64,000 bases of DNA from Minisyncoccia bacterium. GTDB lineage: Bacteria; Patescibacteriota; Minisyncoccia; Phycocordibacterales; UBA918. The notes under the pieces were generated by a model. That model worked only from the letters and a program-made list of their open reading frames with translations, did not search any database and had not been told where the DNA came from. Where the stretch lies: positions 79,872 to 143,871 of the forward strand of contig JBGSPE010000005.1 in NCBI GenBank assembly GCA_041738755.1, read 5' to 3'. Below are positions 1 to 64,000 of the stretch, one piece after another. The stretch's first letter is position 1. Every line of letters begins with the position of its first letter. Made by a program: the position numbers and the translations under genes.

Positions 1-3000
1 TTCACGTTGGGGTGGATATGCAGATACATTCCCAGTCGGGGGTTATACAACTGAAATCGATGTCTATCTCGACATGGCGTTAGCTGACGGTTCTGATAAA
101 GGATTTGATTTCTCTTCAGCTGTGAACAGTACCGACATCAATACTCATCGTCGAGACTTTATATTTCATCTAGAAACTAATGCCTCTAACCCAGGTACTT
201 GGTTAGTTAATGTAAGTAACAACGCCCCAGGTAATCCCTCAGCTTCAGGAGATTCTGGAGTTATTGATGAAACTGGCTGGTATACGCTCCAGGCTTATTT
301 CCATGACAATGGCTCAGGAGTGCTTGAGGTGACAATGAATGTTATCGATAGATCTACTGATTCAGTTGTCTTCACTAAGAACCGTTCAGATGCCTCAGAC
401 ATAATCGGAACTACCGTAGGAGGAAATAGATACGGCTGGTTTACTGGTCAACGGTATGAAGTTGGAGATTTGGCAATTGATAACGCTGCGTTGTACCTTG
501 GTTCTCCAGTACAACGAGACTGTGAATCTGATATTGTCGCAGATACAACAAAACCTATAGGAACGATTGATTCTCCGGAAGATAATTCAGTTGTAGGTTC
601 GAGTTTTAGTGTTAATGGTACAGCATTCGATGGTGAGAGTGGTCTAGCTGAGGTGCTTTACAGAGTAAATGAAATTGACGCAATTGGAGGTTTGTTTGTA
701 GCAAATGTAATCTCTGGTACAGCATCTGGAACCGAAACGTGGTCATATGCTGTGAATGGACTAAGTGAAGGATTTTATCGTGTTCGTGCTGAAGTCATCG
801 ATAATGCAGGAAATATCCGTTTTCTCCACCATGACGTTGAGGTAGATACTACTAAGCCAACTGTAACGATTACTTCACCGTCTAATCAAGCTGTACTAGA
901 TAACGTTCCTTTTACTGTAACGGGTACTGCAAGTGATGCAAAGACAGGTATTAAGGAAGTAAAATATACCGTAACAAATATAACGGGTATCGGAGGTACG
1001 TTTGTTGATCTAATCGCATCAAGTACTGCGACTGGTAGGGAAAATTGGTCATTTGGGGTCCCGGCACTTGAAAATGGATTCTATCGATTAAAAGTCCAAG
1101 CTTTTGATGAAGTTGGAAATTGGCGATATGAATTTCATGATATTGAAGTCAAAGGTACTCGAGCGTTCATTAGCGTGATTAATCCTGCTGATGGGTTTAT
1201 TGCATACGAAGATTTTGAAATTACCGTAAATGCAACTGATGGCTTTGGCCTTGGACAAGTCGTAATTAATCTCAAAGATGAGGATGGCGACAACTTAGCA
1301 CCATGTCTCAATGTTCAGGCTGGTGGAGTGACTGACTTCACTGCGAGTTGTACAGTTGATGTTGATTCGTTAGAGCCAGGCATTTATGGCTTTCGTACCA
1401 ATGCTCGAGATCTTGAAGGAAATATCAGTAATACGGTCTCACAAACTTTTGAGGTTCGAGAATTACCAGTAGCATCACTCACTATCACCGCACCAACTAC
1501 TGATGGTGCTACTGTTGCAGACGCTGGTATCTTTACAGCTGAGTACATCGACAACGATTTGACGGCAGATAGCTTCCAGTGGGCTATTCGAGCAGGTACC
1601 TGTGAACGAGGTCAAGGAACTATCGCTGGAAACGTTGACGGGTTCGATGATGAGTCAACTTTTGTTGGTACTACCTTCACTGCACAATTCGATGCAACTG
1701 AACTAGAAGATGGTGAATACTGTTTTGTGGTAAATCCACGTGAGCAAGCCGGTGAGCAAGATTTGCGCGCAACCCGAACGTTTGTCGTTGAAACACCGTT
1801 ACTTACTTGTGAAATTACCAGTGATACAGGTACACTTATTATTGAAAATAATGAATACGCTGTAGAAACCTACGAGCACCGAAATTGGACAGCGTTGATT
1901 CCTGGAGCAACATGGGTGTGGGAAACCTTCTACGTTGAAGACCCAACAGTGAATACTACCCGTACCTTTACTGAGACCTTTGTGGTAAATGGCATTGATA
2001 CAGCTACGCTTGATGTTGCGGCTGATAACGGCTACCAACTCTTTGTGAATGACCAGCTCGTACAAGATCGTCGATCAATCGAGAACAACTTCCAAACACA
2101 TACCCAAAAGACATTCGATATTGCTGAATTCTTAGTTGACGGTGAAAATACCTTTACTATTGAAGTAACCAATAAGGGTGTTCAAAATGCAAATGCTCTT
2201 CAAAATCCAGCAGGAGTACTTTACAAGCTTGTTGTAAGCGCAGAAACAGCGTGTGAAATTACCACAGAACCAGCTGACGATACTGCACCGACTATTACCG
2301 TAAAAGAAGGTTCTGCCGGAGGCCCAACTGAGTTTACAGAGGTAAGCTTCGCACTCTTCGATGCGGGAGATATCGATAAACTAACACTCAATGGTGTTGA
2401 AAAGGATTTAACAAACAATCCGTATTCTGACTTAAACTTTGTGACACCAGGACAGTTTGGAGCTGTGTTGGGAACAAATACACTTGTTGTATTTGACGCA
2501 ACTGGCAATAGTACTACGTTTATCTTTACGTTAATTGAAGAAACGACTGAAAATCCTGAAGGTCCAGGAGACGGTGATCCAGAAACACCAACTGAAGGAG
2601 AACCCCCAATTGAACCGCCAATAACTACACCTGGTACACCAGAACCAGAAAGTGATAATAACAGTGGTGGAAATTCATCAGGAACATTGATTCCAAGTTT
2701 AGCGCAAGCTGACTTCCAACCGCTTGTATTGGGAGCTTCGACTGGACAATGTGGCATGTTGATTACTGACTATCTCCGAATGGGAATTGAGAATGACCCA
2801 AATCAAGTTCGATGGTTGCAATTCTTCCTCTTCGGACAAGGATACTTTGATGTGACCGTAAATGGTGAATTCGACGCTGCCACTGACGCTGCTGTTCGAG
2901 CCTTTCAAGAAAAGCACCGAGCTGACATCTTGGACCCTTGGGTAACAAACGGCATCTTGACCGTGAGTAATCCAACTGGTTGGGTATACCAACTTACTCG

Positions 3001-3058
3001 GTACAAGATTAACAACATTATCTGTCCTGGAAGCGAACCAATGCCTAGTCTTATTTAA
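1..3058 (+). CDS. 5'-partial large secreted surface protein with tandem Ig-like (Big-type) domains carrying DxxGN motifs and a C-terminal PG_binding_1-like peptidoglycan-binding domain
   Basis: The reading frame is open from nt 2 with no upstream stop, so the gene continues 5' of the window. Ig-like repeats contain EGFYRVRAEVIDNAGN, NGFYRLKVQAFDEVGN and PGIYGFRTNARDLEGN. The C-terminus (VRWLQFFLFGQGYF...NGEFDAATDAAVRAFQEKH) matches the PG_binding_1 pattern. A strong terminator follows. Confidence 0.6.
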   Translation, partial: SRWGGYADTFPVGGYTTEIDVYLDMALADGSDKGFDFSSAVNSTDINTHRRDFIFHLETNASNPGTWLVNVSNNAPGNPSASGDSGVIDETGWYTLQAYFHDNGSGVLEVTMNVIDRSTDSVVFTKNRSDASDIIGTTVGGNRYGWFTGQRYEVGDLAIDNAALYLGSPVQRDCESDIVADTTKPIGTIDSPEDNSVVGSSFSVNGTAFDGESGLAEVLYRVNEIDAIGGLFVANVISGTASGTETWSYAVNGLSEGFYRVRAEVIDNAGNIRFLHHDVEVDTTKPTVTITSPSNQAVLDNVPFTVTGTASDAKTGIKEVKYTVTNITGIGGTFVDLIASSTATGRENWSFGVPALENGFYRLKVQAFDEVGNWRYEFHDIEVKGTRAFISVINPADGFIAYEDFEITVNATDGFGLGQVVINLKDEDGDNLAPCLNVQAGGVTDFTASCTVDVDSLEPGIYGFRTNARDLEGNISNTVSQTFEVRELPVASLTITAPTTDGATVADAGIFTAEYIDNDLTADSFQWAIRAGTCERGQGTIAGNVDGFDDESTFVGTTFTAQFDATELEDGEYCFVVNPREQAGEQDLRATRTFVVETPLLTCEITSDTGTLIIENNEYAVETYEHRNWTALIPGATWVWETFYVEDPTVNTTRTFTETFVVNGIDTATLDVAADNGYQLFVNDQLVQDRRSIENNFQTHTQKTFDIAEFLVDGENTFTIEVTNKGVQNANALQNPAGVLYKLVVSAETACEITTEPADDTAPTITVKEGSAGGPTEFTEVSFALFDAGDIDKLTLNGVEKDLTNNPYSDLNFVTPGQFGAVLGTNTLVVFDATGNSTTFIFTLIEETTENPEGPGDGDPETPTEGEPPIEPPITTPGTPEPESDNNSGGNSSGTLIPSLAQADFQPLVLGASTGQCGMLITDYLRMGIENDPNQVRWLQFFLFGQGYFDVTVNGEFDAATDAAVRAFQEKHRADILDPWVTNGILTVSNPTGWVYQLTRYKINNIICPGSEPMPSLI

Positions 3059-3073
3059 AGAGCAGGGAGGCCA

Positions 3074-3115
3074 GAAAGGGCTGAAACGCAGAGCGTTTCA
3101 GCCCTTTCTTAATTT
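3074..3115 (+). terminator. Intrinsic terminator with a 16-bp perfect stem (3074-3089 / 3093-3108), a 3-nt loop and a T-run
   Basis: gaaagggctgaaacgc-aga-gcgtttcagccctttc followed by ttaattttt, directly after the stop at 3058. Confidence 0.8.
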
Positions 3116-3185
3116 TTACCCTCTTTCAAGAGAGAAGATAAGTCAGCCTGAGTAAATCCATTATTTGGCAGTTCACGGCAAAAGC

Positions 3186-3215
3186 TTGACAAAATGGTAA
3201 ATTATAGCTTAAAAT
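3186..3215 (+). promoter_or_regulatory. Sigma70-like promoter: TTGACA (3186-3191), 18-bp spacer, TAAAAT (3210-3215). The ATG at 3224 makes the transcript nearly leaderless.
   Basis: Read directly from the sequence; the -10 element ends 8 nt before the ATG at 3224. Confidence 0.4.
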
Positions 3216-3223
3216 AGCGATAT

Positions 3224-4354
3224 ATGAATCCTACCGTACCCCGAGAAAAAGCTCTCGACTTGTTACAAAAGGTATCACTCACCCTCATGTCTGTTTTGGT
3301 GCTTATTACCTTTGTGGCAGCAAATCTTCAAGCTGCCTTGTGGCAATCTTCACAATGGCTCGTTTCGACCGTGCTTCCAGCGGTAGTCGTTGAACTGACA
3401 AATGAGGAGCGAGGTGAAAATAACGTTGGACCCCTTAAACGAAATGCTACGCTTGATGCTGCAGCAAAGCTCAAAGCTGAGCACATGGCCAAAAACCAAT
3501 ACTTTGCACACTTTGCCCCAGATGGTACTACACCATGGTTTTGGTTTAAACAGGCTGGATATACCTATGCGCACGCAGGAGAAAATCTAGCGATTCACTT
3601 TACCGACTCGTCCGAGGTCGTTGATGCTTGGATGAATTCTCCGACGCACCGCGAGAACATCGTGAATGGAAAATATACTGAGATTGGTGTAGGTACCGCC
3701 AAAGGTAAATTTGATGGGTACAATACCGTGTATGTCGTACAGTTGTTTGGTACACCGGCTGTAGCACCGACGCCAACACGAGTGGTTACTCCAGCTCCAG
3801 CGACTCCAGCCCCACAAGTCGCGATTGCTACGCCTCCACCGGCTGAAGTGACACCAGTGCCTGAAGAAGAATCAGTCCTGGCGGCAGAGACACCAACTCC
3901 AACTCCTCCGGCTCGGGAAGTTGAAGCTGAAGAAGAGGGTGTTGCAGTAGCTGAAGCTGCACCAACCAGTGCACCGACAACCACCGTTTCAAGTACGCCG
4001 GTAGCTGCACCAATAGCTCCTCCAGAGCGACCGATTGTTACTGAGGATACGTTGGTATTAGAAAGCAGTATGATTGCGACTTCTTCGGGATTAGCAGTTG
4101 CGTCTGTGACTGAAACACTTGAAACAGCAACTGCTGGGACACTTTCAGGTCTCGCTACGAAGCCAAATGCTGTCCTGCAGATAACCTATACAATTCTCGG
4201 ATCTGTCGTCGTTTTACTCCTTGTAGCCTCTATCGCCTTAGAAGTACGACGTAAGCATATTCCACAGGTAATTTATGGTGGAGGCTTACTCATAGTGATG
4301 CTTGGTCTGTGGTTCTTCCACTCGTATATTACCGCCGGAGCGGTTATTATGTAG
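3224..4354 (+). CDS. Secreted CAP/SCP (YkwD-like) domain protein with a Pro/Thr/Ala-rich linker and a C-terminal TM anchor
   Basis: N-terminal signal anchor. CAP-domain motifs are AEHMAKNQYFAH, ENLA and WMNSPTHRENI. A PT-rich region (TPAPATPAPQVAIATPPPAEVTPVPEE) and a C-terminal hydrophobic segment follow. Confidence 0.7.
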   Translation: MNPTVPREKALDLLQKVSLTLMSVLVLITFVAANLQAALWQSSQWLVSTVLPAVVVELTNEERGENNVGPLKRNATLDAAAKLKAEHMAKNQYFAHFAPDGTTPWFWFKQAGYTYAHAGENLAIHFTDSSEVVDAWMNSPTHRENIVNGKYTEIGVGTAKGKFDGYNTVYVVQLFGTPAVAPTPTRVVTPAPATPAPQVAIATPPPAEVTPVPEEESVLAAETPTPTPPAREVEAEEEGVAVAEAAPTSAPTTTVSSTPVAAPIAPPERPIVTEDTLVLESSMIATSSGLAVASVTETLETATAGTLSGLATKPNAVLQITYTILGSVVVLLLVASIALEVRRKHIPQVIYGGGLLIVMLGLWFFHSYITAGAVIM

Positions 4355-4358
4355 TGAC

Positions 4359-4787
4359 ATGAAAGTCACCCATATTAGTCCGGTAAAAATCACCACAGCG
4401 CTTGAAGCACCTCTATATAGCTCACAACCAGCGGCTGGTTTTCCGGCCCCTGGTGATGACTTGGTTGAACGACCACTTGATTTGAATGATTTACTAATCG
4501 AGAACCCAACTGCTACGTTTTTTGTCCGGGTGAGTGGCGACTCGATGGAGGGTGCGAAGATTTTTGCTGGCGATATTCTGGTGGTTGATAGGGGATTGAC
4601 ACCAAGCTCAGGTAGTATTGTAGTGGCTGCGGTCTATGGTGAATTAGTCGTTAAGCGACTGCAAAAAACCAATAAAGGAATGGTCTTAGCTTCAGAGAAC
4701 CCTGACTATGAACCGATTATCGTCAATGAAGCGGAAGATTGTTACATTTGGGGCGTAGTAACAGGCAGTGCTCGTATTTTCACGTAA
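4359..4787 (+). CDS. umuD: UmuD-like S24 LexA-family self-cleaving peptidase (mutagenesis accessory protein). The start is taken at ATG 4359 rather than the ORF-track 4302.
   Basis: Contains an Ala-Gly cleavage site (QPAAGFPAPGDD), the GDSMEG serine motif and VVKRL lysine typical of the S24 catalytic dyad. It is too short for a LexA HTH. It lies upstream of a umuC homolog. Confidence 0.7.
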   Translation: MKVTHISPVKITTALEAPLYSSQPAAGFPAPGDDLVERPLDLNDLLIENPTATFFVRVSGDSMEGAKIFAGDILVVDRGLTPSSGSIVVAAVYGELVVKRLQKTNKGMVLASENPDYEPIIVNEAEDCYIWGVVTGSARIFT

Positions 4788-4817
4788 GATACATAGGACT
4801 TAATCGTCATAAAAACT

Positions 4818-5996
4818 ATGAAAACTATTAAAAATATTACTGCCGCTCTAGCGTTTGGTGCTTGTTTCCTTACTGCACCAGCTGGAGCTTTTGCGATGGA
4901 GGTTGGGGTCTGGGTACCCTGGTTTGGAGCCGAAGCAGGAGCTGAAAGTGCTACCGAAAACATTGAAAGTATTGATGTGGTATACCCCTTTGTATACGAA
5001 ATTGACGCCAGTGGACGTTTAATTAATAAGGTAAATTTTAATACACCTCACTGGCAGGAGTTATTTGAAGCAGCCGAAGATGAAGATGTGCTCGTTATTC
5101 CAACGATTGCTTGGTTTGACGGCCCACAAATTGATAGCCTCCTTAGCGATACTAGCAAACGCAAAGCTCATATCAATGAGATTGTAAAAATGGTTAATGA
5201 TAATGATTTCGATGGAGTCAATATCGACTACGAGACAAAACTAGCCAAGACGAAGGATAATTTTTCACTCTTTTTGAAAGAGTTAAATCGAGCATTGAGG
5301 CGGAAAACCCTCACCTGTGCCATTGAAGCAAGAACCCCACCAGAATCACTCTACCGAAATGTCCCGGCGAATCTTCAATATGCCAATGACTACAAGGCTA
5401 TCAATCGGTACTGTGACTGGGTAGAAATCATGGCCTATGACCAGCAACGAGCTGATATCAAACTTAATGATGAACGCCGCGGTGTACCATATAATCCGGT
5501 AGCTGATAAAGATTGGGTAGAAAAGGTTATCAAAGAAGCTATCAAGGATATTGACGAAGACAAGATTCTCCTTGGCGTACCAACCTATGGTCGTGCCTGG
5601 GACATTACGGTAGCTTCAGAGTGGTACAAAGACTATACGCGAGTCGCATCCCTCAACCAGCCACGAATTCTTGAATTATCTGAAATCTACGACTCACCAA
5701 TTGGTCGAACTGCAGGTGGGGAAGCGGTAATCAGTTATTTCCCTGAAGATTCGCCATGGAAAATTTTCAATCAATTACCAACACCAAAGGATACCCCGAA
5801 GGGCTATGAAGCTGCCGCTAAGGCACTTCTTGTCGCCACTATTGCTGATATTGAGCTACCGGTGCGGTTTGTAACCTGGAGCGATAGTGAAGCCGCTGAG
5901 GATAAGTTTGACCTGATTGAAAAGTATGACCTTCGTGGTACCGCTATCTTCAAGATTGACGGTGAAGAAGATCAGGATATTTGGAACCTATTGTAA
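4818..5996 (+). CDS. Secreted GH18-like glycoside hydrolase (chitinase/peptidoglycan-hydrolase-like)
   Basis: Signal peptide present. FDGVNIDYE resembles the GH18 DGxDxDWE catalytic motif (D to N variant) with the glutamate conserved. Confidence 0.5.
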   Translation: MKTIKNITAALAFGACFLTAPAGAFAMEVGVWVPWFGAEAGAESATENIESIDVVYPFVYEIDASGRLINKVNFNTPHWQELFEAAEDEDVLVIPTIAWFDGPQIDSLLSDTSKRKAHINEIVKMVNDNDFDGVNIDYETKLAKTKDNFSLFLKELNRALRRKTLTCAIEARTPPESLYRNVPANLQYANDYKAINRYCDWVEIMAYDQQRADIKLNDERRGVPYNPVADKDWVEKVIKEAIKDIDEDKILLGVPTYGRAWDITVASEWYKDYTRVASLNQPRILELSEIYDSPIGRTAGGEAVISYFPEDSPWKIFNQLPTPKDTPKGYEAAAKALLVATIADIELPVRFVTWSDSEAAEDKFDLIEKYDLRGTAIFKIDGEEDQDIWNLL

Positions 5997-6530
5997 TTTT
6001 TCCTTCAGTATCTCACCTAAAAAGTACGTCTCGAGTTCCTCGTAGACGTGCTTTTTGTATGTATCAGCTGCCGTAATAGCTTCAGTGAACGAAACAAATC
6101 GATAGTCTGAAGCCTCAACTTCGGTAGCATTCTTTAAATTTATAACCGAGTCTGGGGCAAGCTCAAGGAAATACCAACGATGGGCTTGGCCTAATCGAGG
6201 TTTGGTGGCGTCATCTACCGTATTGGTATCTTGGTAGACGGTCCATTTCGGATAGAGTGTAGTCGATGTAAAATCACGTTTCTCTAGTCCATTTTCTTCT
6301 TTGAGTTCTCGCCAGAGAGTCGTTTCAATATCTTCACCAAGGTCGATGCCACCTTGTTGAAATTGCCACACGCCGATGGGGTTTGTTGCTCGCTCAAACA
6401 GAGCTACCTCGCCAGCTTGGTTATAAATGACGGTCCCGACGCCGGCTCGAAAAAAACGGGTACTCACTGTCGTTGGCATAGGCCAGTACCATAGCATATT
6501 TATTGGTATACTTACTATGATATGAAGCAC
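5988..6530 (-). CDS. NUDIX hydrolase. The true start is probably an internal Met near 6497 or 6479.
   Basis: Nudix box GGIDLGEDIETTLWRELKEENGL matches GX5EX7REUXEEXGU. It is the only convincing minus-strand gene in the window. It converges on the GH18 gene and its annotated start would overlap umuC. Confidence 0.7.
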   Translation of the reverse strand: MLHIIVSIPINMLWYWPMPTTVSTRFFRAGVGTVIYNQAGEVALFERATNPIGVWQFQQGGIDLGEDIETTLWRELKEENGLEKRDFTSTTLYPKWTVYQDTNTVDDATKPRLGQAHRWYFLELAPDSVINLKNATEVEASDYRFVSFTEAITAADTYKKHVYEELETYFLGEILKEKLQ

Positions 6531-7778
6531 GATTGGATTGGAGTACTCGATTGTAATAATTTCTTTGTTTCATGCGAACGGCTGTTTCGACCTGACTTAA
6601 AAGGGAAGCCGGTGATTGTTCTCTCATCAAATGATGGTTGTATCGTGGCCCGCTCACAGGAGATAAAGGACAATAATATTCCCATGGGTGTCCCATATTT
6701 TCAGGTAAAGGACAATCTTACAGCCTTAAAGACAACATGTTTTTCTTCTAACCTCACACTCTACCGAGATATCTCAAGACGTGTCTTTGAGGCCATGAGA
6801 GAGGAGTTATCTATAATTGAAGAGTATTCAATTGATGAAGCTTTCTTTACGTTGAAAATGTTGACCGAGGAAGAAGTAACCTCGGTCGCCCAGATGTTAA
6901 AAGACAAAGTAGAGCAACGCATCGGTATTCCAGTTTCCATTGGTCTTGGTCCTTCAAAGACAATTGCAAAGTATGCCAATGACCGGGCCAAAAAGACAAC
7001 TGGAGTCGCTGTGTTCAATAAACTCACCTGGCTTAAAACTGCTCCTAACATTCAGCTTGGAGCTATTTGGGGAGTGGGGCTCAAAACGTCCCATCGCTTC
7101 CGCGACCACCAGTTATTTTCTGTTGCAGACTTTCTTGCCGTTGATAGTAGTCGGTGCCAAGCATTGTTCGGAGTGATGGGTATGCGTCTGCGTACTGAAT
7201 TAAGTGGCAATCCAGTTTTGGATACTATGAGTTCTACACCACAAAAAAGCATTGTCAGCTCTCGGTCCTTCAGAGCTTCTTCAAGTGATAAGTCTATTCT
7301 CAAAGACGCTCTGTCGTACCATGTGTCAGAAATTGCCGCTGAGTTACGGACTTTACGACAAAAGGCTGGTTATATAAGAATATTCATATTGCCTAGCAGA
7401 CACGGGGATTTTGTTCTACACGGCGCTTCAGCTGAAGCGGTGTTGGATGTGCCCCTGCAGGATACGTTAGCCTTGCTTCAGGTTGCACATCGGTTGCTTG
7501 AAACTATTTTTAAAGATGATGTACCGTACCAAAAGGTGGGTGTAGCTGTTGGTTCGTTTGTACCAGAAACGGTTGAGCAATTGGATCTGTTTGCGACACC
7601 TACGGTATCGTCTACCAAGGCCTTAATGAACGTGGTTGATACCCTTAATCGTTTGTTTGGGCACGAAACAATTAAGCTTGGGAGTCATTTGCGCGGTGGG
7701 GAATGGAGAGCAAAAGCTGAGTTACGGTCACCAGCATATACCACCAAGTGGAGTGACCTTCAGATAGTAAAAGCGTAA
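6522..7778 (+). CDS. umuC: Y-family error-prone DNA polymerase, UmuC-like
   Basis: The N-terminus VLDCNNFFVSCERLFRPDLKGKPVIVLSSNDGCIVARS and C-terminus SPAYTTKWSDLQIVKA closely parallel E. coli UmuC (VFRPDLWGKPVVVLSNNDGCVIAR ... SPRYTTRSSDLLRVK). Confidence 0.85.
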   Translation: MKHDWIGVLDCNNFFVSCERLFRPDLKGKPVIVLSSNDGCIVARSQEIKDNNIPMGVPYFQVKDNLTALKTTCFSSNLTLYRDISRRVFEAMREELSIIEEYSIDEAFFTLKMLTEEEVTSVAQMLKDKVEQRIGIPVSIGLGPSKTIAKYANDRAKKTTGVAVFNKLTWLKTAPNIQLGAIWGVGLKTSHRFRDHQLFSVADFLAVDSSRCQALFGVMGMRLRTELSGNPVLDTMSSTPQKSIVSSRSFRASSSDKSILKDALSYHVSEIAAELRTLRQKAGYIRIFILPSRHGDFVLHGASAEAVLDVPLQDTLALLQVAHRLLETIFKDDVPYQKVGVAVGSFVPETVEQLDLFATPTVSSTKALMNVVDTLNRLFGHETIKLGSHLRGGEWRAKAELRSPAYTTKWSDLQIVKA

Positions 7779-8095
7779 AGAGTCACACTGTAACCGACAT
7801 TTGTATTTTATAAAACGTTAGAGTCATGTCTTACATTTTGCATAATAAACCATGTATACATGAATAAAAGTAAGGAACAAAAGTCAGAGCAAAAAGGTTA
7901 TCAACAGCAGTTCTCGGACAGTTTGTCAAAGACGCAGTAAAATGTACACAGAGCGGTTGAAGGATATAAAACTTTTAGGCTGAGCCTTTTCACAAAAAAG
8001 TACTATATCTCTCCACAGAAACTTCAGCCGCAATGCTTCACCGAGTATTCACTCACCGAAGTAGAATTAGTTATTTAATAAATAATCCATAAAAC

Positions 8096-9172
8096 ATGTT
8101 CGCAAATCCAACAAATGTTGGCATTTCGCAACGGGTGGTCGCGACACTTGTTGCATGTGCTGTGGTACTTTCCTCAATCGGAATGTACGCAACTGCACAA
8201 GCAGCTAACTTAACAGAAATTAGCAATACCTTGTCTGACTCTAACCTTAGTGTCGCTTCATCACATACGATTGCATTTACCATTCCAACTGGTTCAACGC
8301 TTGTGGGAACACAAGATGTTGCTATCACATTCCCGTCAGGATTTACTGGCATCGCTGCTAACGTAGTGAGCGGGGACGTGACAGTGACAGTTGATGGAAC
8401 TCCAGACGCAGTCGGTACTTTCAGTGCCGTCGGTCAAGTCATTACGTTTGACGGAGTTGCAGCTACCGCTGGCCAGGAAGTAATCGTCGCGATTGCAGAT
8501 GGAAATATTACTAACCCAGGTACTGCTGGTTCCTACGAATTTGTAGTGACAACCGAAGCTGCTGATACTGGTAGAACTCGAGTTGCTATCATCGACGACG
8601 TGTTGGTGACAGCAATCGTTAACACTACCTTTGACTTCACCATCACCGGTCTCGCTACTTCAACTGCAGTCAATGGTACATCTACCACTGGTTCTACTTC
8701 GCCAACAGCAATTCCTTTCGGAACATTGGTGGCTAACCAAATCAAGACACTTGCGCAACGTCTCAATGTATCAACAAACGCCCGAAACGGCTTCGTGGTT
8801 ACCGTTGAGCAAGACAGTGACTTGCAATCAGCTACAGGTGCTGTTATCGATAGTTTCACAAACGGAACCTACGTTAACACTCCAGTTTCTTGGGCTGCTC
8901 CAACCAATAACGTGAACTTAGAAAACACGTGGGGTCACTGGGGTCTTACCTCAGCTGACGCAGACTTAAACGGTGACGAATTCGGTTCAGCCCTCTTCGT
9001 GGCTGCAAGTACTACTCCTCGAGAAGTATTTTCACACGATGGTCCATCTGACGGTACAACCGCTAATATCGGTGAAACCCAAGTTGGTTACCAGATTCAA
9101 ATCACGCCACTTCAAGAAGCGGCTGATGACTACAACACGACCTTGACCTACATCGCAACTCCTACCTTCTAA
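8096..9172 (+). CDS. Secreted surface protein with a shared N-terminal head domain and a WxL-like C-terminal domain (family A)
   Basis: Signal peptide present. The N-terminal pattern SD.LSDS...HTI.F...G..I.ITFP.GF is shared with the products of 10864 and 46865. The C-terminal region carries FGTL, GHWGL (a W-x-L) and a terminal YNTTLTYIATPTF, resembling the WxL domain (G-W-x-L ... L-T-W-T-L-x-x-P). Confidence 0.55.
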   Translation: MFANPTNVGISQRVVATLVACAVVLSSIGMYATAQAANLTEISNTLSDSNLSVASSHTIAFTIPTGSTLVGTQDVAITFPSGFTGIAANVVSGDVTVTVDGTPDAVGTFSAVGQVITFDGVAATAGQEVIVAIADGNITNPGTAGSYEFVVTTEAADTGRTRVAIIDDVLVTAIVNTTFDFTITGLATSTAVNGTSTTGSTSPTAIPFGTLVANQIKTLAQRLNVSTNARNGFVVTVEQDSDLQSATGAVIDSFTNGTYVNTPVSWAAPTNNVNLENTWGHWGLTSADADLNGDEFGSALFVAASTTPREVFSHDGPSDGTTANIGETQVGYQIQITPLQEAADDYNTTLTYIATPTF

Positions 9173-9185
9173 GGTATCGAGTAAG

Positions 9186-9226
9186 AACACAAAACTCGTA
9201 CATATTATATGTACGAGTTTTGTGTT
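9186..9226 (+). terminator. 20-bp perfect inverted repeat (hairpin) downstream of gene 8096-9172; likely a bidirectional terminator
   Basis: aacacaaaactcgtacatat / atatgtacgagttttgtgtt with a 1-nt centre; a U-rich sequence follows. Confidence 0.6.
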
Positions 9227-9297
9227 ATGTGTATACCCTACACCGGTGAACAATTCTTCAGTGGTATACTAGCCCTATTACACGTTATTGCTTATTT

Positions 9298-10383
9298 ATG
9301 CTACGCACATCGTCGGTCAGTGACTCATTATCTTTTGTAACTATACTACTGTCGCTATTGTTTATTTTTTCTATCCTTGTACCTTCAGTAGCGTCAGCAC
9401 AATCAATTGGTGTCAGTATTACACCAGCTCAGATTGAAGAAACCCTTGATCCTGGTACGACGCGACAGTTTACGTTTACCTTGCAGAATCTTAATCCAAC
9501 TGAGCAAACCTTTTACTTCTTCACTCGAAATATTTCTGGCGTACGAGACGGTGGCACACCAATATTTGCTGAGAATAACCAAGAAGTGACAGGGTATGAA
9601 TTGGCTGATTGGATTACGCTCGAGGCTACTTCTGCAGTAGTTCCAGGTGGTGGTAGTCAAGAGGTAAATTTCACCATGGTAGTACCGACTGATGCTTCTC
9701 CTGGAAGTCACTTTGGTGGGGTGTTTATATCGGTTGATCCGCCAGAGATCCAAAATAGTGGTGCGGCGGTTGGGTATCAAGTGGCAAATATTATCAGTAT
9801 TCGAGTTTCTGGAGATGCTAATAACTCAGCAAACATCAGACAATTTTCAACTGAAAGATATTTTCATGGTTCACAAAATGTAGATTTCTCAGTCAGAATT
9901 GAAAATGCTGGTAATGTTTTGGTGCGACCATCAGGACCGCTTGAGATTTATAACATGCTGGGACAACAAGTTGATTCAATTACGTTCAATGAAAGTCAAA
10001 ACGCTGTATTTCCTGCTGATACTCGAGAATATAATTTCTCATGGACTGGAGAAGGGGTGGGTTTTGGTCGTTATGAGGCTGTCTTGAGTGCGGTGTATGG
10101 CGATGAGGGTGCGAAGAAGACTATGTCCAGCACTGTTTCGTTCTGGATTTTACCAATGAATATTATCCTTCCGGCTTTAGGGATTTTAGCTTTTATCCTC
10201 CTTATAACCTTCGTATTCGTTCGCTTATATATCAAACGAACACTGGCAGGACTTTCTTCAGGGGGAACGAGGTTGGTACGAAAGCGAAAGCGAAATAGCT
10301 CATCAGCGACCCTATTACTTATTGTTTCGCTACTGACTGTCTCCTCACTATTCCTTATCGTACTCTTGGTGTTGTTTGCCTAG
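9298..10383 (+). CDS. TM-anchored surface protein, DUF916/DUF3324-like (CscA-like) or CARDB-like beta-sandwich (family B)
   Basis: Signal peptide, a roughly 270-aa ecto-region with V.N.GN motifs (FSVRIENAGNVLVRPSGPLEIYN), a GRYEAVLSAVYG motif, then a C-terminal TM plus a basic tail (RKRKRNSS). Paralogs are at 44299, 60520 and 61508. Confidence 0.5.
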   Translation: MLRTSSVSDSLSFVTILLSLLFIFSILVPSVASAQSIGVSITPAQIEETLDPGTTRQFTFTLQNLNPTEQTFYFFTRNISGVRDGGTPIFAENNQEVTGYELADWITLEATSAVVPGGGSQEVNFTMVVPTDASPGSHFGGVFISVDPPEIQNSGAAVGYQVANIISIRVSGDANNSANIRQFSTERYFHGSQNVDFSVRIENAGNVLVRPSGPLEIYNMLGQQVDSITFNESQNAVFPADTREYNFSWTGEGVGFGRYEAVLSAVYGDEGAKKTMSSTVSFWILPMNIILPALGILAFILLITFVFVRLYIKRTLAGLSSGGTRLVRKRKRNSSSATLLLIVSLLTVSSLFLIVLLVLFA

Positions 10384-10407
10384 CTTGTCAGGTTATACTA
10401 TATATGT

Positions 10408-10806
10408 ATGACAAGTACATCTGTATATCATCGAATTCTTAGAATTTCCGCAGTCGTGGTAGCGTTTGTATTGGTTTTTGAAAGCGGCCTGATTTCAGAG
10501 ACTACGGCACAATTATCACAAACTACTGAACTCTATCTTGCTAATGCAGTTGGAATGAGCGCCTCGGTAGAACCAACCGAGCTAAATCAGATGACAGCTC
10601 AACTGACCGCTCAGAAGACTCTTCTTGACCAGCGTGAGGCAGCTTTACGGGAGCGAGAAATAAATATCGAGTTTGGTAGTGGAGGAACAGACTACTCGAC
10701 GTATGTGCTGGCAAGTGTCTTATTTATCTTACTCGTACTGATACTACTCAACTACACACTGGATTATTTCCGGTACCGTGACCAAATGACGCTTCAGACT
10801 AACTAG
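10408..10806 (+). CDS. Small membrane protein with an N-terminal signal anchor, a coiled-coil and a C-terminal TM
   Basis: Assigned from hydrophobicity and a QKTLLDQREAALRERE coiled-coil segment; there is no homology clue. Confidence 0.4.
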   Translation: MTSTSVYHRILRISAVVVAFVLVFESGLISETTAQLSQTTELYLANAVGMSASVEPTELNQMTAQLTAQKTLLDQREAALREREINIEFGSGGTDYSTYVLASVLFILLVLILLNYTLDYFRYRDQMTLQTN

Positions 10807-10863
10807 GGCGAACCTGTGAAGTGTTCCGAAAAAGCCTCGTTAGGCAAGGTACAATAATAGGTA

Positions 10864-12774
10864 ATGAGTGTTTCTAAGCATGCAATTATCGTAGTGCTGC
10901 TAACTGTGGTTGGATTAACGGCGGTGCTACTTTCTTTTCTGCCGCAGTTTGTTAGTGCGCTTAATGTCCAGCGTTATAGTGACCTTATTAGTGACTCTGC
11001 ACCGACAGCTTCATCTAATCACACACTTCGGTTTGTGGTTGACACCGACGTAAATCCTGGAGGTGTGATAGAAATTACTCCACCTGAAGGGTTTGAAACG
11101 GTAGCTGATATTGGCTTTGATGTCAGGAATGTAGAGCTAACGGTTGATGGTACGACAAGAGTTGCGGGAGCAAGTGCGGGACCGGGAGTAGATCAGGTAG
11201 AGATTACACCGGGAACTCCGGGACAAATTCGCTACACCCTGGCACCTGACTCTGGTATTGGTAGCGGCGCAGAGATAGAGTTAAAAATTGGTAATCATAC
11301 CAGCAATGCAATCGGTCCCTCGTTAGAATTTAGTAGTACGACTGGTACCACTACCATCCCGGGAGATGTTGAGCCAATTATCAATAGTGCTGACACTGGT
11401 ACACATGAAGTAAAAATGGAGATTTACGATGGCGGACTCGGCTTGGTTGCCAGTGCGGGATTTCTGATTGCTGTCGTTGACCGAGTAGAAATTGCTGGTG
11501 TTGATACAACTGAAGAAGTGCCGCCATTTCGGTTTAATGGAGCGCCGACCTCTACGATTGGAGGAACTACACTCAGCGTTGAATTATCACTTGAAACTGA
11601 TGAGTTTGCGGTCTGTAGATTTTCAACAACCCCAGGTGTCAGTTACTTTGCAATGCCCAATCAGTTTGCTAATACAGGGATAATCTTCCATACCGTAGTG
11701 GTGGCTGTAACTCCGGCTACCTTCTATACCTTCTACGTTCGATGTATTGATGATGAAGGAAACTTCAATGTTGACGATTTCGAGATTGCGTTTGCTGTTA
11801 ATGAGACGCCAACCGGTGAGTCAAATGAAGAAGGTAACGTAGATGGTGACGGAACGGGGACTGGTAATCAAGGTAGTGGATCAGGTGGTGGCGGTGGTGG
11901 AACTTCCGGTTCGTCTGATGGTGAAGCACCAACGACGGGTGGAACTTCAGGTGGCGGTGGTTCAGGAGGTGGTGGCGGTGGTGGATCTGGAGGTACACGA
12001 GGAAACAGTGGCGGTGGAGGATTTGAATCAACTGACGCTCCGTTTCAAAGCGGAGATGGGCGAGTCGTTATCACCGGTTTGGCGTTCCCAAATAGTAACG
12101 TCACGTTTCTGGTCGATGGGAAAATTGCACAGTCTGTTCGGGCGGGAGGCAGTGGTGCCTATTCAGTGACGCTCGATGAGATTGCTCGCGGCGCGTATAC
12201 CTTCGGCGTGTATGCTACCGGAGCTGATGATGTGAAATCTTCCACATTTAGTACATCATTTACTGTCACTGGCGCCCGTACTTCGGCACTTTCTAATATT
12301 AATATTCCACCTTCAATTAGAGCTACTCCCGATCCGGTTGATCCTGGACAAGTGCTAACGCTTTCAGGATATGCAATTGCAAACTCAACCCTCACTATTC
12401 AAAATAGTCGTCTTCGTACATCTACCTCAGCAAGTGTACAAGCGACGGCGGATGGAAGTGGACGCTGGTCAACTACACTACAAACAAATAATTTTACGAA
12501 TGGCACATATCAAGTTCGAGCTCGGGCAGCGCAAGAGGGCGGAGCAACAACAAATTTTTCTGAATATACATTTTATGGCGTAGGTGAAGCAGCTGATGTT
12601 CCTATCAATGCCGATCTTAATACTGACGGAAGAATCAACTTGACTGACTTTTCTATTTTGCTGTTCTGGTGGAATAGTAACGGTGGAGATTCAGACCCAC
12701 CAGCTGATATTAACCGTGATGGAAGAGTCACGTTGACTGACTTTTCCATCCTACTGTTTAACTGGACTGGGTAA
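10864..12774 (+). CDS. Secreted protein with the family-A head domain, a Gly-rich linker, Ig-like domains and a C-terminal type-I dockerin
   Basis: The N-terminus is homologous to the products of 8096 and 46865. The C-terminus is a duplicated dockerin segment, DLNTDGRINLTDFSILLFWW ... DINRDGRVTLTDFSILLFNW, whose D1/N3/D5/G6/D12 residues match the dockerin Ca-binding loop. Confidence 0.75.
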   Translation: MSVSKHAIIVVLLTVVGLTAVLLSFLPQFVSALNVQRYSDLISDSAPTASSNHTLRFVVDTDVNPGGVIEITPPEGFETVADIGFDVRNVELTVDGTTRVAGASAGPGVDQVEITPGTPGQIRYTLAPDSGIGSGAEIELKIGNHTSNAIGPSLEFSSTTGTTTIPGDVEPIINSADTGTHEVKMEIYDGGLGLVASAGFLIAVVDRVEIAGVDTTEEVPPFRFNGAPTSTIGGTTLSVELSLETDEFAVCRFSTTPGVSYFAMPNQFANTGIIFHTVVVAVTPATFYTFYVRCIDDEGNFNVDDFEIAFAVNETPTGESNEEGNVDGDGTGTGNQGSGSGGGGGGTSGSSDGEAPTTGGTSGGGGSGGGGGGGSGGTRGNSGGGGFESTDAPFQSGDGRVVITGLAFPNSNVTFLVDGKIAQSVRAGGSGAYSVTLDEIARGAYTFGVYATGADDVKSSTFSTSFTVTGARTSALSNINIPPSIRATPDPVDPGQVLTLSGYAIANSTLTIQNSRLRTSTSASVQATADGSGRWSTTLQTNNFTNGTYQVRARAAQEGGATTNFSEYTFYGVGEAADVPINADLNTDGRINLTDFSILLFWWNSNGGDSDPPADINRDGRVTLTDFSILLFNWTG

Positions 12775-12844
12775 ATTTATTGACAATGTATTCATGTGGG
12801 TAACCTCATACATATACATTACAAACACCGTATACTATTAGAGT

Positions 12845-13345
12845 ATGTCCTTTTTACAAAGACTAAAAAGTCGCGGAGTCAGAAGTGGGGAAGCCTCACT
12901 ACAGTCTGATGCAGAAGAAACTGCAGCAGACAAAGTTGCTCAGCTGCACGTTGATGTGTACCAAACAGATCAACTTATTGTTGTATATGCCCAGTCAGCT
13001 GGAGCAGACATGAACGATGTGCACGTTTCGATTGAAGGTGACGCAGACATTGTACTGATTGAGGGTAAGCGAATTCGACCCGAGTACATTGTTTTCCCTA
13101 AAAAAATCATCAAGGGTTCATTTGTTGCAAGCGAGTGCGTGTGGGGCGATTTTTATCGCCGGATTATTTTGCCTGAGAGTGTAAATATTGATAAAGCAGA
13201 AGCAAAAATAAAAAATGGAGTTTTAATACTTATCCTACCTTTATTGAAGTCAAGTGAAAAAGAAAAAGTAAAATTAAAAGTGATGGGAACACGACCGCAA
13301 GCACGATCTCAAGCGCAGGCACGACCCCAACCACGACGTTCTTAA
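12845..13345 (+). CDS. Hsp20/alpha-crystallin small heat-shock protein
   Basis: Alpha-crystallin-domain pattern LHVDVYQTDQ...IEG...ILPESVNIDKAEAKIKNGVLILILP, with a basic C-terminal tail. Confidence 0.7.
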   Translation: MSFLQRLKSRGVRSGEASLQSDAEETAADKVAQLHVDVYQTDQLIVVYAQSAGADMNDVHVSIEGDADIVLIEGKRIRPEYIVFPKKIIKGSFVASECVWGDFYRRIILPESVNIDKAEAKIKNGVLILILPLLKSSEKEKVKLKVMGTRPQARSQAQARPQPRRS

Positions 13346-13356
13346 GTTCTTCATTT

Positions 13357-14898
13357 ATGTCAAAATTTTTCCATACTACAAACTTAAGCCTCTCCTTAAA
13401 GTTTTTTGCGATTGTCTTGGTATGGTTCTGTGTGTCGGTCTCATTTACATATGCAGCAGATCTTTCACTTTCACCAAGTAGTGGTTCGTATTCAGCTGGA
13501 CAGACATTTACCACAACTGTCCGAGTTTCACCCAATGGAGCTAATGTTAATGCAGTTGAAGCATCACTCCGGTTTAATCCAGCGGTGTTGTCAGTCGTGA
13601 GTGTGAGTAAAGGTCCGGCATTTTCATTGTGGACGACTGAGCCAACATTTTCAAACAGTGCCGGGACAATCCAATTTGGCGGTGGTAGCCCAGCTCCATT
13701 TTCAGCCGCTTCAAATCTTTTAACTATTACATTTAGAACGGTAGCTCCTGGTTCGGGCACCGTGTCATTCACCGGCTCATCGGTATTAGCCGCCGATGGT
13801 CGAGGGACTGATGTGTTTGAAAATGCAGCACCAGCTACTTTTGCAGTAGCGGCTGGAGCGGCACCAACACCTACCCCAACTCCTACTCCTACTCCTACAC
13901 CAACACCTCCTGCCGAAACGGGTAATAGTGGAGATGAGGCAATTATTTTCGGAGACCCACCACGACCACCAGAAATTGGTTCACCAATCTTCCTTGACCC
14001 AAACACCTGGTACAGCGACACAGAGGGAGTGTTTACGTGGACGCTACCATTTGATGTAAGTGCTCTGGCTGTGGAGATTACTGACAATGCTGAAAATCGT
14101 CCTGAGTTGAATCGAGCTGCAATTGTTGACCCACCGACTGAAGAATTTTTCATTACAAAAGATTTGATAAAAGATGGTGTTCAGTATATTAGTATCAATT
14201 ATCAGAATCAGGTTGGATGGGGCGCGCCAACGAATCGGAAGCTTCAGGTTGACACAACCGCTCCTGAACCATTTGCTATCAATGTACGAGCTGGTACATC
14301 TCCGAGCTCATTCCCACTCCTTAACTTTGAGGCGCTCGATGTTACTTCAGGAATTAACTTCTATGAAATGACGGTAGCGGACCGAGAACCAATTCGAATC
14401 ACTCCAGATGAAGCAAAGCTTGGGTACTTACTGACAGATCTTGAAGACGGTACCTATACAGTAAAGGTGGTAGCAACTGACATGGCTGGTAATATTCGCG
14501 AAAGTAGTGTCGCGGTACTTATTACAGCCGGTTGGATAAAACCGCTCGAGACACTTGAGGAAGGATCGATCTTTGATTTCCTCACTGCCAAAAATCTTCT
14601 CATCTTCTTCCTCTTCGTTGTGATTGCCTTGCAGATGGTATACATGTGGTACACGAGAAAGCATACAAGGGAGCGAGAAGAAAAATTACGTCGAGAAACG
14701 CGTGAAATTCAAGATCAGATGGAGAAAATATTCTCAGCGCTCCGTGATGAAATTTATGACCAAATTATCTCTATCACCAAACGTAAACGACTTTCACCAA
14801 AAGAAAAAGAAGCCATCGAAGGTCTAACACAAGCACTCGAAGTGTCTGAGACCTTGATAGAAAAGGAAATCAATGATGTGAAAACGATTTTGAAGTAA
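13357..14898 (+). CDS. Membrane-anchored cohesin-domain protein with a PT linker, an Ig-like domain, a TM and a cytoplasmic coiled-coil tail
   Basis: The cohesin-like domain spans about nt 13453-13866 (LSLSPSSGSYSAGQTFTTTVRVSPNGANVNAVEASLRFNPAVLSVVSV...). It is followed by a (TP)n linker, an Ig-like DGTYTVKVVATDMAGN segment, a TM (LLIFFLFVVIALQMVYMW) and a coiled coil ending IEKEINDVKTILK. Confidence 0.65.
   Translation: MSKFFHTTNLSLSLKFFAIVLVWFCVSVSFTYAADLSLSPSSGSYSAGQTFTTTVRVSPNGANVNAVEASLRFNPAVLSVVSVSKGPAFSLWTTEPTFSNSAGTIQFGGGSPAPFSAASNLLTITFRTVAPGSGTVSFTGSSVLAADGRGTDVFENAAPATFAVAAGAAPTPTPTPTPTPTPTPPAETGNSGDEAIIFGDPPRPPEIGSPIFLDPNTWYSDTEGVFTWTLPFDVSALAVEITDNAENRPELNRAAIVDPPTEEFFITKDLIKDGVQYISINYQNQVGWGAPTNRKLQVDTTAPEPFAINVRAGTSPSSFPLLNFEALDVTSGINFYEMTVADREPIRITPDEAKLGYLLTDLEDGTYTVKVVATDMAGNIRESSVAVLITAGWIKPLETLEEGSIFDFLTAKNLLIFFLFVVIALQMVYMWYTRKHTREREEKLRRETREIQDQMEKIFSALRDEIYDQIISITKRKRLSPKEKEAIEGLTQALEVSETLIEKEINDVKTILK
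13864..13911 (+). repeat. Coding microsatellite (ACNCCN)n encoding a (Thr-Pro)n linker
   Basis: acacctaccccaactcctactcctactcctacaccaacacctcc. Confidence 0.8.
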
Positions 14899-14928
14899 AA
14901 CCACTAATTAATCCCCATAAAACAAGCG

Positions 14929-14960
14929 TATCGCGTAAGTCTTCAGTGACTTACGCGATA
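14929..14960 (+). terminator. 13-bp perfect stem hairpin (tatcgcgtaagtc / gacttacgcgata, loop ttcagt) after gene 13357-14898; terminator-like but lacks a clean T-run
   Basis: Read directly from the sequence. An AT-rich stretch with tataat and an AGAGG RBS follows, ahead of the GTG start at 15005. Confidence 0.45.
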
Positions 14961-15004
14961 TACTTATAATTGCCACTACTTATAGCTGGCTTAGAGGTTT
15001 TTCT

Positions 15005-18000
15005 GTGGAGCGACTCAAAAAGGTAATACAATCACTTGGAACTAAGGGGGTAATCGGACTAGTTCTGTTCGGGTGTTTTGTTGTATATGCTGCAACCGTA
15101 GACCGTACCGTCTACGTGAGTGAGAGAATGCTGTTGCTGCCAGGTTCCGCTACCTCTGCAGGTTTTGAAAATCCAGAACGGTCGCTCATACAAGACTTAG
15201 GCGACTATACACTTTTCCAAGATTTTAATGCTAACAATTCAGCTGCTCTTAGCGAAGAAATAATTTTTCCTCCAGCCCCAGAACCTTCAAATCAAAATAC
15301 TGATCCAGGACCAACAACAGGCGGAACACAAGGAGACGGTCAAGGAGAACCAGCGGGTCAAACTGAGGAGGGAGGATCAGTTACCCCAGAAGTATTACCT
15401 GAATCTGATGTTGAGGAGCAGCCAGAACCACAACCTGATTCAGAACCAACTGCTGAATCAAGCCCAGCTCCTATAAATGAGACGGAGGTAAGTGAGCCAG
15501 TAAGCTCATTATTCAATAACCCAATTCGTAATCAAGTCACGGGACAGTTTCCTTATGCACAAGAAGCGACACAAGAACCTGTTGTAGAAGAACCGGTATC
15601 AGAAGCCGTAGAGGATTTAGATGAAACTGCGTTGGGTAGCGAACGTGTTGAAACTGATACTGCCGTAAGTGAAGAATCTGTTTCAGAAATAGATGAAGAA
15701 ATTGTAAATCCTGAGCTTGAGTCAGTAACCGAGACACCAGAATCAATTAGCCCAAGCGATATTCTTCCAGAACCGGAAGTGACAACTGCCCCAGACGTAG
15801 TGGTATCTGAAGAACTACTAGAAGAAGCGTTAGTGGAGTCAGTTAGTCCACAGATTGAGTGTAGTTCACAAGTAAATTGTACTACGCACAGCATTACGTA
15901 CACAGACTTTAATATTCCAGAATTTGAACGAGGCACAGTCTTAAATGGAGTACAACTGCGCTTGTCTTTGGCAGCGCAAACAAAATCTCCAGAACAGGAC
16001 CAAATTCAGCGATTTGTTATCGAGTATTCATTTGATGGTGAGGTTACATGGAGCACCGCCTCAGTTATTGATATTGATGAAGAAATCTCCAACAGTATAA
16101 ATGGCGGCTTCTTTCTCGCCAATCTTCCCAATCCTCCAGTGGCAAATTCGCTTGCAGGCCTTGCCGTTCGTGTTTCATACCAAGGAGATATTACTGAGTT
16201 AAACGAGGCTTTTGTAGAAGCGGTATGGCTTGAACTTAACTCAGGACGATTTTATGAAGAAGGAGATCCATTTTTCAATACGGATACCATTGATTATGAG
16301 CGGAATTTAGAGTCACCAAAATTCCATTCATTACACACAGAAGGATTGGACATGTCATTGAATGAGCTTCCATCGTTTACGATGGATTATGATCCGCAAC
16401 AAAATTTTCTGCGACGTATATTTACTGGACTCTTTAGTGATAATACCTATGAGGTAGGGAGCATTGAATTAGTGGATAGTGCGGGTGTCCGAGTTGAGGT
16501 TCCTTTTGAAGTGGTGTACCACGACGACACAACCTGGACAGTTGAGATGATGAGGCAGCCACAAAAAATGCAGCCTGGTAAATATGAACTCCGTCTCACG
16601 ATAAATGAAAATGATGCTGAGTTTGTCGATGTGTTCGAATTCTACTGGGGTGTTTTGGCCGTAAATACAACCAAAAGCATGTACGCTCCAAACGAAGCCG
16701 TGGCATTGAATTTGGCCGCCTTGACGGATAAGGGTGACACTATTTGTGATGCCGAACTTGCTTTGAAAATTATTGATCCAGCAAATGAAATTTATGAAGT
16801 ACCGGTTCAACAATCGGGTTCATGTGGTCCAAATAATGTTACTGATATTTCTGACTATATAGCTGATTTTAGAAATACCGGTGAAGTTGGTGTATATCAG
16901 ATTTTGCTTGAGCATAAGAACCAGGCTGGTGAAGTAGTCCATAAGATAGCTGATTCTTTTGAAGTGCGTGACTATATTCCTTTTGATATTACGCGAACTG
17001 CTCCAACTCGAATTTACCCACCTGCGCCATATACAGTCACGCTTGCTATTAAAGCCAATCGAGCATTTACCGGAGACATTGTCGAGCGAGTTCCACGGGG
17101 GTTTGTCTTTGCGGACACCAGTGGTGCTGAGGTAACTACACTTGAAGAGGCAACTCTCTTGACTTGGAAAGATGTAGTGCTTGAAGAAGGTGATGAACTC
17201 ACGCTCTCGTATGTCTTTGATGCTCCAGATATTAGTCCGTATATGTACTTGCTTGGCCCACTTGATATGGATGGCTTTACAGAGTTACGTCAGTGGCAGA
17301 TTGCGTCTGATGCCATTTCGGCAGTGGCAGTTCTTTCAGCAACTCAGACTGAGTTAGGTACAAACCTTAACGATGCAACAGCAGGAGCGCTAATCTGGAG
17401 TACAAGTACCTTAGATGCATTTTATTTTTCACACTCTACCGGCACAACGCCGGAGCGATTATTTGTCGAAGTAGATGGAGATTATCTGGTGTCAGTAGCA
17501 CTACCTCTTGAACGAACTGATACTACTGATACTAGAACCCGTGTTGGATTTGAGGTGAGAGTTAACGGCGCTGTTATTCCACAAGCCATAAGTCGAAGTG
17601 GGTACATGAAGAATCAAATCAGTAACGGCAATCGACAAGGTGAATCATCATCAAACGGTAGTTTCTTACTGACAGGGTTATCAGAAGGAGATTATATCGA
17701 GGTCTATGCGCAGGGTCTTACGACAAGTTTTAATAATGTCATTGTTTCAGGTCAAGCAAGTTTATATGTTGAACACATTACACCAGCTACTGGAGTATTT
17801 GCAGCTACTGCTACCTCGACAACAAATTCTGCAAACCTAAACCAAGCGACTGCATTTCCGCTTCGTTGGACTGAAACACGACAAGATACGGGTTTTGTAC
17901 ACTCAGATACCATTAACCCAGAAAACATCATAATCTCTGAACCCGGTACATACCTGGTATATGCAAACGTACCGCTCTTCTCGACAGTAACGCAACACCG

Positions 18001-21000
18001 AAACGTTTTGGGTAGAGTCACCCTGGGAGGAGTACAGGTACCAAACGGTATATTTTCGCAAGGGTATCACAACGTAAGCAATAGTAATGACTTCAATGCC
18101 TCAATTCACTTCTCTGGTATTGTGGTAGCAACCACTACTGATCAGGTACTCACGATTACAACTGAACAAGAATCAAGTGCTGGAACTACCGTAATACCAA
18201 CTGGTTTTGAAGGTTCAATATACATCCAAAAGCTTCCAACTGATGACGTTATTGCTCTGCGGGGACAAGATCCAATAGGTGGTACCAACTGGAATGTTTC
18301 ACCGGCTCAAGCAATTGGCTGGAACACCCAAGATCAATATGATAGTACTACGTTCACGCACTCAACTGGGGTAAATAATGATCAAATTATTATTAATGAG
18401 GCAGGTGATTATGTTTTGGTATATAACGATGCGTTATTTACGACAACAGGTAACGCTGCAAACGTTATTACCGTTACTAAAAACGGTGTTGCGGTGGCCG
18501 GTGCCCAGACAAAAACACACCATATTTCAGCCGGTACTGGTCACAATGATTCATCCGGCTCACTTACGTTTACGCTTGAAGGTCTAGTACCAACAGATGT
18601 AATTCGAGTGACAACTATCCAAGAAGGAGCAAACGCAACGATAAACGATCGTGCCGATGCCAGCTTACTTATCTGGAAGAAACGAGAGCTTAACTTTAGA
18701 CCGGGTGAACCAACAATGTTCGATACACCGTTTGATAATATTCGGTTTGCCTCAACTACACCGTACTTTGATTTTGCAGCAACTGACCCTGACGGTACAT
18801 CGAATGTAGTATACGAATTTACTATTAGTACTACTTCAGACTTTAGTACATCGGTTACTCGAATATCCGATACAGATGCTGGATTCGTTAATACCGCATC
18901 TTCTACCGACGCGAGTCCGTTTACTGAAGGAGAGCGGATTAGATTCCAGCTACAACCTGGTGACGCCTTGCAAAATAATACTACTTACTATTGGCGAGTC
19001 CGAGCCAAAGACGTGACTGGTTCGGCCGAGTTTGGTGATTGGTCAACTACCCAAAGTTTAACGGTTGATGTAACGGTGGAAGTACCAAACTGGCATCAAA
19101 CTACTGACGCTCAACTTTTAAGTAATCAACTTACCGGTGTTGCGTCAGCGGAAGGTGATGGTGCTGTGGTTGATATTGTTGAAAATACAGAAGCAATACT
19201 TGTGTATGGTGAAAAGACTGACACGTTGTTAAAGTACCGATTCTGGGACGGTCTGGCTTGGACCGCTGAAACAAACGGTCCTGATCTTGGCGGTCAGATT
19301 TTTTGGGCGGAAACTTCAGCTGGTAACATTCGTGACGAGTATGTGGGAATTTTCTTGACGGCAGACGGTGATACAAACGCTCTTGTGTATAGTGCTTCAA
19401 GTTCAACCTGGGGAAGTCAAACTGAGTTTGAAACAGCTGTAAACACTCCAGCCCGTCGAGGAATCGCAGTAGCTCATGAAAGTGTTTCGGGACGAGCGAT
19501 TGCTGTGTCATGTAGTACGGGAACTAATCCAAACTACACAATCTGGGACGGTTCAAGCTGGTCAACTCCAGCTAGTATCTCCGTCGGGACGGCTAGTAAC
19601 TGCAACTGGTTAAAGTTAGTAGCGGACCCAGAGTCAGATGAAATGATTCTCGTCGTAAAAGGAGCCGCTAATAATTACGAAGCCGTAGTGTGGGACGGTA
19701 CTGCCTGGGGAAATAATAAAACTCTTGGCCGGGCGGTAGGAACCAACCTCAATACTGATGGAATGAGCGCGGTGTATGAAGCCTCGGGGGATCAGGCTTT
19801 GGTTGTTTCGTCTGACGCCAGTGATGCTGAATTTGTGTATAGTGCTTGGAATGGAGTCGAGTGGCTCATTAATGTTAATGTGCCAGTCACTGGTGATTTT
19901 GAGAATGGTCGGTTGGTCAGGGATGTTGGTACTGACAGAATTGGTTTGTGTATGGTTGATGATCAGTCAGATATAAATGCATTTATTTGGGATGGTACGG
20001 CCTGGGGGACTGAAACACAACTCGAACCCCTAACCGAGTCAGTACAAAGTCGGCCATTTGATTGTTTGTTTGAAACGGTACCAGGACGAGATGGTAATTT
20101 CATCGTAGCTTACTCTGATAGTGCGACTGACGAATATCAGTTTTTTGACACGACATGGTCTGGTCCGCTTGATATGTCCAATATGGAGGAGTTTTGGTAT
20201 CTCGAAACAGTTCGAACGGGTGACGGAACTTTATTGGCAGTAGGTATGGAAAATGTTGGAATCGACCCACTTCGAGCGAGTGAGTTTAATGGAACAAGTT
20301 GGTCACCAAGCACTCTCATTGAAGCTGATCCGGCTGAGACAAATGCTGATCCGCGAAGTGAATCATTTTCACTATCGGCAAAACGCTTTAGCTTCGCACA
20401 AGGAGAGTTGTTGACACAACCAATTGATTTTTCTTTTGTGCCGGGCCAACCATCGTGGGGAGATATGTTTTTTAACACAACTGAGCCAATCGGCACCAGT
20501 GTGTCAGTGCGAGTCAAATATTCCAATGTAGGGGTGTGTGATGCGTATATACCAAATGGCACACTTCCTGGGAATGACGTTGGCTTTACGGTAGAGGACG
20601 GTCCAATTGATCTTTCAGGGCTCAGCACTACAACCTATAATCAAATTTGTCTTGAAGCAACAATTAATCGTAGTGGTGATGTCTCAGCCGTCCTCAATGA
20701 TTGGACACTTACCTGGGTACGTGAACCAAAACTTATTCAAAATCAGTACCGGTGGTACGTCAATGGAAGTTTTTTAAGTCCGGTAGATCCTTGGCCATTT
20801 GGAGTGAATGATTTGGCAGAAAATACACCACTTGGAGCTGCTGAGGCAATTAATATCGAACAATCGATTCGCCTACGAATGTCCCTACAAGGACTTAATA
20901 TTGATTTACCAGCAGCAACTGAAACATTTAAACTTCAGTATGCAGAAGGCCTAACATGTTCGCCAACACTTAACTGGCAAGATGTGGGTGGTATCGGTAG

Positions 21001-24000
21001 TACCACAGCGGTATGGCGTGGGTTTGAAAACTCAGTAGTAGGAAGCGACTGGTATAACGCTGCGTGGGCGCGTCGAGTTGAAATCACTATTCCAGACGCA
21101 CAAGTAAGTGAAGATCTTACTGATTTTCCCGTCTATGTAGATATGGCTGACTTGCCAGTTGGATTTTTCATTGCGGCAAAGTCTGATGGTTCAGACATTC
21201 GAATCACAGAGGCTGATGGCATTACGGAACTGCCATATGATTTGGTGTCTTATAATAGTGGTACACAAACTGGAGAACTTCACTTCAAAGCTGATTTGGC
21301 GTCTACAACCGATAATGAGTTTTATATTTATTATGGTAATAGTGGCGCATCCGCCTACGCTCCAAGTGCGACCTATGGCTCGCAAAATGTTTGGAACAAT
21401 AACTTTAACCTCAGGTATGCAATGGATGACTCTCCTGTCTCAGCTAGTCCACAGTTTAAAGACAGTACAGCAAATGGAAACGACGCTATTACGAGAGCCG
21501 GCTCCGGAATGACAAGCGGTGACGTGGTGGCTGGAAAGATAGGTCAAGCAATTAACCATGATGGAAATGACGGCGCGTTCTTTGAAAACGTTCTAACCTA
21601 TACTGGAACCTACACAATTTCAATGTGGTGGCGGACTCAGAATATCGCAGATGGAAATGGTTTTGCGGTCGCAAGTGCAGATGGTGGGGCAAATGAAAAA
21701 ATCGGACCATGGAATACACCAAGTAACGGCCGATCATTTATCCGGGTATTGCCAGGGGGGGCTTCCGATACAACGATTAACCACCCCGCAGACGGTACCT
21801 GGACACATGTCGTTATTACCCGTGACGCAAGTAATAAAGTAGATATTCACTTTAATGGTACAGCTAATCGTCTGTATGGTGACGTTGCGCAGTCAGGGAA
21901 CTCCAACTGGCACAACTTTGGTGGTGATCCTACACAAGGGTTCGAGGGAGATATTGATGAATTACGATTCTCGCCTGTACGTCGTACCAACGGTTGGATT
22001 GCAACTGAATACGCAAATCAATTAAGTCCGATTGGATTCTATGATGTATCTGCAGAGGAGCTCATTAGTGATGGTCGCAATTTACCAAGTACGTTACTAT
22101 CGTTATCTGATTATGCCGAGACGTATGAAGAACAAAATCCAACCCGTGAAAATCAAAATCTGATTGTTGTTGGTAATGATGCTGAGTGGGATTTTGTTCT
22201 GCAAAATAATCTCGGACTACCAAATACAAATTATTGTTTCCGTATGGTATACGACGATGGTGCGCTTTTGAGTACCTATGATCGATATCCACGATTAATC
22301 ACCAATGCACCCCCGCTTGAACCCGACTTATTTGCACCGTTTGACAACGAACAGCTAGCGTCGACCTCACCATGGTTTGAATTTGCAGTTGCCGATCAAC
22401 TCGATGACGATGTGTCCTATGAAATTGTTGTTGATAATAACCCCGACTTTAGTTCGCCGGAAATCACCCGTGAATCTACTGCTGATTTTTCTCAATTTGA
22501 AAACCTTTCAGCACCAGCTGAGCGAGGTATTTATACACCAGGACAAATTATCAGATTCATCCCGAGTGTGGCCTTGGCTAATAACACCACATACTATTGG
22601 CGGGTGCGGGCTCGTGATGACAATGGATCTGGTGCGTACGGCCCATGGTCAGACGGTGATAGTTTTACAGTGAATACGGCAACGATAATCACAACTTGGT
22701 TCCAAACAACCCAAGCGCAGTTTGATACTAATGATCTACAAAACACGGTGGCGACAGTGTCTGATGATGTGAGGATAGCCCCAACGTTAACGAGTGGTAC
22801 AACGACTGGAACCGCTATTCGCTTTGCCGATGTTGATACTGGCAATGCGTGGGGGGAATTATTATTTGCACAAGATGAACCTTCTGGAGATATTAAGTAC
22901 TCAATTGAATACTTAATATCGGGTAATGAATGGGCATTGATTCCAGATACTGATTTGGCTGGAAATAGCACTGGGTTTGATAGCTCAGGGGTATCTTTGG
23001 CGAATCTTAGTCCAATTACCTACCACACCATCCGTATTCGAGCATCCTTTTCAGGTACGGATAGTCAACCTCGGTTGCAAAGCTGGTCAATTACGTGGGG
23101 AAAGCGGATTGAAACACCGACCGTTCAATCACCATTTGATAATGCAAAAGTTAACACGACAGTCCCTCGGTTACTGTTTTCAACTACCGATCCACAAGCT
23201 GACAACTTAGAGTATGAAGTACAGGTATCACAGAGTTCAGATTTTGGTGTAGCGGTGACGTACCTCTCTGCCGTAGACAGTGGATTCACAAATCAAGTAA
23301 CGCCGGCAGACCTTACTCCGTTTACTTCCGGCGAACAAATTGAATATGAGTTCCAAACTAGTCTTACCGACGGTGTGACGTACTGGTATCGGGTACGGGC
23401 GAGAGACCCGTTGCCAGGAGAAAACGCCTACTCTGACTGGAGTAATGCTCGAAGCTTTACGGTAGATACTACAGCTACTGTTTCTACCTGGCATCAGACT
23501 ACCGGCGATCAATTTGCCACAGGTCAGACTGAAAATGCAGAATTCCTTACTACTGAAGTGGGTGTAACAAGCGTGATTCGTGGGGCCATGGTTGCTTATG
23601 GTGAATCTACTTCGCTCAATCCTCGATATCGACTATGGGATGGTGAAGCTTGGAGTGATCCACAAACTGCTGAAAGTATCGATGCGCTGGTAGAGTGGGC
23701 TGAGGTAAAAGCTGGGGTAACCCGCAACGAATATGCACTGGGAACACTTGGTAATGATGGTGATGTAAATGTTCAAATCTTTAACGTCAACTCAGGTACG
23801 TGGGGTAATCAAGTAGAGCTCTCCACTACCATCGCAAATACAGGATATCGATCAATGGATATAACATACGAGACTATATCCGGCGAACTGATGGCCGTTT
23901 CTTGTGAAGGAGATGATGCTGTGTATCGACTCTGGGATGGTTCTAACTGGACAGCATCTACAACCATAAGCCTCACAAAAGCAGCAGCCTGTGAGTATAT

Positions 24001-27000
24001 CGAGCTGTCCTCTGACCCGACCTCGAACGAAATTATTGCTGTTTTCCGACATCTAAATACTGGTAGTCCCGACTATGAAGTATTGGTTTGGAATGGTTCG
24101 TCGTGGGGTAACTCAATTACATTGGGGGATTACTCAGAAGCAGAAAATGAAGGTATTGCAATTGAATACGAAGCATCAGGAGACCAAGCTGTAGTCGTGA
24201 TTACCAACGGTAATAACCCAAGTTTCTTCTATAATACCTGGAATGGTTCAGCGTGGTCTGGGACATTGACACAGGCCCTGCAAAATGACTTTGAAAGTGG
24301 CGTTTTGAAGAAAAATCCACTCAGTGATGAAATGGCACTCTGCTACATCGATGACGAAAGTGATCTTGGGACGGTGTTTTGGGATGGTGCTGCATGGGAC
24401 ACGTTCTTAGAGCACGAACAGACAGCTAATAGTAAAGATGGTGGGCGACCTGTCAGTTGTGAATTTGAAACCACGCCCGGGAGAGAAGGGTATTTGATGA
24501 TTCCGTATTCTGATACTGTAGCAACAAACTACACCGTCTATGCCACCTCGTCATACTCTGGTGAGCTTCCAATTGGTACCATTACTGACACCTGGACGAC
24601 TCAAACTGTTAGGACTGCAGATGGTTTAATTCTTGGCGTCTTCTTACAGGACGAAGGCCTTGCTCCAGCTGACCGTTACGAGTTTGCGTATTGGAACGGA
24701 ACGGATTGGTTGGGTCAAGAAACACTCAGCACCGTCCCATCAGTTACAGGTACTCCATTTCATGACTCTATTGGGGTGGCGGCACAAATTTTCCCAAGTG
24801 TCACTAATGCCTCGATTCTTTCAACGGCTATTAATTTTGAAGATGGAGGAAGTCCTCGCTTTGAAGATATCTCTTTCAGTGACGCAACACCAGGAGCTAG
24901 TAGTATTGAATATCGAGTGTATTACGAATCCACCCCTGGGGTATTTTCACTTATCTCTGACAGTGCTTTGCCTGGTAACTCGGTTGGTTTTTCTGCAGGT
25001 ACTGTTGATATATCAACGCTCGACACTGATATTTATTCTGTTTTGAAACTAGAAGCTACACTTCTGTGCGATAGTGGCGATTGTCCAACCCTTGAAGAAT
25101 GGACTATCCGGTGGTCAGAGGGAGTGAGTGTCTCAGGACTAGCATTTGCTTATGACCAAACAACTCCTTTAACCGAAGGAACGGTAGCTATTGCGGTGAA
25201 TGGTGTGTTACAAGTCGGTAAGACGGCAGAAATCTCTGCGAGTACCGGAGTACAGGAGGTTGCGTTTACTTCCGCTGGGAGCAGTACTTGGGCGGTGCCA
25301 GCCGGAGTCACTGATCTTACTGTAAAAGCGTGGGGGGCTGGCGGTGGTGGCGGAGGGGGTGGTATAGCTGATTCAGGAGCAGCCGGTGGCGGTGGCGGAT
25401 TTGTCACAGGTACAGTGCCAGTTACTCCACTGGAAAACCTTACGGTGTTTGTTGGCGGTGGTGGACAAGCAGGGTTGTCCGGATCTCCGGCAGGCGCCGC
25501 CGGCGGTGGAGGATTTTCAGGAGTATTCAGAACGAGCACACCACTTACAGTGGCTGGTGGTGGTGGAGGTGGTGGGGCTGGTTCTGGTGGAATTAGCTAC
25601 GCTGGAGTTGGTACGGCGTGTACCGTCTCAGGAGCAAGTTGTACCCCGACAATTCCAGGTGGCACAGCAGAGCATGATGTACTTGTGGCAGTAGTCCATT
25701 CTCGAACTGACACAGCGCACACCTGTACCACGAACTGCGCTGGCTGGACAGAGTTTTCATCTCAGGCCGGTGGTAATGGACGTCTGTCTGTGTGGTATCT
25801 CAGACGGGGTGCAGGAGCTCCGGCAAACCCTACTTTTGCTGGTCCAGCAACTGAAAGTTACACCGCTCGAATTTGGTCATTCCGCGGAGTGGCACGAAGC
25901 GGTAATCCGTTTGATGTTATAAGTGCAAACACAACCCAAGCAGCTACCAACCCATTTGTTGGAGCAAGTCTTACCAGTACACTCGATAATGTAATGAGTG
26001 TATTTGTGGGAGGTACACTTGATGATAATACGTGGGGACCAGCAGGAGGTACTTGTACAGTTCCAACTGGAGTGGACGCAAACTTTTACGCAGCTAATCT
26101 CAACGGATCTGATAACTCTATTTTCCTCTGTTACAACAACCACCCAACCAATACCGCCGGACCACTTGGTGTACCAACTATGACCCAAGTTGCGAACGCA
26201 ACTGATGTCGGGCGTTGGTTTACGTTTGCGCTCCGACCAGATTACACCGCACAACAAGCGGCGGGTCTTGGTGGTCCTGGAGGGGGACTCATTGGTATAA
26301 CTGCAAGTTCCTCCGGCGCCGCAGCTGGGGGTAGTGGTGGAACGCAAAGTGGTGGTGGAACCGGTAGTGGTGGAGCATCGTCCGGTAGTTCGCTCGTTGG
26401 TGGATCTGGGGGTTCTGGCACTAGCGGTGGAGTAGGCGGAGTTGGTGGAATTAACGGTGGCGGAGCCGGTGGTTCGGGTGCAGGCGCAACCGCGCAAGCA
26501 GGCGGAGGTGGAGCCGGTGCGGGATATTTTGGTGGTGGCGGTGGCGCAAGCGCTAACTCAAATGCTGTTTCAGGTGCCGGTGGCGGAGGAGGTTCTTCAT
26601 ATGTTGTAACGGGAGCGAGCGCAACTTCAACTCAGTCTGGCAATGGCGTAACTCCTGGTGGTGCTGCCGATCCTCGCTATCTCCTTGGATCCGCTATCGG
26701 TGGGGCAGGAGGCGCAACATCTAGCGATGGAGTCGCTGGAACTAATGGTCGAGTAGTCGTGAGTTGGATTGGTAGTACTACCCCAGGTGTCTGGTCAATT
26801 CCAAATATTAATGTTGAAGCTGGAGATGTTATTACGGTGTTCGTTACCGGTGCTGATGGTGCGCGTGAGGCTGTCGCAGTTACGCAGTACAACGGAGCTG
26901 GCGACGTCACTGGTATGCAATTGAGCGAACGAACACTCACGCTTGGTTCAGCGGATAACCCAATCCTCAGTAATCCTGAAATCGGCCTCTATGAATTTGA

Positions 27001-30000
27001 TGACAACGAAGACGTGTTCTTCGGTGTTAATGCTGGAAATGAACTACAACTTTGTGAAGATACAACCTGTTTGGATGCACGTTTGCGGATTCTTTCTGGG
27101 ACAACCTATGAACCACAAACCAATGGTCGAGTCGTAAATTTTGAAAATACCGGTACGTTCAGTCCCGGGACTACCACCCTTCGAGTGTCTGGTTCGTGGA
27201 AACAAAACGGGATATTTACTACCGCAGCATCTACCGTTATCTTTACCGCAACAACCTCAAGTTACACACTTGAAAATGCAACTTCATCGTTTTCATTCTT
27301 TAATGTTACGTTCGGAGAAACATCCAGTGTTGCCACTTGGAACATTACTAAACCACTACAAGCTCTTGGCACGTTTGCAATTGATAGAGGTACATTGAAT
27401 CGTGGTACGTCGACTATTACAGTTGGTAATAATCTGCGTGTTGGGAATGGTGGCGTGGTAGTTGGTATTGGTACAACGACATTTACTGGTGGAGGAAGTT
27501 ATGTCTGGACTGATTTAAATGCCAGCTCAACTAATATTGGAAACGTTCTTATTGATGGTACGGCAAAGACTATTACGCTTGGTAGCGCTGTGTTAGCGCA
27601 AAGTATCACTATCGGGGCTGATGATACACTTAACGCCTCTGGTTCAAATTTCCCAATAACTGTACTTGGCTCATGGGTAAATAATAATTCGTTTATTCCG
27701 CAAGGGGGTACCGTTATATTTGCTGGTACTTCAACCACCGCAATAAATAGAGGTACCTCAGCGTTCAATAATCTTTCTTTCACAGGAGTGGGAGGTAGTT
27801 GGTCATTTACTACTCCGACACTTGCTCTAAACGGAACGCTAACTATCGCTACTGGTACCGTCACCCTACCAACAGGAACTACGACTATTGGACGATCATT
27901 TACTAATAGTGGCGGAACGTTTCTACATAACAATGGTGAGGTTCGGATGACGAGCACTGTCGCTGGACAAACAATTACGCAGCGAGCTGATAGCTTCTTC
28001 AACGCATTCTACGATCTTACCTTCAGCGGGTCGGGTGCCTGGGCATTCTCGGAAACAGCGGCCACAACAACTCGAAACATGAGTATTCAGTCAGGTACCG
28101 TGACGTTCCCAAGTGGTACCTTGACGGTTGGTGAAGATTTCCTCACGACTGGTACTGGTGCTTTTGCTCATAATAATGGGGAAGTCATATTCTTGGTGCA
28201 AGGTCCTGATACTGCCAGCGTTAATAATTCTTCATTTAATAATGTGCGGGTTCGAAATGGTGTTGCCTCGGCTACTTGGTATAACGACGCGTGGTTATAT
28301 AGAGTGCCGGTAACTATTAATGAGTCACAAATTGATGGTGATCTTACTAACTTCCCGGTCTATGTAAACCTTGATGATTTTGGTACTCATTTCTTCACCA
28401 ATGTGAAAGCCAATGGTGGTGATATTCGAGTGACGCAGGGTGATGGAGTGACAGAAGTACCTCGAGAATTAGTTTCTATTAACCCTGGTACTGGCGTAGG
28501 TGAACTTCATTTTAGAGCCAACTCAGTTTCTTCTTCAACCAATTCAACCTACTATATTTATTACGGTAATGCTGCAGCCAATGATTATGCGGTGACTGAT
28601 CCGTTTGGAGCACGAAATGTATGGAGTAATGGCTATGCGCTCGTCACACACTTGAACGACTTAACAACAAGCACTATCCTCAACAGTGCGGGTACCATAA
28701 ACGGAACCAAAACGAGCGCAAATAATCCATTGTTTGTAACGACAAGCTTTATCTACGGTGGACAGGACTTTAGTGCTGATGCAATTCAGTTTAATGGAGA
28801 TATTATTGCCAGTGAGAGTCAATATAGTGTGTCACTCTGGTTCAATCCTGATAATCTTGGCGGCGGAAATGCTGAAGAACAGAGCTTTGGAGAATCACTC
28901 TATGCGGTGTCGGTTGCAGCGCCGTACCAATGGCTTACAACTGGGGGTACTGGTTTTCCGGGTGAGTTACGCCTTTGTGCCTTTGAAAATACTGCAACTG
29001 ATTGTACGCCAACCAGTGGTGCCTCGCTCGTGAGTGGAAATTGGTATTACGCCTCTGTTAACGCCATTGGTGGAGGTAATACAACGGTTCGAATCAATGG
29101 AGTTGAACGGCTTTCCTATACAAATCAAAACAAAGGCGTAGTCAGTGACAACTTTACAATAGGAGATCTGCGCGCCGGTCGGAATATTAATTACGACGGT
29201 CGAATTGATGAGGTGCGCGTAGCAAATGTCACTCGAACCAACGCTTGGCAAGATGCTGAGTACAGAAACCATGCGACAACCACGAACTTCTATACAGCAG
29301 GAGCTGTCCAAACTAGTGGCGCGAGAACGTTTACTACCGTAAATACAAACATCCTTGGTAATCTTATCCTTGAAGATGGGGGTGACAGCGTGTTCCCAAC
29401 TGGAGTTTTGGCGGTTGGTGGGTCATTCGATAACAACGCTAGTTTTGACGCCAATGGCGGAACGGTCCGCTTTAACTCAACTGCCGGAGCGGAAACTATT
29501 GCTGCGGGTAGTTCACCATTTGCGACGCTTGAATTTAACAATGCCGCTGGTACCTTTACGGTTACTGAACACGCTACCGCCACTGTTGCGATAAACCTCG
29601 TAAACGCAACATCGTTCACTCTGCAAAGTGGACAATCCCTAACGACGCTCGGTACCTTCACGAACGCCATTGTAAACGCTAATACCACCTGGACCGGTGC
29701 AACAGTGGTATTTGGCGGAAATAATGACATTACCACCAGTGCCAAAACCTACACGGGTGATAGCTACGGAACCATCAGAACACTTGGTACCACTACAGCA
29801 AGGTTCTGGAATTCAACCTCAACTGTCTACGACACAGTTGCCTCATCATCAATCTACTCACAAGACCATGCTGGGGTAGATGGAGATCTGTTTATCTTTG
29901 GTGACTACAGGAGGTCAGCTGGGTCAGAGTATTGGAGTCACGCTACTGACTTTGATGGGGCAAATATTGGAGGGACACCAAGACAAGTTGATGTACGATT

Positions 30001-33000
30001 TGAAAGTGGATCAACGTTCGTTCTGACAAATGCCTCGCTCTTCATGCAGGGAGCGACTTCAGCATCAACAACGGTCGCGGCCCAAAGTGGTGATTATACT
30101 ATCACCGCAGCAAACGCAACGATTAACGCATCACTCTTTGAGGTTGCGCAAACAAATAGCTCTGGATTTTCACTGACAAGCTCAACAACACTAGCTCAAT
30201 TTACCAATGGGTATTTCAATGTGACACCAGGACGGAGCGGAATCACCATCGATGCAACAACCGTGAACCAGAATCCAGGTGGTCAGTACTTTGGAATTAA
30301 CTTCGCGACAACTACGGCGGGAGCAGCGACTAATGTGACGCTGACAGGAACACCAGCCAGCTTTGTTTGGTTCCGTAACGGCAGCGGTAATCTCTACGGA
30401 GAAGCGTTTGATGCGGGAGATGGTAACCCTGGTTCTATTCGATTTGATGATAGTTCATTTAATATCACTATTTCAGGAACTATCTATAGTGATGACGGAG
30501 TGACACCAATGGGTGCAGCAATTTGTGACAATGTAACACCGGTTGTGGCGGTGGCGGTTGATGGGGCTGTGGTGCAAACTGGTACCTGTAATAGTGCTAA
30601 TGGTACGTACAGTATTCCAAATATAAATTATATTGGAGACGCTGACATTGCAGTGTACCTCGACACTAACCGACCAGGTACTTCAACCATAGCGCTCCGT
30701 AGTCAAACTTCCGGTGTTGGTACTACCAACGGAACGACCGGACAGTTTAGTGTTAATAAGCCAGCCTCAGTCACAAATGGTGATTACCTGGTTGTGATTA
30801 TTGGTAAAGATGATACTCCAGGAATTACGCCACCGGCGGGTTGGACAGGGTACACCCAGGCTGGAACTACTGGAAACGTACGGCATACAGGAATTTGGTA
30901 TAAGCGAGTCACCGATGCCACTTCTGAACCTGCTTCGTATACCTTTACTGGAGATGTGAACGAAGTATTCAGTTATTACTCAGCCGCTTTGATAGGTGTA
31001 AGTCCAAGTAATCCAGAAGATGTCTCCTTTGCTGGTCGGTGGCAGCAGGTACAAAATAGTGTTGCTCCGTCCGCTCCGTCACTGACAACGCAAACAACAA
31101 ATTCATATGTCTTTAGTGCGTGGTATGTCGATAATGATAATGCGGTCACTATGCCGGGAGCACCATGGACAACTCGAACGGCAAATATTGTTTCGGGCGA
31201 AAATAATAATCTCTCCATCTCATCACAAGTGGTAGCTGCACCAGGTGCAACCGGTGGGGTGGCTATTACGGGCGTTGGTGGTACAGCTGAGACAAATATG
31301 GCGCAGTTTGCCTTTAGGCGAGATGTAGCAACAACAAGTTCAGTACGAGCAGTTACGGTTACTAAGACACCGTCGGCAAATATCACTAACTTTGATTTAT
31401 ACCAGTCACGCGTCATTGTACGGCACGAAGACGTGTCACCAATGACAATTGCTGATATGACAAAGTATCAATTCAGTAATGATTCAGATGTACAGTTTGT
31501 TGCTTCCTCAAGTCAACTTACGGTACTTCCTAATAATGAGTTGTTCGTCTGGAATAATAAGACTTTTGCACCAGGGGGTGATGTCACATTGACTGGAAAT
31601 GGAAATAGCAATGGCTTCGAAGGAACGCTCCAGATTGGCTCAGGCGCAGCTTTTGTTGCTGCAGGATCACAAACGCACACGTTGGCTGGTCGATTTGTGA
31701 TGAGAAATACCGGAAGCTTCACAGCCGCTTCTTCAACCGTTATATTCAACGCCTCAACAACCGGTAAGAGTATTACGGCTTCAACGACAGTGGCATTTAA
31801 CGAATTGCAGTTCAACGGCACAGGCGGCGGATGGAATATAACAGCACCACTGACGGTTGCGCAAAATATCAATCTTGCTGCCGGAACTGTTACTGGTACC
31901 AGCAACATCACCATTCAAAATGGTTCCTTCTTTGGAAACGGTGTGCTTTCACTCGGTACGGGTACAACGACCATCAATCAAACCAATACCCTCGGTGGCA
32001 CAACCCCGTGGACCTTTGCCAACCTCGTTTTGGGTAATGGTTCATCTATTGGGACAACCACTCCGGCCAGCACTGCCACAACTACTATCCTCGGTCGGTT
32101 AACCATCAGTCCAGCTCACTTCCTCAATGCGCAAAACAGCTCGTTTGATTTAGCGGGAACCGGTGTTGTCTTACAAGAGTCGGGTACCTTGCTTGAAGGC
32201 ACCGGTACTATTCGTTACAGCGGGAACGGTGCGACAGTAGCGAATACCACGTACTACAATTTACTACTCGAAGCTGGCGCTGGTACTCCGACCTACGTGG
32301 CTGCCGGACCAGGTATCTTGGTACTCAATAACCTCACCGTGGGAGGAGTGGCTAATAGTACATTCAACCTCAGCACTAATAACGCGTCGCTTGATGTAAA
32401 TGGAAACGTTACGATAGCTTCAAACGGTACTCTTATTGCAAGTGCGTCTGCACCACTCACGGCCGGAGGCTCATGGCAAAATAATGGAACCTTCACTGCT
32501 TCAAATGGAACAGTTACGTTTGATACTGCTACCTCAGCTACGGTTAATCCAGGTAATTCATCATTTGCAAACCTTAATCTTGCGGCACTTGGAGCAATAG
32601 CTATTACAAATAATGCAACGGCAACTGCAAACATAACTATTGCTTCAACAACATCATTTACTCAAAATAGCGGCACCACTTTGGCAATTGGTAATCGTCT
32701 TATTAATCAAACTGATGGTTCTAACACAACCTGGACTGGTAGTACCTTGTCACTTTATGGTGGTGGCCAGTACGAAGTGAATACAAAAACTGGGGTAGAC
32801 AATTATGACGGTACACTGGTGGTAAGCGGCACCGCACAACCTCGTTTCTGGAATTCTAATTTTGGAACTGTCCAAAATAGCGGAGGGGGTTCAATCTACT
32901 CAATGAACCATGCAGGGAATAGTGGCGAGTTGTACATCTATGGAAATTACAATAATACGACCTACGCTGATCATTGGAGTTATGCAACTGACTTTGATGG

Positions 33001-36000
33001 AACAGTATTGGGTTCACCGCGACCTGCCTCCGTATTTGTGGCTGGTGGTAGTTCGGTAACGTATAGCAGTAGTAGTATCAGTGTCCAAGGAACATCGACC
33101 GCTACCACTACCATCCAAAACCAGGGGAGTGGCACATACGAATTATCACTTGAAGGAAATACAACAGCTACCTTGCGTTACGTCGCGCCTCGAAACCTGG
33201 CTGCAAGTGGTATTGAGTTCAGTGGTACCCCAACCATTGTCGATATTGCAAATGCTGATTTCTTTATTCAAACTAACAGTGCCTCAGCGCTCACTGTCGC
33301 TGGTTCAGTTATCAATGCTAATCCAGCCAAGAACCTTAATATCAACCGTTTTGAAGCAGCTGGCGGGGTGACTGGCGCAATCAACGTGACTGTCACTGGT
33401 TCGTCAGTGAGTTCATGGCGGTTTACCAATGAATACGGTAATCGAGCGGGTGAACTCTATGACGCTGACGCGGGAGATCCGGGTGAAATTGTATGGACCG
33501 ACTCAGCTGCTCTGATTACTATCTCCGGAAGTGTGTTTAGTGATGAGGGAAGTAGTGTATCAAGTGTTTGTGACGGCTCGACACCAAACATTCGAATTGT
33601 GGTGGCGGGAGTAACTTCAGCTTCAACCACATGTAATGGTAGTGGAAATTATTCATTCACGAGTGTTGGATTCAATGCCAACGATTCAATCATCGTCTAT
33701 ATTAATGGTGAGGCAGAAAAAGCCGCTACCGTTACCTACGAACCGATTTCAAATATCACTAATATGGACCTGTATGAAAATCGAGTGATTGTTCGACATG
33801 AAGGAGCTACTCCAATTGCGATTGAAGAATTGGCAGTGTATGACAGCAGTGATGATGGTGATATACCGTTTACTGCCGACACTGTAGGAAGTCCAGATAC
33901 ACTCGTGCTACCAGCAAATCGAAAGTTGCTCGTTTGGAACAATAAACAATTTACTCCAAATGGTAATGTCACCATAACTGGTGGAGGTGGAAGTGCTGAT
34001 TATGACGGTACACTAGAAGCTCGAGCGGGAGGTCAATTCATTGCTCAAAACAGCGAGACACATACCATTGGTGGAAGTCTTATCTTTGGCAGCGGCGCTG
34101 TATTTACCGGGGCCCAATCATCAGTCGTAATGACTACTGATGATGCAAGCCGAGTGATTGATGTAAACGGCGGTTCGTTCCACAATCTTTCAGTTACCGG
34201 TCCGGGTAGTCTAGCGGTGACAGATACAACACTAACGGTAAATAATAATTTCACGCAAACAAATGGTAGCCTAAGCTTCCCAACCGGAACAACAACTATT
34301 GGTAGCTCATTTATTGCCTCAGGTGGAGACTTTGATATCAATGGAAGTCCTCTGGTATTCACGAGTACGGTAACCGGGCGAACAGTCACGTTTGGTGATT
34401 CTGATGTAGCAAACGTAACCTTCGCTGGAGTTGGTGGTGCGTGGAATATCACTGATGTCAATGCTACTGCTACAGAGTCAGTTGTAATCAATGCTGGTGC
34501 GGTAACGCTTCCAAGTGGAACCCTCACCATTGGCGGTGACTTTAATAATGCCAGTGGAACTATTGCGCACAATACGAGTGAACTCGTCTTCACGAGTCCT
34601 AACCCACAAATACTGCGGGCCCGTGGCTCTGATTTACATAGCGTCAGGCAAGCTGGGGTTGGTGCACTAACGATGACTGATACCAATGCGACGCTACTCG
34701 GAAGTTTGATAATCTCAGCTGGTTCGGTCAATCTCGCAACGGGAACACTGGCAGTTGGAGGCTCACTCATCTCTGTTGGCGGTACGTTTGAAAGTGCCAC
34801 TGGCACGGTCTTGTTCAATGGTGTGACGAGCGGACTTACCATTAATCCTGGCCAAAGTGATTTCTACAATGTACAGATTGGTGCTCCAAGTGGTGGGTAT
34901 ACACTCTCAAGCGCTACTACCACGAACAACTTCACGTTGGCTTCGGTTAATAATTTTACGCTTAGCCCGACTAATGTCTTACGAGTTGAGGGAGTCTTTA
35001 CAAATACTGCAGTGGGCGCTAATACCACTTGGACTGGTTCGACGTTGGTACTTGGTTCGGGTACCTCATATAGTGTAAACACTCGAATTAGTACTGGTGA
35101 TTTCTATGAAAATCTTATCCTTGCTAATAATACCGACGTACGCTTCTGGTACTCACAAGCGACTACGACAACTGTTGCCTCAAGTGCATCACTCTATTCA
35201 CAAGACCATGCCAATGTAAACGGAGCACTCAATGTGTACGGAGATTTCGTTATTAGTACAACCACTGAGTACTGGAGTTACGCAACTGACTTTGATGGTA
35301 CACCGCTTGGTGGCTCACCTCGAAAAGTAACCGTACGAATTGCCGGCAATGCTACCACCACAATGCAAAGCGGTGGGCTACAGATTGTGGGTGGTAGTGG
35401 TAATACAACAGATATAAATAATCAAGGAAGTGGGCAATATAATTTCGTAGTTACTGGGGGAACCTTCAACGCCAATCAGTACAGCTTCGCTAATCTATCT
35501 CTCCAAGGTCTTCAATTTACCGGTCTCCCAACCATCACCGACCTATCCAATGGATATTATGAAATTGCCGCTGATACTGGTTCACTTATCACGCTGTCTT
35601 CAACGACGTTGAACGCTAATGCATCAAAGGTCTTCAATAATGTTGGATTCAATGCAGTTGGACCATTAACTGGCTTTAACGTAAACCTGGTCGGTGTAAC
35701 TGATAACGCCTGGAGGTTCACCAATGCGTACGGCAATATTGGCAATGAAGGATTTGACGTCGATGGTTTGGATGCCTGTGGTTCAATACGGTTTGATGAC
35801 AGTGCCTGTCTCTTGACTGAACAAACAAACTACCGCTGGCGCAATGATGATGGAGGTGCCGGAGTACCTGATAGCGAATGGTTTAATACAGACTGGGATC
35901 TTCGAAAGCGAGTGAGAATTACTAACCCAGTCAACCAGACCTATAGCAGCACCTCTGTGAAGATTGCGGTCGCGTATGAAAGTGACATGCTTTCAAACTT

Positions 36001-38095
36001 CAGTGACCTTCGCTTTACTGCTGGTGACGGCATTACCCCGATTCCATATTGGATTGAACGATTTACAGCCAGTACTGACGCTACCGTTTGGGTAAAGGTT
36101 CCAACCTTACCAGCTAATGGGCAAGCGGTCGTACACATGTATTACGGTAACGCTGCCGCCACAACTACTACCAGTAATGGTGCTGCGGTATTCAATGCGT
36201 TTGAAGATTTTGAACGGACGCCGCTTTCTGGCTACACCGGGGACACGGGACTATTCCAAACCGATACAGCGCCCGTGTTTGGCGGAACCTATGCCCTTGA
36301 GGCATCCAATAAGAACGGTAAGACAACCGATGGTATTTTCCGCTTTGACCGAACTGTTGCTCAAGGAGAGATTATTCGCTACATGCAGTACGTTGATATT
36401 GTTGCGGGTAGTGGTGATGAGGCGTGTACCTTGTTTGGTGTACAGTCACCCGGAACGACAAATGAAAACTACGCAGTGTGTCTTGAACAGTTTGGTACTG
36501 ACCGAATTGCACTCTCCAAAGATGTCGAAAATAATGACACCTCAGGAACCGTATTGGCTTCTAAAAACGTTACCTACAGTACTGGTTGGTACGAGGTTGA
36601 AATTGACTGGCTCACAAACGACACTATTAACGTGGCGCTCTATAACCCAGCGGGAGTTTTGACTGCAACCACTTCAGCTACTGATGCGTCATACACCTCA
36701 GGAGGAATCGGCTTTGCGTTCTGGTTCAATTACGGTGCTTGGGATAGTTACACCTCACGTGTGCGTACTGGACTTCCACCTGAAGTATTCATTGGTGCGC
36801 CACAAGGCAGAGGCGGTGCAACCTGGCGTTCAGCCCTTAATACTCCAGCTGGTGGCGTACCAGGTGAGACGTTGCGTCTGCGTATGGCGATTGAAAATTC
36901 AGGTCTTGAAGTGACGCAATCGTATCAACTTGAATATGCTCCGAAGGGCGCAGCTCCAAGTTGTGAAGCTGTCCTTCCGAGTGCCTACGAACCAGTTCCA
37001 AATCAAGCAAGTTGTGGAAGCTCTCCGGTCTGTATGCAGTCGAGTACACAGTTTGCAAGTGGCGACGCGACGACCGACTTACTCTTAGGAACCAACGGTG
37101 ACTTTGTGTCTGGTGAACTAATAGAAAGTCCAAATTCAATCACCAGCGCTTTGGTTGTTGATCAGTTCTTCTTTACTGAACTTGAGTATGCTGTAACGCC
37201 AACTATTAACGCCGCAGATGCCTATTGTTTCCGAGCTACCAACAACGGTACGCCACTTGACTTCTATAGCCGTATTCCAGAACTCGGCCTGCAGTTTGAT
37301 CCATTTGTTAATCCTGTCGACTTTAATAACGGAATGGATATCAATAATCTTACCCCTGGTACCACGACGAGAATTTACGCCTCGAGTACGGTGACAGACT
37401 TCAACGGCTTTACTGATTTGGTATCTGCTACCGCTACGGTATTTCGAACTGGAGTGGGAGCGATTTGTACACCTGATAATAATAATTGTTACGTTGAAAC
37501 TACTGATACCAGTTGTAGTTTTACTCAGTGTTCAGATAATAGCTGTGAGTTAGTCTGTGCCATTGATATCTTCTTCCACGCTGATCCAACTGATACCGGA
37601 ACATACCTAGGCGAAGAGTGGTTTGCCTTCTTGGAAGTAAGAGATGCTGCCGGTACGTTGGGCTTTAATGATAGTCAAAACGGGCTCCAGTTATTATCGG
37701 TTCGAGCAATTGATGTTGTTGGTTCAATTGATTACGGAGCCTTGGCAGTAAATGAAGATACCGGTGCCTTTAACCCATCAACCTCAATCATTAACCTCGG
37801 TAATGTACCTGTTAATATCGATGTACAAGGAACTGACTTAACTGATGGAGCGAGTTCGTTTATCCCGGCTGAACAACAGAAATTTGCGACCTCGACATTT
37901 AACTATTCACTCTGTGGTTCAAGTTGTGGCGTTGTTTCGGCTGATACACCAGTACCAATTGATGTTGACTTGATAAAGCCAACTGCTGTAACACCACCAA
38001 TCAGCGATGAGGTGTATTGGGGAATTGCCATTCCGGTCGGGACCAATAGTGTGGCTCACCAAGGAATTAACGTCTTTACCCCAATCAGTCCGTAG
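15005..38095 (+). CDS. Giant (7696-aa) multidomain cell-surface protein with a GTG start and an N-terminal signal anchor
   Basis: A single uninterrupted 23,091-nt ORF. An AGAGG RBS lies 8 nt upstream of the GTG. The N-terminus is acidic and PT/PE-rich. Modules include FN3-like domains (YYWRVRA motifs), two beta-propeller-like WDG-x-W arrays, a Gly-rich domain, three DUF2341+LamG/ConA-like modules, long beta-helix-like internal repeats and a Cys-rich C-terminal domain shared with the product of 42326. Confidence 0.85.
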   Translation: MERLKKVIQSLGTKGVIGLVLFGCFVVYAATVDRTVYVSERMLLLPGSATSAGFENPERSLIQDLGDYTLFQDFNANNSAALSEEIIFPPAPEPSNQNTDPGPTTGGTQGDGQGEPAGQTEEGGSVTPEVLPESDVEEQPEPQPDSEPTAESSPAPINETEVSEPVSSLFNNPIRNQVTGQFPYAQEATQEPVVEEPVSEAVEDLDETALGSERVETDTAVSEESVSEIDEEIVNPELESVTETPESISPSDILPEPEVTTAPDVVVSEELLEEALVESVSPQIECSSQVNCTTHSITYTDFNIPEFERGTVLNGVQLRLSLAAQTKSPEQDQIQRFVIEYSFDGEVTWSTASVIDIDEEISNSINGGFFLANLPNPPVANSLAGLAVRVSYQGDITELNEAFVEAVWLELNSGRFYEEGDPFFNTDTIDYERNLESPKFHSLHTEGLDMSLNELPSFTMDYDPQQNFLRRIFTGLFSDNTYEVGSIELVDSAGVRVEVPFEVVYHDDTTWTVEMMRQPQKMQPGKYELRLTINENDAEFVDVFEFYWGVLAVNTTKSMYAPNEAVALNLAALTDKGDTICDAELALKIIDPANEIYEVPVQQSGSCGPNNVTDISDYIADFRNTGEVGVYQILLEHKNQAGEVVHKIADSFEVRDYIPFDITRTAPTRIYPPAPYTVTLAIKANRAFTGDIVERVPRGFVFADTSGAEVTTLEEATLLTWKDVVLEEGDELTLSYVFDAPDISPYMYLLGPLDMDGFTELRQWQIASDAISAVAVLSATQTELGTNLNDATAGALIWSTSTLDAFYFSHSTGTTPERLFVEVDGDYLVSVALPLERTDTTDTRTRVGFEVRVNGAVIPQAISRSGYMKNQISNGNRQGESSSNGSFLLTGLSEGDYIEVYAQGLTTSFNNVIVSGQASLYVEHITPATGVFAATATSTTNSANLNQATAFPLRWTETRQDTGFVHSDTINPENIIISEPGTYLVYANVPLFSTVTQHRNVLGRVTLGGVQVPNGIFSQGYHNVSNSNDFNASIHFSGIVVATTTDQVLTITTEQESSAGTTVIPTGFEGSIYIQKLPTDDVIALRGQDPIGGTNWNVSPAQAIGWNTQDQYDSTTFTHSTGVNNDQIIINEAGDYVLVYNDALFTTTGNAANVITVTKNGVAVAGAQTKTHHISAGTGHNDSSGSLTFTLEGLVPTDVIRVTTIQEGANATINDRADASLLIWKKRELNFRPGEPTMFDTPFDNIRFASTTPYFDFAATDPDGTSNVVYEFTISTTSDFSTSVTRISDTDAGFVNTASSTDASPFTEGERIRFQLQPGDALQNNTTYYWRVRAKDVTGSAEFGDWSTTQSLTVDVTVEVPNWHQTTDAQLLSNQLTGVASAEGDGAVVDIVENTEAILVYGEKTDTLLKYRFWDGLAWTAETNGPDLGGQIFWAETSAGNIRDEYVGIFLTADGDTNALVYSASSSTWGSQTEFETAVNTPARRGIAVAHESVSGRAIAVSCSTGTNPNYTIWDGSSWSTPASISVGTASNCNWLKLVADPESDEMILVVKGAANNYEAVVWDGTAWGNNKTLGRAVGTNLNTDGMSAVYEASGDQALVVSSDASDAEFVYSAWNGVEWLINVNVPVTGDFENGRLVRDVGTDRIGLCMVDDQSDINAFIWDGTAWGTETQLEPLTESVQSRPFDCLFETVPGRDGNFIVAYSDSATDEYQFFDTTWSGPLDMSNMEEFWYLETVRTGDGTLLAVGMENVGIDPLRASEFNGTSWSPSTLIEADPAETNADPRSESFSLSAKRFSFAQGELLTQPIDFSFVPGQPSWGDMFFNTTEPIGTSVSVRVKYSNVGVCDAYIPNGTLPGNDVGFTVEDGPIDLSGLSTTTYNQICLEATINRSGDVSAVLNDWTLTWVREPKLIQNQYRWYVNGSFLSPVDPWPFGVNDLAENTPLGAAEAINIEQSIRLRMSLQGLNIDLPAATETFKLQYAEGLTCSPTLNWQDVGGIGSTTAVWRGFENSVVGSDWYNAAWARRVEITIPDAQVSEDLTDFPVYVDMADLPVGFFIAAKSDGSDIRITEADGITELPYDLVSYNSGTQTGELHFKADLASTTDNEFYIYYGNSGASAYAPSATYGSQNVWNNNFNLRYAMDDSPVSASPQFKDSTANGNDAITRAGSGMTSGDVVAGKIGQAINHDGNDGAFFENVLTYTGTYTISMWWRTQNIADGNGFAVASADGGANEKIGPWNTPSNGRSFIRVLPGGASDTTINHPADGTWTHVVITRDASNKVDIHFNGTANRLYGDVAQSGNSNWHNFGGDPTQGFEGDIDELRFSPVRRTNGWIATEYANQLSPIGFYDVSAEELISDGRNLPSTLLSLSDYAETYEEQNPTRENQNLIVVGNDAEWDFVLQNNLGLPNTNYCFRMVYDDGALLSTYDRYPRLITNAPPLEPDLFAPFDNEQLASTSPWFEFAVADQLDDDVSYEIVVDNNPDFSSPEITRESTADFSQFENLSAPAERGIYTPGQIIRFIPSVALANNTTYYWRVRARDDNGSGAYGPWSDGDSFTVNTATIITTWFQTTQAQFDTNDLQNTVATVSDDVRIAPTLTSGTTTGTAIRFADVDTGNAWGELLFAQDEPSGDIKYSIEYLISGNEWALIPDTDLAGNSTGFDSSGVSLANLSPITYHTIRIRASFSGTDSQPRLQSWSITWGKRIETPTVQSPFDNAKVNTTVPRLLFSTTDPQADNLEYEVQVSQSSDFGVAVTYLSAVDSGFTNQVTPADLTPFTSGEQIEYEFQTSLTDGVTYWYRVRARDPLPGENAYSDWSNARSFTVDTTATVSTWHQTTGDQFATGQTENAEFLTTEVGVTSVIRGAMVAYGESTSLNPRYRLWDGEAWSDPQTAESIDALVEWAEVKAGVTRNEYALGTLGNDGDVNVQIFNVNSGTWGNQVELSTTIANTGYRSMDITYETISGELMAVSCEGDDAVYRLWDGSNWTASTTISLTKAAACEYIELSSDPTSNEIIAVFRHLNTGSPDYEVLVWNGSSWGNSITLGDYSEAENEGIAIEYEASGDQAVVVITNGNNPSFFYNTWNGSAWSGTLTQALQNDFESGVLKKNPLSDEMALCYIDDESDLGTVFWDGAAWDTFLEHEQTANSKDGGRPVSCEFETTPGREGYLMIPYSDTVATNYTVYATSSYSGELPIGTITDTWTTQTVRTADGLILGVFLQDEGLAPADRYEFAYWNGTDWLGQETLSTVPSVTGTPFHDSIGVAAQIFPSVTNASILSTAINFEDGGSPRFEDISFSDATPGASSIEYRVYYESTPGVFSLISDSALPGNSVGFSAGTVDISTLDTDIYSVLKLEATLLCDSGDCPTLEEWTIRWSEGVSVSGLAFAYDQTTPLTEGTVAIAVNGVLQVGKTAEISASTGVQEVAFTSAGSSTWAVPAGVTDLTVKAWGAGGGGGGGGIADSGAAGGGGGFVTGTVPVTPLENLTVFVGGGGQAGLSGSPAGAAGGGGFSGVFRTSTPLTVAGGGGGGGAGSGGISYAGVGTACTVSGASCTPTIPGGTAEHDVLVAVVHSRTDTAHTCTTNCAGWTEFSSQAGGNGRLSVWYLRRGAGAPANPTFAGPATESYTARIWSFRGVARSGNPFDVISANTTQAATNPFVGASLTSTLDNVMSVFVGGTLDDNTWGPAGGTCTVPTGVDANFYAANLNGSDNSIFLCYNNHPTNTAGPLGVPTMTQVANATDVGRWFTFALRPDYTAQQAAGLGGPGGGLIGITASSSGAAAGGSGGTQSGGGTGSGGASSGSSLVGGSGGSGTSGGVGGVGGINGGGAGGSGAGATAQAGGGGAGAGYFGGGGGASANSNAVSGAGGGGGSSYVVTGASATSTQSGNGVTPGGAADPRYLLGSAIGGAGGATSSDGVAGTNGRVVVSWIGSTTPGVWSIPNINVEAGDVITVFVTGADGAREAVAVTQYNGAGDVTGMQLSERTLTLGSADNPILSNPEIGLYEFDDNEDVFFGVNAGNELQLCEDTTCLDARLRILSGTTYEPQTNGRVVNFENTGTFSPGTTTLRVSGSWKQNGIFTTAASTVIFTATTSSYTLENATSSFSFFNVTFGETSSVATWNITKPLQALGTFAIDRGTLNRGTSTITVGNNLRVGNGGVVVGIGTTTFTGGGSYVWTDLNASSTNIGNVLIDGTAKTITLGSAVLAQSITIGADDTLNASGSNFPITVLGSWVNNNSFIPQGGTVIFAGTSTTAINRGTSAFNNLSFTGVGGSWSFTTPTLALNGTLTIATGTVTLPTGTTTIGRSFTNSGGTFLHNNGEVRMTSTVAGQTITQRADSFFNAFYDLTFSGSGAWAFSETAATTTRNMSIQSGTVTFPSGTLTVGEDFLTTGTGAFAHNNGEVIFLVQGPDTASVNNSSFNNVRVRNGVASATWYNDAWLYRVPVTINESQIDGDLTNFPVYVNLDDFGTHFFTNVKANGGDIRVTQGDGVTEVPRELVSINPGTGVGELHFRANSVSSSTNSTYYIYYGNAAANDYAVTDPFGARNVWSNGYALVTHLNDLTTSTILNSAGTINGTKTSANNPLFVTTSFIYGGQDFSADAIQFNGDIIASESQYSVSLWFNPDNLGGGNAEEQSFGESLYAVSVAAPYQWLTTGGTGFPGELRLCAFENTATDCTPTSGASLVSGNWYYASVNAIGGGNTTVRINGVERLSYTNQNKGVVSDNFTIGDLRAGRNINYDGRIDEVRVANVTRTNAWQDAEYRNHATTTNFYTAGAVQTSGARTFTTVNTNILGNLILEDGGDSVFPTGVLAVGGSFDNNASFDANGGTVRFNSTAGAETIAAGSSPFATLEFNNAAGTFTVTEHATATVAINLVNATSFTLQSGQSLTTLGTFTNAIVNANTTWTGATVVFGGNNDITTSAKTYTGDSYGTIRTLGTTTARFWNSTSTVYDTVASSSIYSQDHAGVDGDLFIFGDYRRSAGSEYWSHATDFDGANIGGTPRQVDVRFESGSTFVLTNASLFMQGATSASTTVAAQSGDYTITAANATINASLFEVAQTNSSGFSLTSSTTLAQFTNGYFNVTPGRSGITIDATTVNQNPGGQYFGINFATTTAGAATNVTLTGTPASFVWFRNGSGNLYGEAFDAGDGNPGSIRFDDSSFNITISGTIYSDDGVTPMGAAICDNVTPVVAVAVDGAVVQTGTCNSANGTYSIPNINYIGDADIAVYLDTNRPGTSTIALRSQTSGVGTTNGTTGQFSVNKPASVTNGDYLVVIIGKDDTPGITPPAGWTGYTQAGTTGNVRHTGIWYKRVTDATSEPASYTFTGDVNEVFSYYSAALIGVSPSNPEDVSFAGRWQQVQNSVAPSAPSLTTQTTNSYVFSAWYVDNDNAVTMPGAPWTTRTANIVSGENNNLSISSQVVAAPGATGGVAITGVGGTAETNMAQFAFRRDVATTSSVRAVTVTKTPSANITNFDLYQSRVIVRHEDVSPMTIADMTKYQFSNDSDVQFVASSSQLTVLPNNELFVWNNKTFAPGGDVTLTGNGNSNGFEGTLQIGSGAAFVAAGSQTHTLAGRFVMRNTGSFTAASSTVIFNASTTGKSITASTTVAFNELQFNGTGGGWNITAPLTVAQNINLAAGTVTGTSNITIQNGSFFGNGVLSLGTGTTTINQTNTLGGTTPWTFANLVLGNGSSIGTTTPASTATTTILGRLTISPAHFLNAQNSSFDLAGTGVVLQESGTLLEGTGTIRYSGNGATVANTTYYNLLLEAGAGTPTYVAAGPGILVLNNLTVGGVANSTFNLSTNNASLDVNGNVTIASNGTLIASASAPLTAGGSWQNNGTFTASNGTVTFDTATSATVNPGNSSFANLNLAALGAIAITNNATATANITIASTTSFTQNSGTTLAIGNRLINQTDGSNTTWTGSTLSLYGGGQYEVNTKTGVDNYDGTLVVSGTAQPRFWNSNFGTVQNSGGGSIYSMNHAGNSGELYIYGNYNNTTYADHWSYATDFDGTVLGSPRPASVFVAGGSSVTYSSSSISVQGTSTATTTIQNQGSGTYELSLEGNTTATLRYVAPRNLAASGIEFSGTPTIVDIANADFFIQTNSASALTVAGSVINANPAKNLNINRFEAAGGVTGAINVTVTGSSVSSWRFTNEYGNRAGELYDADAGDPGEIVWTDSAALITISGSVFSDEGSSVSSVCDGSTPNIRIVVAGVTSASTTCNGSGNYSFTSVGFNANDSIIVYINGEAEKAATVTYEPISNITNMDLYENRVIVRHEGATPIAIEELAVYDSSDDGDIPFTADTVGSPDTLVLPANRKLLVWNNKQFTPNGNVTITGGGGSADYDGTLEARAGGQFIAQNSETHTIGGSLIFGSGAVFTGAQSSVVMTTDDASRVIDVNGGSFHNLSVTGPGSLAVTDTTLTVNNNFTQTNGSLSFPTGTTTIGSSFIASGGDFDINGSPLVFTSTVTGRTVTFGDSDVANVTFAGVGGAWNITDVNATATESVVINAGAVTLPSGTLTIGGDFNNASGTIAHNTSELVFTSPNPQILRARGSDLHSVRQAGVGALTMTDTNATLLGSLIISAGSVNLATGTLAVGGSLISVGGTFESATGTVLFNGVTSGLTINPGQSDFYNVQIGAPSGGYTLSSATTTNNFTLASVNNFTLSPTNVLRVEGVFTNTAVGANTTWTGSTLVLGSGTSYSVNTRISTGDFYENLILANNTDVRFWYSQATTTTVASSASLYSQDHANVNGALNVYGDFVISTTTEYWSYATDFDGTPLGGSPRKVTVRIAGNATTTMQSGGLQIVGGSGNTTDINNQGSGQYNFVVTGGTFNANQYSFANLSLQGLQFTGLPTITDLSNGYYEIAADTGSLITLSSTTLNANASKVFNNVGFNAVGPLTGFNVNLVGVTDNAWRFTNAYGNIGNEGFDVDGLDACGSIRFDDSACLLTEQTNYRWRNDDGGAGVPDSEWFNTDWDLRKRVRITNPVNQTYSSTSVKIAVAYESDMLSNFSDLRFTAGDGITPIPYWIERFTASTDATVWVKVPTLPANGQAVVHMYYGNAAATTTTSNGAAVFNAFEDFERTPLSGYTGDTGLFQTDTAPVFGGTYALEASNKNGKTTDGIFRFDRTVAQGEIIRYMQYVDIVAGSGDEACTLFGVQSPGTTNENYAVCLEQFGTDRIALSKDVENNDTSGTVLASKNVTYSTGWYEVEIDWLTNDTINVALYNPAGVLTATTSATDASYTSGGIGFAFWFNYGAWDSYTSRVRTGLPPEVFIGAPQGRGGATWRSALNTPAGGVPGETLRLRMAIENSGLEVTQSYQLEYAPKGAAPSCEAVLPSAYEPVPNQASCGSSPVCMQSSTQFASGDATTDLLLGTNGDFVSGELIESPNSITSALVVDQFFFTELEYAVTPTINAADAYCFRATNNGTPLDFYSRIPELGLQFDPFVNPVDFNNGMDINNLTPGTTTRIYASSTVTDFNGFTDLVSATATVFRTGVGAICTPDNNNCYVETTDTSCSFTQCSDNSCELVCAIDIFFHADPTDTGTYLGEEWFAFLEVRDAAGTLGFNDSQNGLQLLSVRAIDVVGSIDYGALAVNEDTGAFNPSTSIINLGNVPVNIDVQGTDLTDGASSFIPAEQQKFATSTFNYSLCGSSCGVVSADTPVPIDVDLIKPTAVTPPISDEVYWGIAIPVGTNSVAHQGINVFTPISP
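21049..22045 (+). other. DUF2341-like plus LamG/ConA-like module 1 within the giant CDS
   Basis: WYNAAWARRVEITIP...DLTDFPVYVDMADL...EFYIYYGNSGA, then a LamG-like stretch ending DELRFSPVRRTNGWIATEYANQ. Confidence 0.55.
25327..26775 (+). other. Glycine-rich domain (Gly_rich-like, PF12810-type) within the giant CDS
   Basis: AWGAGGGGGGGGIADSGAAGGGGGFVTGTVPV ... NLTVFVGGGGQAG ... GRVVVSWIG; Gly runs alternate with short beta segments. Confidence 0.5.
28275..29295 (+). other. DUF2341-like plus LamG-like module 2 within the giant CDS
   Basis: WYNDAWLYRVPVTINESQIDGDLTNFPVYVNLDDF ... TYYIYYGNAAANDYA ... DEVRVANVTRTNAWQDAEY. Confidence 0.55.
29290..35800 (+). repeat. At least three diverged long internal coding repeats (beta-helix-like GT/NT-rich units)
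   Basis: Three motif sets recur in order in units at roughly 29290-30460, 32230-33500 and 34540-35800. They are RFWNS/RFWYS, YWS(H/Y)ATDFDG and W(F/R)(R/F)(N/T)...YG(N/E)...D(A/V)(G/D)...PG(S/E)I(R/V)(F/W)(D/T)DS. A fourth partial copy begins near 27150. Confidence 0.6.
35876..36775 (+). other. DUF2341-like plus ConA/LamG-like module 3 within the giant CDS
   Basis: EWFNTDWDLRKRVRITNP ... SNFSDLRFTAGDGITPIPYWIERF ... VVHMYYGNAAA, followed by a lectin-like domain. Confidence 0.5.
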
Positions 38096-38104
38096 AGTAG
38101 TGGT

Positions 38105-39631
38105 ATGATACAACTATCTATGAAAGCAGTAGCCGCCTTTGTTCTTGGAGTTTCGCTCGCCGTTGGTGGTTCGGTGTGGGCTCAATCTTCAGATCGGGAA
38201 GCGCCAGAGATTAGTAATGTACAAATTTCAGAGGTTAATGAAACTGAAGTGACCATTACCTGGGAGACTGATGAAGAGGCAGATTCACTTATCAACTACG
38301 GACTACAACCTGATTACGGTATTTTGCGTGTGCCAGTGGCCGACCGAACCAGCCACACCATGAAAATTGAAAATCTCGAACCAGGCCGAGTATATTATTT
38401 TAGAGTTGGTTCAAGTGACCTCAATGGTAACCAAGGTATTTCGGCCGACTATCGAGTTCAGACTTCAGGCACACCTCAGACCGGTGATGGGCAGGGGACT
38501 GGTGAGTCTGACGGTGAAGGTGCCGGTGAGGGGGCCGATGAACTCCAAGGTGAAGGTAATCTTGGTCAATCACCAACCACCAATCGAATTATTGAACAGA
38601 TTAATCAGATAACAAGCCCGGAAGAACTGCAAGAGATTTTAAATGAGACCGTAAAAGCGATTGAAGGTATCACCGAAGACCTCACCATTATCGGACCTCC
38701 GACCGTAATTCCTGAAACTACTACGGCGGAAATTCGGTGGGTGACTGACCGTGAAGCTACGTCTGAAGTATTTTTCTCCCCGACAGATAGTTTTGACGGA
38801 ACAACATATCAATTCAATCAGGTTTCAACTGCCGGCAATACCACCGAACACGAAATCCAGTTAATTGGTCTTAATGCCTTTACGGACTACAGTTTCAAAG
38901 TTCAGTCGACTGATACGTTTGGAATTACTGGAGAAAGTCGTAATTTTACCTTTAAAACAAAAGCCTCAGCCCCTGATATTCGAAATCTGCGGGTGGTAAA
39001 GGTGGAAGAGAACGCTGCTACGTTGGCTTGGGAAACCTCAGTACCAGCTAAGGCGCTGGTGGAATACCAAGATCAAACCACCGGTGCTCAAAGTTCAGTG
39101 GGGCGTCCAACACTTGCCACTACGCACCAAATGCGCCTGGCTGACCTTACGCTTGGAACACGCTATGTAGCGTTTGTGACTTCTGAGAACTCTGGTGGTG
39201 ACCGGGTACGGAGTCAGCCAATTCAATTTATTACCGTCCGAGACATTGCTCCGCCTATCATCACAAATGTTACTAATGAATCAACCCTGTTCCCGGGGAG
39301 CGAATCACGAATACAAACCATTATCGAATGGGATACCGACGAACCGGCCAGTTGTCTCATGACCTATCAAGAGGGAGTGGCGGGAGGAACTGAGCCATTT
39401 ACGATTGAAAAGGAGCAAGTCCAGTACAATACGAATCATGTAGAGGTAGTCGTAGATTTTGCACCAGCAACGGTCTACCAATTTTTCTTGAATTGTGAAG
39501 ACGAAGCGGGAAATGAAATCCAATCAGAAAACTTTGTACTCTTCACTCCAATTCAAGAAAAAAATATCATTGACTTGATTATTGAAAACTTTGAAAGTAC
39601 CTTCGGTTGGGTTAAGAACATTGGTGTGTAG
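38105..39631 (+). CDS. Secreted protein with about four FN3 domains of the purple-acid-phosphatase N-terminal type
   Basis: Signal peptide present. Repeated VTITWETDEEADSLINYG, AEIRWVTDREATSEVFF and ATLAWETSVPAKALVEY patterns, with a Gly/Glu-rich linker. Confidence 0.6.
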   Translation: MIQLSMKAVAAFVLGVSLAVGGSVWAQSSDREAPEISNVQISEVNETEVTITWETDEEADSLINYGLQPDYGILRVPVADRTSHTMKIENLEPGRVYYFRVGSSDLNGNQGISADYRVQTSGTPQTGDGQGTGESDGEGAGEGADELQGEGNLGQSPTTNRIIEQINQITSPEELQEILNETVKAIEGITEDLTIIGPPTVIPETTTAEIRWVTDREATSEVFFSPTDSFDGTTYQFNQVSTAGNTTEHEIQLIGLNAFTDYSFKVQSTDTFGITGESRNFTFKTKASAPDIRNLRVVKVEENAATLAWETSVPAKALVEYQDQTTGAQSSVGRPTLATTHQMRLADLTLGTRYVAFVTSENSGGDRVRSQPIQFITVRDIAPPIITNVTNESTLFPGSESRIQTIIEWDTDEPASCLMTYQEGVAGGTEPFTIEKEQVQYNTNHVEVVVDFAPATVYQFFLNCEDEAGNEIQSENFVLFTPIQEKNIIDLIIENFESTFGWVKNIGV

Positions 39632-39688
39632 TCATGTATAGTGTGGAAGACTACAAAAGAGACCTTCAATTAATGTCATAATACTTTT

Positions 39689-41011
39689 ATGGCCAAACCG
39701 CTTATCGTCTGTCGGGATCTTTCGATTATTTACAACAAAGGTAAATCGAATGAGTTCCGAGCCTTGCAGGGGGTTAATACTGATATTTTTGAGGGAGAGT
39801 ATATTATTCTCTTTGGTGCGTCGGGCTCCGGGAAGTCTACGTTGATGTATTCCATCCAAGGATCACTTCCTCCTGGAGACGGAACCTTACTCATTCAAGG
39901 TGATGATATTTATTCGTACCCTCCCGCTGAGCGTGTCTATTTCCAACGGTATGTGATGGGGATTATTTTCCAATCGTTTAACTTGATTGGATCTTTGTCG
40001 GTCCTTGATAACGTAGCGTTACCGATGATTTTCTGTAACGTCGAGAAGACGGCTAGAAATAGACGAGCACAGTCACTCCTTGATCGGTTTGGAGTAGGGC
40101 ATGTCTCACACAAAATCCCTGCCATGCTTTCAGGAGGTCAGCAACAACGTGTATCAGTGGCTCGTTCGATGGTTAATGATCCAAGAATTCTTTTAGCCGA
40201 TGAGCCGACCGGTAACCTCGACTCGGTTTCAACGCAGCAGGTAATGGACAAAATTGACGAGATTAACACCTTTGATAGGCGAACCATTATCATGGTGTCG
40301 CACAATGCTGCGCACTTGAGTTACGCGCACCGGGTATATTATTTGAAAGACGGATTTATTGTACGTGAAGTTGTTAATCCGCAGCGTAAACAAATTAAGC
40401 CAGTACGAGAAGGGGAGACGATTGTAACCGAGCTTGAACAGCTCGCTCGACTCTTTCCGTATGACTCCGTAGAAACCCTGCGGGTTAAGAGTATGGTTAA
40501 TTTTTTGACGCAAGATTATACCTTCGACCAGATTATGAGACTTGAGCACGCCATGTCACTCTTCTTGCAGGGAAAGATTGATCGGGACGCAATGATAAAA
40601 AGTTTAGTACTACCACTTGAGCGCGGTGGAGTAGAGATTAATGAAACTGAAGCTCGGCGAATGGCATCAGTGGCTGAAAAGATGATTAGTCATGCCGATG
40701 ATATTCGTCGCTTCAGAGCTCGAAAAGATAATAACAATATCTTCTTTACCCAGCACAAATTGGCCGAGCGACTGCGAGACCACCTGACACATTTGTATCG
40801 AATCAAACTCTCCAAAGATCAGGACGAAAATCTCGTCGAGATGATAGCTGACCGAGTTACGGGGGTGATTGAAGAAGATGAGTTTAATATGCGTCTTATG
40901 CAAGGTATCAAAGCCGGTGGGTTAGGTTTCTCTGATAAAGAAGCGGATGAACTGACACGATATTTTGAGAAGATAATCGCTCAAGGAGTTGATGTGAGTT
41001 ACAAGAGTTAG
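39689..41011 (+). CDS. ABC transporter ATP-binding protein (MacB/LolD/FtsE-like) with an unusual C-terminal extension of roughly 200 aa
   Basis: Walker A GASGSGKST, signature LSGGQQQRVSVARS and Walker B ILLADEPTG are present. The core domain ends near aa 230 and the protein is 440 aa. Confidence 0.8.
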   Translation: MAKPLIVCRDLSIIYNKGKSNEFRALQGVNTDIFEGEYIILFGASGSGKSTLMYSIQGSLPPGDGTLLIQGDDIYSYPPAERVYFQRYVMGIIFQSFNLIGSLSVLDNVALPMIFCNVEKTARNRRAQSLLDRFGVGHVSHKIPAMLSGGQQQRVSVARSMVNDPRILLADEPTGNLDSVSTQQVMDKIDEINTFDRRTIIMVSHNAAHLSYAHRVYYLKDGFIVREVVNPQRKQIKPVREGETIVTELEQLARLFPYDSVETLRVKSMVNFLTQDYTFDQIMRLEHAMSLFLQGKIDRDAMIKSLVLPLERGGVEINETEARRMASVAEKMISHADDIRRFRARKDNNNIFFTQHKLAERLRDHLTHLYRIKLSKDQDENLVEMIADRVTGVIEEDEFNMRLMQGIKAGGLGFSDKEADELTRYFEKIIAQGVDVSYKS

Positions 41012-41021
41012 TGATTAGTAT

Positions 41022-42236
41022 ATGAGAATACAAGATCTAGCCCAGCTTTCAACCAGAATGTTTAAAACGAATCCACTCCGTACGTGGCTGACAATTTTAG
41101 GTATGGGAGTAGGTACAGGGGCGGTGGTGGTTTTGGTGGGGCTAGGGTTTGGCTTGCAGCAGATTATTCTTGAACAGATTGTGTTTGGAGAAACACTGCT
41201 TTCTTTGGGAGTTTCTTCAACTGGAGCGCAAGGTCTCTCACTGACGCCTGATACGGTTACCCAGTTTGAAAGTAATCCGGCGGTTCTTGATGCTGCGCCG
41301 CTCGCTCGCTTCCCAGCACTTATAACCTATAAGGGATTAACGGGAAATGTATTCGTACAGGGGGTTGAGCCGCCCTACCTACGGTACGCAGGAGTGACAG
41401 CTGAAGTTGGAGAGGTCTTCTTGGAAGAGGATGCTGGTGATACTAGTAGCATTATGTTGTCGCCAGCCGTTCTTAAGCTGTTCGGGATTGAGGATACAGA
41501 AATTGCAAATTTTATTGGAGAGCGCGTTTCGATTCGTCTGCTTGTACCGGCTGATGATGGAACAGAAAATGTTAACGAGATTATTATTGATAAAGAATAC
41601 ACCGTAAAGGGAGTCACCAAAGAACAAGGGGTGTTAAACGCCATGATGATGCTTCCAGAATTACGTAATTACGTTGGTATTGAAGAATACGAACGAATTC
41701 AAGTACGGGTTGATACCAATGAAAACTTGCCGCTCGTTGAAGAGCAGTTAATTGAAGAAGGCTATCGTGTGACGGCGCTTTCAAAGACGGTTGAACAAGC
41801 ATCACAAATTTTCCAAGGAATTCAGGCCGTGCTGGCGACGTTTGGCGGTATAGCGTTACTCGTATCTGCGATTGGTATGTTCAACACCATGACTGTGACA
41901 TTGCTTGAGCGAACGAAAGAGATTGGAATTATGCGTACCATTGGTGCGTCACCAAACGACGTTAAGTACCTCTTCGTATCTGAGTCAGTAGTTGTAGGGT
42001 TTATGGGGGGAGTGACTGGTATCGCTATGGGGGTCACCTTTGGAGTAGCGATAAATATTTTCCTCAACGTGCTGGCTGGGCAGTTTGGTGGACAGGCAGT
42101 ATCACTCTTTTCATTTCCCCTTAACTTTTTGCTCTTCATCGCAATCTTTTCGGCTGGGGTAGGGTACCTGACGGGTATTTTTCCAGCCAGACGAGCTTCA
42201 ACCCTCAATCCACTTGATGCGATTAGGTATGAATAA
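41022..42236 (+). CDS. FtsX/MacB-type ABC permease with TM1, a large extracytoplasmic domain and three C-terminal TMs
   Basis: The topology, and C-terminal TM helices with conserved Gly residues, are typical of the FtsX-like permease family. It is adjacent to the ABC ATPase, 11 nt downstream. Confidence 0.7.
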   Translation: MRIQDLAQLSTRMFKTNPLRTWLTILGMGVGTGAVVVLVGLGFGLQQIILEQIVFGETLLSLGVSSTGAQGLSLTPDTVTQFESNPAVLDAAPLARFPALITYKGLTGNVFVQGVEPPYLRYAGVTAEVGEVFLEEDAGDTSSIMLSPAVLKLFGIEDTEIANFIGERVSIRLLVPADDGTENVNEIIIDKEYTVKGVTKEQGVLNAMMMLPELRNYVGIEEYERIQVRVDTNENLPLVEEQLIEEGYRVTALSKTVEQASQIFQGIQAVLATFGGIALLVSAIGMFNTMTVTLLERTKEIGIMRTIGASPNDVKYLFVSESVVVGFMGGVTGIAMGVTFGVAINIFLNVLAGQFGGQAVSLFSFPLNFLLFIAIFSAGVGYLTGIFPARRASTLNPLDAIRYE

Positions 42237-42325
42237 GATGTGTATATGTGTGTATAACTATGTGCATATACGAAACGTTTTTAGGTAAAATAGTAGTAAA
42301 CAAAAGTTATTTATAAATTATTATT

Positions 42326-44206
42326 ATGTTGTACAACAAAACGGAGCTTCCAAATTTAATGAACACTGCAGGAAAGATAACCATTACTACCGCTATAGCC
42401 GGCGTTGTCGTGTTTGCCTTTGCTCTTATGTTTGACGTCGGTACTACCGAACTGAGTCGAGTATCAGCTCAAACAGCGTCTACTACACTGACGGTGCTCA
42501 ATACACCTCCAGCATTTGTGGTGAATGCCTATGAGGTAATTGAGTCATCAACCACCACTCCAACCAACTCCGGTGACGTCGTTCAGTGGGCAGCTGTAGC
42601 AAACGATAGTAACGGTGCCCCATACTTCCTCCTTGTCTGTGACACCAACGCGACACCAACCGCTCGAGCTGCTGCTGATATCGGTTCACTTGGGACAAAC
42701 CCTCCAGTTTGTAGTTCAACTAGTACCGTACAGTGGGGTGTGTCAGCCGCTACTCCAAGCGATGCCTTGGCGACAGTTTCAACTACCACAACCGAGGGCT
42801 TTGCTGAGTCCAACAACTGGTACGCCTGGGTATGTGACGATGATCCTTTCAATCCGCGATGTAATAACATTCCCGTTCAAGGCTTCAGTGCCACCAACTC
42901 CTCTCCGTTTTATGTAAACCACCGACCAGTATTCTCTGCCTTTGGGAACAACGGTCCAGTTGACCCGGGAGGAACTCTCACCTTCACTTCGACTTCATCA
43001 GATCCGGACGTAGTGACTAGCCCCGACACCATCAGACTAGTCGTGTGTTCATCACCAACTGAATACAACATCACTACCAATAACTGTAACTCTGGATTTG
43101 GTATTGCTTCAAGCACCGTCGGCGTAACTACCGACGCCTCAGCCCAAGCGGTTATGGCGGCTATCATGCAAGACGATGACTACCCAGCCTACGGATTTAT
43201 TGTTGACCAACACGGACATGAAGCTGCAGCCAACGGAATTAATGAAGATTTCACCGTAAACAACGTCGCGCCAGTGGTACTTGGTGGTGACATCATTCTC
43301 AACGATGTTGATGATTTACTGCTAACTGTAGAAGGTGGTGAGACTACTGGATTCACACTAGAGTTCACCGTCACCGATGCAAACAGTTGTCAAAACGCTC
43401 TGGGTGGAGCTGAAATTACTGGTTATGCTGCCTCAGTGTTCCGTAGCAGTATTGGAAGTAGTACCTGCAATGGTCTAACTGGAGTCTATAATCCAAACAA
43501 CTGTTACCCAAGTAACGCTGCTACTACAACTTGGAACCTCTCATGTACACCATCTGCCTGTGGCGGTCCTACGACTAATAACATTGAGTACTCATGTACC
43601 TTCCCACTGTGGTTTGTGGCTGACCCGACTGACGAAGCAAACACTGATATTCCTGCAATTCTCGGTAATGATAGTTGGTCAGCTGCAGTTGGAGGGATTG
43701 ACGATAACGCCTTGATCGGAGTCATCGCTACCTCAACCGGTGTCAAAAACCTCATCAGTTTGACGGCCCTCGACCTTCTTTCTGCTGAAATTCCCTACGG
43801 CTCACTTGAACCTGGCGAAAACACTGGGACACTTGATGCAACTACTATCGTTCGTTCGGTAGGAAACACTGGTCTTGACCAAGAGTTGCGAGGAACGTCT
43901 ATGTGTGGAGGATTTACTGTACTTGTACCTTGTGCTCCAAACCCTGCAGCAACCATTCCTGAAGACCAACAACAGTTCTCAACTACAAGTCTGGCCTACA
44001 ATAGTCCACTTGCCTTATCACTTTCTTCAACAACAGATACTGAGCTTGAGTTAAACGTTGCTAAGTCAATCAGTACCTCAACACCGAACTCAGGTACTAC
44101 CTACTGGGGAATCGAGGTACCACTTTCTATCACGCTCGCCGGGGCATACTCTGGACTTAACACGTTCACTGCGGTGACAGCTGAAGCGGCTGACTGGGGT
44201 TACTAG
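42326..44206 (+). CDS. Secreted Cys-rich surface protein whose C-terminal domain is homologous to the C-terminus of the giant protein
   Basis: N-terminal signal anchor present. The C-terminal ~250 aa (FVADPTDE ... IPYGSL ... NTGLDQE ... DQQQFSTTSLAYNS ... TYWGIEVP) align with the giant's C-terminus (FHADPTDT ... IDYGAL ... EQQKFATSTFNYS ... VYWGIAIP). Confidence 0.6.
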   Translation: MLYNKTELPNLMNTAGKITITTAIAGVVVFAFALMFDVGTTELSRVSAQTASTTLTVLNTPPAFVVNAYEVIESSTTTPTNSGDVVQWAAVANDSNGAPYFLLVCDTNATPTARAAADIGSLGTNPPVCSSTSTVQWGVSAATPSDALATVSTTTTEGFAESNNWYAWVCDDDPFNPRCNNIPVQGFSATNSSPFYVNHRPVFSAFGNNGPVDPGGTLTFTSTSSDPDVVTSPDTIRLVVCSSPTEYNITTNNCNSGFGIASSTVGVTTDASAQAVMAAIMQDDDYPAYGFIVDQHGHEAAANGINEDFTVNNVAPVVLGGDIILNDVDDLLLTVEGGETTGFTLEFTVTDANSCQNALGGAEITGYAASVFRSSIGSSTCNGLTGVYNPNNCYPSNAATTTWNLSCTPSACGGPTTNNIEYSCTFPLWFVADPTDEANTDIPAILGNDSWSAAVGGIDDNALIGVIATSTGVKNLISLTALDLLSAEIPYGSLEPGENTGTLDATTIVRSVGNTGLDQELRGTSMCGGFTVLVPCAPNPAATIPEDQQQFSTTSLAYNSPLALSLSSTTDTELELNVAKSISTSTPNSGTTYWGIEVPLSITLAGAYSGLNTFTAVTAEAADWGY

Positions 44207-44239
44207 AAGAACATATATTAGGACACATAAATAGTCGAC

Positions 44240-44278
44240 AATAACCACTGTTATCCAGCAGTGGTTATTGATTTTTTA
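44240..44278 (+). terminator. Intrinsic terminator: 11-bp stem (aataaccactg / cagtggttatt), 8-nt loop, then gatttttt
   Basis: Read directly from the sequence, immediately after the stop at 44206. Confidence 0.8.
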
Positions 44279-44298
44279 GACTAAGTTACGGATAATTA

Positions 44299-45264
44299 GT
44301 GAACGTCTCCATGGGGGTATTTTTATACAAATCATTACTGGGAGTATTGCTAGTCGCGGTCTTTTTTATAAGCACTGGTGCTCAGTTTGTGCATGCTGGT
44401 TTTGGTATTACACCACCCTATGTGAGTAACACGAGTCTCACCAGGAACTCTATCTATGAGCAGCAAATCCTGCTTGTGCGTGGTGATCCTAATACGGCGC
44501 AAAATGCTGAAATTGTGGTTGATGCGCCTGAGATTGCTTCATGGATTGAAGTCATTGAAGGTGACGTTATCAGTCTTCCTCGCGGTGAACAAAAGGTTCC
44601 TATGACGGTACGGGTTACGGTACCAGCTGATGCTGAGTTCAAGACGTACCAAGGTTCTATTCGAATTCGAACGGTACCCGAAAGTGGTGAGGTAACTCAA
44701 GGAGCCGTAAATATTTCCCTAGGAGCCCTCGTCGATATTGATTTGACTGTTATTGATAGAGAAATTAAAGACTTTAGATTACGACGGGTATCTGTGGATG
44801 AACTAAATGAGGGAACGAAATTCTTGTGGTTGTTTTTCCCAGGAAAAGTTCGCTTTGATATGGCTGTAGAAAATATTGGAAACGTTGATGTTGCCCCATC
44901 AAAAGTTGACCTCAGAATCTATGATAGATCAGGAAAAGTATTGCTCGAAGAAACAGATAATATTGGGAGAGTAAAACGCATTAAACCGTACGCAACTGAA
45001 ACCGTCACTGCCAACATTCCAACCAGACTACCAGCAGGGAGTTACATTGCTCGTTACCGAGTTTACAATGATGATGAAGTCAAACAAGAAGGTGACTTGA
45101 GTATGAATATCCGTCCAGCTGGTACGCTTGAAACCGCTGGCTTTGGGTTCATTGGTTTATCAATGGCGCACAAAATATCAATCCTTCTCCCAATCTTCTC
45201 TCTTATAATTGCCGGACTGTACCTCTATCGTTCTCTACGGTCTAAACGACGACGAGGTTCTTAG
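44299..45264 (+). CDS. TM-anchored DUF916/DUF3324-like surface protein (family B paralog). GTG start at 44299, alternative ATG at 44311.
   Basis: Signal peptide, beta-rich ectodomain (DMAVENIGNVDVAPSKVDLRIYD; AGSYIARYRVYNDDE), C-terminal TM and an RSKRRRGS basic tail. Confidence 0.5.
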   Translation: MNVSMGVFLYKSLLGVLLVAVFFISTGAQFVHAGFGITPPYVSNTSLTRNSIYEQQILLVRGDPNTAQNAEIVVDAPEIASWIEVIEGDVISLPRGEQKVPMTVRVTVPADAEFKTYQGSIRIRTVPESGEVTQGAVNISLGALVDIDLTVIDREIKDFRLRRVSVDELNEGTKFLWLFFPGKVRFDMAVENIGNVDVAPSKVDLRIYDRSGKVLLEETDNIGRVKRIKPYATETVTANIPTRLPAGSYIARYRVYNDDEVKQEGDLSMNIRPAGTLETAGFGFIGLSMAHKISILLPIFSLIIAGLYLYRSLRSKRRRGS

Positions 45265-45267
45265 TCT

Positions 45268-46371
45268 ATGCCCTTATTACTAATCATTGTACTTTTAGGC
45301 GCAACGGCTGTATTTCCTTCGACACTCACTGCACAGTCATTTGCGACCACTACGTTGAGCCTCAGTATCTGCGGTAACTTAATTGTAGATGATGGCGAGC
45401 AGTGTGATATTCCGGGTGAGACGGGTCAGTACAGTCAAACCATTGTCGGTCGACAATGCACCGCCGAATGTAACTTTGGACCGTATTGTGGTGATGGTAT
45501 TTTACAGACTGTCTTTGGCGAGACGTGTGATGATGGTAACAACGAAAACGGTGACTTCTGTTCCGCTATCTGTGCTATAGAGCCAGCTGGTTCCGGTGGT
45601 GGAGGGTCTTCCGGCGGAGGGTCTGGCGGCGGTGGAGGGAGTAATCGTGAGCAAGGTGAGACTCAGGTAAATATCCGCGGTCGTGCCTATCCATCAAGAA
45701 CAATAAACTTTTTACTTGATTCTGAATCGGTTGGTTCGGTTCAATCAAATAGTACAGGAGCTTTTGAATTCACTACTGAAGCTTCGCCTGGTACAGCAAC
45801 CCTCGGAATTTGGGCAAATGACAGTTCTGGTACCCGCTCTATCACGTTGAATAACACCTTCGATGTAACCCAAGGAGCAATCACTAATATTAATGGTGTC
45901 GTACTGCCGCCAACGATTAGAATCGCTAATCAAAATGTTGATCCTGGGACACCGGTGATTGTCTCTGGGCAATCAGTTCCAAATGCTACCGTTGAATTAA
46001 ACGTTGACAATAGTGCAATCATTGAGACAACCACGGCCGGAGCCAACGGACAGTGGAGTATTACCTTGGCTGGCGGTCGTTTGTCAGTAGCAGCCCACAC
46101 CTTACGAGCGCGTACCATAACCGGCACAGCTCCGACTACGATACAATCGAGTTTTAGTAATTCACTACAGGTGTTTGTTGGTGTTGATGGTCAAGCTAGT
46201 ACACCGTCTGACTTGAGTCGTGATGGTCGGGTAAATCTTACCGACTTCTCAATACTTATTTTTTGGTGGCAGACAAATGGAGGAGATTCTGACCCGCCGG
46301 CTGATATCAATGGCAACGGAAGAGTTAGTCTCGAAGACTTCTCGATCCTTTTGTTTAATTGGTCGGGTTAA
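45268..46371 (+). CDS. Secreted protein with Myxococcus-type Cys-rich repeats, a Gly-rich linker, Ig-like domains and a C-terminal dockerin
   Basis: CGNLIVDDGEQCD and CGDGILQTVFGETCDDGNNENGDFCSAIC match the CGDG...ECDDGN...GDGCS repeat. The C-terminal DLSRDGRVNLTDFSILIFWW ... DINGNGRVSLEDFSILLFNW is a duplicated dockerin segment. Confidence 0.75.
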   Translation: MPLLLIIVLLGATAVFPSTLTAQSFATTTLSLSICGNLIVDDGEQCDIPGETGQYSQTIVGRQCTAECNFGPYCGDGILQTVFGETCDDGNNENGDFCSAICAIEPAGSGGGGSSGGGSGGGGGSNREQGETQVNIRGRAYPSRTINFLLDSESVGSVQSNSTGAFEFTTEASPGTATLGIWANDSSGTRSITLNNTFDVTQGAITNINGVVLPPTIRIANQNVDPGTPVIVSGQSVPNATVELNVDNSAIIETTTAGANGQWSITLAGGRLSVAAHTLRARTITGTAPTTIQSSFSNSLQVFVGVDGQASTPSDLSRDGRVNLTDFSILIFWWQTNGGDSDPPADINGNGRVSLEDFSILLFNWSG

Positions 46372-46864
46372 AATTTGTATTTTTAGTCATGATTTAGTTC
46401 TCGGTTCCAGGAATCTACTTTAGGAAAGAAGCAGATTCGGAACTGACCTAGATTTAAAAAGCATTTGCGATTATTAAATCGGAAATGCCCTTGTGGTGAA
46501 ATTCAGAATACCCCAGGGTACTTTCTCTTGATTTCCTCGAAATCAATTCACCTTGTAGTCGTTTTTCTCCTACTCACATTTAAATTGGTCAGGATAAATC
46601 ATCGCCGCTGCGATGATTTTTGTGTATAAGTGTAAAATTATTTTTTTGTACTCGAGTACAATGAATACGTATCTGCACGGGAGGTAATCAATTAGTATTA
46701 CTGCAGTTGAGTTATATCAGCTGGGCCCTTCAGCCGAGGGTTACTGCGCAGATGTACTTACAGAATATTTCAAATGAGGGAGTGGAGACCCTCTTTTGTA
46801 CGAAGTAATTCGTCCGTCACAGTCTTCGGGCTTCTACGGTCTGTAAGGTAATACAACGTAGAGT

Positions 46865-48022
46865 ATGTTTAGAGCGTCCAACGCGTTCTCACTACTCCAA
46901 GCTCTCGCAGCGATTGTTGGCTTCGCGATCATTTTATGGTCACTTGGTCTTCCATCACTCCGCTTCGCGGAAGCTGCAAATGTCATCTCGTTTAGCGACA
47001 CCCTATCGGACGCAAATCCGAATACGGCCGCTAATCACACAATTTCTTTCGCAACCCCTTCTGGTCTCAGTGCTGGTGATACTATCACCATCAACTTTGA
47101 AGCAGGAGAGTTCGGAGGACTAGATAGTCTCGACGACGGAGACTTTGACCTCGCAATCGATGGTGTCGATCAAGATCTAGCAGGTGCTGCTGCCGGGGCA
47201 ACCTGGGGCGTTACAGCTGCTGGAGATGTTGTCACTATTGAAAGCGGTACCGAAGCAATTGGGAGCGGTGCTACCGTCACTATTGAAATTGGTACCAACG
47301 CAACGCATCAGTCAAATGGTGTAAACCAAATCATTAACCCACTTACCCCTACGTCATATTCACTTGACTTAGTATTTGGTAACGACGGTACAAATAATGA
47401 TACAGGCAGCACTTTGGTTGCTATCGTTGACGATGTTACGGTCACTGCTTCAGTTGATACTATCTTCTCGTTCACTGTTGATGGAGTTGTAGCTACCACA
47501 TCGGTTAATACAGCTGACACAACAGGTGGCGATACCACTGCAACCACAATTCCATTTGGAACTTTGGAAGCAGATACCGCGAGCACTGCTGCGCAGGCAC
47601 TACAAGTACAAACAAATGCCGCCAACGGCTTTGTGGTTACCGTAGAAACTAACCAGCAACTAACTTCTGGTAACGGTGCGGATATTGATGGCTTCTCTAA
47701 CGGAGCCTTCACTGGCACACCGATATTGTGGGAAAGTCCAACAGCATCGCCTGGATCAGAAAATTCATACGGTCACTGGGGCCTATCATCAACTGATACC
47801 TCGCTGACAGATGGATTGAATGACTTCTTTGACGGTGGTGACAATTTTGTCTCTGCTTCAACTACACCAGTTGAAGTCTTCCGACATGATGGTCCAACTG
47901 ATGGTTCACCTGCGAATGAAGGTAATACCACAGTAATCTACAAGGTCGAAATCTCTGCTTTGCAAGAAGCAGCGAGCGACTACACCGCTACACTGACATA
48001 TGTAGCAACCCCAGTGTTCTAA
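46865..48022 (+). CDS. Secreted family-A surface protein with the head domain and a WxL-like C-terminus (paralog of the product of 8096)
   Basis: SDTLSDANPNTAANHTISF ... INFEAGEF at the N-terminus; FGTL ... YGHWGLSSTD ... YTATLTYVATPVF at the C-terminus. Confidence 0.55.
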   Translation: MFRASNAFSLLQALAAIVGFAIILWSLGLPSLRFAEAANVISFSDTLSDANPNTAANHTISFATPSGLSAGDTITINFEAGEFGGLDSLDDGDFDLAIDGVDQDLAGAAAGATWGVTAAGDVVTIESGTEAIGSGATVTIEIGTNATHQSNGVNQIINPLTPTSYSLDLVFGNDGTNNDTGSTLVAIVDDVTVTASVDTIFSFTVDGVVATTSVNTADTTGGDTTATTIPFGTLEADTASTAAQALQVQTNAANGFVVTVETNQQLTSGNGADIDGFSNGAFTGTPILWESPTASPGSENSYGHWGLSSTDTSLTDGLNDFFDGGDNFVSASTTPVEVFRHDGPTDGSPANEGNTTVIYKVEISALQEAASDYTATLTYVATPVF

Positions 48023-48056
48023 CGAATATTGGCTCTAAGCTTGGAGTTAAAAGACA

Positions 48057-48090
48057 AAAAACCCTATCTCCCACCACGAGAAGGGTTTTT
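48057..48090 (+). terminator. A/T-flanked hairpin (aaaaccct ... agggtttttt); bidirectional terminator-like
   Basis: Lies 35 nt after the stop at 48022. A second hairpin, ttgtatgt-cggacgcccaac-acatacaa, follows at 48089-48116. Confidence 0.5.
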
Positions 48091-48295
48091 TGTATGTCGG
48101 ACGCCCAACATACAAGACCCTTCAGTCGTGGCGGGCCGGTCTACGACCGCTGTACACCTTGTCGCTGATTTATTCGCAAGCTCTTAAATCACCTGGCAAG
48201 GTGAAGGTGAATTTTTCTAAAAGAAAAAGAGAGGCTGCCCTGGGGTACTTGCGAAAATCTCCCAGATTTTCTCACGAGAAGGGTTTTTTGTATGT
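48075..48295 (+). repeat. Exact 23-bp direct repeat, cacgagaagggttttttgtatgt, at 48075-48097 and 48273-48295
   Basis: Two identical copies about 198 bp apart in the 48023-48342 intergenic region. Each overlaps a hairpin plus T-run. Confidence 0.7.
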
Positions 48296-48342
48296 GAACA
48301 GCTTGCGTAAAAAGTATTACTGAACACTGGTATACTAAGCGG

Positions 48343-49401
48343 ATGATGAGTTATAAAACGGCTATTTTTGCTGTTACCCTGGTAGGTAATTTTTTGCTGT
48401 TCACAACTTCAGCGTCAGCCGCATCACTCTATATCGACCCTGCGGTGTCAAACGTGCTTCGTGGTGACACTATTAATCTCTTGGTGAGACTAGACACCGA
48501 TGAAGCTGCCGGTGAATGTGTAAATGCTGTTGATGGGGTCATAACCTACTCTGAAAACGTTGACCTCGTAGATGTCTCAACCGGAGATTCTATTTTTAGT
48601 ATTTGGATTGAACAACCCGTTATTGATAAAGCCAACCGTACGGTCACGTTCGCTGGCGGAATTCCTAATGGCTACTGCGGACGTGTTGATGGTGACCCGA
48701 GACTCACCAATACCATTATCAAGATGGTGTTCCGTTCACCGGGTTTTAGTATTGGCGGCGGTGATACGGGGACTACTGCCCGAGTTGATTTTGATCCGGC
48801 AACAACTGCATATTTAAATGATGGTCAAGGTACGACTGCCACACTAACTACGTACGGGGCACAAATCGAACTCGCTACAGGTCCGGGATTACAGATTGAT
48901 GACAAATGGCGAGATGAAGTCGCGGCTGATACCGTTCCACCGGCACAATTCAGTATTGCGCTTGAGAAGGACAGAGTCGCCTTTGGGGGTAAATACTTTA
49001 TCGTCTTTAATACTACTGACAAACAAACTGGTATTGATCAATATCAGGTTATTGAAGAACCACTCTCAAAATTAGGCTCATTTGAGTGGGGGAGAGCAGA
49101 CGCACCATGGGTAACAACTCGTAGTCCGTACGTACTTGAGGATCAGTCGCTCAACAGCATTATTCGGGTGAAAGCAATTGATAAGGCGGGTAATGAATAC
49201 ATCGCAACCTTGATACCTGATGAGTCACTCCAGTCTTACTCGTTGACACAGATTATTGTCTTCGGCGCAGCGGTGGTAATTGGGTTGTTACTGCTTGGAA
49301 TTGCCGTTACCTTTGTACGGAATCTGCGACGTCGCAAAAAAGCCAGTCCTGAACAATTGACAGACGATGACACTAATGAAATACATCATGAAAATAACTA
49401 A
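48343..49401 (+). CDS. Cohesin-domain protein with a C-terminal TM anchor and a short charged tail
   Basis: Signal peptide present. The cohesin-like domain spans about 48421-48790 (SLYIDPAVSNVLRGDTINLLVRLDTDEAAGECVNAVDGVITYSENVDLVDVSTGDSIFSIW). TM is IIVFGAAVVIGLLLLGIAVTFV. Confidence 0.55.
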   Translation: MMSYKTAIFAVTLVGNFLLFTTSASAASLYIDPAVSNVLRGDTINLLVRLDTDEAAGECVNAVDGVITYSENVDLVDVSTGDSIFSIWIEQPVIDKANRTVTFAGGIPNGYCGRVDGDPRLTNTIIKMVFRSPGFSIGGGDTGTTARVDFDPATTAYLNDGQGTTATLTTYGAQIELATGPGLQIDDKWRDEVAADTVPPAQFSIALEKDRVAFGGKYFIVFNTTDKQTGIDQYQVIEEPLSKLGSFEWGRADAPWVTTRSPYVLEDQSLNSIIRVKAIDKAGNEYIATLIPDESLQSYSLTQIIVFGAAVVIGLLLLGIAVTFVRNLRRRKKASPEQLTDDDTNEIHHENN

Positions 49402-51145
49402 TACCTTAGAAACAGGAGTGACGCGCGTAGTCATACCAGTACTTCTAGGGCTCTTGTTTTTCGTAGCTACAACCACTTTGGCAGCAGCCGCTACCTTATC
49501 ACTATCACCGAGTACAGGAGTCTATACCTCTAACAGTACGTTCACCGTAAGGGTAAATGTAAATTCCTCCGGACAATCTATCAATGCTGCCGAAGGAACA
49601 CTCAGTTTTAATCCACGAGAACTTTCTGTAGTTAGTGTCACCCGCTCTGGTTCAATCTTTAACTTATGGGTAGCTGAACCATCATTTTCAAACAGTGCTG
49701 GTACAGTGAGCTTTAGTGGCGGTTCGCCATCAGGCTATACTGGATCAGCAGGAAATATCATGTCGATTACCTTTCGTGCGATTGGCTCAGGCGCTGCTCG
49801 AGTGAACTTTTCTAACGGCTCAGTACTCGCAAATGATGGCCGAGGTTCAAATGTGTTAACTAACATGAGTGGTGGTACCTACACGATTCAGGCTGCTAGC
49901 ACAGCACCACCACAAGAAGTTATCGTTGAATATGTTGCCCCGGCTAATACACCTGGCGCACCATCTATTACCTCAAGTACACACGCTGACCCTGATGCTT
50001 GGCATACCAATAAAACTGCAACGCTCAACTGGTCCGTTCCAGCTGGAGTGACGGGAGTGCGGACACTCCTAAATAGTAGTCCAAGCTCAGTCCCTTCAAG
50101 AGTGTACGAAACACCAATTAGCAGCATTACGCTTGAGGACCTCGATGAAGGAGTTTCGTATTTCCATTTACAGTTTCGTAACGAGGATGGTTGGGGTAGG
50201 GTGAGTAGTTACCGGTTAGCAGTCGATAGTAGTAAACCATCAGCAATAGAAATTGTTCAGCCTGAAGATGCTGACAACACGAATCCAGAGCAAAAACTAC
50301 AAGTTACCGTTACCGATGATGGATCTGAGGTAAAGCGATTCATGGTACGAGTTGATAATGACGAACCGTATGAAGTAATCCGTGAAGCTGTCACCGACCT
50401 CCTTTCCCTCGGCACATTGTCACCTGGATACCATACCATTATCATTGAGGCGTTCGACGAGGCAGGTAATAGCATAATCGGAACCTACTCGCTCACTATT
50501 GAATCGTTTGAAAAACCAACCTTTACCGAGTATCCGAGTGAGATTAATGAAGAAGTAATTCCAGTCATTAAAGGTATGACGCGTCCAAACGCTACGGTTA
50601 TGGTCACGGTTACAAAACTCGGAAGTGAACCAGCTTCCTACGAAATACAGAGTTCCGACAGTGGAGAGTTCGTCTTCATTCCAGAAGGTCGATTCTCAAC
50701 CGGGGTATACGAATTTACCGCCTACGCAATTGACCAGTATGGAGCCCAGAGTGAGGTTTCAGAACCGGTCCGAGTAGCTGTCCAACAACCAGGCTTTGTG
50801 CGCGTAGGCTCATTTATCGTTAGCATTCTTTCGGTTATAATTCCTTTAGTTGCACTTTCAGCACTCCTCATCATTGGTTCAGGGTACCTCTTGGCATATC
50901 TTCGTCGCTTTAGAGGTAAGGTCCGGACCGAATCAATCGAAGCACTTGATATATTGCATCGAGAATTTACAGCCCTACAAGCTGAACTACGACATCAGGA
51001 ATCCTTGCTTACTGAGTCACGAAAAACAAAAAAACTTACCAAGGCTGAATCTGAAATGATTCAAGTCATTGATACTGCACTCCAGACATCACAACGAAAG
51101 GTGGAAAAAGAGATTACCGACGTCACTAACTTAACTAAAAATTAA
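49367..51145 (+). CDS. Membrane-anchored cohesin-domain protein, paralog of the product of 13357. The start may be the ATG at 49388.
   Basis: The cohesin-like domain spans about 49490-49865 (ATLSLSPSTGVYTSNSTFTVRVNVNSSGQSINAAEGTLSFNPRELSVVSV...). An Ig-like domain, a TM and a coiled-coil tail ending VEKEITDVTNLTKN follow. The annotated start overlaps the upstream stop at 49401 in another frame. Confidence 0.65.
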   Translation: MTLMKYIMKITNTLETGVTRVVIPVLLGLLFFVATTTLAAAATLSLSPSTGVYTSNSTFTVRVNVNSSGQSINAAEGTLSFNPRELSVVSVTRSGSIFNLWVAEPSFSNSAGTVSFSGGSPSGYTGSAGNIMSITFRAIGSGAARVNFSNGSVLANDGRGSNVLTNMSGGTYTIQAASTAPPQEVIVEYVAPANTPGAPSITSSTHADPDAWHTNKTATLNWSVPAGVTGVRTLLNSSPSSVPSRVYETPISSITLEDLDEGVSYFHLQFRNEDGWGRVSSYRLAVDSSKPSAIEIVQPEDADNTNPEQKLQVTVTDDGSEVKRFMVRVDNDEPYEVIREAVTDLLSLGTLSPGYHTIIIEAFDEAGNSIIGTYSLTIESFEKPTFTEYPSEINEEVIPVIKGMTRPNATVMVTVTKLGSEPASYEIQSSDSGEFVFIPEGRFSTGVYEFTAYAIDQYGAQSEVSEPVRVAVQQPGFVRVGSFIVSILSVIIPLVALSALLIIGSGYLLAYLRRFRGKVRTESIEALDILHREFTALQAELRHQESLLTESRKTKKLTKAESEMIQVIDTALQTSQRKVEKEITDVTNLTKN

Positions 51146-51160
51146 TCCCGCAAGACGCAT

Positions 51161-51847
51161 ATGAAAGCCCTACTGAACCAAAATAAAAATACTATTAAAG
51201 GAATTATTGTCATTCTCTTACTCGTTGCTGCTCTCTGGTACATATCGCTGCTTATTGTTAAAGAGCGGACACAAGATCTCATGTCGCTCATTAAAGTCCA
51301 GGTGGCGGAGCAAGGGGCACTCCTTACCAGTATCGCTGAAACAACGGCGCGAAATGGTGCCGACCAGGTGACTGAATCAGTTGTTCGAGACTGTACAGTA
51401 GAAGAACGGACCACCTTCGATACGTTACTTGGACAGCTTGACGCTGGGTTGCCACGAGCTGATTTGGTTGAGCTTGAACGGTTATTTGGCCGGTGTGGAA
51501 GTTTTTATGCTGAACGAAAGCTCGTGATGTCGTCACGATTAGACCGTGAAATTGAAGTCTATGAAAATTATGTAAATCAACTTGCGGAACTCACCAACAA
51601 TCGAGAACTTGAAGAATATAATCTTGATACCTGGAAACAGCTAGCTGAACAAGAAAAAATGCTTAGTACTGATTTCTCTAAATTAGTAGATTTACAAGAC
51701 AATATTATTTCTACCTTACTCGAAGGGAAAACGCGTGACTCAGAGGAAATTCAATCCATTCTCCGTGAAGTAAAAGACACAAACGACAACCTTATTATTA
51801 CGAATGCTCAAACAGCAACGATTAGAAGTGAGTTGATCACTCTGTAA
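51161..51847 (+). CDS. N-terminally anchored coiled-coil membrane protein of unknown function
   Basis: TM IIVILLLVAALWYISLLIV, followed by a helical region. Confidence 0.4.
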   Translation: MKALLNQNKNTIKGIIVILLLVAALWYISLLIVKERTQDLMSLIKVQVAEQGALLTSIAETTARNGADQVTESVVRDCTVEERTTFDTLLGQLDAGLPRADLVELERLFGRCGSFYAERKLVMSSRLDREIEVYENYVNQLAELTNNRELEEYNLDTWKQLAEQEKMLSTDFSKLVDLQDNIISTLLEGKTRDSEEIQSILREVKDTNDNLIITNAQTATIRSELITL

Positions 51848-51857
51848 CTCACGACAC

Positions 51858-52610
51858 ATGTCATACATACGTAACTGGTATCACGTTTTGGTTTCAAAAT
51901 TTCGAAACCGCCGTCGTGGTACGGTGCGAACGATGTTTTCTTTGTTAAGTATTTTTACGCTCCTTGGTGCTGCGGTATTAACGGGAACAGAAGCTTCATA
52001 CGTACGACTGGTCGCTAACACTTCAACCGTAGAGGCAGGACAGCGATTTTCTATAGATATATTTGCGAGTGCACATGTACCAGTAAATGCAGTAGATATA
52101 ACACTGCGCTTTGACAAAAATACTGTCGAGGTACTCGAAGTTGATCGTGGACAATCTGTACTCACTATTTGGACAGAAGACCCAATAATCACTGGTGATA
52201 CCGTAATTTTACGAGGAGGTACTTTCAGGCGGGGGTTTATTGGAGAACATAAGATAGCCACTATCGATCTTATGGCAAAACAAACTGGTCAAAGCGAATT
52301 TCGTACTGAAGACGTAGTGTTATTAGCTGGTGATGGGAGAGGTACACCAGTTAAGCTTACAGAATCTGATACTGACAGAGTAAGTTTGTTTATATACGAC
52401 GAAAATACGGTACCGGAAAACATTGGGGTTGACGTGAAAGTCATTGTGCTGACAGATGTGGACGGGGATGGTACGGTGACAATCAAGGACATCAGTACGT
52501 TTATGTCATCCTGGGCACGACAAGACACGGTCTATGACTTCAATAGCGATGGTAAAATGACCTTCAAAGACTTCTCAATCCTCCTGGCTGACTTTGTGTT
52601 TAAAACGTAA
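51858..52610 (+). CDS. Small adaptor-like protein with an N-terminal cohesin-like domain and a C-terminal dockerin
   Basis: Cohesin-like domain at about 51993-52353 (SYVRLVANTSTVEAGQRFSIDIFASAHVPVNAVDITLRFDKNTVEVLEVDRG...). Dockerin at about 52446-52607 (DVDGDGTVTIKDISTFMSSW ... DFNSDGKMTFKDFSILLADF). Confidence 0.6.
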   Translation: MSYIRNWYHVLVSKFRNRRRGTVRTMFSLLSIFTLLGAAVLTGTEASYVRLVANTSTVEAGQRFSIDIFASAHVPVNAVDITLRFDKNTVEVLEVDRGQSVLTIWTEDPIITGDTVILRGGTFRRGFIGEHKIATIDLMAKQTGQSEFRTEDVVLLAGDGRGTPVKLTESDTDRVSLFIYDENTVPENIGVDVKVIVLTDVDGDGTVTIKDISTFMSSWARQDTVYDFNSDGKMTFKDFSILLADFVFKT

Positions 52611-52706
52611 TTCTGTTGATAACACTGGTGATAAATGCTTGATAAAGTTGTTATTATTGTTATGTGATGGGAATAATCTGGCAACAGACTTATTAGTCGA
52701 GCCAAA

Positions 52707-54296
52707 ATGTCACGAACGAGCTTAAAAAACAAAGACAAAACAACAAAAGCAACAGCAAGCGTTTCTCGTGTGAGCAAACGCCCAGTTGTGGTATTTGATA
52801 GTGCAGAGACAAAGACAGTTAAAGATACTGTGCTGCTATACAAAATTGTGTTTAAAACAAGACAAGCGAGTCTTCTTGCGTTGTTTTTCTGCGTATGTTT
52901 TTTGAGTCAACCATTCCAAAACCTCTATGCCAACGAGCTACCTGAAGCGGTGGTAGAAGTACAACCAGAACCGATTGTAATTGTAGAAGAAGTTGAACCA
53001 ATTGTATTGGAGTCGGCTGCTGAAGTAATAGAAGCTGAATCAGCATTACCAGCAGAAGAAGTTTTAGTCAGTGGTGACGAAGCTAGTCCAGCTGAAGTTT
53101 TGCCGTTAGAAACAGTTGCCACCTCTACCCCAGCAGACACTATAGAAAATACAGAAACCACGACAAGCACCTCGGAGCCAATTGAAGCACCAGATGGCTC
53201 AACCGTCCCTGCTGTAGCAGAGACGTCTGAATCAGACTCAGATTCTGGATCACCTGATTATAGTACCGCTAGTACATCCGAGTCTGATTCAGGTGAACAG
53301 TTTGTTCAAAATCTACACATTATCGCTACTGTTGATAGTGATACGTCATATTCGTTTTCAAAAGAAGAGTGTACCCGAATAGAAGATGGCTCATTTTACT
53401 GTCAAGAACAAGAACAGAGAGAATTACAAAATGATACCCTTATCGCCGCACCCGATGCTGATGGAGATTTGGAAATTTACCTTGTGCGTGACGGTGAGCA
53501 AATACAGATTAGTCGTAACAGTGTAGACGACGCCTCGCCATATTTTGATGAAAAATCCAAAACGATTGTGTGGCATCGTTTGATTAGCGACCGCTACCAA
53601 ATAATTTCCTACGACCCCGACTCTGGCGAAGAACTCCAATTGACCCACGGTGATATAAACAACATGGAGCCAACGAGGCAAGGTGAGTATATTACCTGGC
53701 AACGCTGGGTAGATGATAACTGGGAAGTTATTCTCTATGATGGCAATCAAGAGTTACAAATTACTGACACGAGCGAACATGATACCGCTCCACATATTAG
53801 AGGGTCACTAATCATCTGGAATAGTCGCACCGTAACCGGCGAGCAATCATTAAAAACTTATGATATTGAAAATCGCTCCTTCACGACCATAGCTGATAGC
53901 GATGGCGTAGCGGTGAGTAACCCACGCATGGTAGTGATGTATGAAGCACTGTATGAAAACGGAGATGTTATTATGAAAGGATTTGATGTTGTGACAGGTG
54001 AGATTATTCCACTGAATGCCATACCGCGCGAAATGCCTGAAGATATCCCAAATACCGATACAACTGGCGAAACAAGAGCGCTCATTCAAAGCAAGCCGTC
54101 GGTGAGAGATACGGTAGTACAAAATACCAGTGGTGGTCCGACTCCGACCTCTACTCCGCCGGTGCTTGAACCTGAGTTAGAGGCAGGGACGCTTGATTTG
54201 CGGCCAGCCTCGTCCTCCACTGAGCAAATCAAGGTAGAAAACCCAGTTGAAGATATTCCTGTTTTGGTTATTCCACCACTTGAAACTGACGTCTAA
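52707..54296 (+). CDS. Secreted acidic protein with PD40/TolB-like beta-propeller repeats
   Basis: Signal anchor present. An acidic Glu/Ser/Thr-rich N-terminal half is followed by repeats such as LEIYLVRDGEQIQISRNSVDDASPYFDE, QIISYDPDSGEELQLTHG and EVILYDGNQELQITDT. Confidence 0.45.
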   Translation: MSRTSLKNKDKTTKATASVSRVSKRPVVVFDSAETKTVKDTVLLYKIVFKTRQASLLALFFCVCFLSQPFQNLYANELPEAVVEVQPEPIVIVEEVEPIVLESAAEVIEAESALPAEEVLVSGDEASPAEVLPLETVATSTPADTIENTETTTSTSEPIEAPDGSTVPAVAETSESDSDSGSPDYSTASTSESDSGEQFVQNLHIIATVDSDTSYSFSKEECTRIEDGSFYCQEQEQRELQNDTLIAAPDADGDLEIYLVRDGEQIQISRNSVDDASPYFDEKSKTIVWHRLISDRYQIISYDPDSGEELQLTHGDINNMEPTRQGEYITWQRWVDDNWEVILYDGNQELQITDTSEHDTAPHIRGSLIIWNSRTVTGEQSLKTYDIENRSFTTIADSDGVAVSNPRMVVMYEALYENGDVIMKGFDVVTGEIIPLNAIPREMPEDIPNTDTTGETRALIQSKPSVRDTVVQNTSGGPTPTSTPPVLEPELEAGTLDLRPASSSTEQIKVENPVEDIPVLVIPPLETDV

Positions 54297-54359
54297 GAAA
54301 GAGTACACAGGTACATAAAAAAACCTTGAAAAAATAAGCTAAAATGAACGGACGGAGTT

Positions 54360-57300
54360 ATGAAACGACTGCGCTTATTAAAACGTACAAATAAGACTAT
54401 TAGTGCAGCTTTGTTGCTCACGCTTGTGCTTGATGTGGTTGGTATTACACTCATCAATGTTATTTTGTTGTACCCGAGTCAGGCTAATGCGGCGCAGGTA
54501 GTAATTGATGCTTCAGCTAGTACGGTTGGCGATAGTGCACTTACCCTCGGTGCTAACGACGTATTTATAAGTGATCAAGTTGGCTATACGTTTTATCGAG
54601 ACAGTACGGGGCAATGTGTGTATAGCAAAACCACCAACGGTGGAAATAGCTGGTCCACAGCAATACTGGTTGATGCGCAGACTGATTGTATCAAGTTGAA
54701 TGTTTGGTACGATCGCTGGACACCGGGAGATACAAGCGGAACAAATATCCATATTGCTACACTTGATACAAGTGACGATGATATTTTCTATAATCGACTT
54801 GATACAAATACTGATACGTTATTACTCGGGTCGACTCCTGTTAATACGGGAATAAATACTGCGCAAGTACCAGTTATCTCCTCAGCAGCAAACTCACACA
54901 CAATCACAAAAGCTACTTCTGGTGAAGTTTTCGTGGCATTAAATGACGCGTCAGACTCTTATGCCGTCTTTTGTGCCAGTAACTGTAACCTTACGACTAG
55001 TTGGGGAGAGGCTGTACCTCGACCATTCGATTTGGCAGATGATCATAATCTCTTAATGCCTCTGTCGGGCGGACGAGTAATGGCAATCAATCGTGACATT
55101 TCTGCTAATACCATGCGCTCGAGTATTTGGAATGGTGCTAGCTGGTCAGCCTGGGATACGTTCGCAACCGGGGCAGTTGAAAGTGGTACTTTTGATGGTG
55201 GCTTTGCCGCAACACTTGATGTCGAAACAGGTCGAATCTTTTTAGCGTATGCAACCGATCATGATAACTACACAACTGCTGATCATGATATACGGACAGC
55301 GGTGTACGATGGATCAGGCTGGACGCTCACTACAGATGTCTTTACTGATGCAGCAGGTCGGGGGTTACACGACGTGGGTATAGCGTATGACCAAAATACT
55401 GGTGAAGTCTACATTACGTATTCTGTCCGTACTGCTATTGCTACCGCAACGAGTGCAAATATTTACTACCGGGTGTCTAGTAACGGAATGAGCTCATGGG
55501 GAAGTGAGCAGGGTCCTCTCAATACCACGCCTGGAAATATCTACACCCCAAGCATGAATCTGAACAATTACGAACGAATCTATGTATCTTGGTGGGAGCC
55601 AGCCACAGACGATCGATTTGGAAATACGGTGGCAGATATTTCACCTGATACACAGGTAAAAAGTATCGGGAACATGACTTCAGAAGTTCGAAACAACGCT
55701 AATAATTTTTATGTCGGTGGAGCGTTTACAATCGAAAGTATTTCTAACCGGTCTGTCTCTGAAATTACTATCAGTGAAACAGGTACGGTTGATGCACAAA
55801 ACGATATCAATAATGTAAAGCTTTTCTACGAACTAGATACCTCATCACCGTACAATTGTCAGAGTGAATCGTACAATGGAAGCGAATCTCAATTTGGTGG
55901 TACTGACACCAATGGATTTTCTGGGCCAAATGGACAGTCAGGTTTTAGTGGTACATTAGTCAATATTAGCCCAACTGCCACCGTGTGTGTATATGTGGTG
56001 CTTGATATTGTTTCGTCTGCGAATGATGCGGAAACGATAGGTATTGAAATTACAAACCCCAAAACAGACATTGTTTCAACTGCGGCAAACCTTTTCCCAG
56101 GTTATCCCGTAGTACTCGCTGGCAATACCACTATCCGCAGCTCAGACTTAACGCTTGATCACTATCACTGGCGACTAGATAACGGTACGGAACTTGACGC
56201 TGACTCAGCTACTGGTGGAGTAGAAGATACAACACTCATATCACTACCAAAAGAGTCACCGCGGCGGCTTCGGTTAGGAGTTTCAAACCAAGGTTCAACC
56301 AGTACATTACCAACACAATTTCGTTTGGAGTATGGTATATCTGCGCCAACGTGTGAGGCAGTTACAACTTGGACTGACGTGGGCGCAGCGAACGATGCAA
56401 TTAACATGTTGGACTCAACGTTTTTGACTGATGGTAATAACACAACTGATATTGCTGTCGTGGACGGAGGAGTGAGCAATGGTAACGTCACATTCTTAAC
56501 CCCTAATGGCGGAATTAGAGATGTGAATTCTACGACTGGTTCAGTCACACTAGCAACTACTAACTTTATTGAGCTCGAATATGCAATTGTGGCCTCGGCG
56601 AGTGCAGGTGAAGGCGATACATACTGTTTTCGAGTTACTGATGCTGGTTCTCCGCTCAGTACGTATACCGTATACCCAACCGCTACCATTGAATCTGATG
56701 TGAGAGTATCAGCTACTGGATTACAAGTAGCAACGATAGATGTTCCAACAGTAGACAATTACTTCGGTGGCGTATTTGCAGTGCGCGAAAATACCAGCTC
56801 GCGGTCAGTGAATAGTGTTACGGTAACCGAGATTGGTACGGTGGACGCCGAAATTGGTCTCGATAATATAAAACTCTTTTACAAATTTGATACCAGCTCA
56901 CCGTATAACTGTGCCAGTGAGTCATATACCGGTTCTGAATCACAATATGGTGCAACGGATGGTAATGGATTTTCTGGACCTAATGGAACATCCACATTTT
57001 CGCAATCAGTTACCATTACAACCACCCAAGCACTTTGTCTGTTTGTAGTGGCTGATGTAACTGAGCAAGCCGTCAATGGACAGACGGTGGAATTTTCTAT
57101 CAACTCAGCGTCATCTGAAGTGCTTGTATCTGGTGGAGGTTCGGTAGCACCATCGCAGCCAGTGACACTACTAAGCTCAACAACCTTGCGTGGTGGAGTT
57201 TTAACCCAGACTCACTATCATTGGCGAAACAATGATGGTGGCGAAACAGACGCAACCTCAGCCACGGGTGGTGTTGAAGATGTGCCAGTGGTTGATTTTA

Positions 57301-60300
57301 CTCAAGCGAGTCCAATTCGCTTACGACTCGGTGTTTCAAATGAAGGTGCAACTACGTCTGTGCAAACACGATTTAGACTTGAATTCGCACCTCGTATCAC
57401 CACCTGTGAAAATGTTTTTGTGTGGACTGATATTGATGCAACCCCCGATGATGACTGGGATATGAGTGACTCAATTACGCTTGTAAATGGAGAAGACACC
57501 ACGGATATACCAATTGGAGATGGTGGTGTGAGTAATGAAAATACTTCATTTTTATCACCAAACGGGGGTGTGCGGGACACTGAATCACTCACTGGAAGCA
57601 GTACAGTACTTGAAACACAGTACGTTGATATTGAATATAGTCTTACGTCTACACTGAGCACGGCTTTCAATACTACCTATTGTTTTAGAGTAACCAGTAA
57701 CGGCACACCGCTACCGGTATATACCAGATACGCAGAGCTAACGACGACTCCAAAACGTGATTTTAAAATTCAGCAAGGTAACACTATTCTGACGGGACTC
57801 AGTACCACCATTACTGCTGGAGTTGATTACACTGCGCCGAGCGCAAGTAGTACGGCATTTATCAGAATCACAAACAGTCAACACACTGGAGCAGGAGGAA
57901 CGGCAGGGGGTGGGGCTCAAAACGCTGATGATACAACTGCGTACATTTTGAACCCACAAAATATAATGACAAACATCACTTTTAACCGGGTCGCAAACGT
58001 ACGACAAACATTTATTGACTGGGAAATTATCGAGTTTGTTGGTCAACCTGAAACAGATAACGAAATGATTGTTCGAGATGCAAATACTATTGCTTTAAGT
58101 GGGGCACAGCTCACCAATACTGGTCCAGTAGTTTCAGGTATAGCTGACGATGCCGATGTGGTGGTATTTGTGACCGGGGTCCGAAACTCAAATACCTCAA
58201 GAAACTACTATGCCGGACAAGTCACAGCTGAGTGGGATAGTGTCAATAATCAACCCATCTTTACCCGGGGCGCTACGGGCGCTGCTCCAATCGTGGTGAG
58301 TTATGCAGTCGTTGAGTTTGTTGGCGGTAATTGGAAGGTGCAACGGGCCGAGCACACGTATTCGGTAGCTGGTGTAGCCTCAACGACACCAATCACACCA
58401 GTCAACTCATTGGAACGGACATTTTTACATACCCAAAAACGCATGGGCGCTACTACCAACGTAGCCAGTTTTGGGCATACGGTATGGCTTTCAAGTATCG
58501 GCGATGTCTCGTTTCAGCTATATCCTGGAGCCACCCTGGGGCAGACATCCGTTGCTTGGGTGATAGAGAATATTCAAACTGGTCTTGGAGCTGCCAAAGT
58601 TCAGCGGCAAAATGGCTCAACTATTAACGGTGCAGAACCATTAACCTTACAAATAACATTGGTCGAAGAAGTTGATGCCGTAAATAACACATCGCTATTT
58701 GTCACCACCAGTGCAAACGGAGTGGGGACTGATACGAATCACCCGAGAGCAGTTTCTGGTGCGCGATTGACGGCCCCTGATGCGTACCAGCTATGGCGAA
58801 GTGATACCGGTTCACAGCTTCTGTATCGAACTGAAGTGGTTGAGTGGCCGGTAGCCGATATTGCACTGCGACAAAACTACTATCGATTTTATGTAGATAA
58901 TAATGAAGTTACTCCAAATGATCCGTGGCCACAAGGACCATCTGATTTGGGTGAGAATACCAGTGTCACGGTTAGCGATGAGCCACTTGGCGATCAGGAA
59001 ATCATTCGCTTGCGAACCAGTGTTCGAGTATCAAATGCTAATCTCTCACCAGGTATTCAAGTCTTTCGATTACAATATGCTGAGCGAACCAGTACCTGTA
59101 CGGCTGTTTCTGAGTGGTTTGAGCTTGGTGATAATGCGAGTACGACGGCGTGGCGCGGGTACGCAGCAACGGGTACAACTGATGGTACGGTGTTGTCTCT
59201 AAACCCTCCAACACCGGGTGACTTATTACTATCGATTTCTGATGTGGCCGGTCGACTAGAACATACGAATCCCTCAATTGCTAATCCCTATCCAGTCTAT
59301 GACGGTGAGGATGTAGAATATGATTGGTATATTCAACATAACGGAGCAGCTCCTAGTACAGTTTACTGTTTTAGGATGGTGCGTTTTGATAATGAGCCGC
59401 TCGAAGGCTATTTTAATTATCCACAAATTAGAACAGCTGGATTTTCTCCAGCTACCCTGGATTGGCGCTGGTATGATGATGCTGAGAACGAAACTCCCCT
59501 CAGTCCACTTGGACTAACAAATGCTGCGCCAACTAATATTGGAAGTAACGACCCGCTCAGTCTGCGGGTGACGGTTCGTGAACGAAAGGGTGTAACCGGA
59601 ACTGATATCAAGTTTAAACTACAATTTTCTGACGACCCATCATTTAATAATCCAGTAGACGTTGTCGCCTCCTCATCTTGTCTGGTGAATAGTCTGTGGT
59701 GTTACGCTGATGGTGGCGGGGTTGATAATGCAATCATTCAAAATGCTCTCCTGGCAGATGGAGCAGGGTGTGTTGGTGGTGTTGGCAGTGGTTGTGGGAC
59801 ACATAACGAATCTGGCGACTATGTAACAGGTCACTTACATGCCTCGGGGTTAGCCCAAGAGTATTCTTTCACCGTCGTTGGTGCAGCGCCCCGAGTGAAT
59901 GCCGTGTATTACTTTAGATTATATGATTTAAGTAATAATCAACCCGTTCCCTTTGGCGTTGGCGAGTTGCAGCCATCACTATTGAGTGAAGGGTCAAATC
60001 TTAATTTTTCGGTAAGTGGACTTCCGTCTGGTACTACAACTGCTGGCGTTGTGACAGATGTTACGACGACTCCGGCCGCTATTAACTTTGGTTCTTTACC
60101 AATGAATACTGATCAGGTTGCAGCTCAACGAATTAGTGTTACCACAAATGCCACAGAAGGGTATCAAGTACTAAAGTACGCCAGACAACAGTTGATGAAT
60201 AGCTATGGGGTAGCCATTTCTCCGGTAAATTCTTCTAATCAGTCGCCAGCGAGCTGGGCAACTGCCTGTACACTTGGAGCAGTTAGTTGCTTTGGGTATC

Positions 60301-60512
60301 ACACGACCGATGCAACCTTGCAGGGTGGGTCAACCAGGTTTGCGGCAACTGATACATACTCAGCCCTTACTACTGATCCGGAAGAGATAATTTTTAGTTC
60401 TATACCAACCCCGGAAACTGAAGATATTGTATTTAGAGTACGGGTATCAGAGGGACAGCCAGCCGGAGATTATGATACTAATATTGTATATATAGCCGTG
60501 CCAGTGTTCTAA
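54360..60512 (+). CDS. Giant (2050-aa) secreted surface protein with a WxL-like C-terminus; shares repeat modules with the 7696-aa protein
   Basis: Signal peptide present. WNGASW beta-propeller-like repeats. A tandem internal duplication lies at about 55690-56740 / 56740-57790. HYHWR(L/N)DNG ... RLRLGVSN ... F(R/L)LE(Y/F) modules also occur in the 7696-aa protein. The C-terminus is FGSL ... TNATEGYQV ... GYHTTD ... DYDTNIVYIAVPVF. Confidence 0.8.
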   Translation: MKRLRLLKRTNKTISAALLLTLVLDVVGITLINVILLYPSQANAAQVVIDASASTVGDSALTLGANDVFISDQVGYTFYRDSTGQCVYSKTTNGGNSWSTAILVDAQTDCIKLNVWYDRWTPGDTSGTNIHIATLDTSDDDIFYNRLDTNTDTLLLGSTPVNTGINTAQVPVISSAANSHTITKATSGEVFVALNDASDSYAVFCASNCNLTTSWGEAVPRPFDLADDHNLLMPLSGGRVMAINRDISANTMRSSIWNGASWSAWDTFATGAVESGTFDGGFAATLDVETGRIFLAYATDHDNYTTADHDIRTAVYDGSGWTLTTDVFTDAAGRGLHDVGIAYDQNTGEVYITYSVRTAIATATSANIYYRVSSNGMSSWGSEQGPLNTTPGNIYTPSMNLNNYERIYVSWWEPATDDRFGNTVADISPDTQVKSIGNMTSEVRNNANNFYVGGAFTIESISNRSVSEITISETGTVDAQNDINNVKLFYELDTSSPYNCQSESYNGSESQFGGTDTNGFSGPNGQSGFSGTLVNISPTATVCVYVVLDIVSSANDAETIGIEITNPKTDIVSTAANLFPGYPVVLAGNTTIRSSDLTLDHYHWRLDNGTELDADSATGGVEDTTLISLPKESPRRLRLGVSNQGSTSTLPTQFRLEYGISAPTCEAVTTWTDVGAANDAINMLDSTFLTDGNNTTDIAVVDGGVSNGNVTFLTPNGGIRDVNSTTGSVTLATTNFIELEYAIVASASAGEGDTYCFRVTDAGSPLSTYTVYPTATIESDVRVSATGLQVATIDVPTVDNYFGGVFAVRENTSSRSVNSVTVTEIGTVDAEIGLDNIKLFYKFDTSSPYNCASESYTGSESQYGATDGNGFSGPNGTSTFSQSVTITTTQALCLFVVADVTEQAVNGQTVEFSINSASSEVLVSGGGSVAPSQPVTLLSSTTLRGGVLTQTHYHWRNNDGGETDATSATGGVEDVPVVDFTQASPIRLRLGVSNEGATTSVQTRFRLEFAPRITTCENVFVWTDIDATPDDDWDMSDSITLVNGEDTTDIPIGDGGVSNENTSFLSPNGGVRDTESLTGSSTVLETQYVDIEYSLTSTLSTAFNTTYCFRVTSNGTPLPVYTRYAELTTTPKRDFKIQQGNTILTGLSTTITAGVDYTAPSASSTAFIRITNSQHTGAGGTAGGGAQNADDTTAYILNPQNIMTNITFNRVANVRQTFIDWEIIEFVGQPETDNEMIVRDANTIALSGAQLTNTGPVVSGIADDADVVVFVTGVRNSNTSRNYYAGQVTAEWDSVNNQPIFTRGATGAAPIVVSYAVVEFVGGNWKVQRAEHTYSVAGVASTTPITPVNSLERTFLHTQKRMGATTNVASFGHTVWLSSIGDVSFQLYPGATLGQTSVAWVIENIQTGLGAAKVQRQNGSTINGAEPLTLQITLVEEVDAVNNTSLFVTTSANGVGTDTNHPRAVSGARLTAPDAYQLWRSDTGSQLLYRTEVVEWPVADIALRQNYYRFYVDNNEVTPNDPWPQGPSDLGENTSVTVSDEPLGDQEIIRLRTSVRVSNANLSPGIQVFRLQYAERTSTCTAVSEWFELGDNASTTAWRGYAATGTTDGTVLSLNPPTPGDLLLSISDVAGRLEHTNPSIANPYPVYDGEDVEYDWYIQHNGAAPSTVYCFRMVRFDNEPLEGYFNYPQIRTAGFSPATLDWRWYDDAENETPLSPLGLTNAAPTNIGSNDPLSLRVTVRERKGVTGTDIKFKLQFSDDPSFNNPVDVVASSSCLVNSLWCYADGGGVDNAIIQNALLADGAGCVGGVGSGCGTHNESGDYVTGHLHASGLAQEYSFTVVGAAPRVNAVYYFRLYDLSNNQPVPFGVGELQPSLLSEGSNLNFSVSGLPSGTTTAGVVTDVTTTPAAINFGSLPMNTDQVAAQRISVTTNATEGYQVLKYARQQLMNSYGVAISPVNSSNQSPASWATACTLGAVSCFGYHTTDATLQGGSTRFAATDTYSALTTDPEEIIFSSIPTPETEDIVFRVRVSEGQPAGDYDTNIVYIAVPVF

Positions 60513-60519
60513 ATATAGT

Positions 60520-61551
60520 ATGATAGTACATATGCCTCTTAAACTTGCCGTTCTGATACTCTTTGTCTGCGCCTTCGTACTACCTGACGTGAGCAGTGCC
60601 AACGAAGTAGAAATCCGTCCATTTCTAATTGATGAAACAGCTGAAGCTCGTGATGTTATAACGAGAACCATTACCCTTACCAATCAGTATGCCGATAGAA
60701 AAATTACTGTTTTTGCTACAGTAAACGAAATCTCAGTTGGAACTGATGGTGAAATTAAAGAATTTATTACGCCAGTGATGACGGACCGAACGAATACGGT
60801 CACGAGTTGGGTTGAAATAACTCGTGGTGTTATTGAACTCGAACCAGGTGAGACAAAAGAAGTGCCGCTGACGCTGCGTATCCATCCGTACGCAAAGTCT
60901 GGCGAGTATCATGTTTTCTTGGGGTTTGTGCCAGAGCGAAAACGACCAGATGCAGAAGCAGTTGCAATGCGAGGTGAGGCAGACGGTGTAATACTAAAAC
61001 TAACGGTTGCCGACAACAAAACAGAGGCGCTCCGTATCAGCGGGTTTTCTATTGATAGATTTGTAGTTGGTGAAGACAATCAAGATATTGCCATCAAGCT
61101 TCAAAATACGGGACAACTCGCCAGCGTTCCTACGGGAGAGGTGATTTTTTATAATTCAAAAGGAGAAGAAGTCGCCTCGGTACCAGTTAATACTGCTGGT
61201 GTTGAGGTCGCTCCCGGAGCTGAGATTACATTGACCGAAAAACTTCCACTTGATAGTAAACTAGGCAGGTACAAAGCCAATCTGGCACTTGAGTACGGTG
61301 CGACACAGCGAGCAAATCTAGCTGATACAACATTTTTCTATTCACTCCCCATACAACTTATGATTTTAGTGGGGGTCGGTATTCTTATCCTGACGCTTTT
61401 AGTTACGATTCTCTTTAGACGAGCGTTCTTAGAAGAAAAAGATGACGAAGAAGCCCATGATGTAGTACTCTATGTTAAAGATACCCATGATGCTAAGCCA
61501 CAAGACCATGATATTGACCTTACTACCAAGTCTGAAGAAGTACCTTCTTAG
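60520..61551 (+). CDS. TM-anchored DUF916/DUF3324-like surface protein (family B)
   Basis: Signal peptide; IAIKLQNTGQLASVPTGEVIFYN; LGRYKANLALEYG; C-terminal TM plus an acidic tail. Confidence 0.5.
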   Translation: MIVHMPLKLAVLILFVCAFVLPDVSSANEVEIRPFLIDETAEARDVITRTITLTNQYADRKITVFATVNEISVGTDGEIKEFITPVMTDRTNTVTSWVEITRGVIELEPGETKEVPLTLRIHPYAKSGEYHVFLGFVPERKRPDAEAVAMRGEADGVILKLTVADNKTEALRISGFSIDRFVVGEDNQDIAIKLQNTGQLASVPTGEVIFYNSKGEEVASVPVNTAGVEVAPGAEITLTEKLPLDSKLGRYKANLALEYGATQRANLADTTFFYSLPIQLMILVGVGILILTLLVTILFRRAFLEEKDDEEAHDVVLYVKDTHDAKPQDHDIDLTTKSEEVPS

Positions 61552-62767
61552 TACGTTGACGGTATTCCTGATTGTTCCGGGAATACTTCAGGCGCAAGAA
61601 ACACTCACGCTCAGCGTTTCTCCTACTCTGTTTAATATGTCTGCTACGCCAGGTCAGGCCTGGGAAAGCTCAGTTCGAGTAATCAACTCAAATTCATACG
61701 AATTAAATATCTATATAGATGTCGTTAACTTCGCTGCCAACGGCGAATCAGGACAGGGAATGTTTATTCCTGCAGATATTAGTGATGGCGAGAAGGATAC
61801 GTTTGCTGAGTGGATTACAATGGAGCGAAGAGAGATTACCATTGCCCCCGAACAGACTGTCCAAATTCCATTTAGTATTTTAGTACCTGAAAACGCACCA
61901 CCAGGTGGACACTCGGCTGCGCTTTTAATAGGGACGAGGCCGCCCCAAGATCAAACTGATATCACCAAGGTTGAAACCTCACAGGTCATAACGAGTTTGA
62001 TATTTTTACGCGTTTCCGGTGATGTGAATGAGTCTGGTTTGATTAGAGAATTTCGCACCACGTCAGCTATTATTGAAAAGCCTGAAACAAACTTTATTCT
62101 TCGGTTTGAAAATAACGGAAATGTTCACTTGCAACCACAGGGCGAAATAAAAATTTATAATATGTGGGGTCAGGAACGAGGCGTAGTTCCAATTAATCAA
62201 AAGACGTTGTTTGGGAATGTTTTACCACAGAGTATCCGAGCATATAATTTTAATTGGAAAGGGGAGTGGTCTGTCGCTGATATTGGTCGCTACACTGCGG
62301 TTGCAGCTCTTGCCTACGGCGAAGATCAAAAACAATTTACGTCGTTTGAAACTGCATTCTGGATTATTCCCTGGAAGGTGTTACTTGGTATCGTTATTGT
62401 ATTAGGAACATTTATACTACTGTTTACCTGGGCAATTAAGGCATACATCAGACGAATGTTACAGCTTGCCCACGTGCCAGTGCCACAACAGCCACACAAA
62501 GTAACTGTACCAAAAAAGGTGTCAGTAGTAGCGCCGCTTGAAGCGGGTATCTTAGATTTACGATCAAGACTTAAAGATGAGCGAACAGCCGCTGGACGTT
62601 TACAGACGCTAGGGTTATTCATCAAAAACTATCGCTTCTTCTTCCTGATGCTTTGTGCTGTGCTGTTGTTTATTGCCATCTTGGTTTGGTTTATCAGTAG
62701 TGCTTCACAATCAGAAAGGGGGTATGAGTTCACTATAGAAGATGCTGTTACGCCAGCTGAGGAATAG
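61508..62767 (+). CDS. TM-anchored DUF916/DUF3324-like surface protein (family B). The start is taken at ATG 61508, overlapping the upstream gene by 44 nt.
   Basis: The ORF-track start at 61472 lies inside the upstream CDS. From 61508 the N-terminus is MILTLLPSLKKYLLSTLTVFLIVPGILQA, a plausible signal peptide. Also ILRFENNGNVHLQPQGEIKIYN and IGRYTAVAALAYG. C-terminal TM. Confidence 0.5.
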   Translation: MILTLLPSLKKYLLSTLTVFLIVPGILQAQETLTLSVSPTLFNMSATPGQAWESSVRVINSNSYELNIYIDVVNFAANGESGQGMFIPADISDGEKDTFAEWITMERREITIAPEQTVQIPFSILVPENAPPGGHSAALLIGTRPPQDQTDITKVETSQVITSLIFLRVSGDVNESGLIREFRTTSAIIEKPETNFILRFENNGNVHLQPQGEIKIYNMWGQERGVVPINQKTLFGNVLPQSIRAYNFNWKGEWSVADIGRYTAVAALAYGEDQKQFTSFETAFWIIPWKVLLGIVIVLGTFILLFTWAIKAYIRRMLQLAHVPVPQQPHKVTVPKKVSVVAPLEAGILDLRSRLKDERTAAGRLQTLGLFIKNYRFFFLMLCAVLLFIAILVWFISSASQSERGYEFTIEDAVTPAEE

Positions 62768-62804
62768 GTCAGAATAATTTTTAGGAGGGTGCTACTATAT
62801 ACCT

Positions 62805-62927
62805 ATGAGTTCAAAAGTAATCATTCTCATAACACTACTATTCACGCTCATTGTCGTTGGTATGTTCGTATTTGCTTATTTACGGAATGCCGAAATTGAA
62901 AACACTCCAGCAACCTATGAAAATTAG
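62805..62927 (+). CDS. Unannotated 40-aa single-TM small protein (MSSKVIILITLLFTLIVVGMFVFAYLRNAEIENTPATYEN)
   Basis: An AGGAGGG RBS lies about 15 nt upstream of the ATG. Its stop overlaps the start of the downstream thioredoxin-like gene (tATGAaaattag), suggesting translational coupling. Confidence 0.35.
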   Translation: MSSKVIILITLLFTLIVVGMFVFAYLRNAEIENTPATYEN

Positions 62928-63483
62928 TCGCACGTTTACCATAACGAGAACCGGAAGGTATGTCCTTCTTGCGATGTCAGGTACAGTGTTTTGCCTAGCT
63001 GGTTATATTCTGTATTCCTACTTACAAGAGTCTGATGTCAAAAGTGAGACGGAACTACTATTCGAAACTAATGAAAATTATGAACCGTACGCCGATCTTC
63101 TTGGTAACCCTGTAGCCCTGACTGATTACTTAGACAAGGTTATTGTCGTGCATTCCTGGGCAAGCTGGTGCCCAAGTTGTGTTGAACAAATCAAAATGTT
63201 CCAAACATCTACAGCAAATAACAATGACCAGGTTCAAATTATTGCCATCAATCGAGCAGAATCTATCAATACCATTGAACGATTTAAAAATACCTTTTCA
63301 ATTGAAGATTCAGTTTTGATGGTCATTGATCCAAGTGACAGATTTTATAATTCAGTTGGAGCGTATGCTATGCCGGAAACAATTATCTATGACAAAGCAG
63401 GGAACAAGGCTCTTCAGGTCCATGGTGAAATAAGCCAAGAAATACTCGAACAGAAAATTGCCGAGCTTCTCGAAGAGAATTGA
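62917..63483 (+). CDS. Membrane-anchored thioredoxin-like (TlpA/ResA-type) thiol-disulfide oxidoreductase. The start is taken at ATG 62917; the ORF track has 62851.
   Basis: WASWCPSCV CxxC motif in a thioredoxin-fold context, with an N-terminal TM (YVLLAMSGTVFCLAGYILYSYL). Confidence 0.7.
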   Translation: MKISRTFTITRTGRYVLLAMSGTVFCLAGYILYSYLQESDVKSETELLFETNENYEPYADLLGNPVALTDYLDKVIVVHSWASWCPSCVEQIKMFQTSTANNNDQVQIIAINRAESINTIERFKNTFSIEDSVLMVIDPSDRFYNSVGAYAMPETIIYDKAGNKALQVHGEISQEILEQKIAELLEEN

Positions 63484-63507
63484 CAATCGTATGATTATAT
63501 GTATAAT
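63480..63507 (+). promoter_or_regulatory. Near-consensus sigma70 promoter: TTGACA-16 bp-TATAAT
   Basis: ttgaca at 63480-63485 and tataat at 63502-63507; it overlaps the stop of the thioredoxin-like gene. Confidence 0.5.
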
Positions 63508-63609
63508 GTAGGTAGAGTAGTTCATTAGCTACTCATACACGTCTGTGCCCAGCCGATATTTAGTTGGAGCTTACTATCGAGGTAAGTTTCTGGTCACAAT
63601 TTCACCTGT

Positions 63610-63765
63610 ATGCGTAATGCAATTGGATTTCTGATAATTCTCTTTGGATTATCACAATTCTTCTCTACAAGCATTTCTGCTCTTGATGGTGCTGCACGCG
63701 AGACATTTAAGACTGTCGAAATCGCTGCCGTGAAATCACAGCAACAAATCTTGGAAGAGAAATAA
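63610..63765 (+). CDS. Unannotated 51-aa small secreted or membrane peptide (MRNAIGFLIILFGLSQFFSTSISALDGAARETFKTVEIAAVKSQQQILEEK)
   Basis: The ORF lies between a consensus promoter (63480) and a terminator (63772). The N-terminus is hydrophobic and signal-like. Confidence 0.35.
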   Translation: MRNAIGFLIILFGLSQFFSTSISALDGAARETFKTVEIAAVKSQQQILEEK

Positions 63766-63771
63766 CGATGT

Positions 63772-63806
63772 AAGGACTGAGCTATTCGCTTAGTCCTTTT
63801 TGGTAT
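63772..63806 (+). terminator. Intrinsic terminator hairpin (aaggactgagc ... gcttagtcctt) followed by ttttt
   Basis: Read directly from the sequence after the small ORF. Confidence 0.6.
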
Positions 63807-63834
63807 GGTGCATATATGCTATATAATGTGACTA

Positions 63835-64000
63835 TGCAATTAAGTCGGGTCGTTGAATATGTATTTTTCTTTGGGCTTTTGCTGCTCTCTGGCTACATGG
63901 TATGGCAGATTGCAGCACCGTTTGTGAGCGCAATTGCCTTAGCTGCCATTATTGTGGTTATTTGTGAGCCATTACATCAACGAATCAAACGAGTTACGCC
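63835..64000 (+). CDS. 3'-truncated CDS, possibly an AI-2E family (PerM/YhhT-like) permease N-terminus
   Basis: MQLSRVVEYVFFFGLLLLSGYMVWQIAAPFVSAIALAAIIVVICEPLHQRIKRVT runs to the window edge and resembles the AI-2E TM1-TM2 region (...P.l.R). Confidence 0.35.

Follow-up and report, generated by a model that had tools for sequence, protein, structure and literature searches.

The genes analyzed here probably encode a divergent relative of the Pam pilus, which would make them Pam-like pilus loci of a bacterium in the Parcubacteria group (CPR). They lie in a 64,000-nt stretch of DNA (the window) from a genome of the Patescibacteria, Parcubacteria group, and a single strand of the window encodes a dense set of Ig-like, cohesin, dockerin, and giant surface proteins. 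The original prediction had read these genes as csc/WxL-type cell-surface clusters, but the CPR Pam pilus, published in 2026, is the closer known system. Pam pili have been known since 2026 only, from a single cultivated Saccharibacterium, where their subunits rank with the cell's most abundant proteins and mediate host contact (bioRxiv 10.64898/2026.03.03.709456). A Pam-like reading would give a large uncultivated lineage candidate filaments for host attachment, along with a 2050-aa candidate adhesin, and would assign a function to more than 1,000 clusters of "hypothetical proteins."

Two paired gene families recur in the window

The ORFs of the original prediction are present where it had placed them. 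The relevant features, referred to below by their first nucleotide, are as follows.

8096-9172, plus strand: family A subunit, putative major Pam-like pilin, 358 aa (ORF and translation)
9186-9226, plus strand: terminator-like hairpin with a 19-bp stem, just past the family A stop and before the family B gene (RNA fold -30.5 kcal/mol, z -6.8)
9298-10383, plus strand: family B, DUF916/WxLIP-family membrane protein, 361 aa, putative membrane-anchored chaperone and/or anchor (PF06030)
10408-10806, plus strand: small conserved membrane protein, 132 aa, third gene of the A-B-small protein module (translation; orthologs)
44299-45264, plus strand: divergent family B paralog, 321 aa, one TM segment, basic tail (E 1e-6 to 9298; E 3e-6 to 60520)
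46865-48022, plus strand: second family A subunit, 385 aa, three-part layout like 8096 (identity to 8096; NF058581)
48057-48090, plus strand: terminator-like hairpin downstream of 46865-48022 (RNA fold -31 kcal/mol, z -4.6)
54360-60512, plus strand: secreted protein, 2050 aa, candidate tip or accessory adhesin (A-type C-terminal domain at its end)
60520-61551, plus strand: family B paralog, 343 aa, one C-terminal TM segment, acidic tail (E 1e-17 to 9298; E 5e-15 to 61472)
61472-62767, plus strand: family B paralog, 431 aa from 61472, with an alternative ATG at 61508 (E 1e-43 to 9298; PF06030 above gathering score)

Families A and B are real paired gene families. In the window, family A comprises 8096-9172, 46865-48022, and the C-terminal 170 aa of 54360-60512, and family B comprises 9298-10383, 61472-62767, 60520-61551, and 44299-45264. 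The paralogy proposed among the A-type sequences holds far beyond chance: 8096 is 43% identical to 46865 (E 5e-76) and 30% identical to the last ~170 aa of the 2050-aa protein (E 7e-13).

Three loci had been proposed to share one gene order. The paired families, the loci, and the small membrane protein expected after 9298 (10408-10806) are all there, but the common order fails at the third locus, which reads B (44299), a dockerin protein (45268), and A (46865); it differs from the first locus because 42326-44206, its supposed A-type gene, has no detectable family A membership (E 0.8-9.9 with two family profiles). The 10408 protein consists of an N-terminal TM segment, a conserved YLANxVGxxAxVxPTELNxLTA segment, a coiled coil, and a C-terminal TM segment.

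We recovered 80 related loci from 185,579 species-representative genomes. Record titles were CPR or unclassified for 79 of them, the other being titled Candidatus Azotimanducaceae, and named homologs come from Kaiserbacteria, Nomurabacteria, and Parcubacteria. Family B lies directly downstream of A in 60 of 71 species-representative genomes and within 6 kb in 69 of 71. A homolog of 10408 occurs in 62 of the 80 loci, directly after B in about 48 of these, and A, B, and the small TM protein keep this order, in synteny, in a complete Ca. Nomurabacteria genome. A hairpin past A was found in every related locus tested (77/77, z<-2) compared with 12.5% of control windows; in Ca. Nomurabacteria it occupies the same place with a different sequence.

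These counts bear on the alternative that unrelated Ig-like surface proteins merely cluster in a surface-protein-rich region with no specific A-B interaction. Such clustering would suit the density of Ig-like, cohesin, dockerin, and giant surface proteins on one strand, as well as the weak matches between family B and fn3_5, CARDB, and FixG_C, all generic Ig-like families. The conserved adjacency across species-level genomes argues against it, however, as do the recurrence of A/B pairing at separate loci in the window and the same pairing in Firmicutes and Actinobacteria, where DUF916 genes likewise accompany an upstream secreted beta-protein. We give this explanation almost no credence.

Family A has a predicted pilin layout and matches a Pam pilin model

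Sequence analysis and prediction mark the family A proteins as Sec-secreted. In 8096, a signal peptide (aa 1-36, cleavage after AQA) is followed by a predicted BslA-like beta-sandwich N-terminal domain (NTD; aa 37-166), a putative linker/donor strand (aa 167-186; V-x-V-T-A-x-V-x-T-x-F-x-F-x-V) in which conserved hydrophobic residues alternate, a spacer, and a predicted truncated-Ig C-terminal domain (CTD; aa 204-358) ending in LTYIATPTF. Conservation across the family is highest in the linker (0.61) and CTD (0.59), compared with 0.44 in the NTD. AlphaFold2 (AF2) modeled the NTD of full-length 8096 with a pLDDT of ~90 and aa 169-202 with ~30; a C-domain-only model (aa 170-358) reached a pLDDT of 96.1 and a pTM of 0.90, with the linker strand placed in cis. 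This placement is expected for donor-strand subunits but would equally fit a non-polymerizing domain. In Foldseek searches, the CTD of 8096 best matched the TasA fiber, then PapE, PapG, Csu, and Fim pilins, and the solved WxL chain 9i25 was absent from the 50-60 best structural matches. Among the 150 best representatives, all except a few have the A-type domain at their C-terminal end, and lengths range from 219 to 1022 aa, compared with up to 2050 aa in the window.

We compared the window proteins with curated NCBIfam models of the Pam system (NF058581 and NF058579). NF058581 (CPR_Pam_pilin_C, "Pam pilus system pilin subunit") matched 8096 (E 3e-5), 46865 (E 2.9e-5), and the A-type CTD of the 2050-aa protein (E 2.2e-7, model positions 3-148 of 148). 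The scores of these three C-domains (24.2, 24.2, and 31.1 bits) fall below the NCBI curated cut-off of 55, so the A-type proteins are not NF058581 members by the NCBI rule. The model nevertheless matches 44 of 73 diverse family A representatives (best E 2.3e-8) and none of the WxL proteins of Enterococcus and Bacillales or WxL-like proteins of Actinobacteria. Family A appears to be a sub-threshold yet recognizable Pam relative, conserved across the Parcubacteria group, which indicates that the curated pilin model under-calls the family. Models of PamT, PamR, and the chaperones gave no significant match to any protein in the window, the PamT model reaching E 0.006 with the 2050-aa protein.

In archaea, SlaA and SlaB form a two-component surface layer of lattice and membrane-anchored stalk. 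A similar arrangement, with A as a 2-D lattice and B as its stalk, would be in keeping with the conservation and tight linkage of the two genes, with the C-terminal membrane anchor of B, and with a terminator of A's own, as for an abundant structural protein. We consider it quite improbable: the fold and profile matches of A are to filament subunits, A is not exceptionally conserved (65% identity, compared with 48-85% for neighbor genes), and S-layer families went unmatched except for 44299 against the PACE-CTERM "putative S-layer protein" model (E 0.0035, far below the cut-off).

By contrast with the Pam match, the proposal that family A consists of WxL-like proteins is not supported. PF13731 (WxL) found no match at E<=1 in 8096 or 46865 and none at E<=0.01 in the 2050-aa protein, and small family A members remained without a match even at E<=10. 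Because PF13731 also misses the genuine large WxL protein of Enterococcus pCREc1, a Pfam miss is weak evidence. In WxL domains the two Trp-x-Leu motifs lie on neighboring strands, and positions W1-8 and W1-6 hold Asp and Arg, respectively (PMC9772566). The A-type domains lack both the Trp-x-Leu pairs and the Asp and Arg of motif 1, the aligned positions reading N-G-F-V-V and L-T-Y-I-A. Of the C-terminal motifs put forward earlier, all three A-type C-termini carry FG(T/S)L as well as the terminal L/I-T/V-Y-I/V-A-x-P-x-F. GHWGL, however, is replaced by SCFGY in the 2050-aa protein, and it is not the first WxL motif, which the profile alignment puts at N-G-F-V-V-T-V (aa 231-237).

Profile-profile comparison of family A with WxL by hhalign gave a probability of 5% (P 0.0073), with an alignment that is collinear over 169 columns when extended. 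The extended alignment to small WxL proteins matches FG, pairs N-G-F-x-V-T-V with G-W-T-L-T, and pairs Y-x-x-T-L-T-Y-I-A-x-P with Y-x-T-x-I-T-W/Y-x-L-x-x-x-P. The observed score of 23.1, compared with 13.2 +/- 2.6 in a column-shuffle null, was reached by 1 of 150 shuffles. For scale, the same WxL profile gave P 1.8e-4 with the large WxL protein of the same operon and P 7.5e-5 with actinobacterial WxL-like proteins; family A against the latter gave P 0.027. The second motif has Tyr in several real small WxL proteins and Phe in the Enterococcus large WxL protein. WxL and Pam may share a deeper kinship.

Family B as a DUF916/WxLIP relative

The family B proteins of the window (321-361 aa, against 320-380 aa in the WxLIP architecture, with 61472 longer at 431 aa) all have a signal peptide and a C-terminal TM segment, and the architecture foreseen for the family was borne out, with x-N-x-G-N and G-R/S-Y-x-A motifs, a signal peptide, an ectodomain of ~270 aa, a C-terminal TM segment, and a basic tail. 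From its sequence, 9298 begins with a signal peptide and continues through two predicted Ig-like domains to a pair of C-terminal TM segments that have a basic loop; aa 130-172 are nearly invariant and include the strand AAVGYQVANIISIRVSG, which ends domain 1.

PF06030 (WxLIP_PGBD) matches 61472-62767 at 29.1 bits, compared with a gathering score of 27.3 (E 1.1e-6), and matches the same stretch of 9298 below threshold, at 19.6 bits (E 1e-3); 44299 has no PF06030 match on its own, only weak ones to CopC/CARDB. At E<=0.01 the model finds 61 of 64 family B members (best E 6.7e-10), and orthologs of 9298 carry it, one being named "DUF916 domain-containing protein" by NCBI. With hhalign, the family B profile aligned, over its length from signal peptide through TM segment, to a genuine DUF916+DUF3324 protein of Enterococcus (92.5% probability, P 5e-7) and also to a Clavibacter DUF916 protein (98%, P 5e-14), and tblastn with 61472 matched annotated DUF916 proteins of Actinobacteria and Enterococcus. 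The second Ig-like domain is of similar size and aligns with that of actinobacterial DUF916 proteins. At the level of sequence, then, family B is a genuine DUF916/WxLIP relative, and the putative helper of the Pam-like loci belongs to the same family (DUF916) as the WxL-cluster helper of lactic acid bacteria.

The DUF916 half of the expected DUF916/DUF3324 likeness is therefore upheld, but the DUF3324 half is not: PF11797 matched 0 of 64 members at E<=0.01, compared with E 3e-39 for an Enterococcus control. The suggestion that these loci extend the system beyond Firmicutes needs qualifying, since DUF916 is already annotated in records of Patescibacteria and Actinobacteria and the Pam pilus is closer. 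No NCBIfam chaperone model matched family B, and scans with PapD-type and usher families gave no significant match, the sole usher match being one family B ortholog at E 0.095. Judged by architecture and position only, the Pam counterparts of family B would be the chaperones and not the PamR tether.

The DUF916 kinship also lends weight to a non-polymeric surface complex of the csc/WxL type, in which a DUF916 protein would hold secreted proteins through a C-terminal WxL-like domain, one helper per cargo and no filament, the variable N-terminal parts serving adhesive or enzymatic functions. Like small and large WxL proteins, the A-type domain sits at the C terminus of both small (219-250 aa) and large (to 1022 aa; here 2050 aa) carriers, and the cohesin and dockerin genes interleaved among the window's surface genes point to modular docking of surface proteins in the host genome. 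The collinear A/small WxL alignment (P 0.007), the Tyr or Phe in the second motif of real WxL proteins, and the Pfam miss of a genuine one add to this. We nonetheless regard such a complex as unlikely, with a small but real chance. Family A has neither the PF13731 match nor the WxL residues, its hhalign probability is low, pilins and TasA-like subunits rather than WxL lead its structural matches, and the Pam pilin model picks out A-type domains and not real WxL proteins. In addition, family B lacks DUF3324, no LPXTG partner was seen (the 10408 protein ends in a TM segment), and the conserved, alternating-hydrophobic linker and the terminator uncoupling A from B are easier to reconcile with a polymerizing major subunit than with a 1:1 complex.

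The A-type C-terminal domain also ends a 2050-aa protein

The A-type CTD forms the last ~170 aa of the 2050-aa protein (nt 59997-60509), and family A profiles matched aa 1880-2050 at E 1e-19 to 4e-29; the rest of the protein has no Pfam domain at E<=0.01. Two family B paralogs are encoded directly behind it, the first (60520) beginning 7 nt past its stop codon, with no hairpin between 54360-60512 and this next gene.

A proposed route of assembly

For the Pam-like pilus, the fold of A, the conservation of its linker, and the analogy to PamA/PamB suggest donor-strand exchange: the linker strand of one A subunit would fill the CTD groove of the next, building a linear filament. Family B may serve as an usher-less membrane-anchored chaperone and/or anchor, its C-terminal helices in the membrane, and could cap the A groove until exchange, probably with the invariant strand ending its first domain. 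The hairpin after each free-standing A gene would fit a major subunit expressed highly relative to its helper. Through the shared C-terminal domain, the 2050-aa protein may act as an adhesin attached to the filament or to B, and the 10408 protein would be a conserved third component.

According to AlphaFold2 modeling by others, a strand of WxLIP would be inserted into the WxL protein it pairs with (PMC10599100). We tentatively propose, as a possibility somewhat on the doubtful side, that DUF916 proteins are the ancient common helper of one usher-less donor-strand system in bacteria with a single membrane, CPR Pam-type pili, Firmicutes csc/WxL clusters, and unannotated actinobacterial WxL-like/DUF916 pairs being diverged versions of it. 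WxL domains would then be incomplete Ig domains of the pilin type, with the missing strand supplied by WxLIP or by another WxL protein, and WxL proteins might form strand-linked chains rather than merely bind peptidoglycan. Should PamC and PamD also be DUF916 proteins, this would provide a testable bridge between the Pam pilus and the WxL clusters, long a puzzle, that encode surface proteins in lactobacilli, enterococci, and Listeria.

Comparison with known systems

TasA-type and other donor-strand fibers (B. subtilis TasA/TapA; archaeal AbpA and 0406 threads; environmental TLP-1 fibrils, PDB 9ikk, PMC11494351) share only ~10% identity with family A and no sequence-level match; they carry the donor strand at the mature N terminus, and no DUF916 partner is described for any of these fibers. 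The window proteins scanned had no match to M73/TasA-family or signal-peptidase domains. Unlike chaperone-usher pili (Pap, Fim, Csu, CS), the loci here have no usher, no outer membrane, a membrane-anchored helper, and no sequence similarity of window proteins to PapD-type families. The A subunit has an extra N-terminal domain compared with chaperone-usher pilins, so its putative donor strand is internal rather than N-terminal.

Firmicutes csc/WxL clusters comprise small and large WxL proteins, a WxLIP (DUF916+DUF3324+TM), and an LPXTG protein (Siezen 2006; Hassan & Williamson 2022-2023, PMC9772566, PMC10599100). They share with our loci a DUF916-family membrane protein in which a pair of Ig-like domains lies between a signal peptide and a C-terminal TM segment; its gene adjoins those of secreted proteins whose interacting beta-domain lies at the extreme C terminus, in small and large carriers alike, and a strand of the helper is predicted to enter the domain of its partner. 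The loci here differ in having no PF13731 or PF11797 match, Phe/Tyr in place of both Trp residues, no Asp-x-Arg, and no LPXTG gene. By definition, a WxL gene cluster contains one or more WxLIP genes and two or more WxL genes, spaced no further than four genes apart (Hassan et al. 2023, PMC10599100), whereas the A and B genes number one each at locus 1, one and two at locus 2, and one each at locus 3.

The Pam system consists of the pilins PamA/PamB, the membrane-anchored chaperones PamC/PamD, and PamT, PamE, and PamR; PamA, PamB, and PamE have a beta-sandwich NTD, a linker strand, and a truncated-Ig CTD, and the chaperones have two domains and a C-terminal TM segment (Troman et al., bioRxiv 2026, 10.64898/2026.03.03.709456). 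Pam pilins are reported there mainly in Saccharimonadia and Microgenomatia, with the Parcubacteria group not mentioned, whereas our host belongs to the latter. Further differences are the family A scores of 24-31 bits, a conserved core of three genes (A-B-small TM protein) instead of a seven-gene pam operon, no PamT or PamR counterpart detected in the window, a pilin CTD also borne by a 2050-aa protein, and a helper that is Pfam DUF916, a link the Pam paper does not mention. Both systems occur in CPR bacteria, to which the Pam system is described as restricted, and have Sec-secreted two-domain subunits with a beta-sandwich NTD, linker strand, and truncated-Ig CTD (here predicted), the linker and CTD being the best-conserved parts in each. 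In both, two-domain helpers (putative here) with a C-terminal TM anchor adjoin the subunit genes, there is neither usher nor outer membrane, and each genome has several pilin paralogs and two helper paralogs. Finally, family A consistently and significantly matches the curated model of the Pam pilin CTD.

Organization of the surface-protein block

Surface-protein genes fill the window as a one-strand block in this Patescibacteria genome, and their closest named homologs come from Candidatus Kaiserbacteria, Nomurabacteria and Parcubacteria, all of the Parcubacteria group. All-against-all BLASTP of the window proteins revealed two paralogous families, the secreted family A and the membrane-protein family B, which lie among the following features.

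4302-4787, S24-peptidase (LexA-like) ORF, a call resting on the Nomurabacteria ortholog
6522-7778, DinB/ImpB-type polymerase
8096-9172, A1, 358-aa secreted protein, first of three genes in 8096-10806
9298-10383, B1, 361 aa, signal peptide and C-terminal membrane segments
10408-10806, S, 132 aa, two membrane segments
10864-12774, 45268-46371 and 51858-52610, secreted dockerin proteins
13357-14898, 49367-51145 and 48343-49401, cohesin or related proteins with a C-terminal TM
15005-38095, single 7696-aa ORF; syntenic 7839-aa ortholog in Ca. Nomurabacteria CP060229 with Pentaxin and DUF2341 matches
39689-42236, MacB-type ABC transporter (ABC_tran; MacB_PCD and FtsX), directly 5' of and adjoining 42326-44206 (secreted, 626 aa), which B paralog 44299 follows

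By BLASTP, A1 is 43% identical to the 46865-48022 product (E 5e-76) and matches the last ~170 aa of the 2050-aa giant protein of 54360-60512 at E 7e-13 (E 1e-19 to 4e-29 with family profiles), and B1 matches 61472-62767 at E 1e-43, 60520-61551 at E 1e-17 and 44299-45264 at E 1e-6. The family motifs listed in the original prediction were found in the sequences, except that GHWGL is not in the giant. The gene order it placed at three loci breaks down at the third, which lacks A-then-B because 42326-44206 is not detectable as family A; at E 0.8-9.9 with family profiles, this protein was ruled out as A-type. Seven nucleotides after the giant's stop codon come two B paralogs (60520 and 61472), whose ORFs overlap by 80 nt (61472-61551); the true start of the 61472 ORF may be the in-frame ATG at 61508, as previously chosen, or a later one.

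Mixed among the A/B genes is a second docking system, in which dockerin proteins are secreted and cohesin proteins are anchored in the membrane, giving this CPR genome a surface display that resembles a cellulosome. The 10864 product has an N-terminal BslA-like domain in common with family A (E 1e-9), and the 7696-aa product lacks the A-type C-terminal domain (CTD) by family profile. The S24-peptidase and polymerase genes sit shortly 5' of the A1-B1-S locus, a synteny shared with Ca. Nomurabacteria.

Conserved linkage and a hairpin after A

The comparison covered 80 loci of species-representative genomes, almost all of them recorded as CPR or unclassified bacteria. Of the 71 loci whose sequence extends far enough, 60 have B directly 3' of A and 69 have it within 6 kb; S directly follows B in most of the 80, and a complete Ca. 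Nomurabacteria genome keeps the gene series A, B, S, dockerin protein, Hsp20, cohesin protein, giant protein. Chance is very unlikely to account for the adjacency of A and B. The A1 stop codon is followed by a strong hairpin (19-bp stem, -30.5 kcal/mol, z -6.8), the 46865 gene also carries a 3' hairpin, and the Nomurabacteria counterpart is a classical terminator; across the family, a hairpin follows A in 77/77 loci, compared with 12.5% of control windows. This arrangement fits an excess of the major subunit over its helper.

Family B proteins are DUF916 proteins

As originally predicted, family B belongs to DUF916, the earlier name of PF06030 (WxLIP_PGBD): 61472-62767 scores above the Pfam gathering score, 9298 matches below threshold on the same stretch, and PF06030 is found at E<=0.01 in 61/64 members. 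An ortholog in public records is named 'DUF916 domain-containing protein [Candidatus Kaiserbacteria bacterium]'. In a tblastn search of plasmid records, Clavibacter and Cellulosimicrobium yielded annotated DUF916 proteins, and Nonomuraea and Embleya yielded matches that carry no annotation; a weak match was a DUF916+DUF3324 protein encoded by the Enterococcus plasmid pCREc1 within a textbook WxL cluster. The family B profile aligned with the pCREc1 WxLIP protein from signal peptide to membrane helix (92.5% probability, P 5e-7) and with the Clavibacter DUF916 protein at 98% probability (P 5e-14). The accompanying assignment to DUF3324 did not survive, with PF11797 matching none of the family B members and matching the Enterococcus control. 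The most invariant family B stretch (aa 130-172) ends in an alternating-hydrophobic strand that closes domain 1. In PapD-type chaperones, the donor strand lies at the end of domain 1, and by analogy the invariant strand would occupy this position. Neither A, B nor the A-domain profile retrieved a relevant match by sequence from the PDB.

Relationship of family A to WxL proteins

Contrary to what had been proposed, family A is not recognizable as WxL at the level of sequence. In Pfam scans (giant at E<=0.01), neither PF13731 nor PF11797 matched any A or B paralog or small family member, and family A lacks both the Trp residues and the Asp/Arg pair by which WxL motifs are defined (PMC9772566). 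The PF13731 result alone is a weak test, because this model also misses, even at E<=10, the WxL domain at the C-terminus of pCREc1's large BspA/LRR protein (L003 6947-11425, Enterococcus sp. CR-Ec1); censuses that rely on Pfam thus count too few large WxL proteins. An HMM of small WxL proteins was uninformative for the same reason, giving no signal in A-type proteins or in the genuine large WxL protein.

Profile comparison by hhalign of 25 PF13731-positive small WxL proteins with 149 diverse A-type CTDs gave a score of 24.7 (P 0.0073, probability 5%), and the extended alignment was collinear (FG/FG; N-G-F-V-V-T-V / G-W-T-L-T; Y-x-x-T-L-T-Y-I-A-x-P / Y-x-T-x-I-T-W/Y-x-L-x-x-x-P). Column shuffling gave a null of 13.2 +/- 2.6 against 23.1 observed, a score reached in 1/150 shuffles. 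For scale, the small-WxL profile matched the large WxL protein of the same operon at P 1.8e-4. Each actinobacterial DUF916 gene (Clavibacter, Nonomuraea, Cellulosimicrobium, Embleya) has a hypothetical or unannotated protein 5' of it (L004 5170-5796; L085 2910-3638; L087 2923-3567; L086 C-terminus of 1270-3633) whose CTD looks WxL-like (VTVTDTR...GW.V...SDF ... Y.STLTLSLF); these matched the small-WxL profile at P 7.5e-5 (62% probability) and family A at P 0.027. GH43/LamG genes adjoin these actinobacterial loci. Given the weak profile scores and missing motif residues, the likeness of family A to WxL is suggestive but unproven; the solved WxL chain 9i25 was not among the listed fold matches of family A, from libraries that may not include it. 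A non-polymeric display complex of WxL type, which the DUF916 partner and the collinear alignment would suit and the absent motif residues would not, is unlikely.

Family A has a predicted pilin-like domain

The profile of the C-terminal 190 aa of family A matched 1385 representative clusters at E<=1e-3, of which 829 reached E<=1e-10; among the best 150 listed, with carriers of 219 to 1022 aa, almost every protein ends with the domain. AlphaFold2 predicted a three-part layout for full-length A1, with a confident BslA-like N-terminal beta-sandwich, a low-confidence stretch (aa 169-202) and the CTD. Because this model gave only generic tandem-Ig adhesin fold matches, we modelled the CTD alone (aa 170-358) from a deeper alignment (pLDDT 96.1, pTM 0.90). 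Foldseek against the PDB placed the TasA fibre on top (E 3.5e-4), followed by PapE, the PapG pilin domain, CupB6, CsuA/B and Fim subunits, suggesting a pilin-like fold. Among solved structures, the A-type CTD comes closest to 9ikk_A (TLP-1b fibril), a subunit of an orphan fibril imaged in 0.22-um-filtered pond water (PMC11494351); at ~10% identity, this is a fold resemblance and no identification.

NCBIfam gave the decisive lead: its model NF058581, 'Pam pilus system pilin subunit', matched all three A-type CTDs (E 3e-5 for A1, 2.9e-5 for 46865 and 2.2e-7 for the giant, whose match spans the entire model and which also touches the PamT model at E 0.006) and 44/73 diverse family A representatives. 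Every family A score lies below the NCBI cut-off of 55 bits, and the matches to the Pam pilin model are consistent but sub-threshold; NF058581 did not match genuine WxL or actinobacterial WxL-like proteins. Between the domains, the linker (aa 167-186) reads V-x-V-T-A-x-V-x-T-x-F/L-x-F-x-V/I, and the commonest residue has a mean frequency of 0.61 in the linker, 0.59 in the CTD and 0.44 in the N-terminal domain (NTD). We dropped the argument that exceptional conservation marks A as a polymer, because its 65% identity to the ortholog of Nomurabacteria does not stand out within the syntenic block (48-85% for neighbours).

We propose a pilus in which A would polymerise through its linker by donor-strand exchange, B, at the membrane, would cap A or hand it over and might also serve as the filament's anchor, and the 2050-aa protein would be mounted through its pilin domain. 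S, kept after B across the family with the pattern YH..LR, TM, YLANxVGxxAxVxPTELNxLTA, coiled coil, TM, probably has some role; speculatively, its conserved extracellular segment might act as a donor strand, and S would then be a minimal tether. A two-component S-layer, for which A and B would supply the components and to which the predicted pilin-like fold lends little, is improbable, more so than the WxL-type complex. The latter and the pilus may be a single phenomenon seen from two sides. AlphaFold2 modelling by Hassan et al. predicts that a WxLIP strand completes the WxL sandwich (PMC10599100), which is the principle of chaperone-pilin complementation.

Comparison with the Pam pilus

Troman et al. 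determined the structures of two filaments from Ca. Mycosynbacter amalyticus, a Saccharibacterium (bioRxiv 2026, doi 10.64898/2026.03.03.709456). PamA and PamB, their subunits, each consist of an N-terminal beta-sandwich of nine strands, one linker strand and a truncated Ig-like CTD that takes up the neighbouring subunit's linker, exactly the layout predicted for family A. Linker and CTD groove are the most conserved parts of the Pam pilins, the 2nd and 9th most abundant proteins, and in family A the linker and CTD are likewise more conserved than the NTD. [quoted passage not shown] None of the terms DUF916, WxL, Parcubacteria and Paceibacteria appears in that study, and the preprint and supplement give no PamC, PamD or PamR sequence or domain annotation. 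In the literature searched, DUF916 is not connected with Pam pili, nor do the best-ranked matches join Patescibacteria with DUF916 or WxL.

Pam homologs were reported only in CPR, mainly in Saccharimonadia and Microgenomatia (doi 10.64898/2026.03.03.709456). This kind of system has become known very recently, and that of the window, whose members are annotated 'hypothetical' (some B orthologs being named DUF916), is a divergent variant. It differs in belonging to another CPR lineage, in scoring below curated thresholds, and in combining a compact A-B-S core with a giant pilin-domain protein.

Follow-up and report, generated by a model that had tools for sequence, protein, structure and literature searches.

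Pam pili were described in Candidatus Mycosynbacter amalyticus, a member of the Saccharimonadia, and are composed of the pilins PamA and PamB, the chaperones PamC and PamD, the tip protein PamT and the anchor PamR (Troman et al., bioRxiv 10.64898/2026.03.03.709456). Linker and C-terminal domain are the most conserved parts of the Pam pilins, and the NCBIfam model NF058581 (CPR_Pam_pilin_C) covers the acceptor domain of these donor-strand-exchange pili (same preprint). For WxL and WxLIP proteins, a peptidoglycan-binding and host-binding role has been reported (PMC9772566, PMC10599100).

Here, we analyse a window of 64,000 nucleotides, i.e., the whole stretch of DNA under study. We lean towards reading it as a cell-surface locus of an ultrasmall bacterium of the Patescibacteria (CPR; Parcubacteria/Kaiserbacteria-like) that encodes a remote variant of the Pam pilus not filed before.

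A common N-terminal domain and its linker

Three open reading frames are central to the locus:
8096-9172, + strand: p8096, 358 aa, candidate major pilin
46865-48022, + strand: p46865, 385 aa, candidate second pilin paralog
10864-12774, + strand: p10864, 636 aa, dockerin protein

p8096 and p46865 are 43% identical from end to end (BLASTP, E 3e-77), and p10864 aligns to p8096 (E 2e-5) and to p46865 (E 9e-12) with its N-terminal part only. p46865 is thus the nearer relative, and its N-terminal domain carries insertions that are also found in p10864. Since these first pairwise alignments contained the signal peptides, family profiles of the mature sequences were compared with hhalign. The p8096 family (residues 38-176) matches the p10864 family (33-213) with a probability of 98.7%, E 4.1e-16 and a score of 98.6 over 131 columns, compared to 10.4-22.9 for 30 column shuffles and 22.9 for the reversed alignment. 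When the profile is deepened to 112 diverse relatives, the match to the p10864 family reaches a probability of 99.3% and E 1.8e-20 over 144 columns. In all three proteins, about the first 140-180 residues of the mature chain are homologous. The earlier note had proposed this common domain and had named alignments no better than those of shuffled sequence as the result that would speak against it; with a real score of 98.6 against 10-23 for the shuffles, the proposal therefore stands.

p8096 is organised as follows:
residues ~1-37: signal peptide
residues ~38-165: N-terminal beta-sandwich
residues ~163-186: conserved linker, RVAIIDDVLVTAIVNTTFDFTITG
between linker and C-terminal domain: T/S-rich loop
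residues ~204-358: C-terminal domain

In the AF2 model, the N-terminal sandwich is confident (pLDDT >90 at 40-165), the linker is unplaced (<50 at 171-200) and the tail is weaker (60-76). p46865 has the same architecture, with the linker motif AIVDDVTVTA at residue 186, and neither protein contains a cysteine. At least 1637 homologs of p8096 (60-77% identity) were found in Kaiserbacteria, Nomurabacteria and Parcubacteria. In this family, conservation is strongest in linker and tail and lower in the head. The motif VAI(I/V)DDV.VTA.V, quoted in the earlier note, is this conserved inter-domain linker. Since the best-conserved stretch of the protein closes the common head, a pilin N-terminal domain followed by a donor strand fits better than a ligand-binding head, and we regard the linker as a candidate donor strand.

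p10864 continues differently behind the linker:
signal peptide, followed by the pilin-type N-terminal domain at residues ~34-200
residues ~200-216: linker-like strand, FLIAVVDRVEIAGVDTT
residues ~214-316: conserved beta domain
residues ~317-395: Gly-rich spacer
residues 401-463: Big_6 (Pfam)
residues 499-570: Big_13 (Pfam)
residues 583-630: dockerin, Dockerin_1 (Pfam, 32.8 bits, cut-off 22.9), with two calcium-binding repeats, at 584 and 615

The Gly-rich, Ig-like and dockerin parts had been read from the sequence before, and Pfam recovers the Ig-like and dockerin parts behind the Gly-rich stretch; the conserved beta domain is an addition to that list. The profile alignment of the p10864 family with the N-terminal domain of the pilins extends through 'VAIIDDVLV' / 'IAVVDRVEI' and stops after 'DRVEI', where the p10864 linker diverges; this linker lies outside the regular expression which captures 120 pilins. 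The pattern D.V.(V/I).A.V(D/N)TT after the last head strand is common to both.

The C-terminal module and the chaperone-like proteins

The C-terminal module is encoded a third time in the window, which also contains four chaperone-like genes:
54360-60512, + strand: p54360, 2050 aa, giant secreted protein, candidate acceptor-only tip adhesin; C-terminal pilin domain at residues ~1881-2050 (nt 60000-60509)
9298-10383, + strand: p9298, 361 aa, membrane-anchored two-domain WxLIP (DUF916/DUF3324) homolog, candidate PamC/D-like pilin chaperone
44299-45264, + strand: p44299, 321 aa, fourth chaperone-like paralog, located after p42326, TM helix 287-305
60520-61551, + strand: p60520, 343 aa, chaperone-like paralog
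61472-62767, + strand: p61472, 431 aa, chaperone-like paralog

p8096 and p46865 do share one C-terminal module, as previously noted, and a local HMM detects it at the end of p54360 as well (E 4.9e-20); no such domain was found by this HMM in p10864. In the best 150 of 1280 representative clusters matched, the module is always located at the extreme C-terminus. NF058581 is the sole family with recurrent matches to the tail: p8096 (E 3e-5), p46865 (E 2.9e-5), p54360 (E 3.3e-6, model positions 3-148 of 148), 23 out of 31 close relatives and 82 out of 130 diverse ones (best E 1.5e-10). All of these matches lie below the curated cut-off of 55 bits, with the tails scoring 24-27 bits, and therefore do not make the tail a formal member of this family. 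They show the tail to be a distant homolog of the Pam pilin C domain.

Presence of the linker motif follows the architecture. The motif (R)VAI(I/V)D.V.(V/M)(T/S)A stands directly upstream of the tail in 120 of the best 150 representatives, while 15 of the 150 are giants of the p54360 type. There, a YYFRLYD module takes the place of the motif; p54360 itself carries this module and no linker motif upstream of its tail. The motif is also missing from the tail-only proteins P0317 and P0405, and the strand 'TTFDFTITG' within the linker of about 40 residues occurs in tail-only and giant proteins, too. Donor and acceptor elements are hence split three ways: pilin-sized proteins have both, the giants have the acceptor only, and p10864 has a donor-like element only.

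p9298 and its three paralogs are WxLIP homologs. Their profile, which includes p44299, matches Firmicute WxLIP over both domains (hhalign, E 2.4e-15, 248 columns), and PF06030 is found above the Pfam cut-off in p61472 and in orthologs of p9298 (WxLIP_PGBD in p61472: 29.1 bits, cut-off 27.3). BLAST relates p60520 and p61472 to p9298 (E 4e-43 and 5e-22) and p44299 to p9298 and p60520. All four carry C-terminal TM helices (289-307 and 340-358 in p9298). A p9298-type gene always lies directly downstream of the pilin gene in the loci compared, and p60520 and p61472 directly follow the gene of the giant p54360. The AF2 model of p9298 (pLDDT 80.6) consists of two beta-sandwiches followed by C-terminal helices. 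Its best PDB match in Foldseek is 9i25_C, a WxLIP bound to long WxL (E 6e-13), followed by the chaperone-usher chaperones CfaA, CupB2, CsuC, DraB, PapD and Caf1M (E 5e-12 to 1e-7 for CfaA, CsuC, PapD and Caf1M). By this model, p9298 is predicted to adopt the fold of a chaperone-usher chaperone.

Cohesin-dockerin proteins, proposed assembly and alternatives

Further genes of the locus concern the membrane and the cohesin-dockerin module:
10408-10806, + strand: p10408, 132 aa, hydrophobic N- and C-terminal segments, coiled-coil middle
13357-14898, + strand: p13357, 513 aa, membrane-anchored cohesin protein; signal peptide, cohesin 46-143, PT linker, Ig-like domains, TM 414-432, cytoplasmic coiled-coil tail
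45268-46371, + strand: p45268, 367 aa, Cys-rich DUF4215 head and Gly-rich/Ig/Ig/dockerin cassette
49367-51145, + strand: p49367, 592 aa, second membrane-anchored cohesin protein, TM 484-502
51858-52610, + strand: p51858, 250 aa, cohesin-like N-terminal part and dockerin

The gene order from pilin to giant was found again in four other genomes: pilin, chaperone-like protein, membrane protein of about 135 aa, dockerin protein of about 630 aa, HSP20, cohesin protein of about 510 aa, giant protein. Genes for 130-142 aa occupy the p10408 position, between the chaperone-like and the dockerin gene, in the compared loci L001-L004. p10864 orthologs with the same architecture, operon position and head occur in all four, and the p13357 ortholog lies two genes downstream of the dockerin gene in L001, L002 and L004.

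Pfam Cohesin is matched by p13357 (32.9 bits) and p49367 (31.0 bits; cut-off 24.1), which are 32% identical, and in both proteins the cohesin lies N-terminal to a single TM helix (TM scan). The dockerin that the earlier note had ascribed to p10864 is genuine, and membrane-anchored cohesin proteins are encoded beside it. In p51858, Dockerin_1 is slightly under the cut-off (22.4 versus 22.9 bits, E 1.4e-4), and BLAST matches the cohesin regions of p13357, p49367 and p48343; p51858 is possibly an adaptor. The Gly-rich/Ig/Ig/dockerin cassette is itself reused behind a different head, since p45268 (Pfam DUF4215, Big_6 and Dockerin_1) is 40% identical to residues 395-636 of p10864 over 248 aa.

From these data we propose the following assembly. 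p8096 and p46865 are probably Pam-like strand-exchange pilins and would form the shaft. The membrane-anchored p9298, p44299, p60520 and p61472 would hold the incomplete C-terminal domain of a pilin until the incoming subunit supplies its linker as the donated strand in place of the chaperone. With its acceptor domain and no linker motif, p54360 would occupy the far end of the pilus as a giant tip adhesin. p10864 has a donor without an acceptor and so may cap the pilus base: its linker-like strand would insert into the last pilin and make further extension impossible, while the Gly-rich/Ig/Ig/dockerin stalk would bind the extracellular cohesin of p13357 or p49367 and thereby tie the base to the cell. 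p13357 is a candidate receptor for this dockerin; which cohesin a dockerin pairs with is not predictable from sequence. Judged from sequence features, p10864 may terminate and anchor the pilus, and we assign it the role of base or anchor subunit only tentatively.

It is conceivable, and in our judgement unlikely, that a Pam-like pilus is built from p8096 and p46865, with p10864 being one of several cohesin-docked surface proteins unrelated to the pilus. A pilin-type beta-sandwich would then have been recruited by p10864 for a structural or adhesive purpose, and the residual "linker" would be simply the last strand of this sandwich. This would be in agreement with the dockerin cassette behind the unrelated Cys-rich head of p45268, with a profile alignment that covers the linker only in its first half, with a linker that is only moderately conserved in the p10864 family compared to the highly conserved DTTE..PPFRFNGAP domain next to it, and with the rarity of this family (at least 33 versus at least 1637 pilins among the matches listed). 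The D.V.(V/I).A.V(D/N)TT pattern common with the pilins argues against it, as does the fixed place of the orthologs inside the pilin/chaperone/cohesin operon in five genomes. Moreover, the base of a strand-exchange pilus needs a donor-only subunit, and no RbmA-like PamR equivalent was identified in the locus.

Still less probable is the arrangement suggested by the earlier note, i.e., one ligand-binding head on two anchors, without a filament. In this case, the tail would be a divergent WxL domain, attached non-covalently to peptidoglycan and stabilised by its WxLIP-like neighbour, and p10864 would show the head on a cohesin-docked stalk. Several observations agree with this: the neighbours are true WxLIP homologs, the tail is always C-terminal as in WxL proteins, dockerin and cohesins are genuine, peptidoglycan and host binding are described for WxL and WxLIP, and weak hhalign alignments pair NGFVVTV with GWxLxV and TLTYIATP with TxTWxLxDxP, in register with both WxL motif strands. 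"WxL-like", the one interpretive label among the observations of the earlier note, suits the gene context, but the tail itself is not recognisable as WxL. Pfam WxL (PF13731) matches 0 out of 130 relatives and no protein of the window; tail and true WxL profiles align with E 0.02-0.13, no better than shuffles, whose scores reach 23; and the tail has a single W-x-L, at another position, instead of two. Its recurrent match is the Pam pilin acceptor domain. No LPxTG protein is encoded in the window, nothing points to the tail binding the cell wall, the head is less conserved than linker and tail, which is opposite to the prediction for a generic anchor, and an anchor does not predict a linker motif whose presence follows architecture. 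What remains is the modular reuse: one N-terminal module does precede two C-terminal contexts within one locus. Given a tail not recognisable as WxL, its Pam pilin acceptor matches and a head ending in the linker, the two supposed anchors are better read as a polymerising subunit and a non-polymerising, cohesin-docked one.

CPR cells are reported to carry S-layers, and the abundant, highly conserved p8096 could in principle be a surface-layer or biofilm-coat protein with a BslA-like Ig and a second domain that forms a 2-D coat next to unrelated neighbours, but this is very improbable, as the BslA likeness of its head (Pfam E 0.006; Foldseek 4bhu, TM 0.62-0.65) is below the Pfam cut-off and a generic Ig fold, and the chaperone-like partner, the tail on giants and the Pam pilin C matches are left unexplained.

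Comparison with known systems

Like the Pam system, the proposed Pam-like pilus belongs to a CPR host. Its pilins have a Sec signal peptide, an N-terminal beta-sandwich, a conserved linker and a C-terminal domain and are of PamB size (~36-39 kDa); the chaperone-like proteins encoded nearby combine two domains with a C-terminal TM helix, like PamC/PamD, and acceptor-only proteins occur. The tails match NF058581 recurrently, and the comparison was made through this model. The differences are considerable. Tail scores reach at most ~27 bits against the cut-off of 55, and the lineage is of the Parcubacteria/Kaiserbacteria type; neither 'Paceibacter' nor 'Parcubacteria' is named in the searched text of the Pam preprint (bioRxiv 10.64898/2026.03.03.709456). 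PamA/PamB have 2-3 cysteine pairs (same preprint), p8096 and p46865 none. Acceptor-only proteins are not limited to a small PamT here, as giants of 1100-2469 aa are among them. No RbmA-like, TM-anchored PamR was recognised; the operon has membrane cohesins and a donor-only protein with a dockerin instead. The ATP-synthase neighbourhood of the pam operons was not found in the window.

The WxL/WxLIP (Csc) clusters of Lactobacillales, Listeria and Enterococcus (PF13731, PF06030, PF11797; PDB 9i1y, 9i25) have the WxLIP component in common with this locus (E 2.4e-15 over 248 columns), which also agrees in its length of 320-430 aa and in its C-terminal TM helix. In contrast, WxL is not detectable in the partner domain (one W-x-L versus two), the window lacks an LPxTG protein, the phylum differs, and the literature describes WxL proteins as monomers bound to peptidoglycan and not as filaments.

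Chaperone-usher pili (Pap/Fim, CFA/I, Csu, Caf1) resemble the locus in the two-domain chaperone fold of the p9298 model and in the proposed subunit logic of an acceptor-only tip adhesin, shaft subunits with donor and acceptor, and a last subunit that cannot be extended (PapH). However, the host has neither outer membrane nor usher, its chaperones are membrane-anchored, the proposed donor is an internal linker and not an N-terminal extension, and the proposed terminator p10864 carries a dockerin instead of the pilin acceptor fold.

Cohesin-dockerin assemblies, cellulosomal and non-cellulosomal, share with the locus a type-I-like dockerin with two calcium-binding repeats, cohesins on cell-bound scaffold proteins and, possibly, a two-module adaptor (p51858). 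Unlike in cellulosomes, no dockerin of the locus is attached to a carbohydrate-active enzyme. The cohesin proteins are not SLH- or sortase-anchored multi-cohesin scaffoldins but single-cohesin, TM-anchored proteins with cytoplasmic coiled-coil tails, and the dockerin cargo is here a pilin-type domain.

A common head on proteins with different ends

All large ORFs of the window are carried by the + strand, and their products are named here after the window nucleotide at which the ORF starts (pN). For three of them, p8096 (358 aa), p46865 (385 aa) and p10864 (636 aa), the earlier note had proposed a common N-terminal head. Pairwise alignment yields 43% identity from end to end for p8096 and p46865 (E 3e-77); the similarity of p10864 to p8096 and p46865 is confined to the first ~100-150 residues (E 2e-5 and 9e-12, respectively). 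Hydrophobic signal peptides were part of these alignments, and T, S, A, G and V abound in the sequences; the head was therefore retested on mature segments with family profiles. In hhalign, the p8096 family (31 sequences, residues 38-176) and the p10864 family (15 sequences, residues 33-213) align with a probability of 98.7%, an E-value of 4.1e-16 and a score of 98.6 over 131 columns, while 30 column shuffles of the p10864-family alignment score 10-23 and the reversed alignment scores 23. A head profile of 112 diverse relatives reaches a probability of 99.3% against the p10864 family (E 1.8e-20, 144 columns). As the mature-segment profiles score far above both controls, the common head is a matter of real homology and not of composition. 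The observation of the earlier note is thereby confirmed; its interpretation, a binding head shuffled between a WxL-like wall anchor and a cohesin-docking anchor, is supported in part only. Within the window, head HMMs detect these three proteins alone, and the motif VAI(I/V)DDV.VTA.V, which the note had included in the head, represents the final head strand and the beginning of a linker.

The C-terminal tail common to p8096 and p46865 also closes the 2050-aa protein p54360 (HMM E 4.9e-20). A profile of the three tails, run against 1.84 billion representative proteins, matched 1280 clusters (50% identity), 716 of them at E <= 1e-10, and in all of the best 150 of these clusters the match extends to the very last residue of the protein. 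Were the tail a true WxL-type wall anchor, as the label WxL-like implied, it should resemble the C-terminal domain of Firmicute surface proteins, a domain whose hallmark is a pair of conserved W-x-L motifs at the C-terminal end, spaced by ~68-106 residues (PMC9772566). One WGL each is found in p8096 and p46865, at a non-canonical position, and none in the p54360 tail. Pfam PF13731 (WxL) matches none of the window proteins, p8096 and p46865 having no hit at E <= 0.1, and 0 of 130 diverse relatives at E <= 0.01. From 68 genuine Firmicute WxL loci, collected via the motif NQIDKxxxYFDLK conserved in their partner protein WxLIP (DUF916 plus DUF3324), reference alignments were built, with 15 sequences for the large and 60 for the small WxL domain. 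Against these, the tail profile gives hhalign E-values of 0.019-0.13 at probabilities below 3%, inside the shuffle range, while large versus small WxL domains, the positive control, give E 1e-18. By published criteria the tail is thus no WxL domain. The tail positions that weakly align with the WxL motifs carry F-V-V and Y-I-A. Because these local alignments sit on both motif strands (NGFVVTV on GWxLxV, TLTYIATP on TxTWxLxDxP), a very remote relationship may nevertheless exist.

The sole recurrent family among the 130 diverse relatives is NCBIfam NF058581 (CPR_Pam_pilin_C, Pam pilus system pilin subunit), which is matched in 82 of them (best E 1.5e-10) and in 23 of 31 close relatives. It also matches p8096 (E 3e-5), p46865 (E 2.9e-5) and, over model positions 3-148 of 148, the p54360 tail (E 3.3e-6), with 24.2, 24.2 and 27.2 bits, below the curated cut-off of 55 bits. 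A family that recurs, yet always below its cut-off, indicates remote homology of the tail to the Pam pilin C domain and no curated membership. Searches of full-length and tail profiles against PDB chain sequences returned nothing meaningful.

NF058581 derives from a 2026 preprint on cryo-EM filament structures of a Saccharibacterium. In these donor-strand-exchange pili, the pilin linker completes the C-terminal domain of the neighbour, and linker and binding site are the most conserved parts; PamC and PamD are membrane-anchored, PapD/FimC-like chaperones encoded alongside the pilins, and the tail-only PamT and the TM-anchored, RbmA-like PamR are proposed to form the tip and the base, respectively (10.64898/2026.03.03.709456). 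The AF2 model of p8096 exhibits this pilin architecture: 10 short strands form a confident N-terminal sandwich (residues 40-165, pLDDT >90), the linker is left unplaced (171-200, pLDDT <50), and the tail, rich in beta structure, is less confident (pLDDT 60-76). In ten-residue blocks, conservation is 0.49-0.71 for the N-terminal domain and 0.79-0.83 for the linker, and reaches 0.83-0.94 in stretches of the tail; here, too, linker and tail are most conserved and the head least.

The motif (R)VAI(I/V)D.V.(V/M)(T/S)A is located directly before the tail in 120 of the best 150 tail representatives, which are pilin-type proteins of ~350-460 aa and a few larger ones. A further 15, whole or as fragments, belong to a giant type of 1100-2469 aa with a YYFRLYD module and no linker motif; p54360 belongs to this class (YYFRLYD at residue 1850, linker motif absent). 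The motif is also absent from two tail-only proteins (P0317 and P0405). The p10864 family, finally, has the head and a linker-like strand, FLIAVVDRVEIAGVDTT (p8096 counterpart RVAIIDDVLVTAIVNTT), and lacks the tail; the profile alignment of pilin and p10864 ends after DRVEI. Acceptor-only, donor-plus-acceptor and donor-only proteins are the three classes of subunit required by a strand-exchange pilus, for its tip, its shaft and its base, respectively. The putative assignment of the window proteins to these classes, with a candidate donor within the ~40-residue linker, comes from comparative evidence.

The signal-peptide region of p8096 (residues 1-37, 8096-8206) is unusually conserved across the family, with invariant M1 and F2 and the pattern MF..PT.VG...RVVA.LVA.AV.L.S.G.Y.TAQAANL, and p46865 has the same A(Q/E)AAN(L/V) junction. 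This suggests that the segment is read by more than the ordinary Sec machinery. Around the p8096 and p46865 genes, scans for promoters and terminators performed no better than on shuffles.

Chaperone-like proteins, dockerin and cohesins

Each tail-bearing or giant gene is followed by a gene for a product of 320-430 aa whose two beta domains lie between a signal peptide and a C-terminal TM helix. There are four such chaperone-like WxLIP homologs:

9298-10383, + strand, p9298
start at 44299, + strand, p44299
start at 60520, + strand, p60520
start at 61472, + strand, p61472

A joint profile of the four aligns with Firmicute WxLIP over 248 columns (E 2.4e-15), and the Pfam WxLIP_PGBD threshold is passed by p61472 and by many p9298 orthologs. 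The best PDB matches of the AF2 model of p9298 (pLDDT 80.6) are the recently released E. faecium WxLIP structures 9i25_C, annotated as bound to long WxL (E 6e-13), and 9i1y, followed by the chaperone-usher chaperones CfaA, CupB2, CsuC, DraB, PapD, Caf1M and FaeE. AF2, Foldseek, TM scan and conserved adjacency thus agree on PapD/FimC-like two-domain chaperones with a C-terminal TM helix in the operon, as in the Pam system. Csc clusters, which encode the WxL proteins, are defined by at least one full WxLIP (DUF916, DUF3324 and TM helix) within four genes of partner proteins (PMC10599100); in our case, each of the four homologs adjoins a tail-bearing or giant protein. Unlike Firmicute WxLIP with its one TM helix, p9298 (residues 289-358) and p61472 show two C-terminal hydrophobic helices with a basic loop, RKRKRN, in between, which would return the C-terminus to the outside unless the second helix is re-entrant.

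In p10864, the head is followed by a strongly conserved beta domain (residues ~214-316, DTTE..PPFRFNGAP...FYVRCIDDEGN), a Gly-rich spacer, Big_6, Big_13 and the dockerin. The Gly-rich, Ig-like and dockerin modules that the earlier note had assigned to its C-terminal part are indeed present: Dockerin_1 scores 32.8 bits (Pfam cut-off 22.9), with two calcium-binding repeats, DLNTDGRINLTD and DINRDGRVTLTD. Over the final 240 residues p10864 is 40% identical to p45268, whose head is an unrelated, Cys-rich DUF4215. As stalk and dockerin are common to two proteins with unrelated heads, they form an independent cassette.

On the cohesin side, p13357 and p49367 score 32.9 and 31.0 bits with Pfam Cohesin (cut-off 24.1) and consist of an extracellular N-terminal cohesin, one TM helix and a cytoplasmic coiled-coil tail. 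A further protein, p48343, is related to them. In p51858, a cohesin-like part is coupled to a dockerin-like end, which, at 22.4 bits, stays slightly under the Pfam cut-off of 22.9. The locus therefore holds a duplicated calcium-binding dockerin and cohesins, both above their Pfam cut-offs, as is required of a cohesin-dockerin system. It lacks the dockerin-bearing carbohydrate-active enzymes of a cellulosome: the three dockerin proteins of the window are without a catalytic domain, and the GH18 protein encoded at 4818-5996 is without a dockerin. Co-location and conserved synteny make the cohesins of the locus the putative partners of the p10864 dockerin.

Conserved gene order and neighbouring genes

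Four other genomes, among them the complete Ca. Nomurabacteria chromosome CP060229.1, share the gene order. It runs from the pilin over the WxLIP-like protein, a membrane protein of ~135 aa and optional FGE-sulfatase or ABC genes to a dockerin protein of ~630 aa, and continues with HSP20, a cohesin protein of ~510 aa and a giant gene (6000-7800 aa). Every dockerin ortholog of the four genomes carries a pilin-type head.

Several neighbours deserve mention in their own right. The HSP20/alpha-crystallin gene (12845-13345, +), without a signal peptide, is located between the dockerin and cohesin genes and keeps this position in at least four genomes (loci L001, L002 and L004 as well as the window); a cytoplasmic small heat-shock protein within a surface-protein operon is a puzzling placement. 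A hairpin at 14928-14961, with a perfect-looking 14-bp stem and terminator-like on both strands, separates the cohesin gene (end 14898) from the giant gene (start 15005). In two related loci, L001 (7172-9670) and L003 (12721-16984), three tandem FGE-sulfatase-like genes, in L003 together with an ABC exporter, separate the gene for the small membrane protein from the dockerin gene. These insertions, which the window lacks, hint at a post-translational modification of surface proteins.

The giant gene (15005-38095, +) codes for 7696 aa with a signal-peptide-like N-terminus; other genomes have orthologs of 6116-7839 aa with Pentaxin/DUF2341 matches at this place in the operon. Over its final ~250 aa the protein is similar to the C-terminus of p42326 (42326-44206, +; E 2e-17), both ending in YWGI.(V/I)P, and a chaperone-like gene lies directly 3' of the p42326 gene. 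The idea that these C-terminal domains are the same acceptor domain was rejected, since hhalign finds no significant similarity between them and the pilin tail (E 0.04); they may represent a second kind of chaperone-handled end domain. An ATPase and a permease that has a periplasmic core domain make up a MacB/FtsX-type ABC pair (39689-42236, +); it is located between the giant gene with an Fn3 protein and p42326, and is possibly tied to export or assembly of surface proteins. Directly upstream of the giant tail-bearing gene lies p52707 (52707-54296, +, 529 aa), whose N-terminal half is acidic and of low complexity; it matches no Pfam or NCBIfam family and lacks a clear signal peptide. The GH18 gene is flanked by UmuD-like (Peptidase_S24, 4302-4787, +) and UmuC-like (IMS, IMS_C, DUF4113; 6522-7778, +) genes, and the three lie immediately before the pilin gene. 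This block is preceded by CAP-domain and peptidoglycan-binding Ig-repeat proteins, and is syntenic in L002-L004.

A Pam-like reading and its relation to known systems

The best-supported reading of the window is a Pam-like, chaperone-assisted pilus system of a Parcubacteria/Kaiserbacteria-type genome. In such a system, the major pilin would be p8096, with p46865 as another pilin, p9298, p44299, p60520 and p61472 would act as membrane-anchored chaperones, and p54360 would be a giant adhesin at the pilus tip. Less secure than the pilus reading itself is the role of p10864, which may be a non-extendable base subunit whose dockerin would join the filament to the transmembrane cohesin. It would thus take the place of the TM-anchored PamR of Saccharibacteria; no RbmA-like, TM-anchored PamR was recognised among the window proteins by Pfam or NCBIfam. 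Alternatively, p10864 could be a cohesin-docked protein unrelated to the pilus; its cassette is shared with the differently headed p45268, and its own head is that of the pilins. Further alternatives are a tail that serves as a true WxL-type wall anchor after all, and an S-layer-like coat formed by p8096. A TasA/camelysin-type fibre was rejected for want of a dedicated signal peptidase, the Peptidase_S24 gene at 4302 being most likely UmuD as it adjoins a UmuC homolog, and sortase-assembled pili were rejected as the window has neither LPxTG motif nor sortase. None of the 28 window ORFs has an LPxTG-like motif near the C-terminus, a frequent although not obligatory trait of Csc clusters. The full picture, a strand-exchange pilus with a terminating base of pilin head, donor strand and dockerin stalk held by a TM cohesin, and with a WxLIP chaperone family common with Firmicute WxL clusters, we put forward tentatively and consider rather doubtful as a whole. 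It would unite WxL clusters, Pam pili and the system described here in a single ancient family of monoderm surface assemblies that rely on chaperones and have no usher, and WxL proteins, too, may then assemble by strand complementation and not just stick to peptidoglycan.

A large part of bacterial diversity belongs to the CPR, whose members live attached to other cells. To our knowledge, host attachment of most of them is unexplained outside a few cultured Saccharibacteria. If the Pam-like reading is right, a very widespread and highly conserved family of Parcubacteria-type genomes, annotated as "hypothetical protein" (more than 1600 p8096-family members at 90% clustering), would join a recently discovered pilus class, CPR dockerin and cohesin proteins would serve to tether surface assemblies, and giant adhesins of at least 2000 aa could be presented at pilus tips. 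In view of the clear WxLIP homology and the common chaperone fold, the medically relevant WxL/WxLIP clusters of Enterococcus and Listeria would be linked to chaperone-type pilus assembly. PDB 9i25 and the Pam filament structures make this link directly testable.

CPR genomes are known to encode dockerin proteins of unexplained role, one of them essential in a Saccharibacterium (PMC10633639). WxL/WxLIP clusters are seen as peptidoglycan- and host-binding complexes, mostly of Firmicutes (PMC9772566, PMC10599100). The text of the Pam preprint (10.64898/2026.03.03.709456) is free of the terms WxL, DUF916, cohesin, dockerin, "Paceibacter" and "Parcubacteria", and we did not find a cohesin-dockerin module described for WxL or Pam systems in the papers cited here. 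With WxL clusters the locus has the chaperone component in common, without formal membership, and with Pam pili the pilin acceptor domain, at a remote level and without curated membership. To WxL-type chaperones and a Pam-like acceptor domain it adds a cohesin-dockerin module.

Follow-up and report, generated by a model that had tools for sequence, protein, structure and literature searches.

[quoted passage not shown] Of its open reading frames (ORFs), 28 were translated, and all those named in an earlier note on this DNA lie where it had placed them. Seven cohesin or dockerin modules (four cohesin-like and three dockerin) are spread over six genes (Table 1), which are called here by their start positions. 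The earlier note had counted seven genes; there are six because 51858 carries one cohesin and one dockerin. Family HMMs, run on a six-frame translation of the whole window, find cohesins in exactly 13357, 48343, 49367 and 51858 and dockerins in exactly 10864, 45268 and 51858.

Table 1. Features of the cluster, in order of position in the window
Feature	Position	Strand	Basis
Pam-like pilin candidate, family A, 358 aa	8096..9172	+	NCBIfam CPR_Pam_pilin_C 24.2 bits
Chaperone-like membrane protein	9298..10383	+	paralogy; WxLIP_PGBD 19.6 bits; membrane helices
Secreted dockerin cargo 1, 636 aa	10864..12774	+	Dockerin_1 32.8 bits, Big_6, Big_13
HSP20 small heat-shock protein	12845..13345	+	Pfam HSP20 36 bits
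Membrane cohesin anchor 1, 513 aa	13357..14898	+	Pfam Cohesin 32.9 bits, membrane helix
Giant surface protein, 7696 aa	15005..38095	+	ORF; N-terminal hydrophobic anchor
MacB/FtsX-type ABC transporter pair, ATPase and permease	39689..42236	+	Pfam ABC_tran, MacB_PCD, FtsX; NCBIfam
Chaperone-like paralogue	44299..45264	+	BLASTP to 9298 and 60520; helix aa 292-310
Secreted dockerin cargo 2, 367 aa	45268..46371	+	Dockerin_1 26.8, DUF4215 32.6 bits, Big_6
Second Pam-like pilin candidate, 385 aa	46865..48022	+	44% identity to 8096
Divergent membrane cohesin anchor, 352 aa	48343..49401	+	hhalign 99.8% to 49367-family cohesin
Membrane cohesin anchor 2, 592 aa	49367..51145	+	Pfam Cohesin 31.0, Big_13 37.6 bits
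N-terminally anchored protein, 228 aa	51161..51847	+	membrane helix aa 15-33
Cohesin plus dockerin protein, 250 aa	51858..52610	+	Dockerin_1 22.4, Cohesin 15.3 bits
Tip-adhesin-like protein, 2050 aa	54360..60512	+	BLASTP, alignment

The modules are part of a ~55 kb cluster, which further encodes Pam-like pilin candidates, chaperone-like proteins, giant proteins and a MacB-type ABC transporter, the ATPase of which has a C-terminal extension of ~215 residues. The entire gene order is collinear in the complete Ca. Nomurabacteria genome CP060229.1, and the families have from about 700 to more than 1000 homologues each, at roughly 60–70% identity. The giant protein 15005 has Pfam matches limited to DUF2341, Gly_rich_2 and Ig; cohesins and dockerins are absent from it, and the family HMMs give no match. 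The HSP20 gene sits between the dockerin gene 10864 and the cohesin gene 13357 and has the same position at two other loci (L002 and L003, 79–89% identity); its product has neither a signal peptide nor a membrane helix. Gene 51161 is kept between 49367 and 51858, in CP060229.1 as in the window. A family search with its product gives no significant match, and its composition suggests a helical, charged protein. A GH18 gene lies upstream of the cluster modules (4818–5996).

The three dockerins are real. With the Pfam Dockerin_1 model (cut-off 22.9 bits), 10864 scores 32.8, 45268 26.8 and 51858 22.4 bits; the last is just under the cut-off, and 64 of 68 orthologues of 51858 match the model at E ≤ 0.01. 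All six calcium-loop motifs given in the earlier note are present, and a regular expression for them matches three of the 28 translated ORFs, namely these three. The best PDB matches of a dockerin-segment profile are solved dockerins with both repeats aligned (2y3n_B, E 2e-7). In the 10864 family (62 orthologues), the dockerin is the top conserved block (mean top-residue frequency 0.88–0.90). 10864 and 45268 have nearly identical, internally symmetric dockerins, whereas that of 51858 is divergent, asymmetric and differs from them at loop positions 10–11 (L-T versus I/F-K), which set specificity in cellulosomal dockerins. The two-helix dockerin fold is modelled by AlphaFold for 51858 alone, with helices 209–221 and 236–248, one after each of the two loops; in 10864, the dockerin has a pLDDT below 50 (low confidence), and strands are drawn in place of helices.

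In the Pfam Cohesin search (cut-off 24.1 bits), 13357 scores 32.9, 49367 31.0 and 51858 15.3 bits, and 48343 has no match of its own. The N-terminal modules of the four proteins are mutually similar (BLASTP, E 1e-5 to 1e-47; 13357 and 49367 align at E 3e-47). In profile–profile comparison (hhalign), the 48343 family matches the cohesin of the 49367 family at 99.8% (E 2.7e-30) and the 51858 family matches the 49367 family at 97.7% (E 1.9e-12). Among 65 homologues of 48343, 16 match Pfam Cohesin; for the 51858 orthologues, the figure is 27 of 68. 48343 and 51858 are therefore cohesin-like at the family level only, their own Pfam scores being below the cut-off. In the 49367 family, the cohesin is among the best-kept blocks (0.78–0.87); a profile of this family does not find solved cohesins by sequence. 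The cohesin fold is modelled for 51858 alone, and the best 41 PDB matches of this model (Foldseek) are all cohesins. The earlier module observation (three duplicated dockerins, four cohesin-like modules) is thus confirmed by Pfam scores, motifs, orthologues, BLASTP, profile and Foldseek matches. Two dockerins and two cohesins pass the cut-offs in the Pfam check set beforehand, and the 51858 model has the two helices expected after its loops.

Three of the cohesin proteins have a signal peptide and a single C-terminal hydrophobic helix followed by basic residues. In 13357, the signal peptide is followed by the cohesin (residues ~34–170), a Pro-Thr linker, Ig-like domains, the helix (residues 414–432) and a charged cytoplasmic tail (residues 433–513), which ends in EKEINDVKTILK. 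49367 is built similarly from a cohesin (residues ~40–175), Ig-like domains, a helix (residues 484–502) and a conserved cytoplasmic tail of ~90 residues, which ends in EKEITDVTNLTKN. The two tails are homologous: an HMM of the 49367-family tail matches that of 13357 (E 3e-9), and its only matches in the whole window are these two proteins. In 48343, a cohesin-like module (residues ~24–185) is followed by a helix (residues 304–322) and a short, basic tail. Both the three helices and the shared tail had been described in the earlier note. The 48343 gene overlaps the 49367 gene, and genes of the two types are fused in other genomes (P0380, P0384, P0429, P0487). At least 1010 homologues of 49367 were found, with ~62–70% identity among the matches listed. 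Its start in the database is 7 codons later.

The dockerin protein 10864 consists of a signal peptide, a pilin-like head (residues ~30–205) that aligns with 46865 (BLASTP, E 2e-7), an unstructured yet conserved segment (residues 211–235), then, in the AlphaFold domain map, an fn3-like domain (238–312), a Gly-rich linker (317–389) and two Ig domains (396–573), and finally the duplicated dockerin (residues 583–636, nucleotides ~12610–12771). 45268 carries, after its signal peptide, Cys-rich repeats (myxo_disulf_rpt, 44.4 bits), a Gly-rich linker, Ig domains and a dockerin of the 10864 type (residues 314–367), and is 40% identical to 10864 across the C-terminal 248 residues. The passenger domains are therefore Big_6 and Big_13, DUF4215 with myxo_disulf_rpt, and the head domain in common with 46865; as the earlier note had held, Pfam and NCBIfam find no glycoside hydrolase among the passenger domains of the module-bearing proteins. 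Cohesins and dockerins are the hallmark modules of cellulosomes, and the upstream GH18 gene could be taken to indicate a small enzyme complex of the cellulosome type that breaks down polysaccharides. Such a complex is contradicted by the domain content and is highly improbable: the dockerin-bearing proteins have no catalytic or carbohydrate-binding domain, the GH18 protein has no dockerin, and the anchors use membrane helices, not SLH domains or sortase. Because no enzyme has a dockerin and no protein more than one cohesin, the system is not a cellulosome.

The sixth gene, 51858, encodes an N-terminal hydrophobic segment (residues 23–41), a cohesin (residues ~45–180) and a dockerin (residues 199–248). 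In its module make-up, the protein is similar to the ScaA/ScaB adaptors, which combine a cohesin with a dockerin, and it had been proposed to be an adaptor scaffoldin. The presence of both modules is upheld by the orthologues and the model, but the protein may be held in the membrane at its N-terminus and not be a free adaptor; the segment is possibly cleaved.

In the window and at three other loci (L002, L003, L004), a cohesin-anchor gene has a dockerin gene two genes upstream. In a distant genome (L005, 25–29% identity), only a dockerin gene is present, directly upstream of a gene for a cohesin, membrane helix and tail, and the surrounding genes are unrelated. This adjacency in distant genomes, down to a minimal two-gene pair, speaks against the alternative that the modules are true homologues that do not pair, the cohesins binding host or environmental ligands or acting as stalk domains and the dockerins being calcium-binding stabilisers or binding other things. 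That dockerins and cohesins are among the best-kept blocks of their proteins, and are joined in 51858, speaks against it as well. In its favour are the unequal numbers of sockets and plugs (four versus three), the divergence of the 49367 profile from solved cohesins and the poorly folded model of the 10864 dockerin. All three also count against a display function, as does the failure of 48343 and 51858 to reach the Pfam cut-offs by themselves. Moreover, lone cohesin-like or dockerin-like modules without known partners occur in many genomes, according to a review as cited in PMC9012536. On balance, this alternative is unlikely.

The locus probably encodes a non-cellulosomal, membrane-anchored cohesin–dockerin surface display system. 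The modules themselves, the topology signals, the conservation and the order of the genes are shown; from them, we infer binding between the modules, its partners, its dependence on calcium and its role as follows. 13357, 49367 and the divergent 48343 would be type-I membrane proteins, whose Ig-like stalks raise an N-terminal cohesin socket off the membrane. The cargo proteins 10864 and 45268 would be secreted by the Sec pathway on one type of stalk (Gly-rich linker, two Ig domains and near-symmetric duplicated dockerin) with different heads, pilin-like in 10864 and Cys-rich in 45268. Their dockerins would plug into the anchor sockets in a calcium-dependent manner and so retain the cargo at the cell surface. 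51858 might form a third tier, which docks on one anchor and presents a further socket, or might itself be membrane-held. The cytoplasmic tails, conserved in 13357 and 49367, may point to an intracellular partner. The display system would be one part of a conserved envelope cluster, alongside candidate donor-strand pilins, membrane-anchored chaperone-like proteins, giant adhesin-like proteins and the MacB-type transporter, with a likely role in attachment or cell–cell interaction. The earlier reading, a cell-surface assembly kit as opposed to a cellulosome, is thus partly supported: module identities, single-pass anchors, the conservation of the cytoplasmic tail and the lack of dockerins on enzymes agree with it, and the gene count and the role of 51858 had to be amended.

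Non-cellulosomal cohesin–dockerin pairs that bind are known from archaea and Clostridium perfringens (PDB 2xdh, 2vo8, 2jh2; review as cited in PMC9012536), and these are the structures that the modelled cohesin fold of 51858 matches best. In Archaeoglobus fulgidus, C. perfringens (toxin and glycosidase complexes) and ANME archaea, as here, single modules are found on non-cellulolytic proteins, and a surface or cell–cell role was proposed for ANME (PMC9012536). Unlike in those pairs, the cohesins here are carried by type-I membrane proteins whose cytoplasmic tail is conserved, the cargo consists of stalked, non-enzymatic proteins, and the genes form a fixed ~55 kb cluster at 60–70% identity in many CPR genomes. 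The anchoring scaffoldins of Clostridia (OlpA/OlpC and SdbA of C. thermocellum) are also cell-bound one-cohesin proteins that hold a dockerin-tagged partner, as would be the case here if the modules pair. In contrast to the clostridial systems, SLH/sortase anchoring, a multi-cohesin scaffoldin, CBMs and enzymes are missing, and sequence similarity is low (Pfam 22–33 bits). In the cultured CPR bacterium Southlakia, an envelope protein with a dockerin domain is essential (PMC10633639).

The neighbouring genes resemble those of the Pam pilus of Ca. Mycosynbacter amalyticus, which belongs to the same superphylum as the host (10.64898/2026.03.03.709456). 8096 contains a signal peptide, an N-terminal β domain, a conserved VAIIDDVLVTAIV segment and a C-terminal domain, which matches CPR_Pam_pilin_C at E 3e-5 (24.2 bits, cut-off 55). 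This model, the sole family match of the family A proteins, is matched by six of eight members (best E 6.5e-8), all below the cut-off. The family A proteins are thus candidate Pam-like pilins, the matches being consistent but sub-threshold. The N-terminal domain of 46865 is the one shared with the cargo 10864. 54360 has only the family A C-terminal domain, at its C-terminus and without the conserved linker segment, and in this arrangement resembles the tip subunit of the Pam pilus. 9298 (signal peptide, β domains, C-terminal membrane helices) has paralogues at 44299–45264, directly upstream of the cargo gene 45268, at 60520–61551 and at 61472–62767. These proteins resemble the membrane-anchored pilus chaperones PamC/PamD.

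A narrower version of the display explanation follows, in which the cohesin–dockerin joint is a membrane tether specific to a Pam-like donor-strand pilus. 10864, having a pilin N-terminal domain and an exposed conserved segment but no acceptor C-terminal domain, would be the base or terminator subunit of an 8096/46865 fibre with 54360 at the tip; its dockerin would plug the fibre into anchor 13357, and the joint would replace the one-piece FnIII membrane protein PamR, the proposed anchor in Mycosynbacter (10.64898/2026.03.03.709456). The exclusive family A matches to the Pam model agree with this arrangement, as do the PamC/PamD architecture (signal peptide and C-terminal membrane helix; preprint 10.64898/2026.03.03.709456) of all four paralogues, one of which passes Pfam WxLIP_PGBD, and the overlap of the predicted unstructured segment 211–235 of 10864 with the best-kept block of its N-terminal half. 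On the other hand, the Pam model scores (24–33 bits) are far below the curated cut-off of 55, sequence searches of the PDB gave no match for family A or chaperone-like proteins, 10864 departs from the pilin linker after 'VDT', so that its donor strand is putative, and 45268 has no pilin-like head. The minimal pair in L005 has no pilin gene nearby and is therefore independent of a pilus. The pilus-specific tether is possible, if doubtful.

A further resemblance of the cluster is to the WxL loci of Firmicutes, which encode WxL and DUF916/WxL-interacting proteins. Cohesins and dockerins are not known in such loci, and the family A C-terminal domains have no match to Pfam WxL even at E ≤ 10. Common to both are secreted β-rich proteins together with membrane proteins that have a C-terminal membrane helix; WxLIP_PGBD is matched weakly by 9298 and at 29.1 bits, above the Pfam cut-off, by 61472.

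Three proteins in the window (proteins are named here by the start position of their ORFs) carry a dockerin module, a tandem repeat of ~22 residues with an EF-hand-like Ca-binding loop. There are six such loops, two per protein, 27–31 residues apart. In dockerins, a Ca loop of the pattern D-x-[DN]-x-[DN]-G-x-[IV]-x-x-x-[DE] precedes a helix-forming stretch; a regular expression for loops of this kind matches twice each in 10864, 45268 and 51858 and nowhere in the remaining 25 translated ORFs of the window. With Pfam Dockerin_1 (PF00404, gathering cut-off 22.9 bits), 10864 and 45268 score 32.8 and 26.8 bits, respectively. 51858 lies slightly below the cut-off at 22.4 bits and also matches EF-hand_1; 64 of its 68 orthologues match Dockerin_1 at E ≤ 0.01 (best 2.7e-6). 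A profile made from the dockerin segments of these CPR families finds solved cellulosomal dockerins as its best sequence matches in the PDB, with both repeats aligned (2y3n_B with an E of 2e-7, 4fl4_A, 1daq and 2mte), while EF-hand proteins rank below them and align mostly via one loop.

In the AlphaFold model of 51858 (overall pLDDT 70.6), helices 209–221 and 236–248 (pLDDT ~71–83) are each predicted to begin inside the preceding loop, which is the F-hand arrangement of dockerins. The dockerin part of 10864 is drawn as strands at low confidence (pLDDT <50) in a model with an overall pLDDT of 72.9. In cellulosomes, a duplicated dockerin attaches with high affinity to a single face of a cohesin when Ca2+ is present, dockerins with internal symmetry can dock in either of two orientations, and specificity is set by loop positions 10–11 and residues of the following helix. 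The dockerin repeats of 10864 and 45268 are nearly identical internally (…LTDFSILLFWW / …LTDFSILLFNW), and there is near-identity between the dockerins of the two proteins as well. The repeats of 51858 differ from each other and carry I-K and F-K at loop positions 10–11, whereas 10864 and 45268 have L-T. Because of this difference we infer two dockerin specificity classes, one of 10864 and 45268 and the other of 51858.

Four cohesin-like modules complement the dockerins. 13357 and 49367 match Pfam Cohesin (PF00963) with 32.9 and 31.0 bits, above the gathering cut-off of 24.1 bits. 51858 scores 15.3 bits, below it, and the 48343 sequence itself gives no match to this model, but 27 of 68 orthologues of 51858 and 16 of 65 homologues of 48343 match at E ≤ 0.01. 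The four N-terminal modules find one another by BLASTP with E-values of 3e-5 to 3e-47, their family HMMs cross-match, and hhalign pairs the 49367 family with those of 48343 (99.8%, E 2.7e-30) and 51858 (97.7%, E 1.9e-12). These comparisons show at the sequence level that all four are homologous. A Foldseek search of the PDB with the AlphaFold model of 51858 returns cohesins at ranks 1–41, with E-values down to 8e-9; among them are non-cellulosomal cohesins, namely 2vo8 and 2jh2 of Clostridium perfringens (TM-score 0.80 on the target) and 2xdh of Archaeoglobus fulgidus. A nine-stranded jelly-roll β-sandwich is thus predicted for 51858, the one cohesin modeled, and the cohesin fold of 13357, 48343 and 49367 is expected from homology. 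The 49367-family profile finds no solved cohesin among PDB sequences, its sole match being an Ig repeat of SiiE, so these cohesins represent a divergent branch.

The earlier note on this DNA had claimed three dockerins and four cohesin-like modules in seven genes. The Ca-loop motifs it quoted occur exactly in the translations of 10864, 45268 and 51858, and all seven modules stand: 10864 and 45268 pass the PF00404 check and 13357 and 49367 the PF00963 check, the 51858 dockerin is supported by its orthologues, and the cohesins of 48343 and 51858 by family-level evidence. The gene count has to be corrected, as the modules sit in six ORFs, with 51858 carrying both kinds.

Coordinates of cohesin and dockerin proteins and other features in the window (nucleotides, except for helices, which are in residues)
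Feature	Coordinates	Module	C-terminal hydrophobic helix (aa)
10864	10864-12774	dockerin	
45268	45268-46371	dockerin	
51858	51858-52610	cohesin and dockerin	
13357	13357-14898	cohesin	414-432
48343	48343-49401	cohesin	304-322
49367	49367-51145	cohesin	484-502
UmuD-like S24 peptidase	4302-4787		
GH18 protein	4818-5996		
Y-family polymerase	6522-7778		
8096	8096-9172		
9298	9298-10383		
HSP20	12845-13345		
Hairpin after 13357	14928-14961		
Giant 15005	15005-38095		
MacB/FtsX-type ABC pair	39689-42236		
42326	42326-44206		
Hairpin after 42326	44239-44270		
44299	44299-45264		
Hairpin after 45268	46596-46619		
46865	46865-48022		
54360	54360-60512		
60520	60520-61551		
61472	61472-62767		

To establish how complete this set is, HMMs were built per family from the cohesin, dockerin and tail segments and run against all stop-to-stop ORFs of at least 40 aa in the six frames of the whole window. 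The cohesin models match only the four proteins named, the dockerin models only the three, and the tail model only 49367 and 13357 (E 3e-9). Neither Pfam nor these family HMMs reveal hidden cohesins or dockerins in the giant proteins of 7696 and 2050 aa. The six-frame search finds one cohesin per protein and no multi-cohesin scaffoldin, and Pfam and NCBIfam find no CAZyme-borne dockerin or CBM; the passengers are Ig-like domains, Cys-rich repeats and a pilin-like head. A cellulosome is ruled out, because the dockerins sit on no enzyme or CBM and there is no multi-cohesin scaffoldin. The GH18 protein encoded in the window has no dockerin according to the family HMMs.

The cargo proteins 10864 and 45268 share a C-terminal stalk of 248 aa (40% identity), which consists of a Gly-rich linker, Big_6, Big_13 and the dockerin. 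The head of 45268 is made of DUF4215/myxo-type Cys-rich repeats. The head of 10864 is predicted by AlphaFold to be a β-sandwich (aa ~30–205, pLDDT >90) and has a homologue in the N-terminal domain of the Pam-like pilin candidate 46865 (E 2e-7). It is followed by residues 211–235, which are of low confidence in the model although no other part of the N-terminal half is as conserved, and then by an fn3-like domain. With the 10864 model, Foldseek matches are limited to generic tandem-Ig structures, topped by an archaeal S-layer protein, and carry no information on the head domain.

In 13357, 48343 and 49367, a signal-like segment at the N-terminus is combined with a single strong C-terminal hydrophobic helix, after which comes Arg/Lys-rich sequence. 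Given this layout, the cohesin of each protein would face outward and the tail would be cytoplasmic. The tails of 13357 and 49367 align with an E of 1.6e-9 (BLASTP), contain many residues that are invariant in 43 orthologues, and end in EKEI(N/T)DV. Similar endings are found in distant relatives: KEIKDI in homologues P0380 and P0384, NIKDV in P0487, and ENIKEI in a distant locus, L005. The earlier note is supported on the C-terminal membrane helix of three cohesin proteins and on the conserved tail common to 13357 and 49367, for which 'coiled coil' is the note's own description, and equally in its view that the passengers are not glycoside hydrolases; none of the 10864 and 45268 domains is catalytic. 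51858 has a hydrophobic segment at aa 23–41 and is devoid of a C-terminal helix; depending on cleavage of that segment, it may be either free, as an adaptor, or anchored through its N-terminus. The 48343 and 49367 genes overlap by 35 nt, and in other CPR genomes they form a single fused ORF of 735–901 aa (P0380, P0384, P0429 and P0487), which retains the internal membrane helix and a second signal-like segment. A PDB sequence search with 13357 gives no meaningful match.

Between 8 and 63 kb, the genes of the window form a single long series on the plus strand, and most intergenic gaps are short. Homologues number at least 1010 for 49367, 863 for 51858 and 718 for 10864, with ~56–83% identity among the matches listed, and carry names such as Candidatus Nomurabacteria, Kaiserbacteria, Pacebacteria and Parcubacteria, which assigns the window to the Parcubacteria within the CPR/Patescibacteria. 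In the 10864 family no block is better conserved than the dockerin, and the cohesin is among the best of the 49367 family. Three homologous loci in other genomes (L002, L003 and L004) share the order pilin-like protein, chaperone-like protein, small membrane protein, dockerin, HSP20, cohesin anchor and giant. The entire cluster is collinear in the complete genome CP060229.1 (994,774 bp; loci L004 and L006), and locus-tag spacing fits the cluster in two other assemblies (RL538_189/203/205 and RLZZ480_82/95). In the distant locus L005 (25–29% identity), a 617-aa dockerin protein is encoded immediately upstream of a 580-aa protein with a cohesin, a membrane helix and a tail. This pair is flanked by translation genes and a histidine kinase, and there is no pilin-like gene in the 12 kb examined, showing that the cohesin–dockerin pair does not depend on pilins. 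The case for joint action of plugs and sockets rests mainly on the conserved gene linkages (the order, the L005 pair and the fusions). The L005 pair (5894–9501) belongs to a low-GC CPR genome; its cohesin gene is overlapped at the end by that of a PAS histidine kinase, and the next gene encodes a response regulator.

A system of cohesin–dockerin surface display is, in our view, a reasonably probable general model for these proteins. In its simplest form, Sec would secrete 10864 and 45268, and the tailed anchors 13357 and 49367, whose genes lie just downstream of those for the cargo, would capture them. The divergent pair of 48343 and 51858 would form a second tier, and the anchor tails would connect to a cytoplasmic partner. 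We infer the pairings, their Ca dependence and a role in attachment.

The Pam pilus has so far been reported mainly in Saccharimonadia and Microgenomatia. Family A of the window consists of two Pam-like pilin candidates, 8096 and 46865 (44% identical), each of which matches NCBIfam NF058581 CPR_Pam_pilin_C with an E of 3e-5 and 24.2 bits, far below the curated cut-off of 55 bits. The model is matched by six of eight family A members at E ≤ 0.01 (best 6.5e-8), all below the cut-off, and is the only family matched by family A proteins. The scores suggest that family A is a distant relative of Pam pilins that falls outside the curated rule for membership. The C-terminal domains of family A have no Pfam WxL match even at E ≤ 10. 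The family A C-terminal domain, and no other family A domain, forms the end of the 2050-aa protein 54360; the conserved VAIVDDV segment that precedes it in the small proteins is absent, and this layout is as would be expected of a tip subunit.

Cryo-EM structures of CPR pili built by donor-strand exchange were described in a 2026 preprint (10.64898/2026.03.03.709456). Pam pili use pilins with two domains, PapD-like chaperones anchored in the membrane (PamC/PamD), a subunit for the tip, and PamR, an FnIII protein, as membrane anchor; cohesins, dockerins, WxL and ABC transporters are not mentioned in the preprint. In the window, paralogues 9298, 44299, 60520 and 61472 have a signal peptide, β domains and C-terminal membrane helices, a layout that, compared as such, matches membrane-anchored chaperones of the PamC/PamD type. 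61472 passes the Pfam WxLIP_PGBD cut-off (29.1 vs 27.3 bits), which hints at a relationship of Pam-type chaperones to Firmicutes WxL-interacting proteins. PDB sequence searches with 46865 and 9298 give no meaningful match. Family A and 54360 may represent a Parcubacteria version of the Pam pilus. The giant 15005 (7696 aa, with an N-terminal anchor) and 42326 (626 aa) have in common a ~250-aa Cys-containing C-terminal domain (…YWGI.VP…, E 2e-17); a relationship of this domain to the family A C-terminal domain is rejected at an hhalign probability of 0.2%.

10864 has the pilin-type head but lacks the family A C-terminal domain, which suggests that it could end a Pam-like fiber and dock the fiber onto a cohesin anchor. 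The window holds further pieces that match a Pam system, namely the family A pilins, four chaperone-like paralogues and the tip-like 54360. However, Pam membership of family A fails the curated threshold, and in the L005 minimal pair the cohesin and dockerin occur independently of pilins. Because of these sub-threshold scores and the pilin-free pair, we regard a role of 10864 as a pilus anchor as unlikely. A broader version is quite improbable: the cohesin–dockerin joint would be a detachable coupling of a Pam-like donor-strand pilus or giant-adhesin apparatus to the Parcubacteria cell, with 10864 as the base subunit docking the fiber on membrane cohesin anchors, and with attachment controlled from inside by the conserved tails, perhaps together with HSP20 and the MacB-type ABC transporter. 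If true, this would be the first cohesin–dockerin-anchored pilus and a new route of fiber tethering for wall-bearing, outer-membrane-less ultra-small bacteria. If the Pam link holds, the Pam system would extend to another CPR class and the tethering of its fibers would be explained.

CPR bacteria make up perhaps a large share of bacterial diversity and, as far as known, have a lifestyle of attachment to other cells; most of the molecules that make up their surface lack annotation. In the present system, modules of a well-understood plug-and-socket pair of high affinity lie inside a cluster kept at 60–70% identity in hundreds of Parcubacteria genomes. Binding tests with recombinant modules and Ca/EDTA could be a cheap route to a surface map of organisms not yet growable, and parts for surface display could be drawn from the single-cohesin membrane anchors and the orthogonal types of dockerin. 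From public pipelines, some of these CPR proteins already carry the label ‘Cohesin domain’ or ‘dockerin type I domain-containing protein’. A full-text literature search found no description of a cohesin–dockerin system in CPR, Patescibacteria, Parcubacteria or Saccharibacteria. What appears new here is the single-cohesin type-I membrane anchors with a conserved cytoplasmic tail, the stalked, non-enzymatic dockerin cargo, the presence of both a cohesin and a dockerin in one protein of this CPR system (51858), and the fixed place of these genes in a conserved cluster of ~55 kb, alongside genes for Pam-like pili and giant proteins. Non-cellulosomal cohesins and dockerins occur in all three domains of life, some with binding shown, according to the part of the literature cited in PMC9012536 (Peer et al. 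2009 and related work). In Southlakia, a CPR bacterium in culture, an envelope protein with a dockerin domain was found to be essential (PMC10633639).

Several other features accompany the cluster. The HSP20 gene, located between the dockerin gene 10864 and the cohesin gene 13357, is the best conserved of the cluster (79–89% identity, with the same position in L002 and L003), and encodes a cytoplasmic holdase within an operon of secreted and giant proteins. The MacB/FtsX-type ABC pair lies mid-cluster, in the same place as in CP060229.1, and its ATPase has a ~215-aa C-terminal extension without a family match. Promoter and terminator scans of the window gave counts not above the shuffled expectation. 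Three strong hairpins with stems of 10–14 bp follow 13357, 42326 and 45268 and may mark transcript ends. Upstream of the cluster are the S24 peptidase and the Y-family polymerase (IMS, IMS_C and DUF4113), with CAP-domain and GH18 proteins nearby; L002 has these genes at the flank of its cluster too. Finally, L001 (PANR01000036.1) encodes a 73%-identical cohesin anchor and a giant gene, and was deposited as ‘Legionellaceae bacterium’, which, given its CPR-type content, is probably a binning error.
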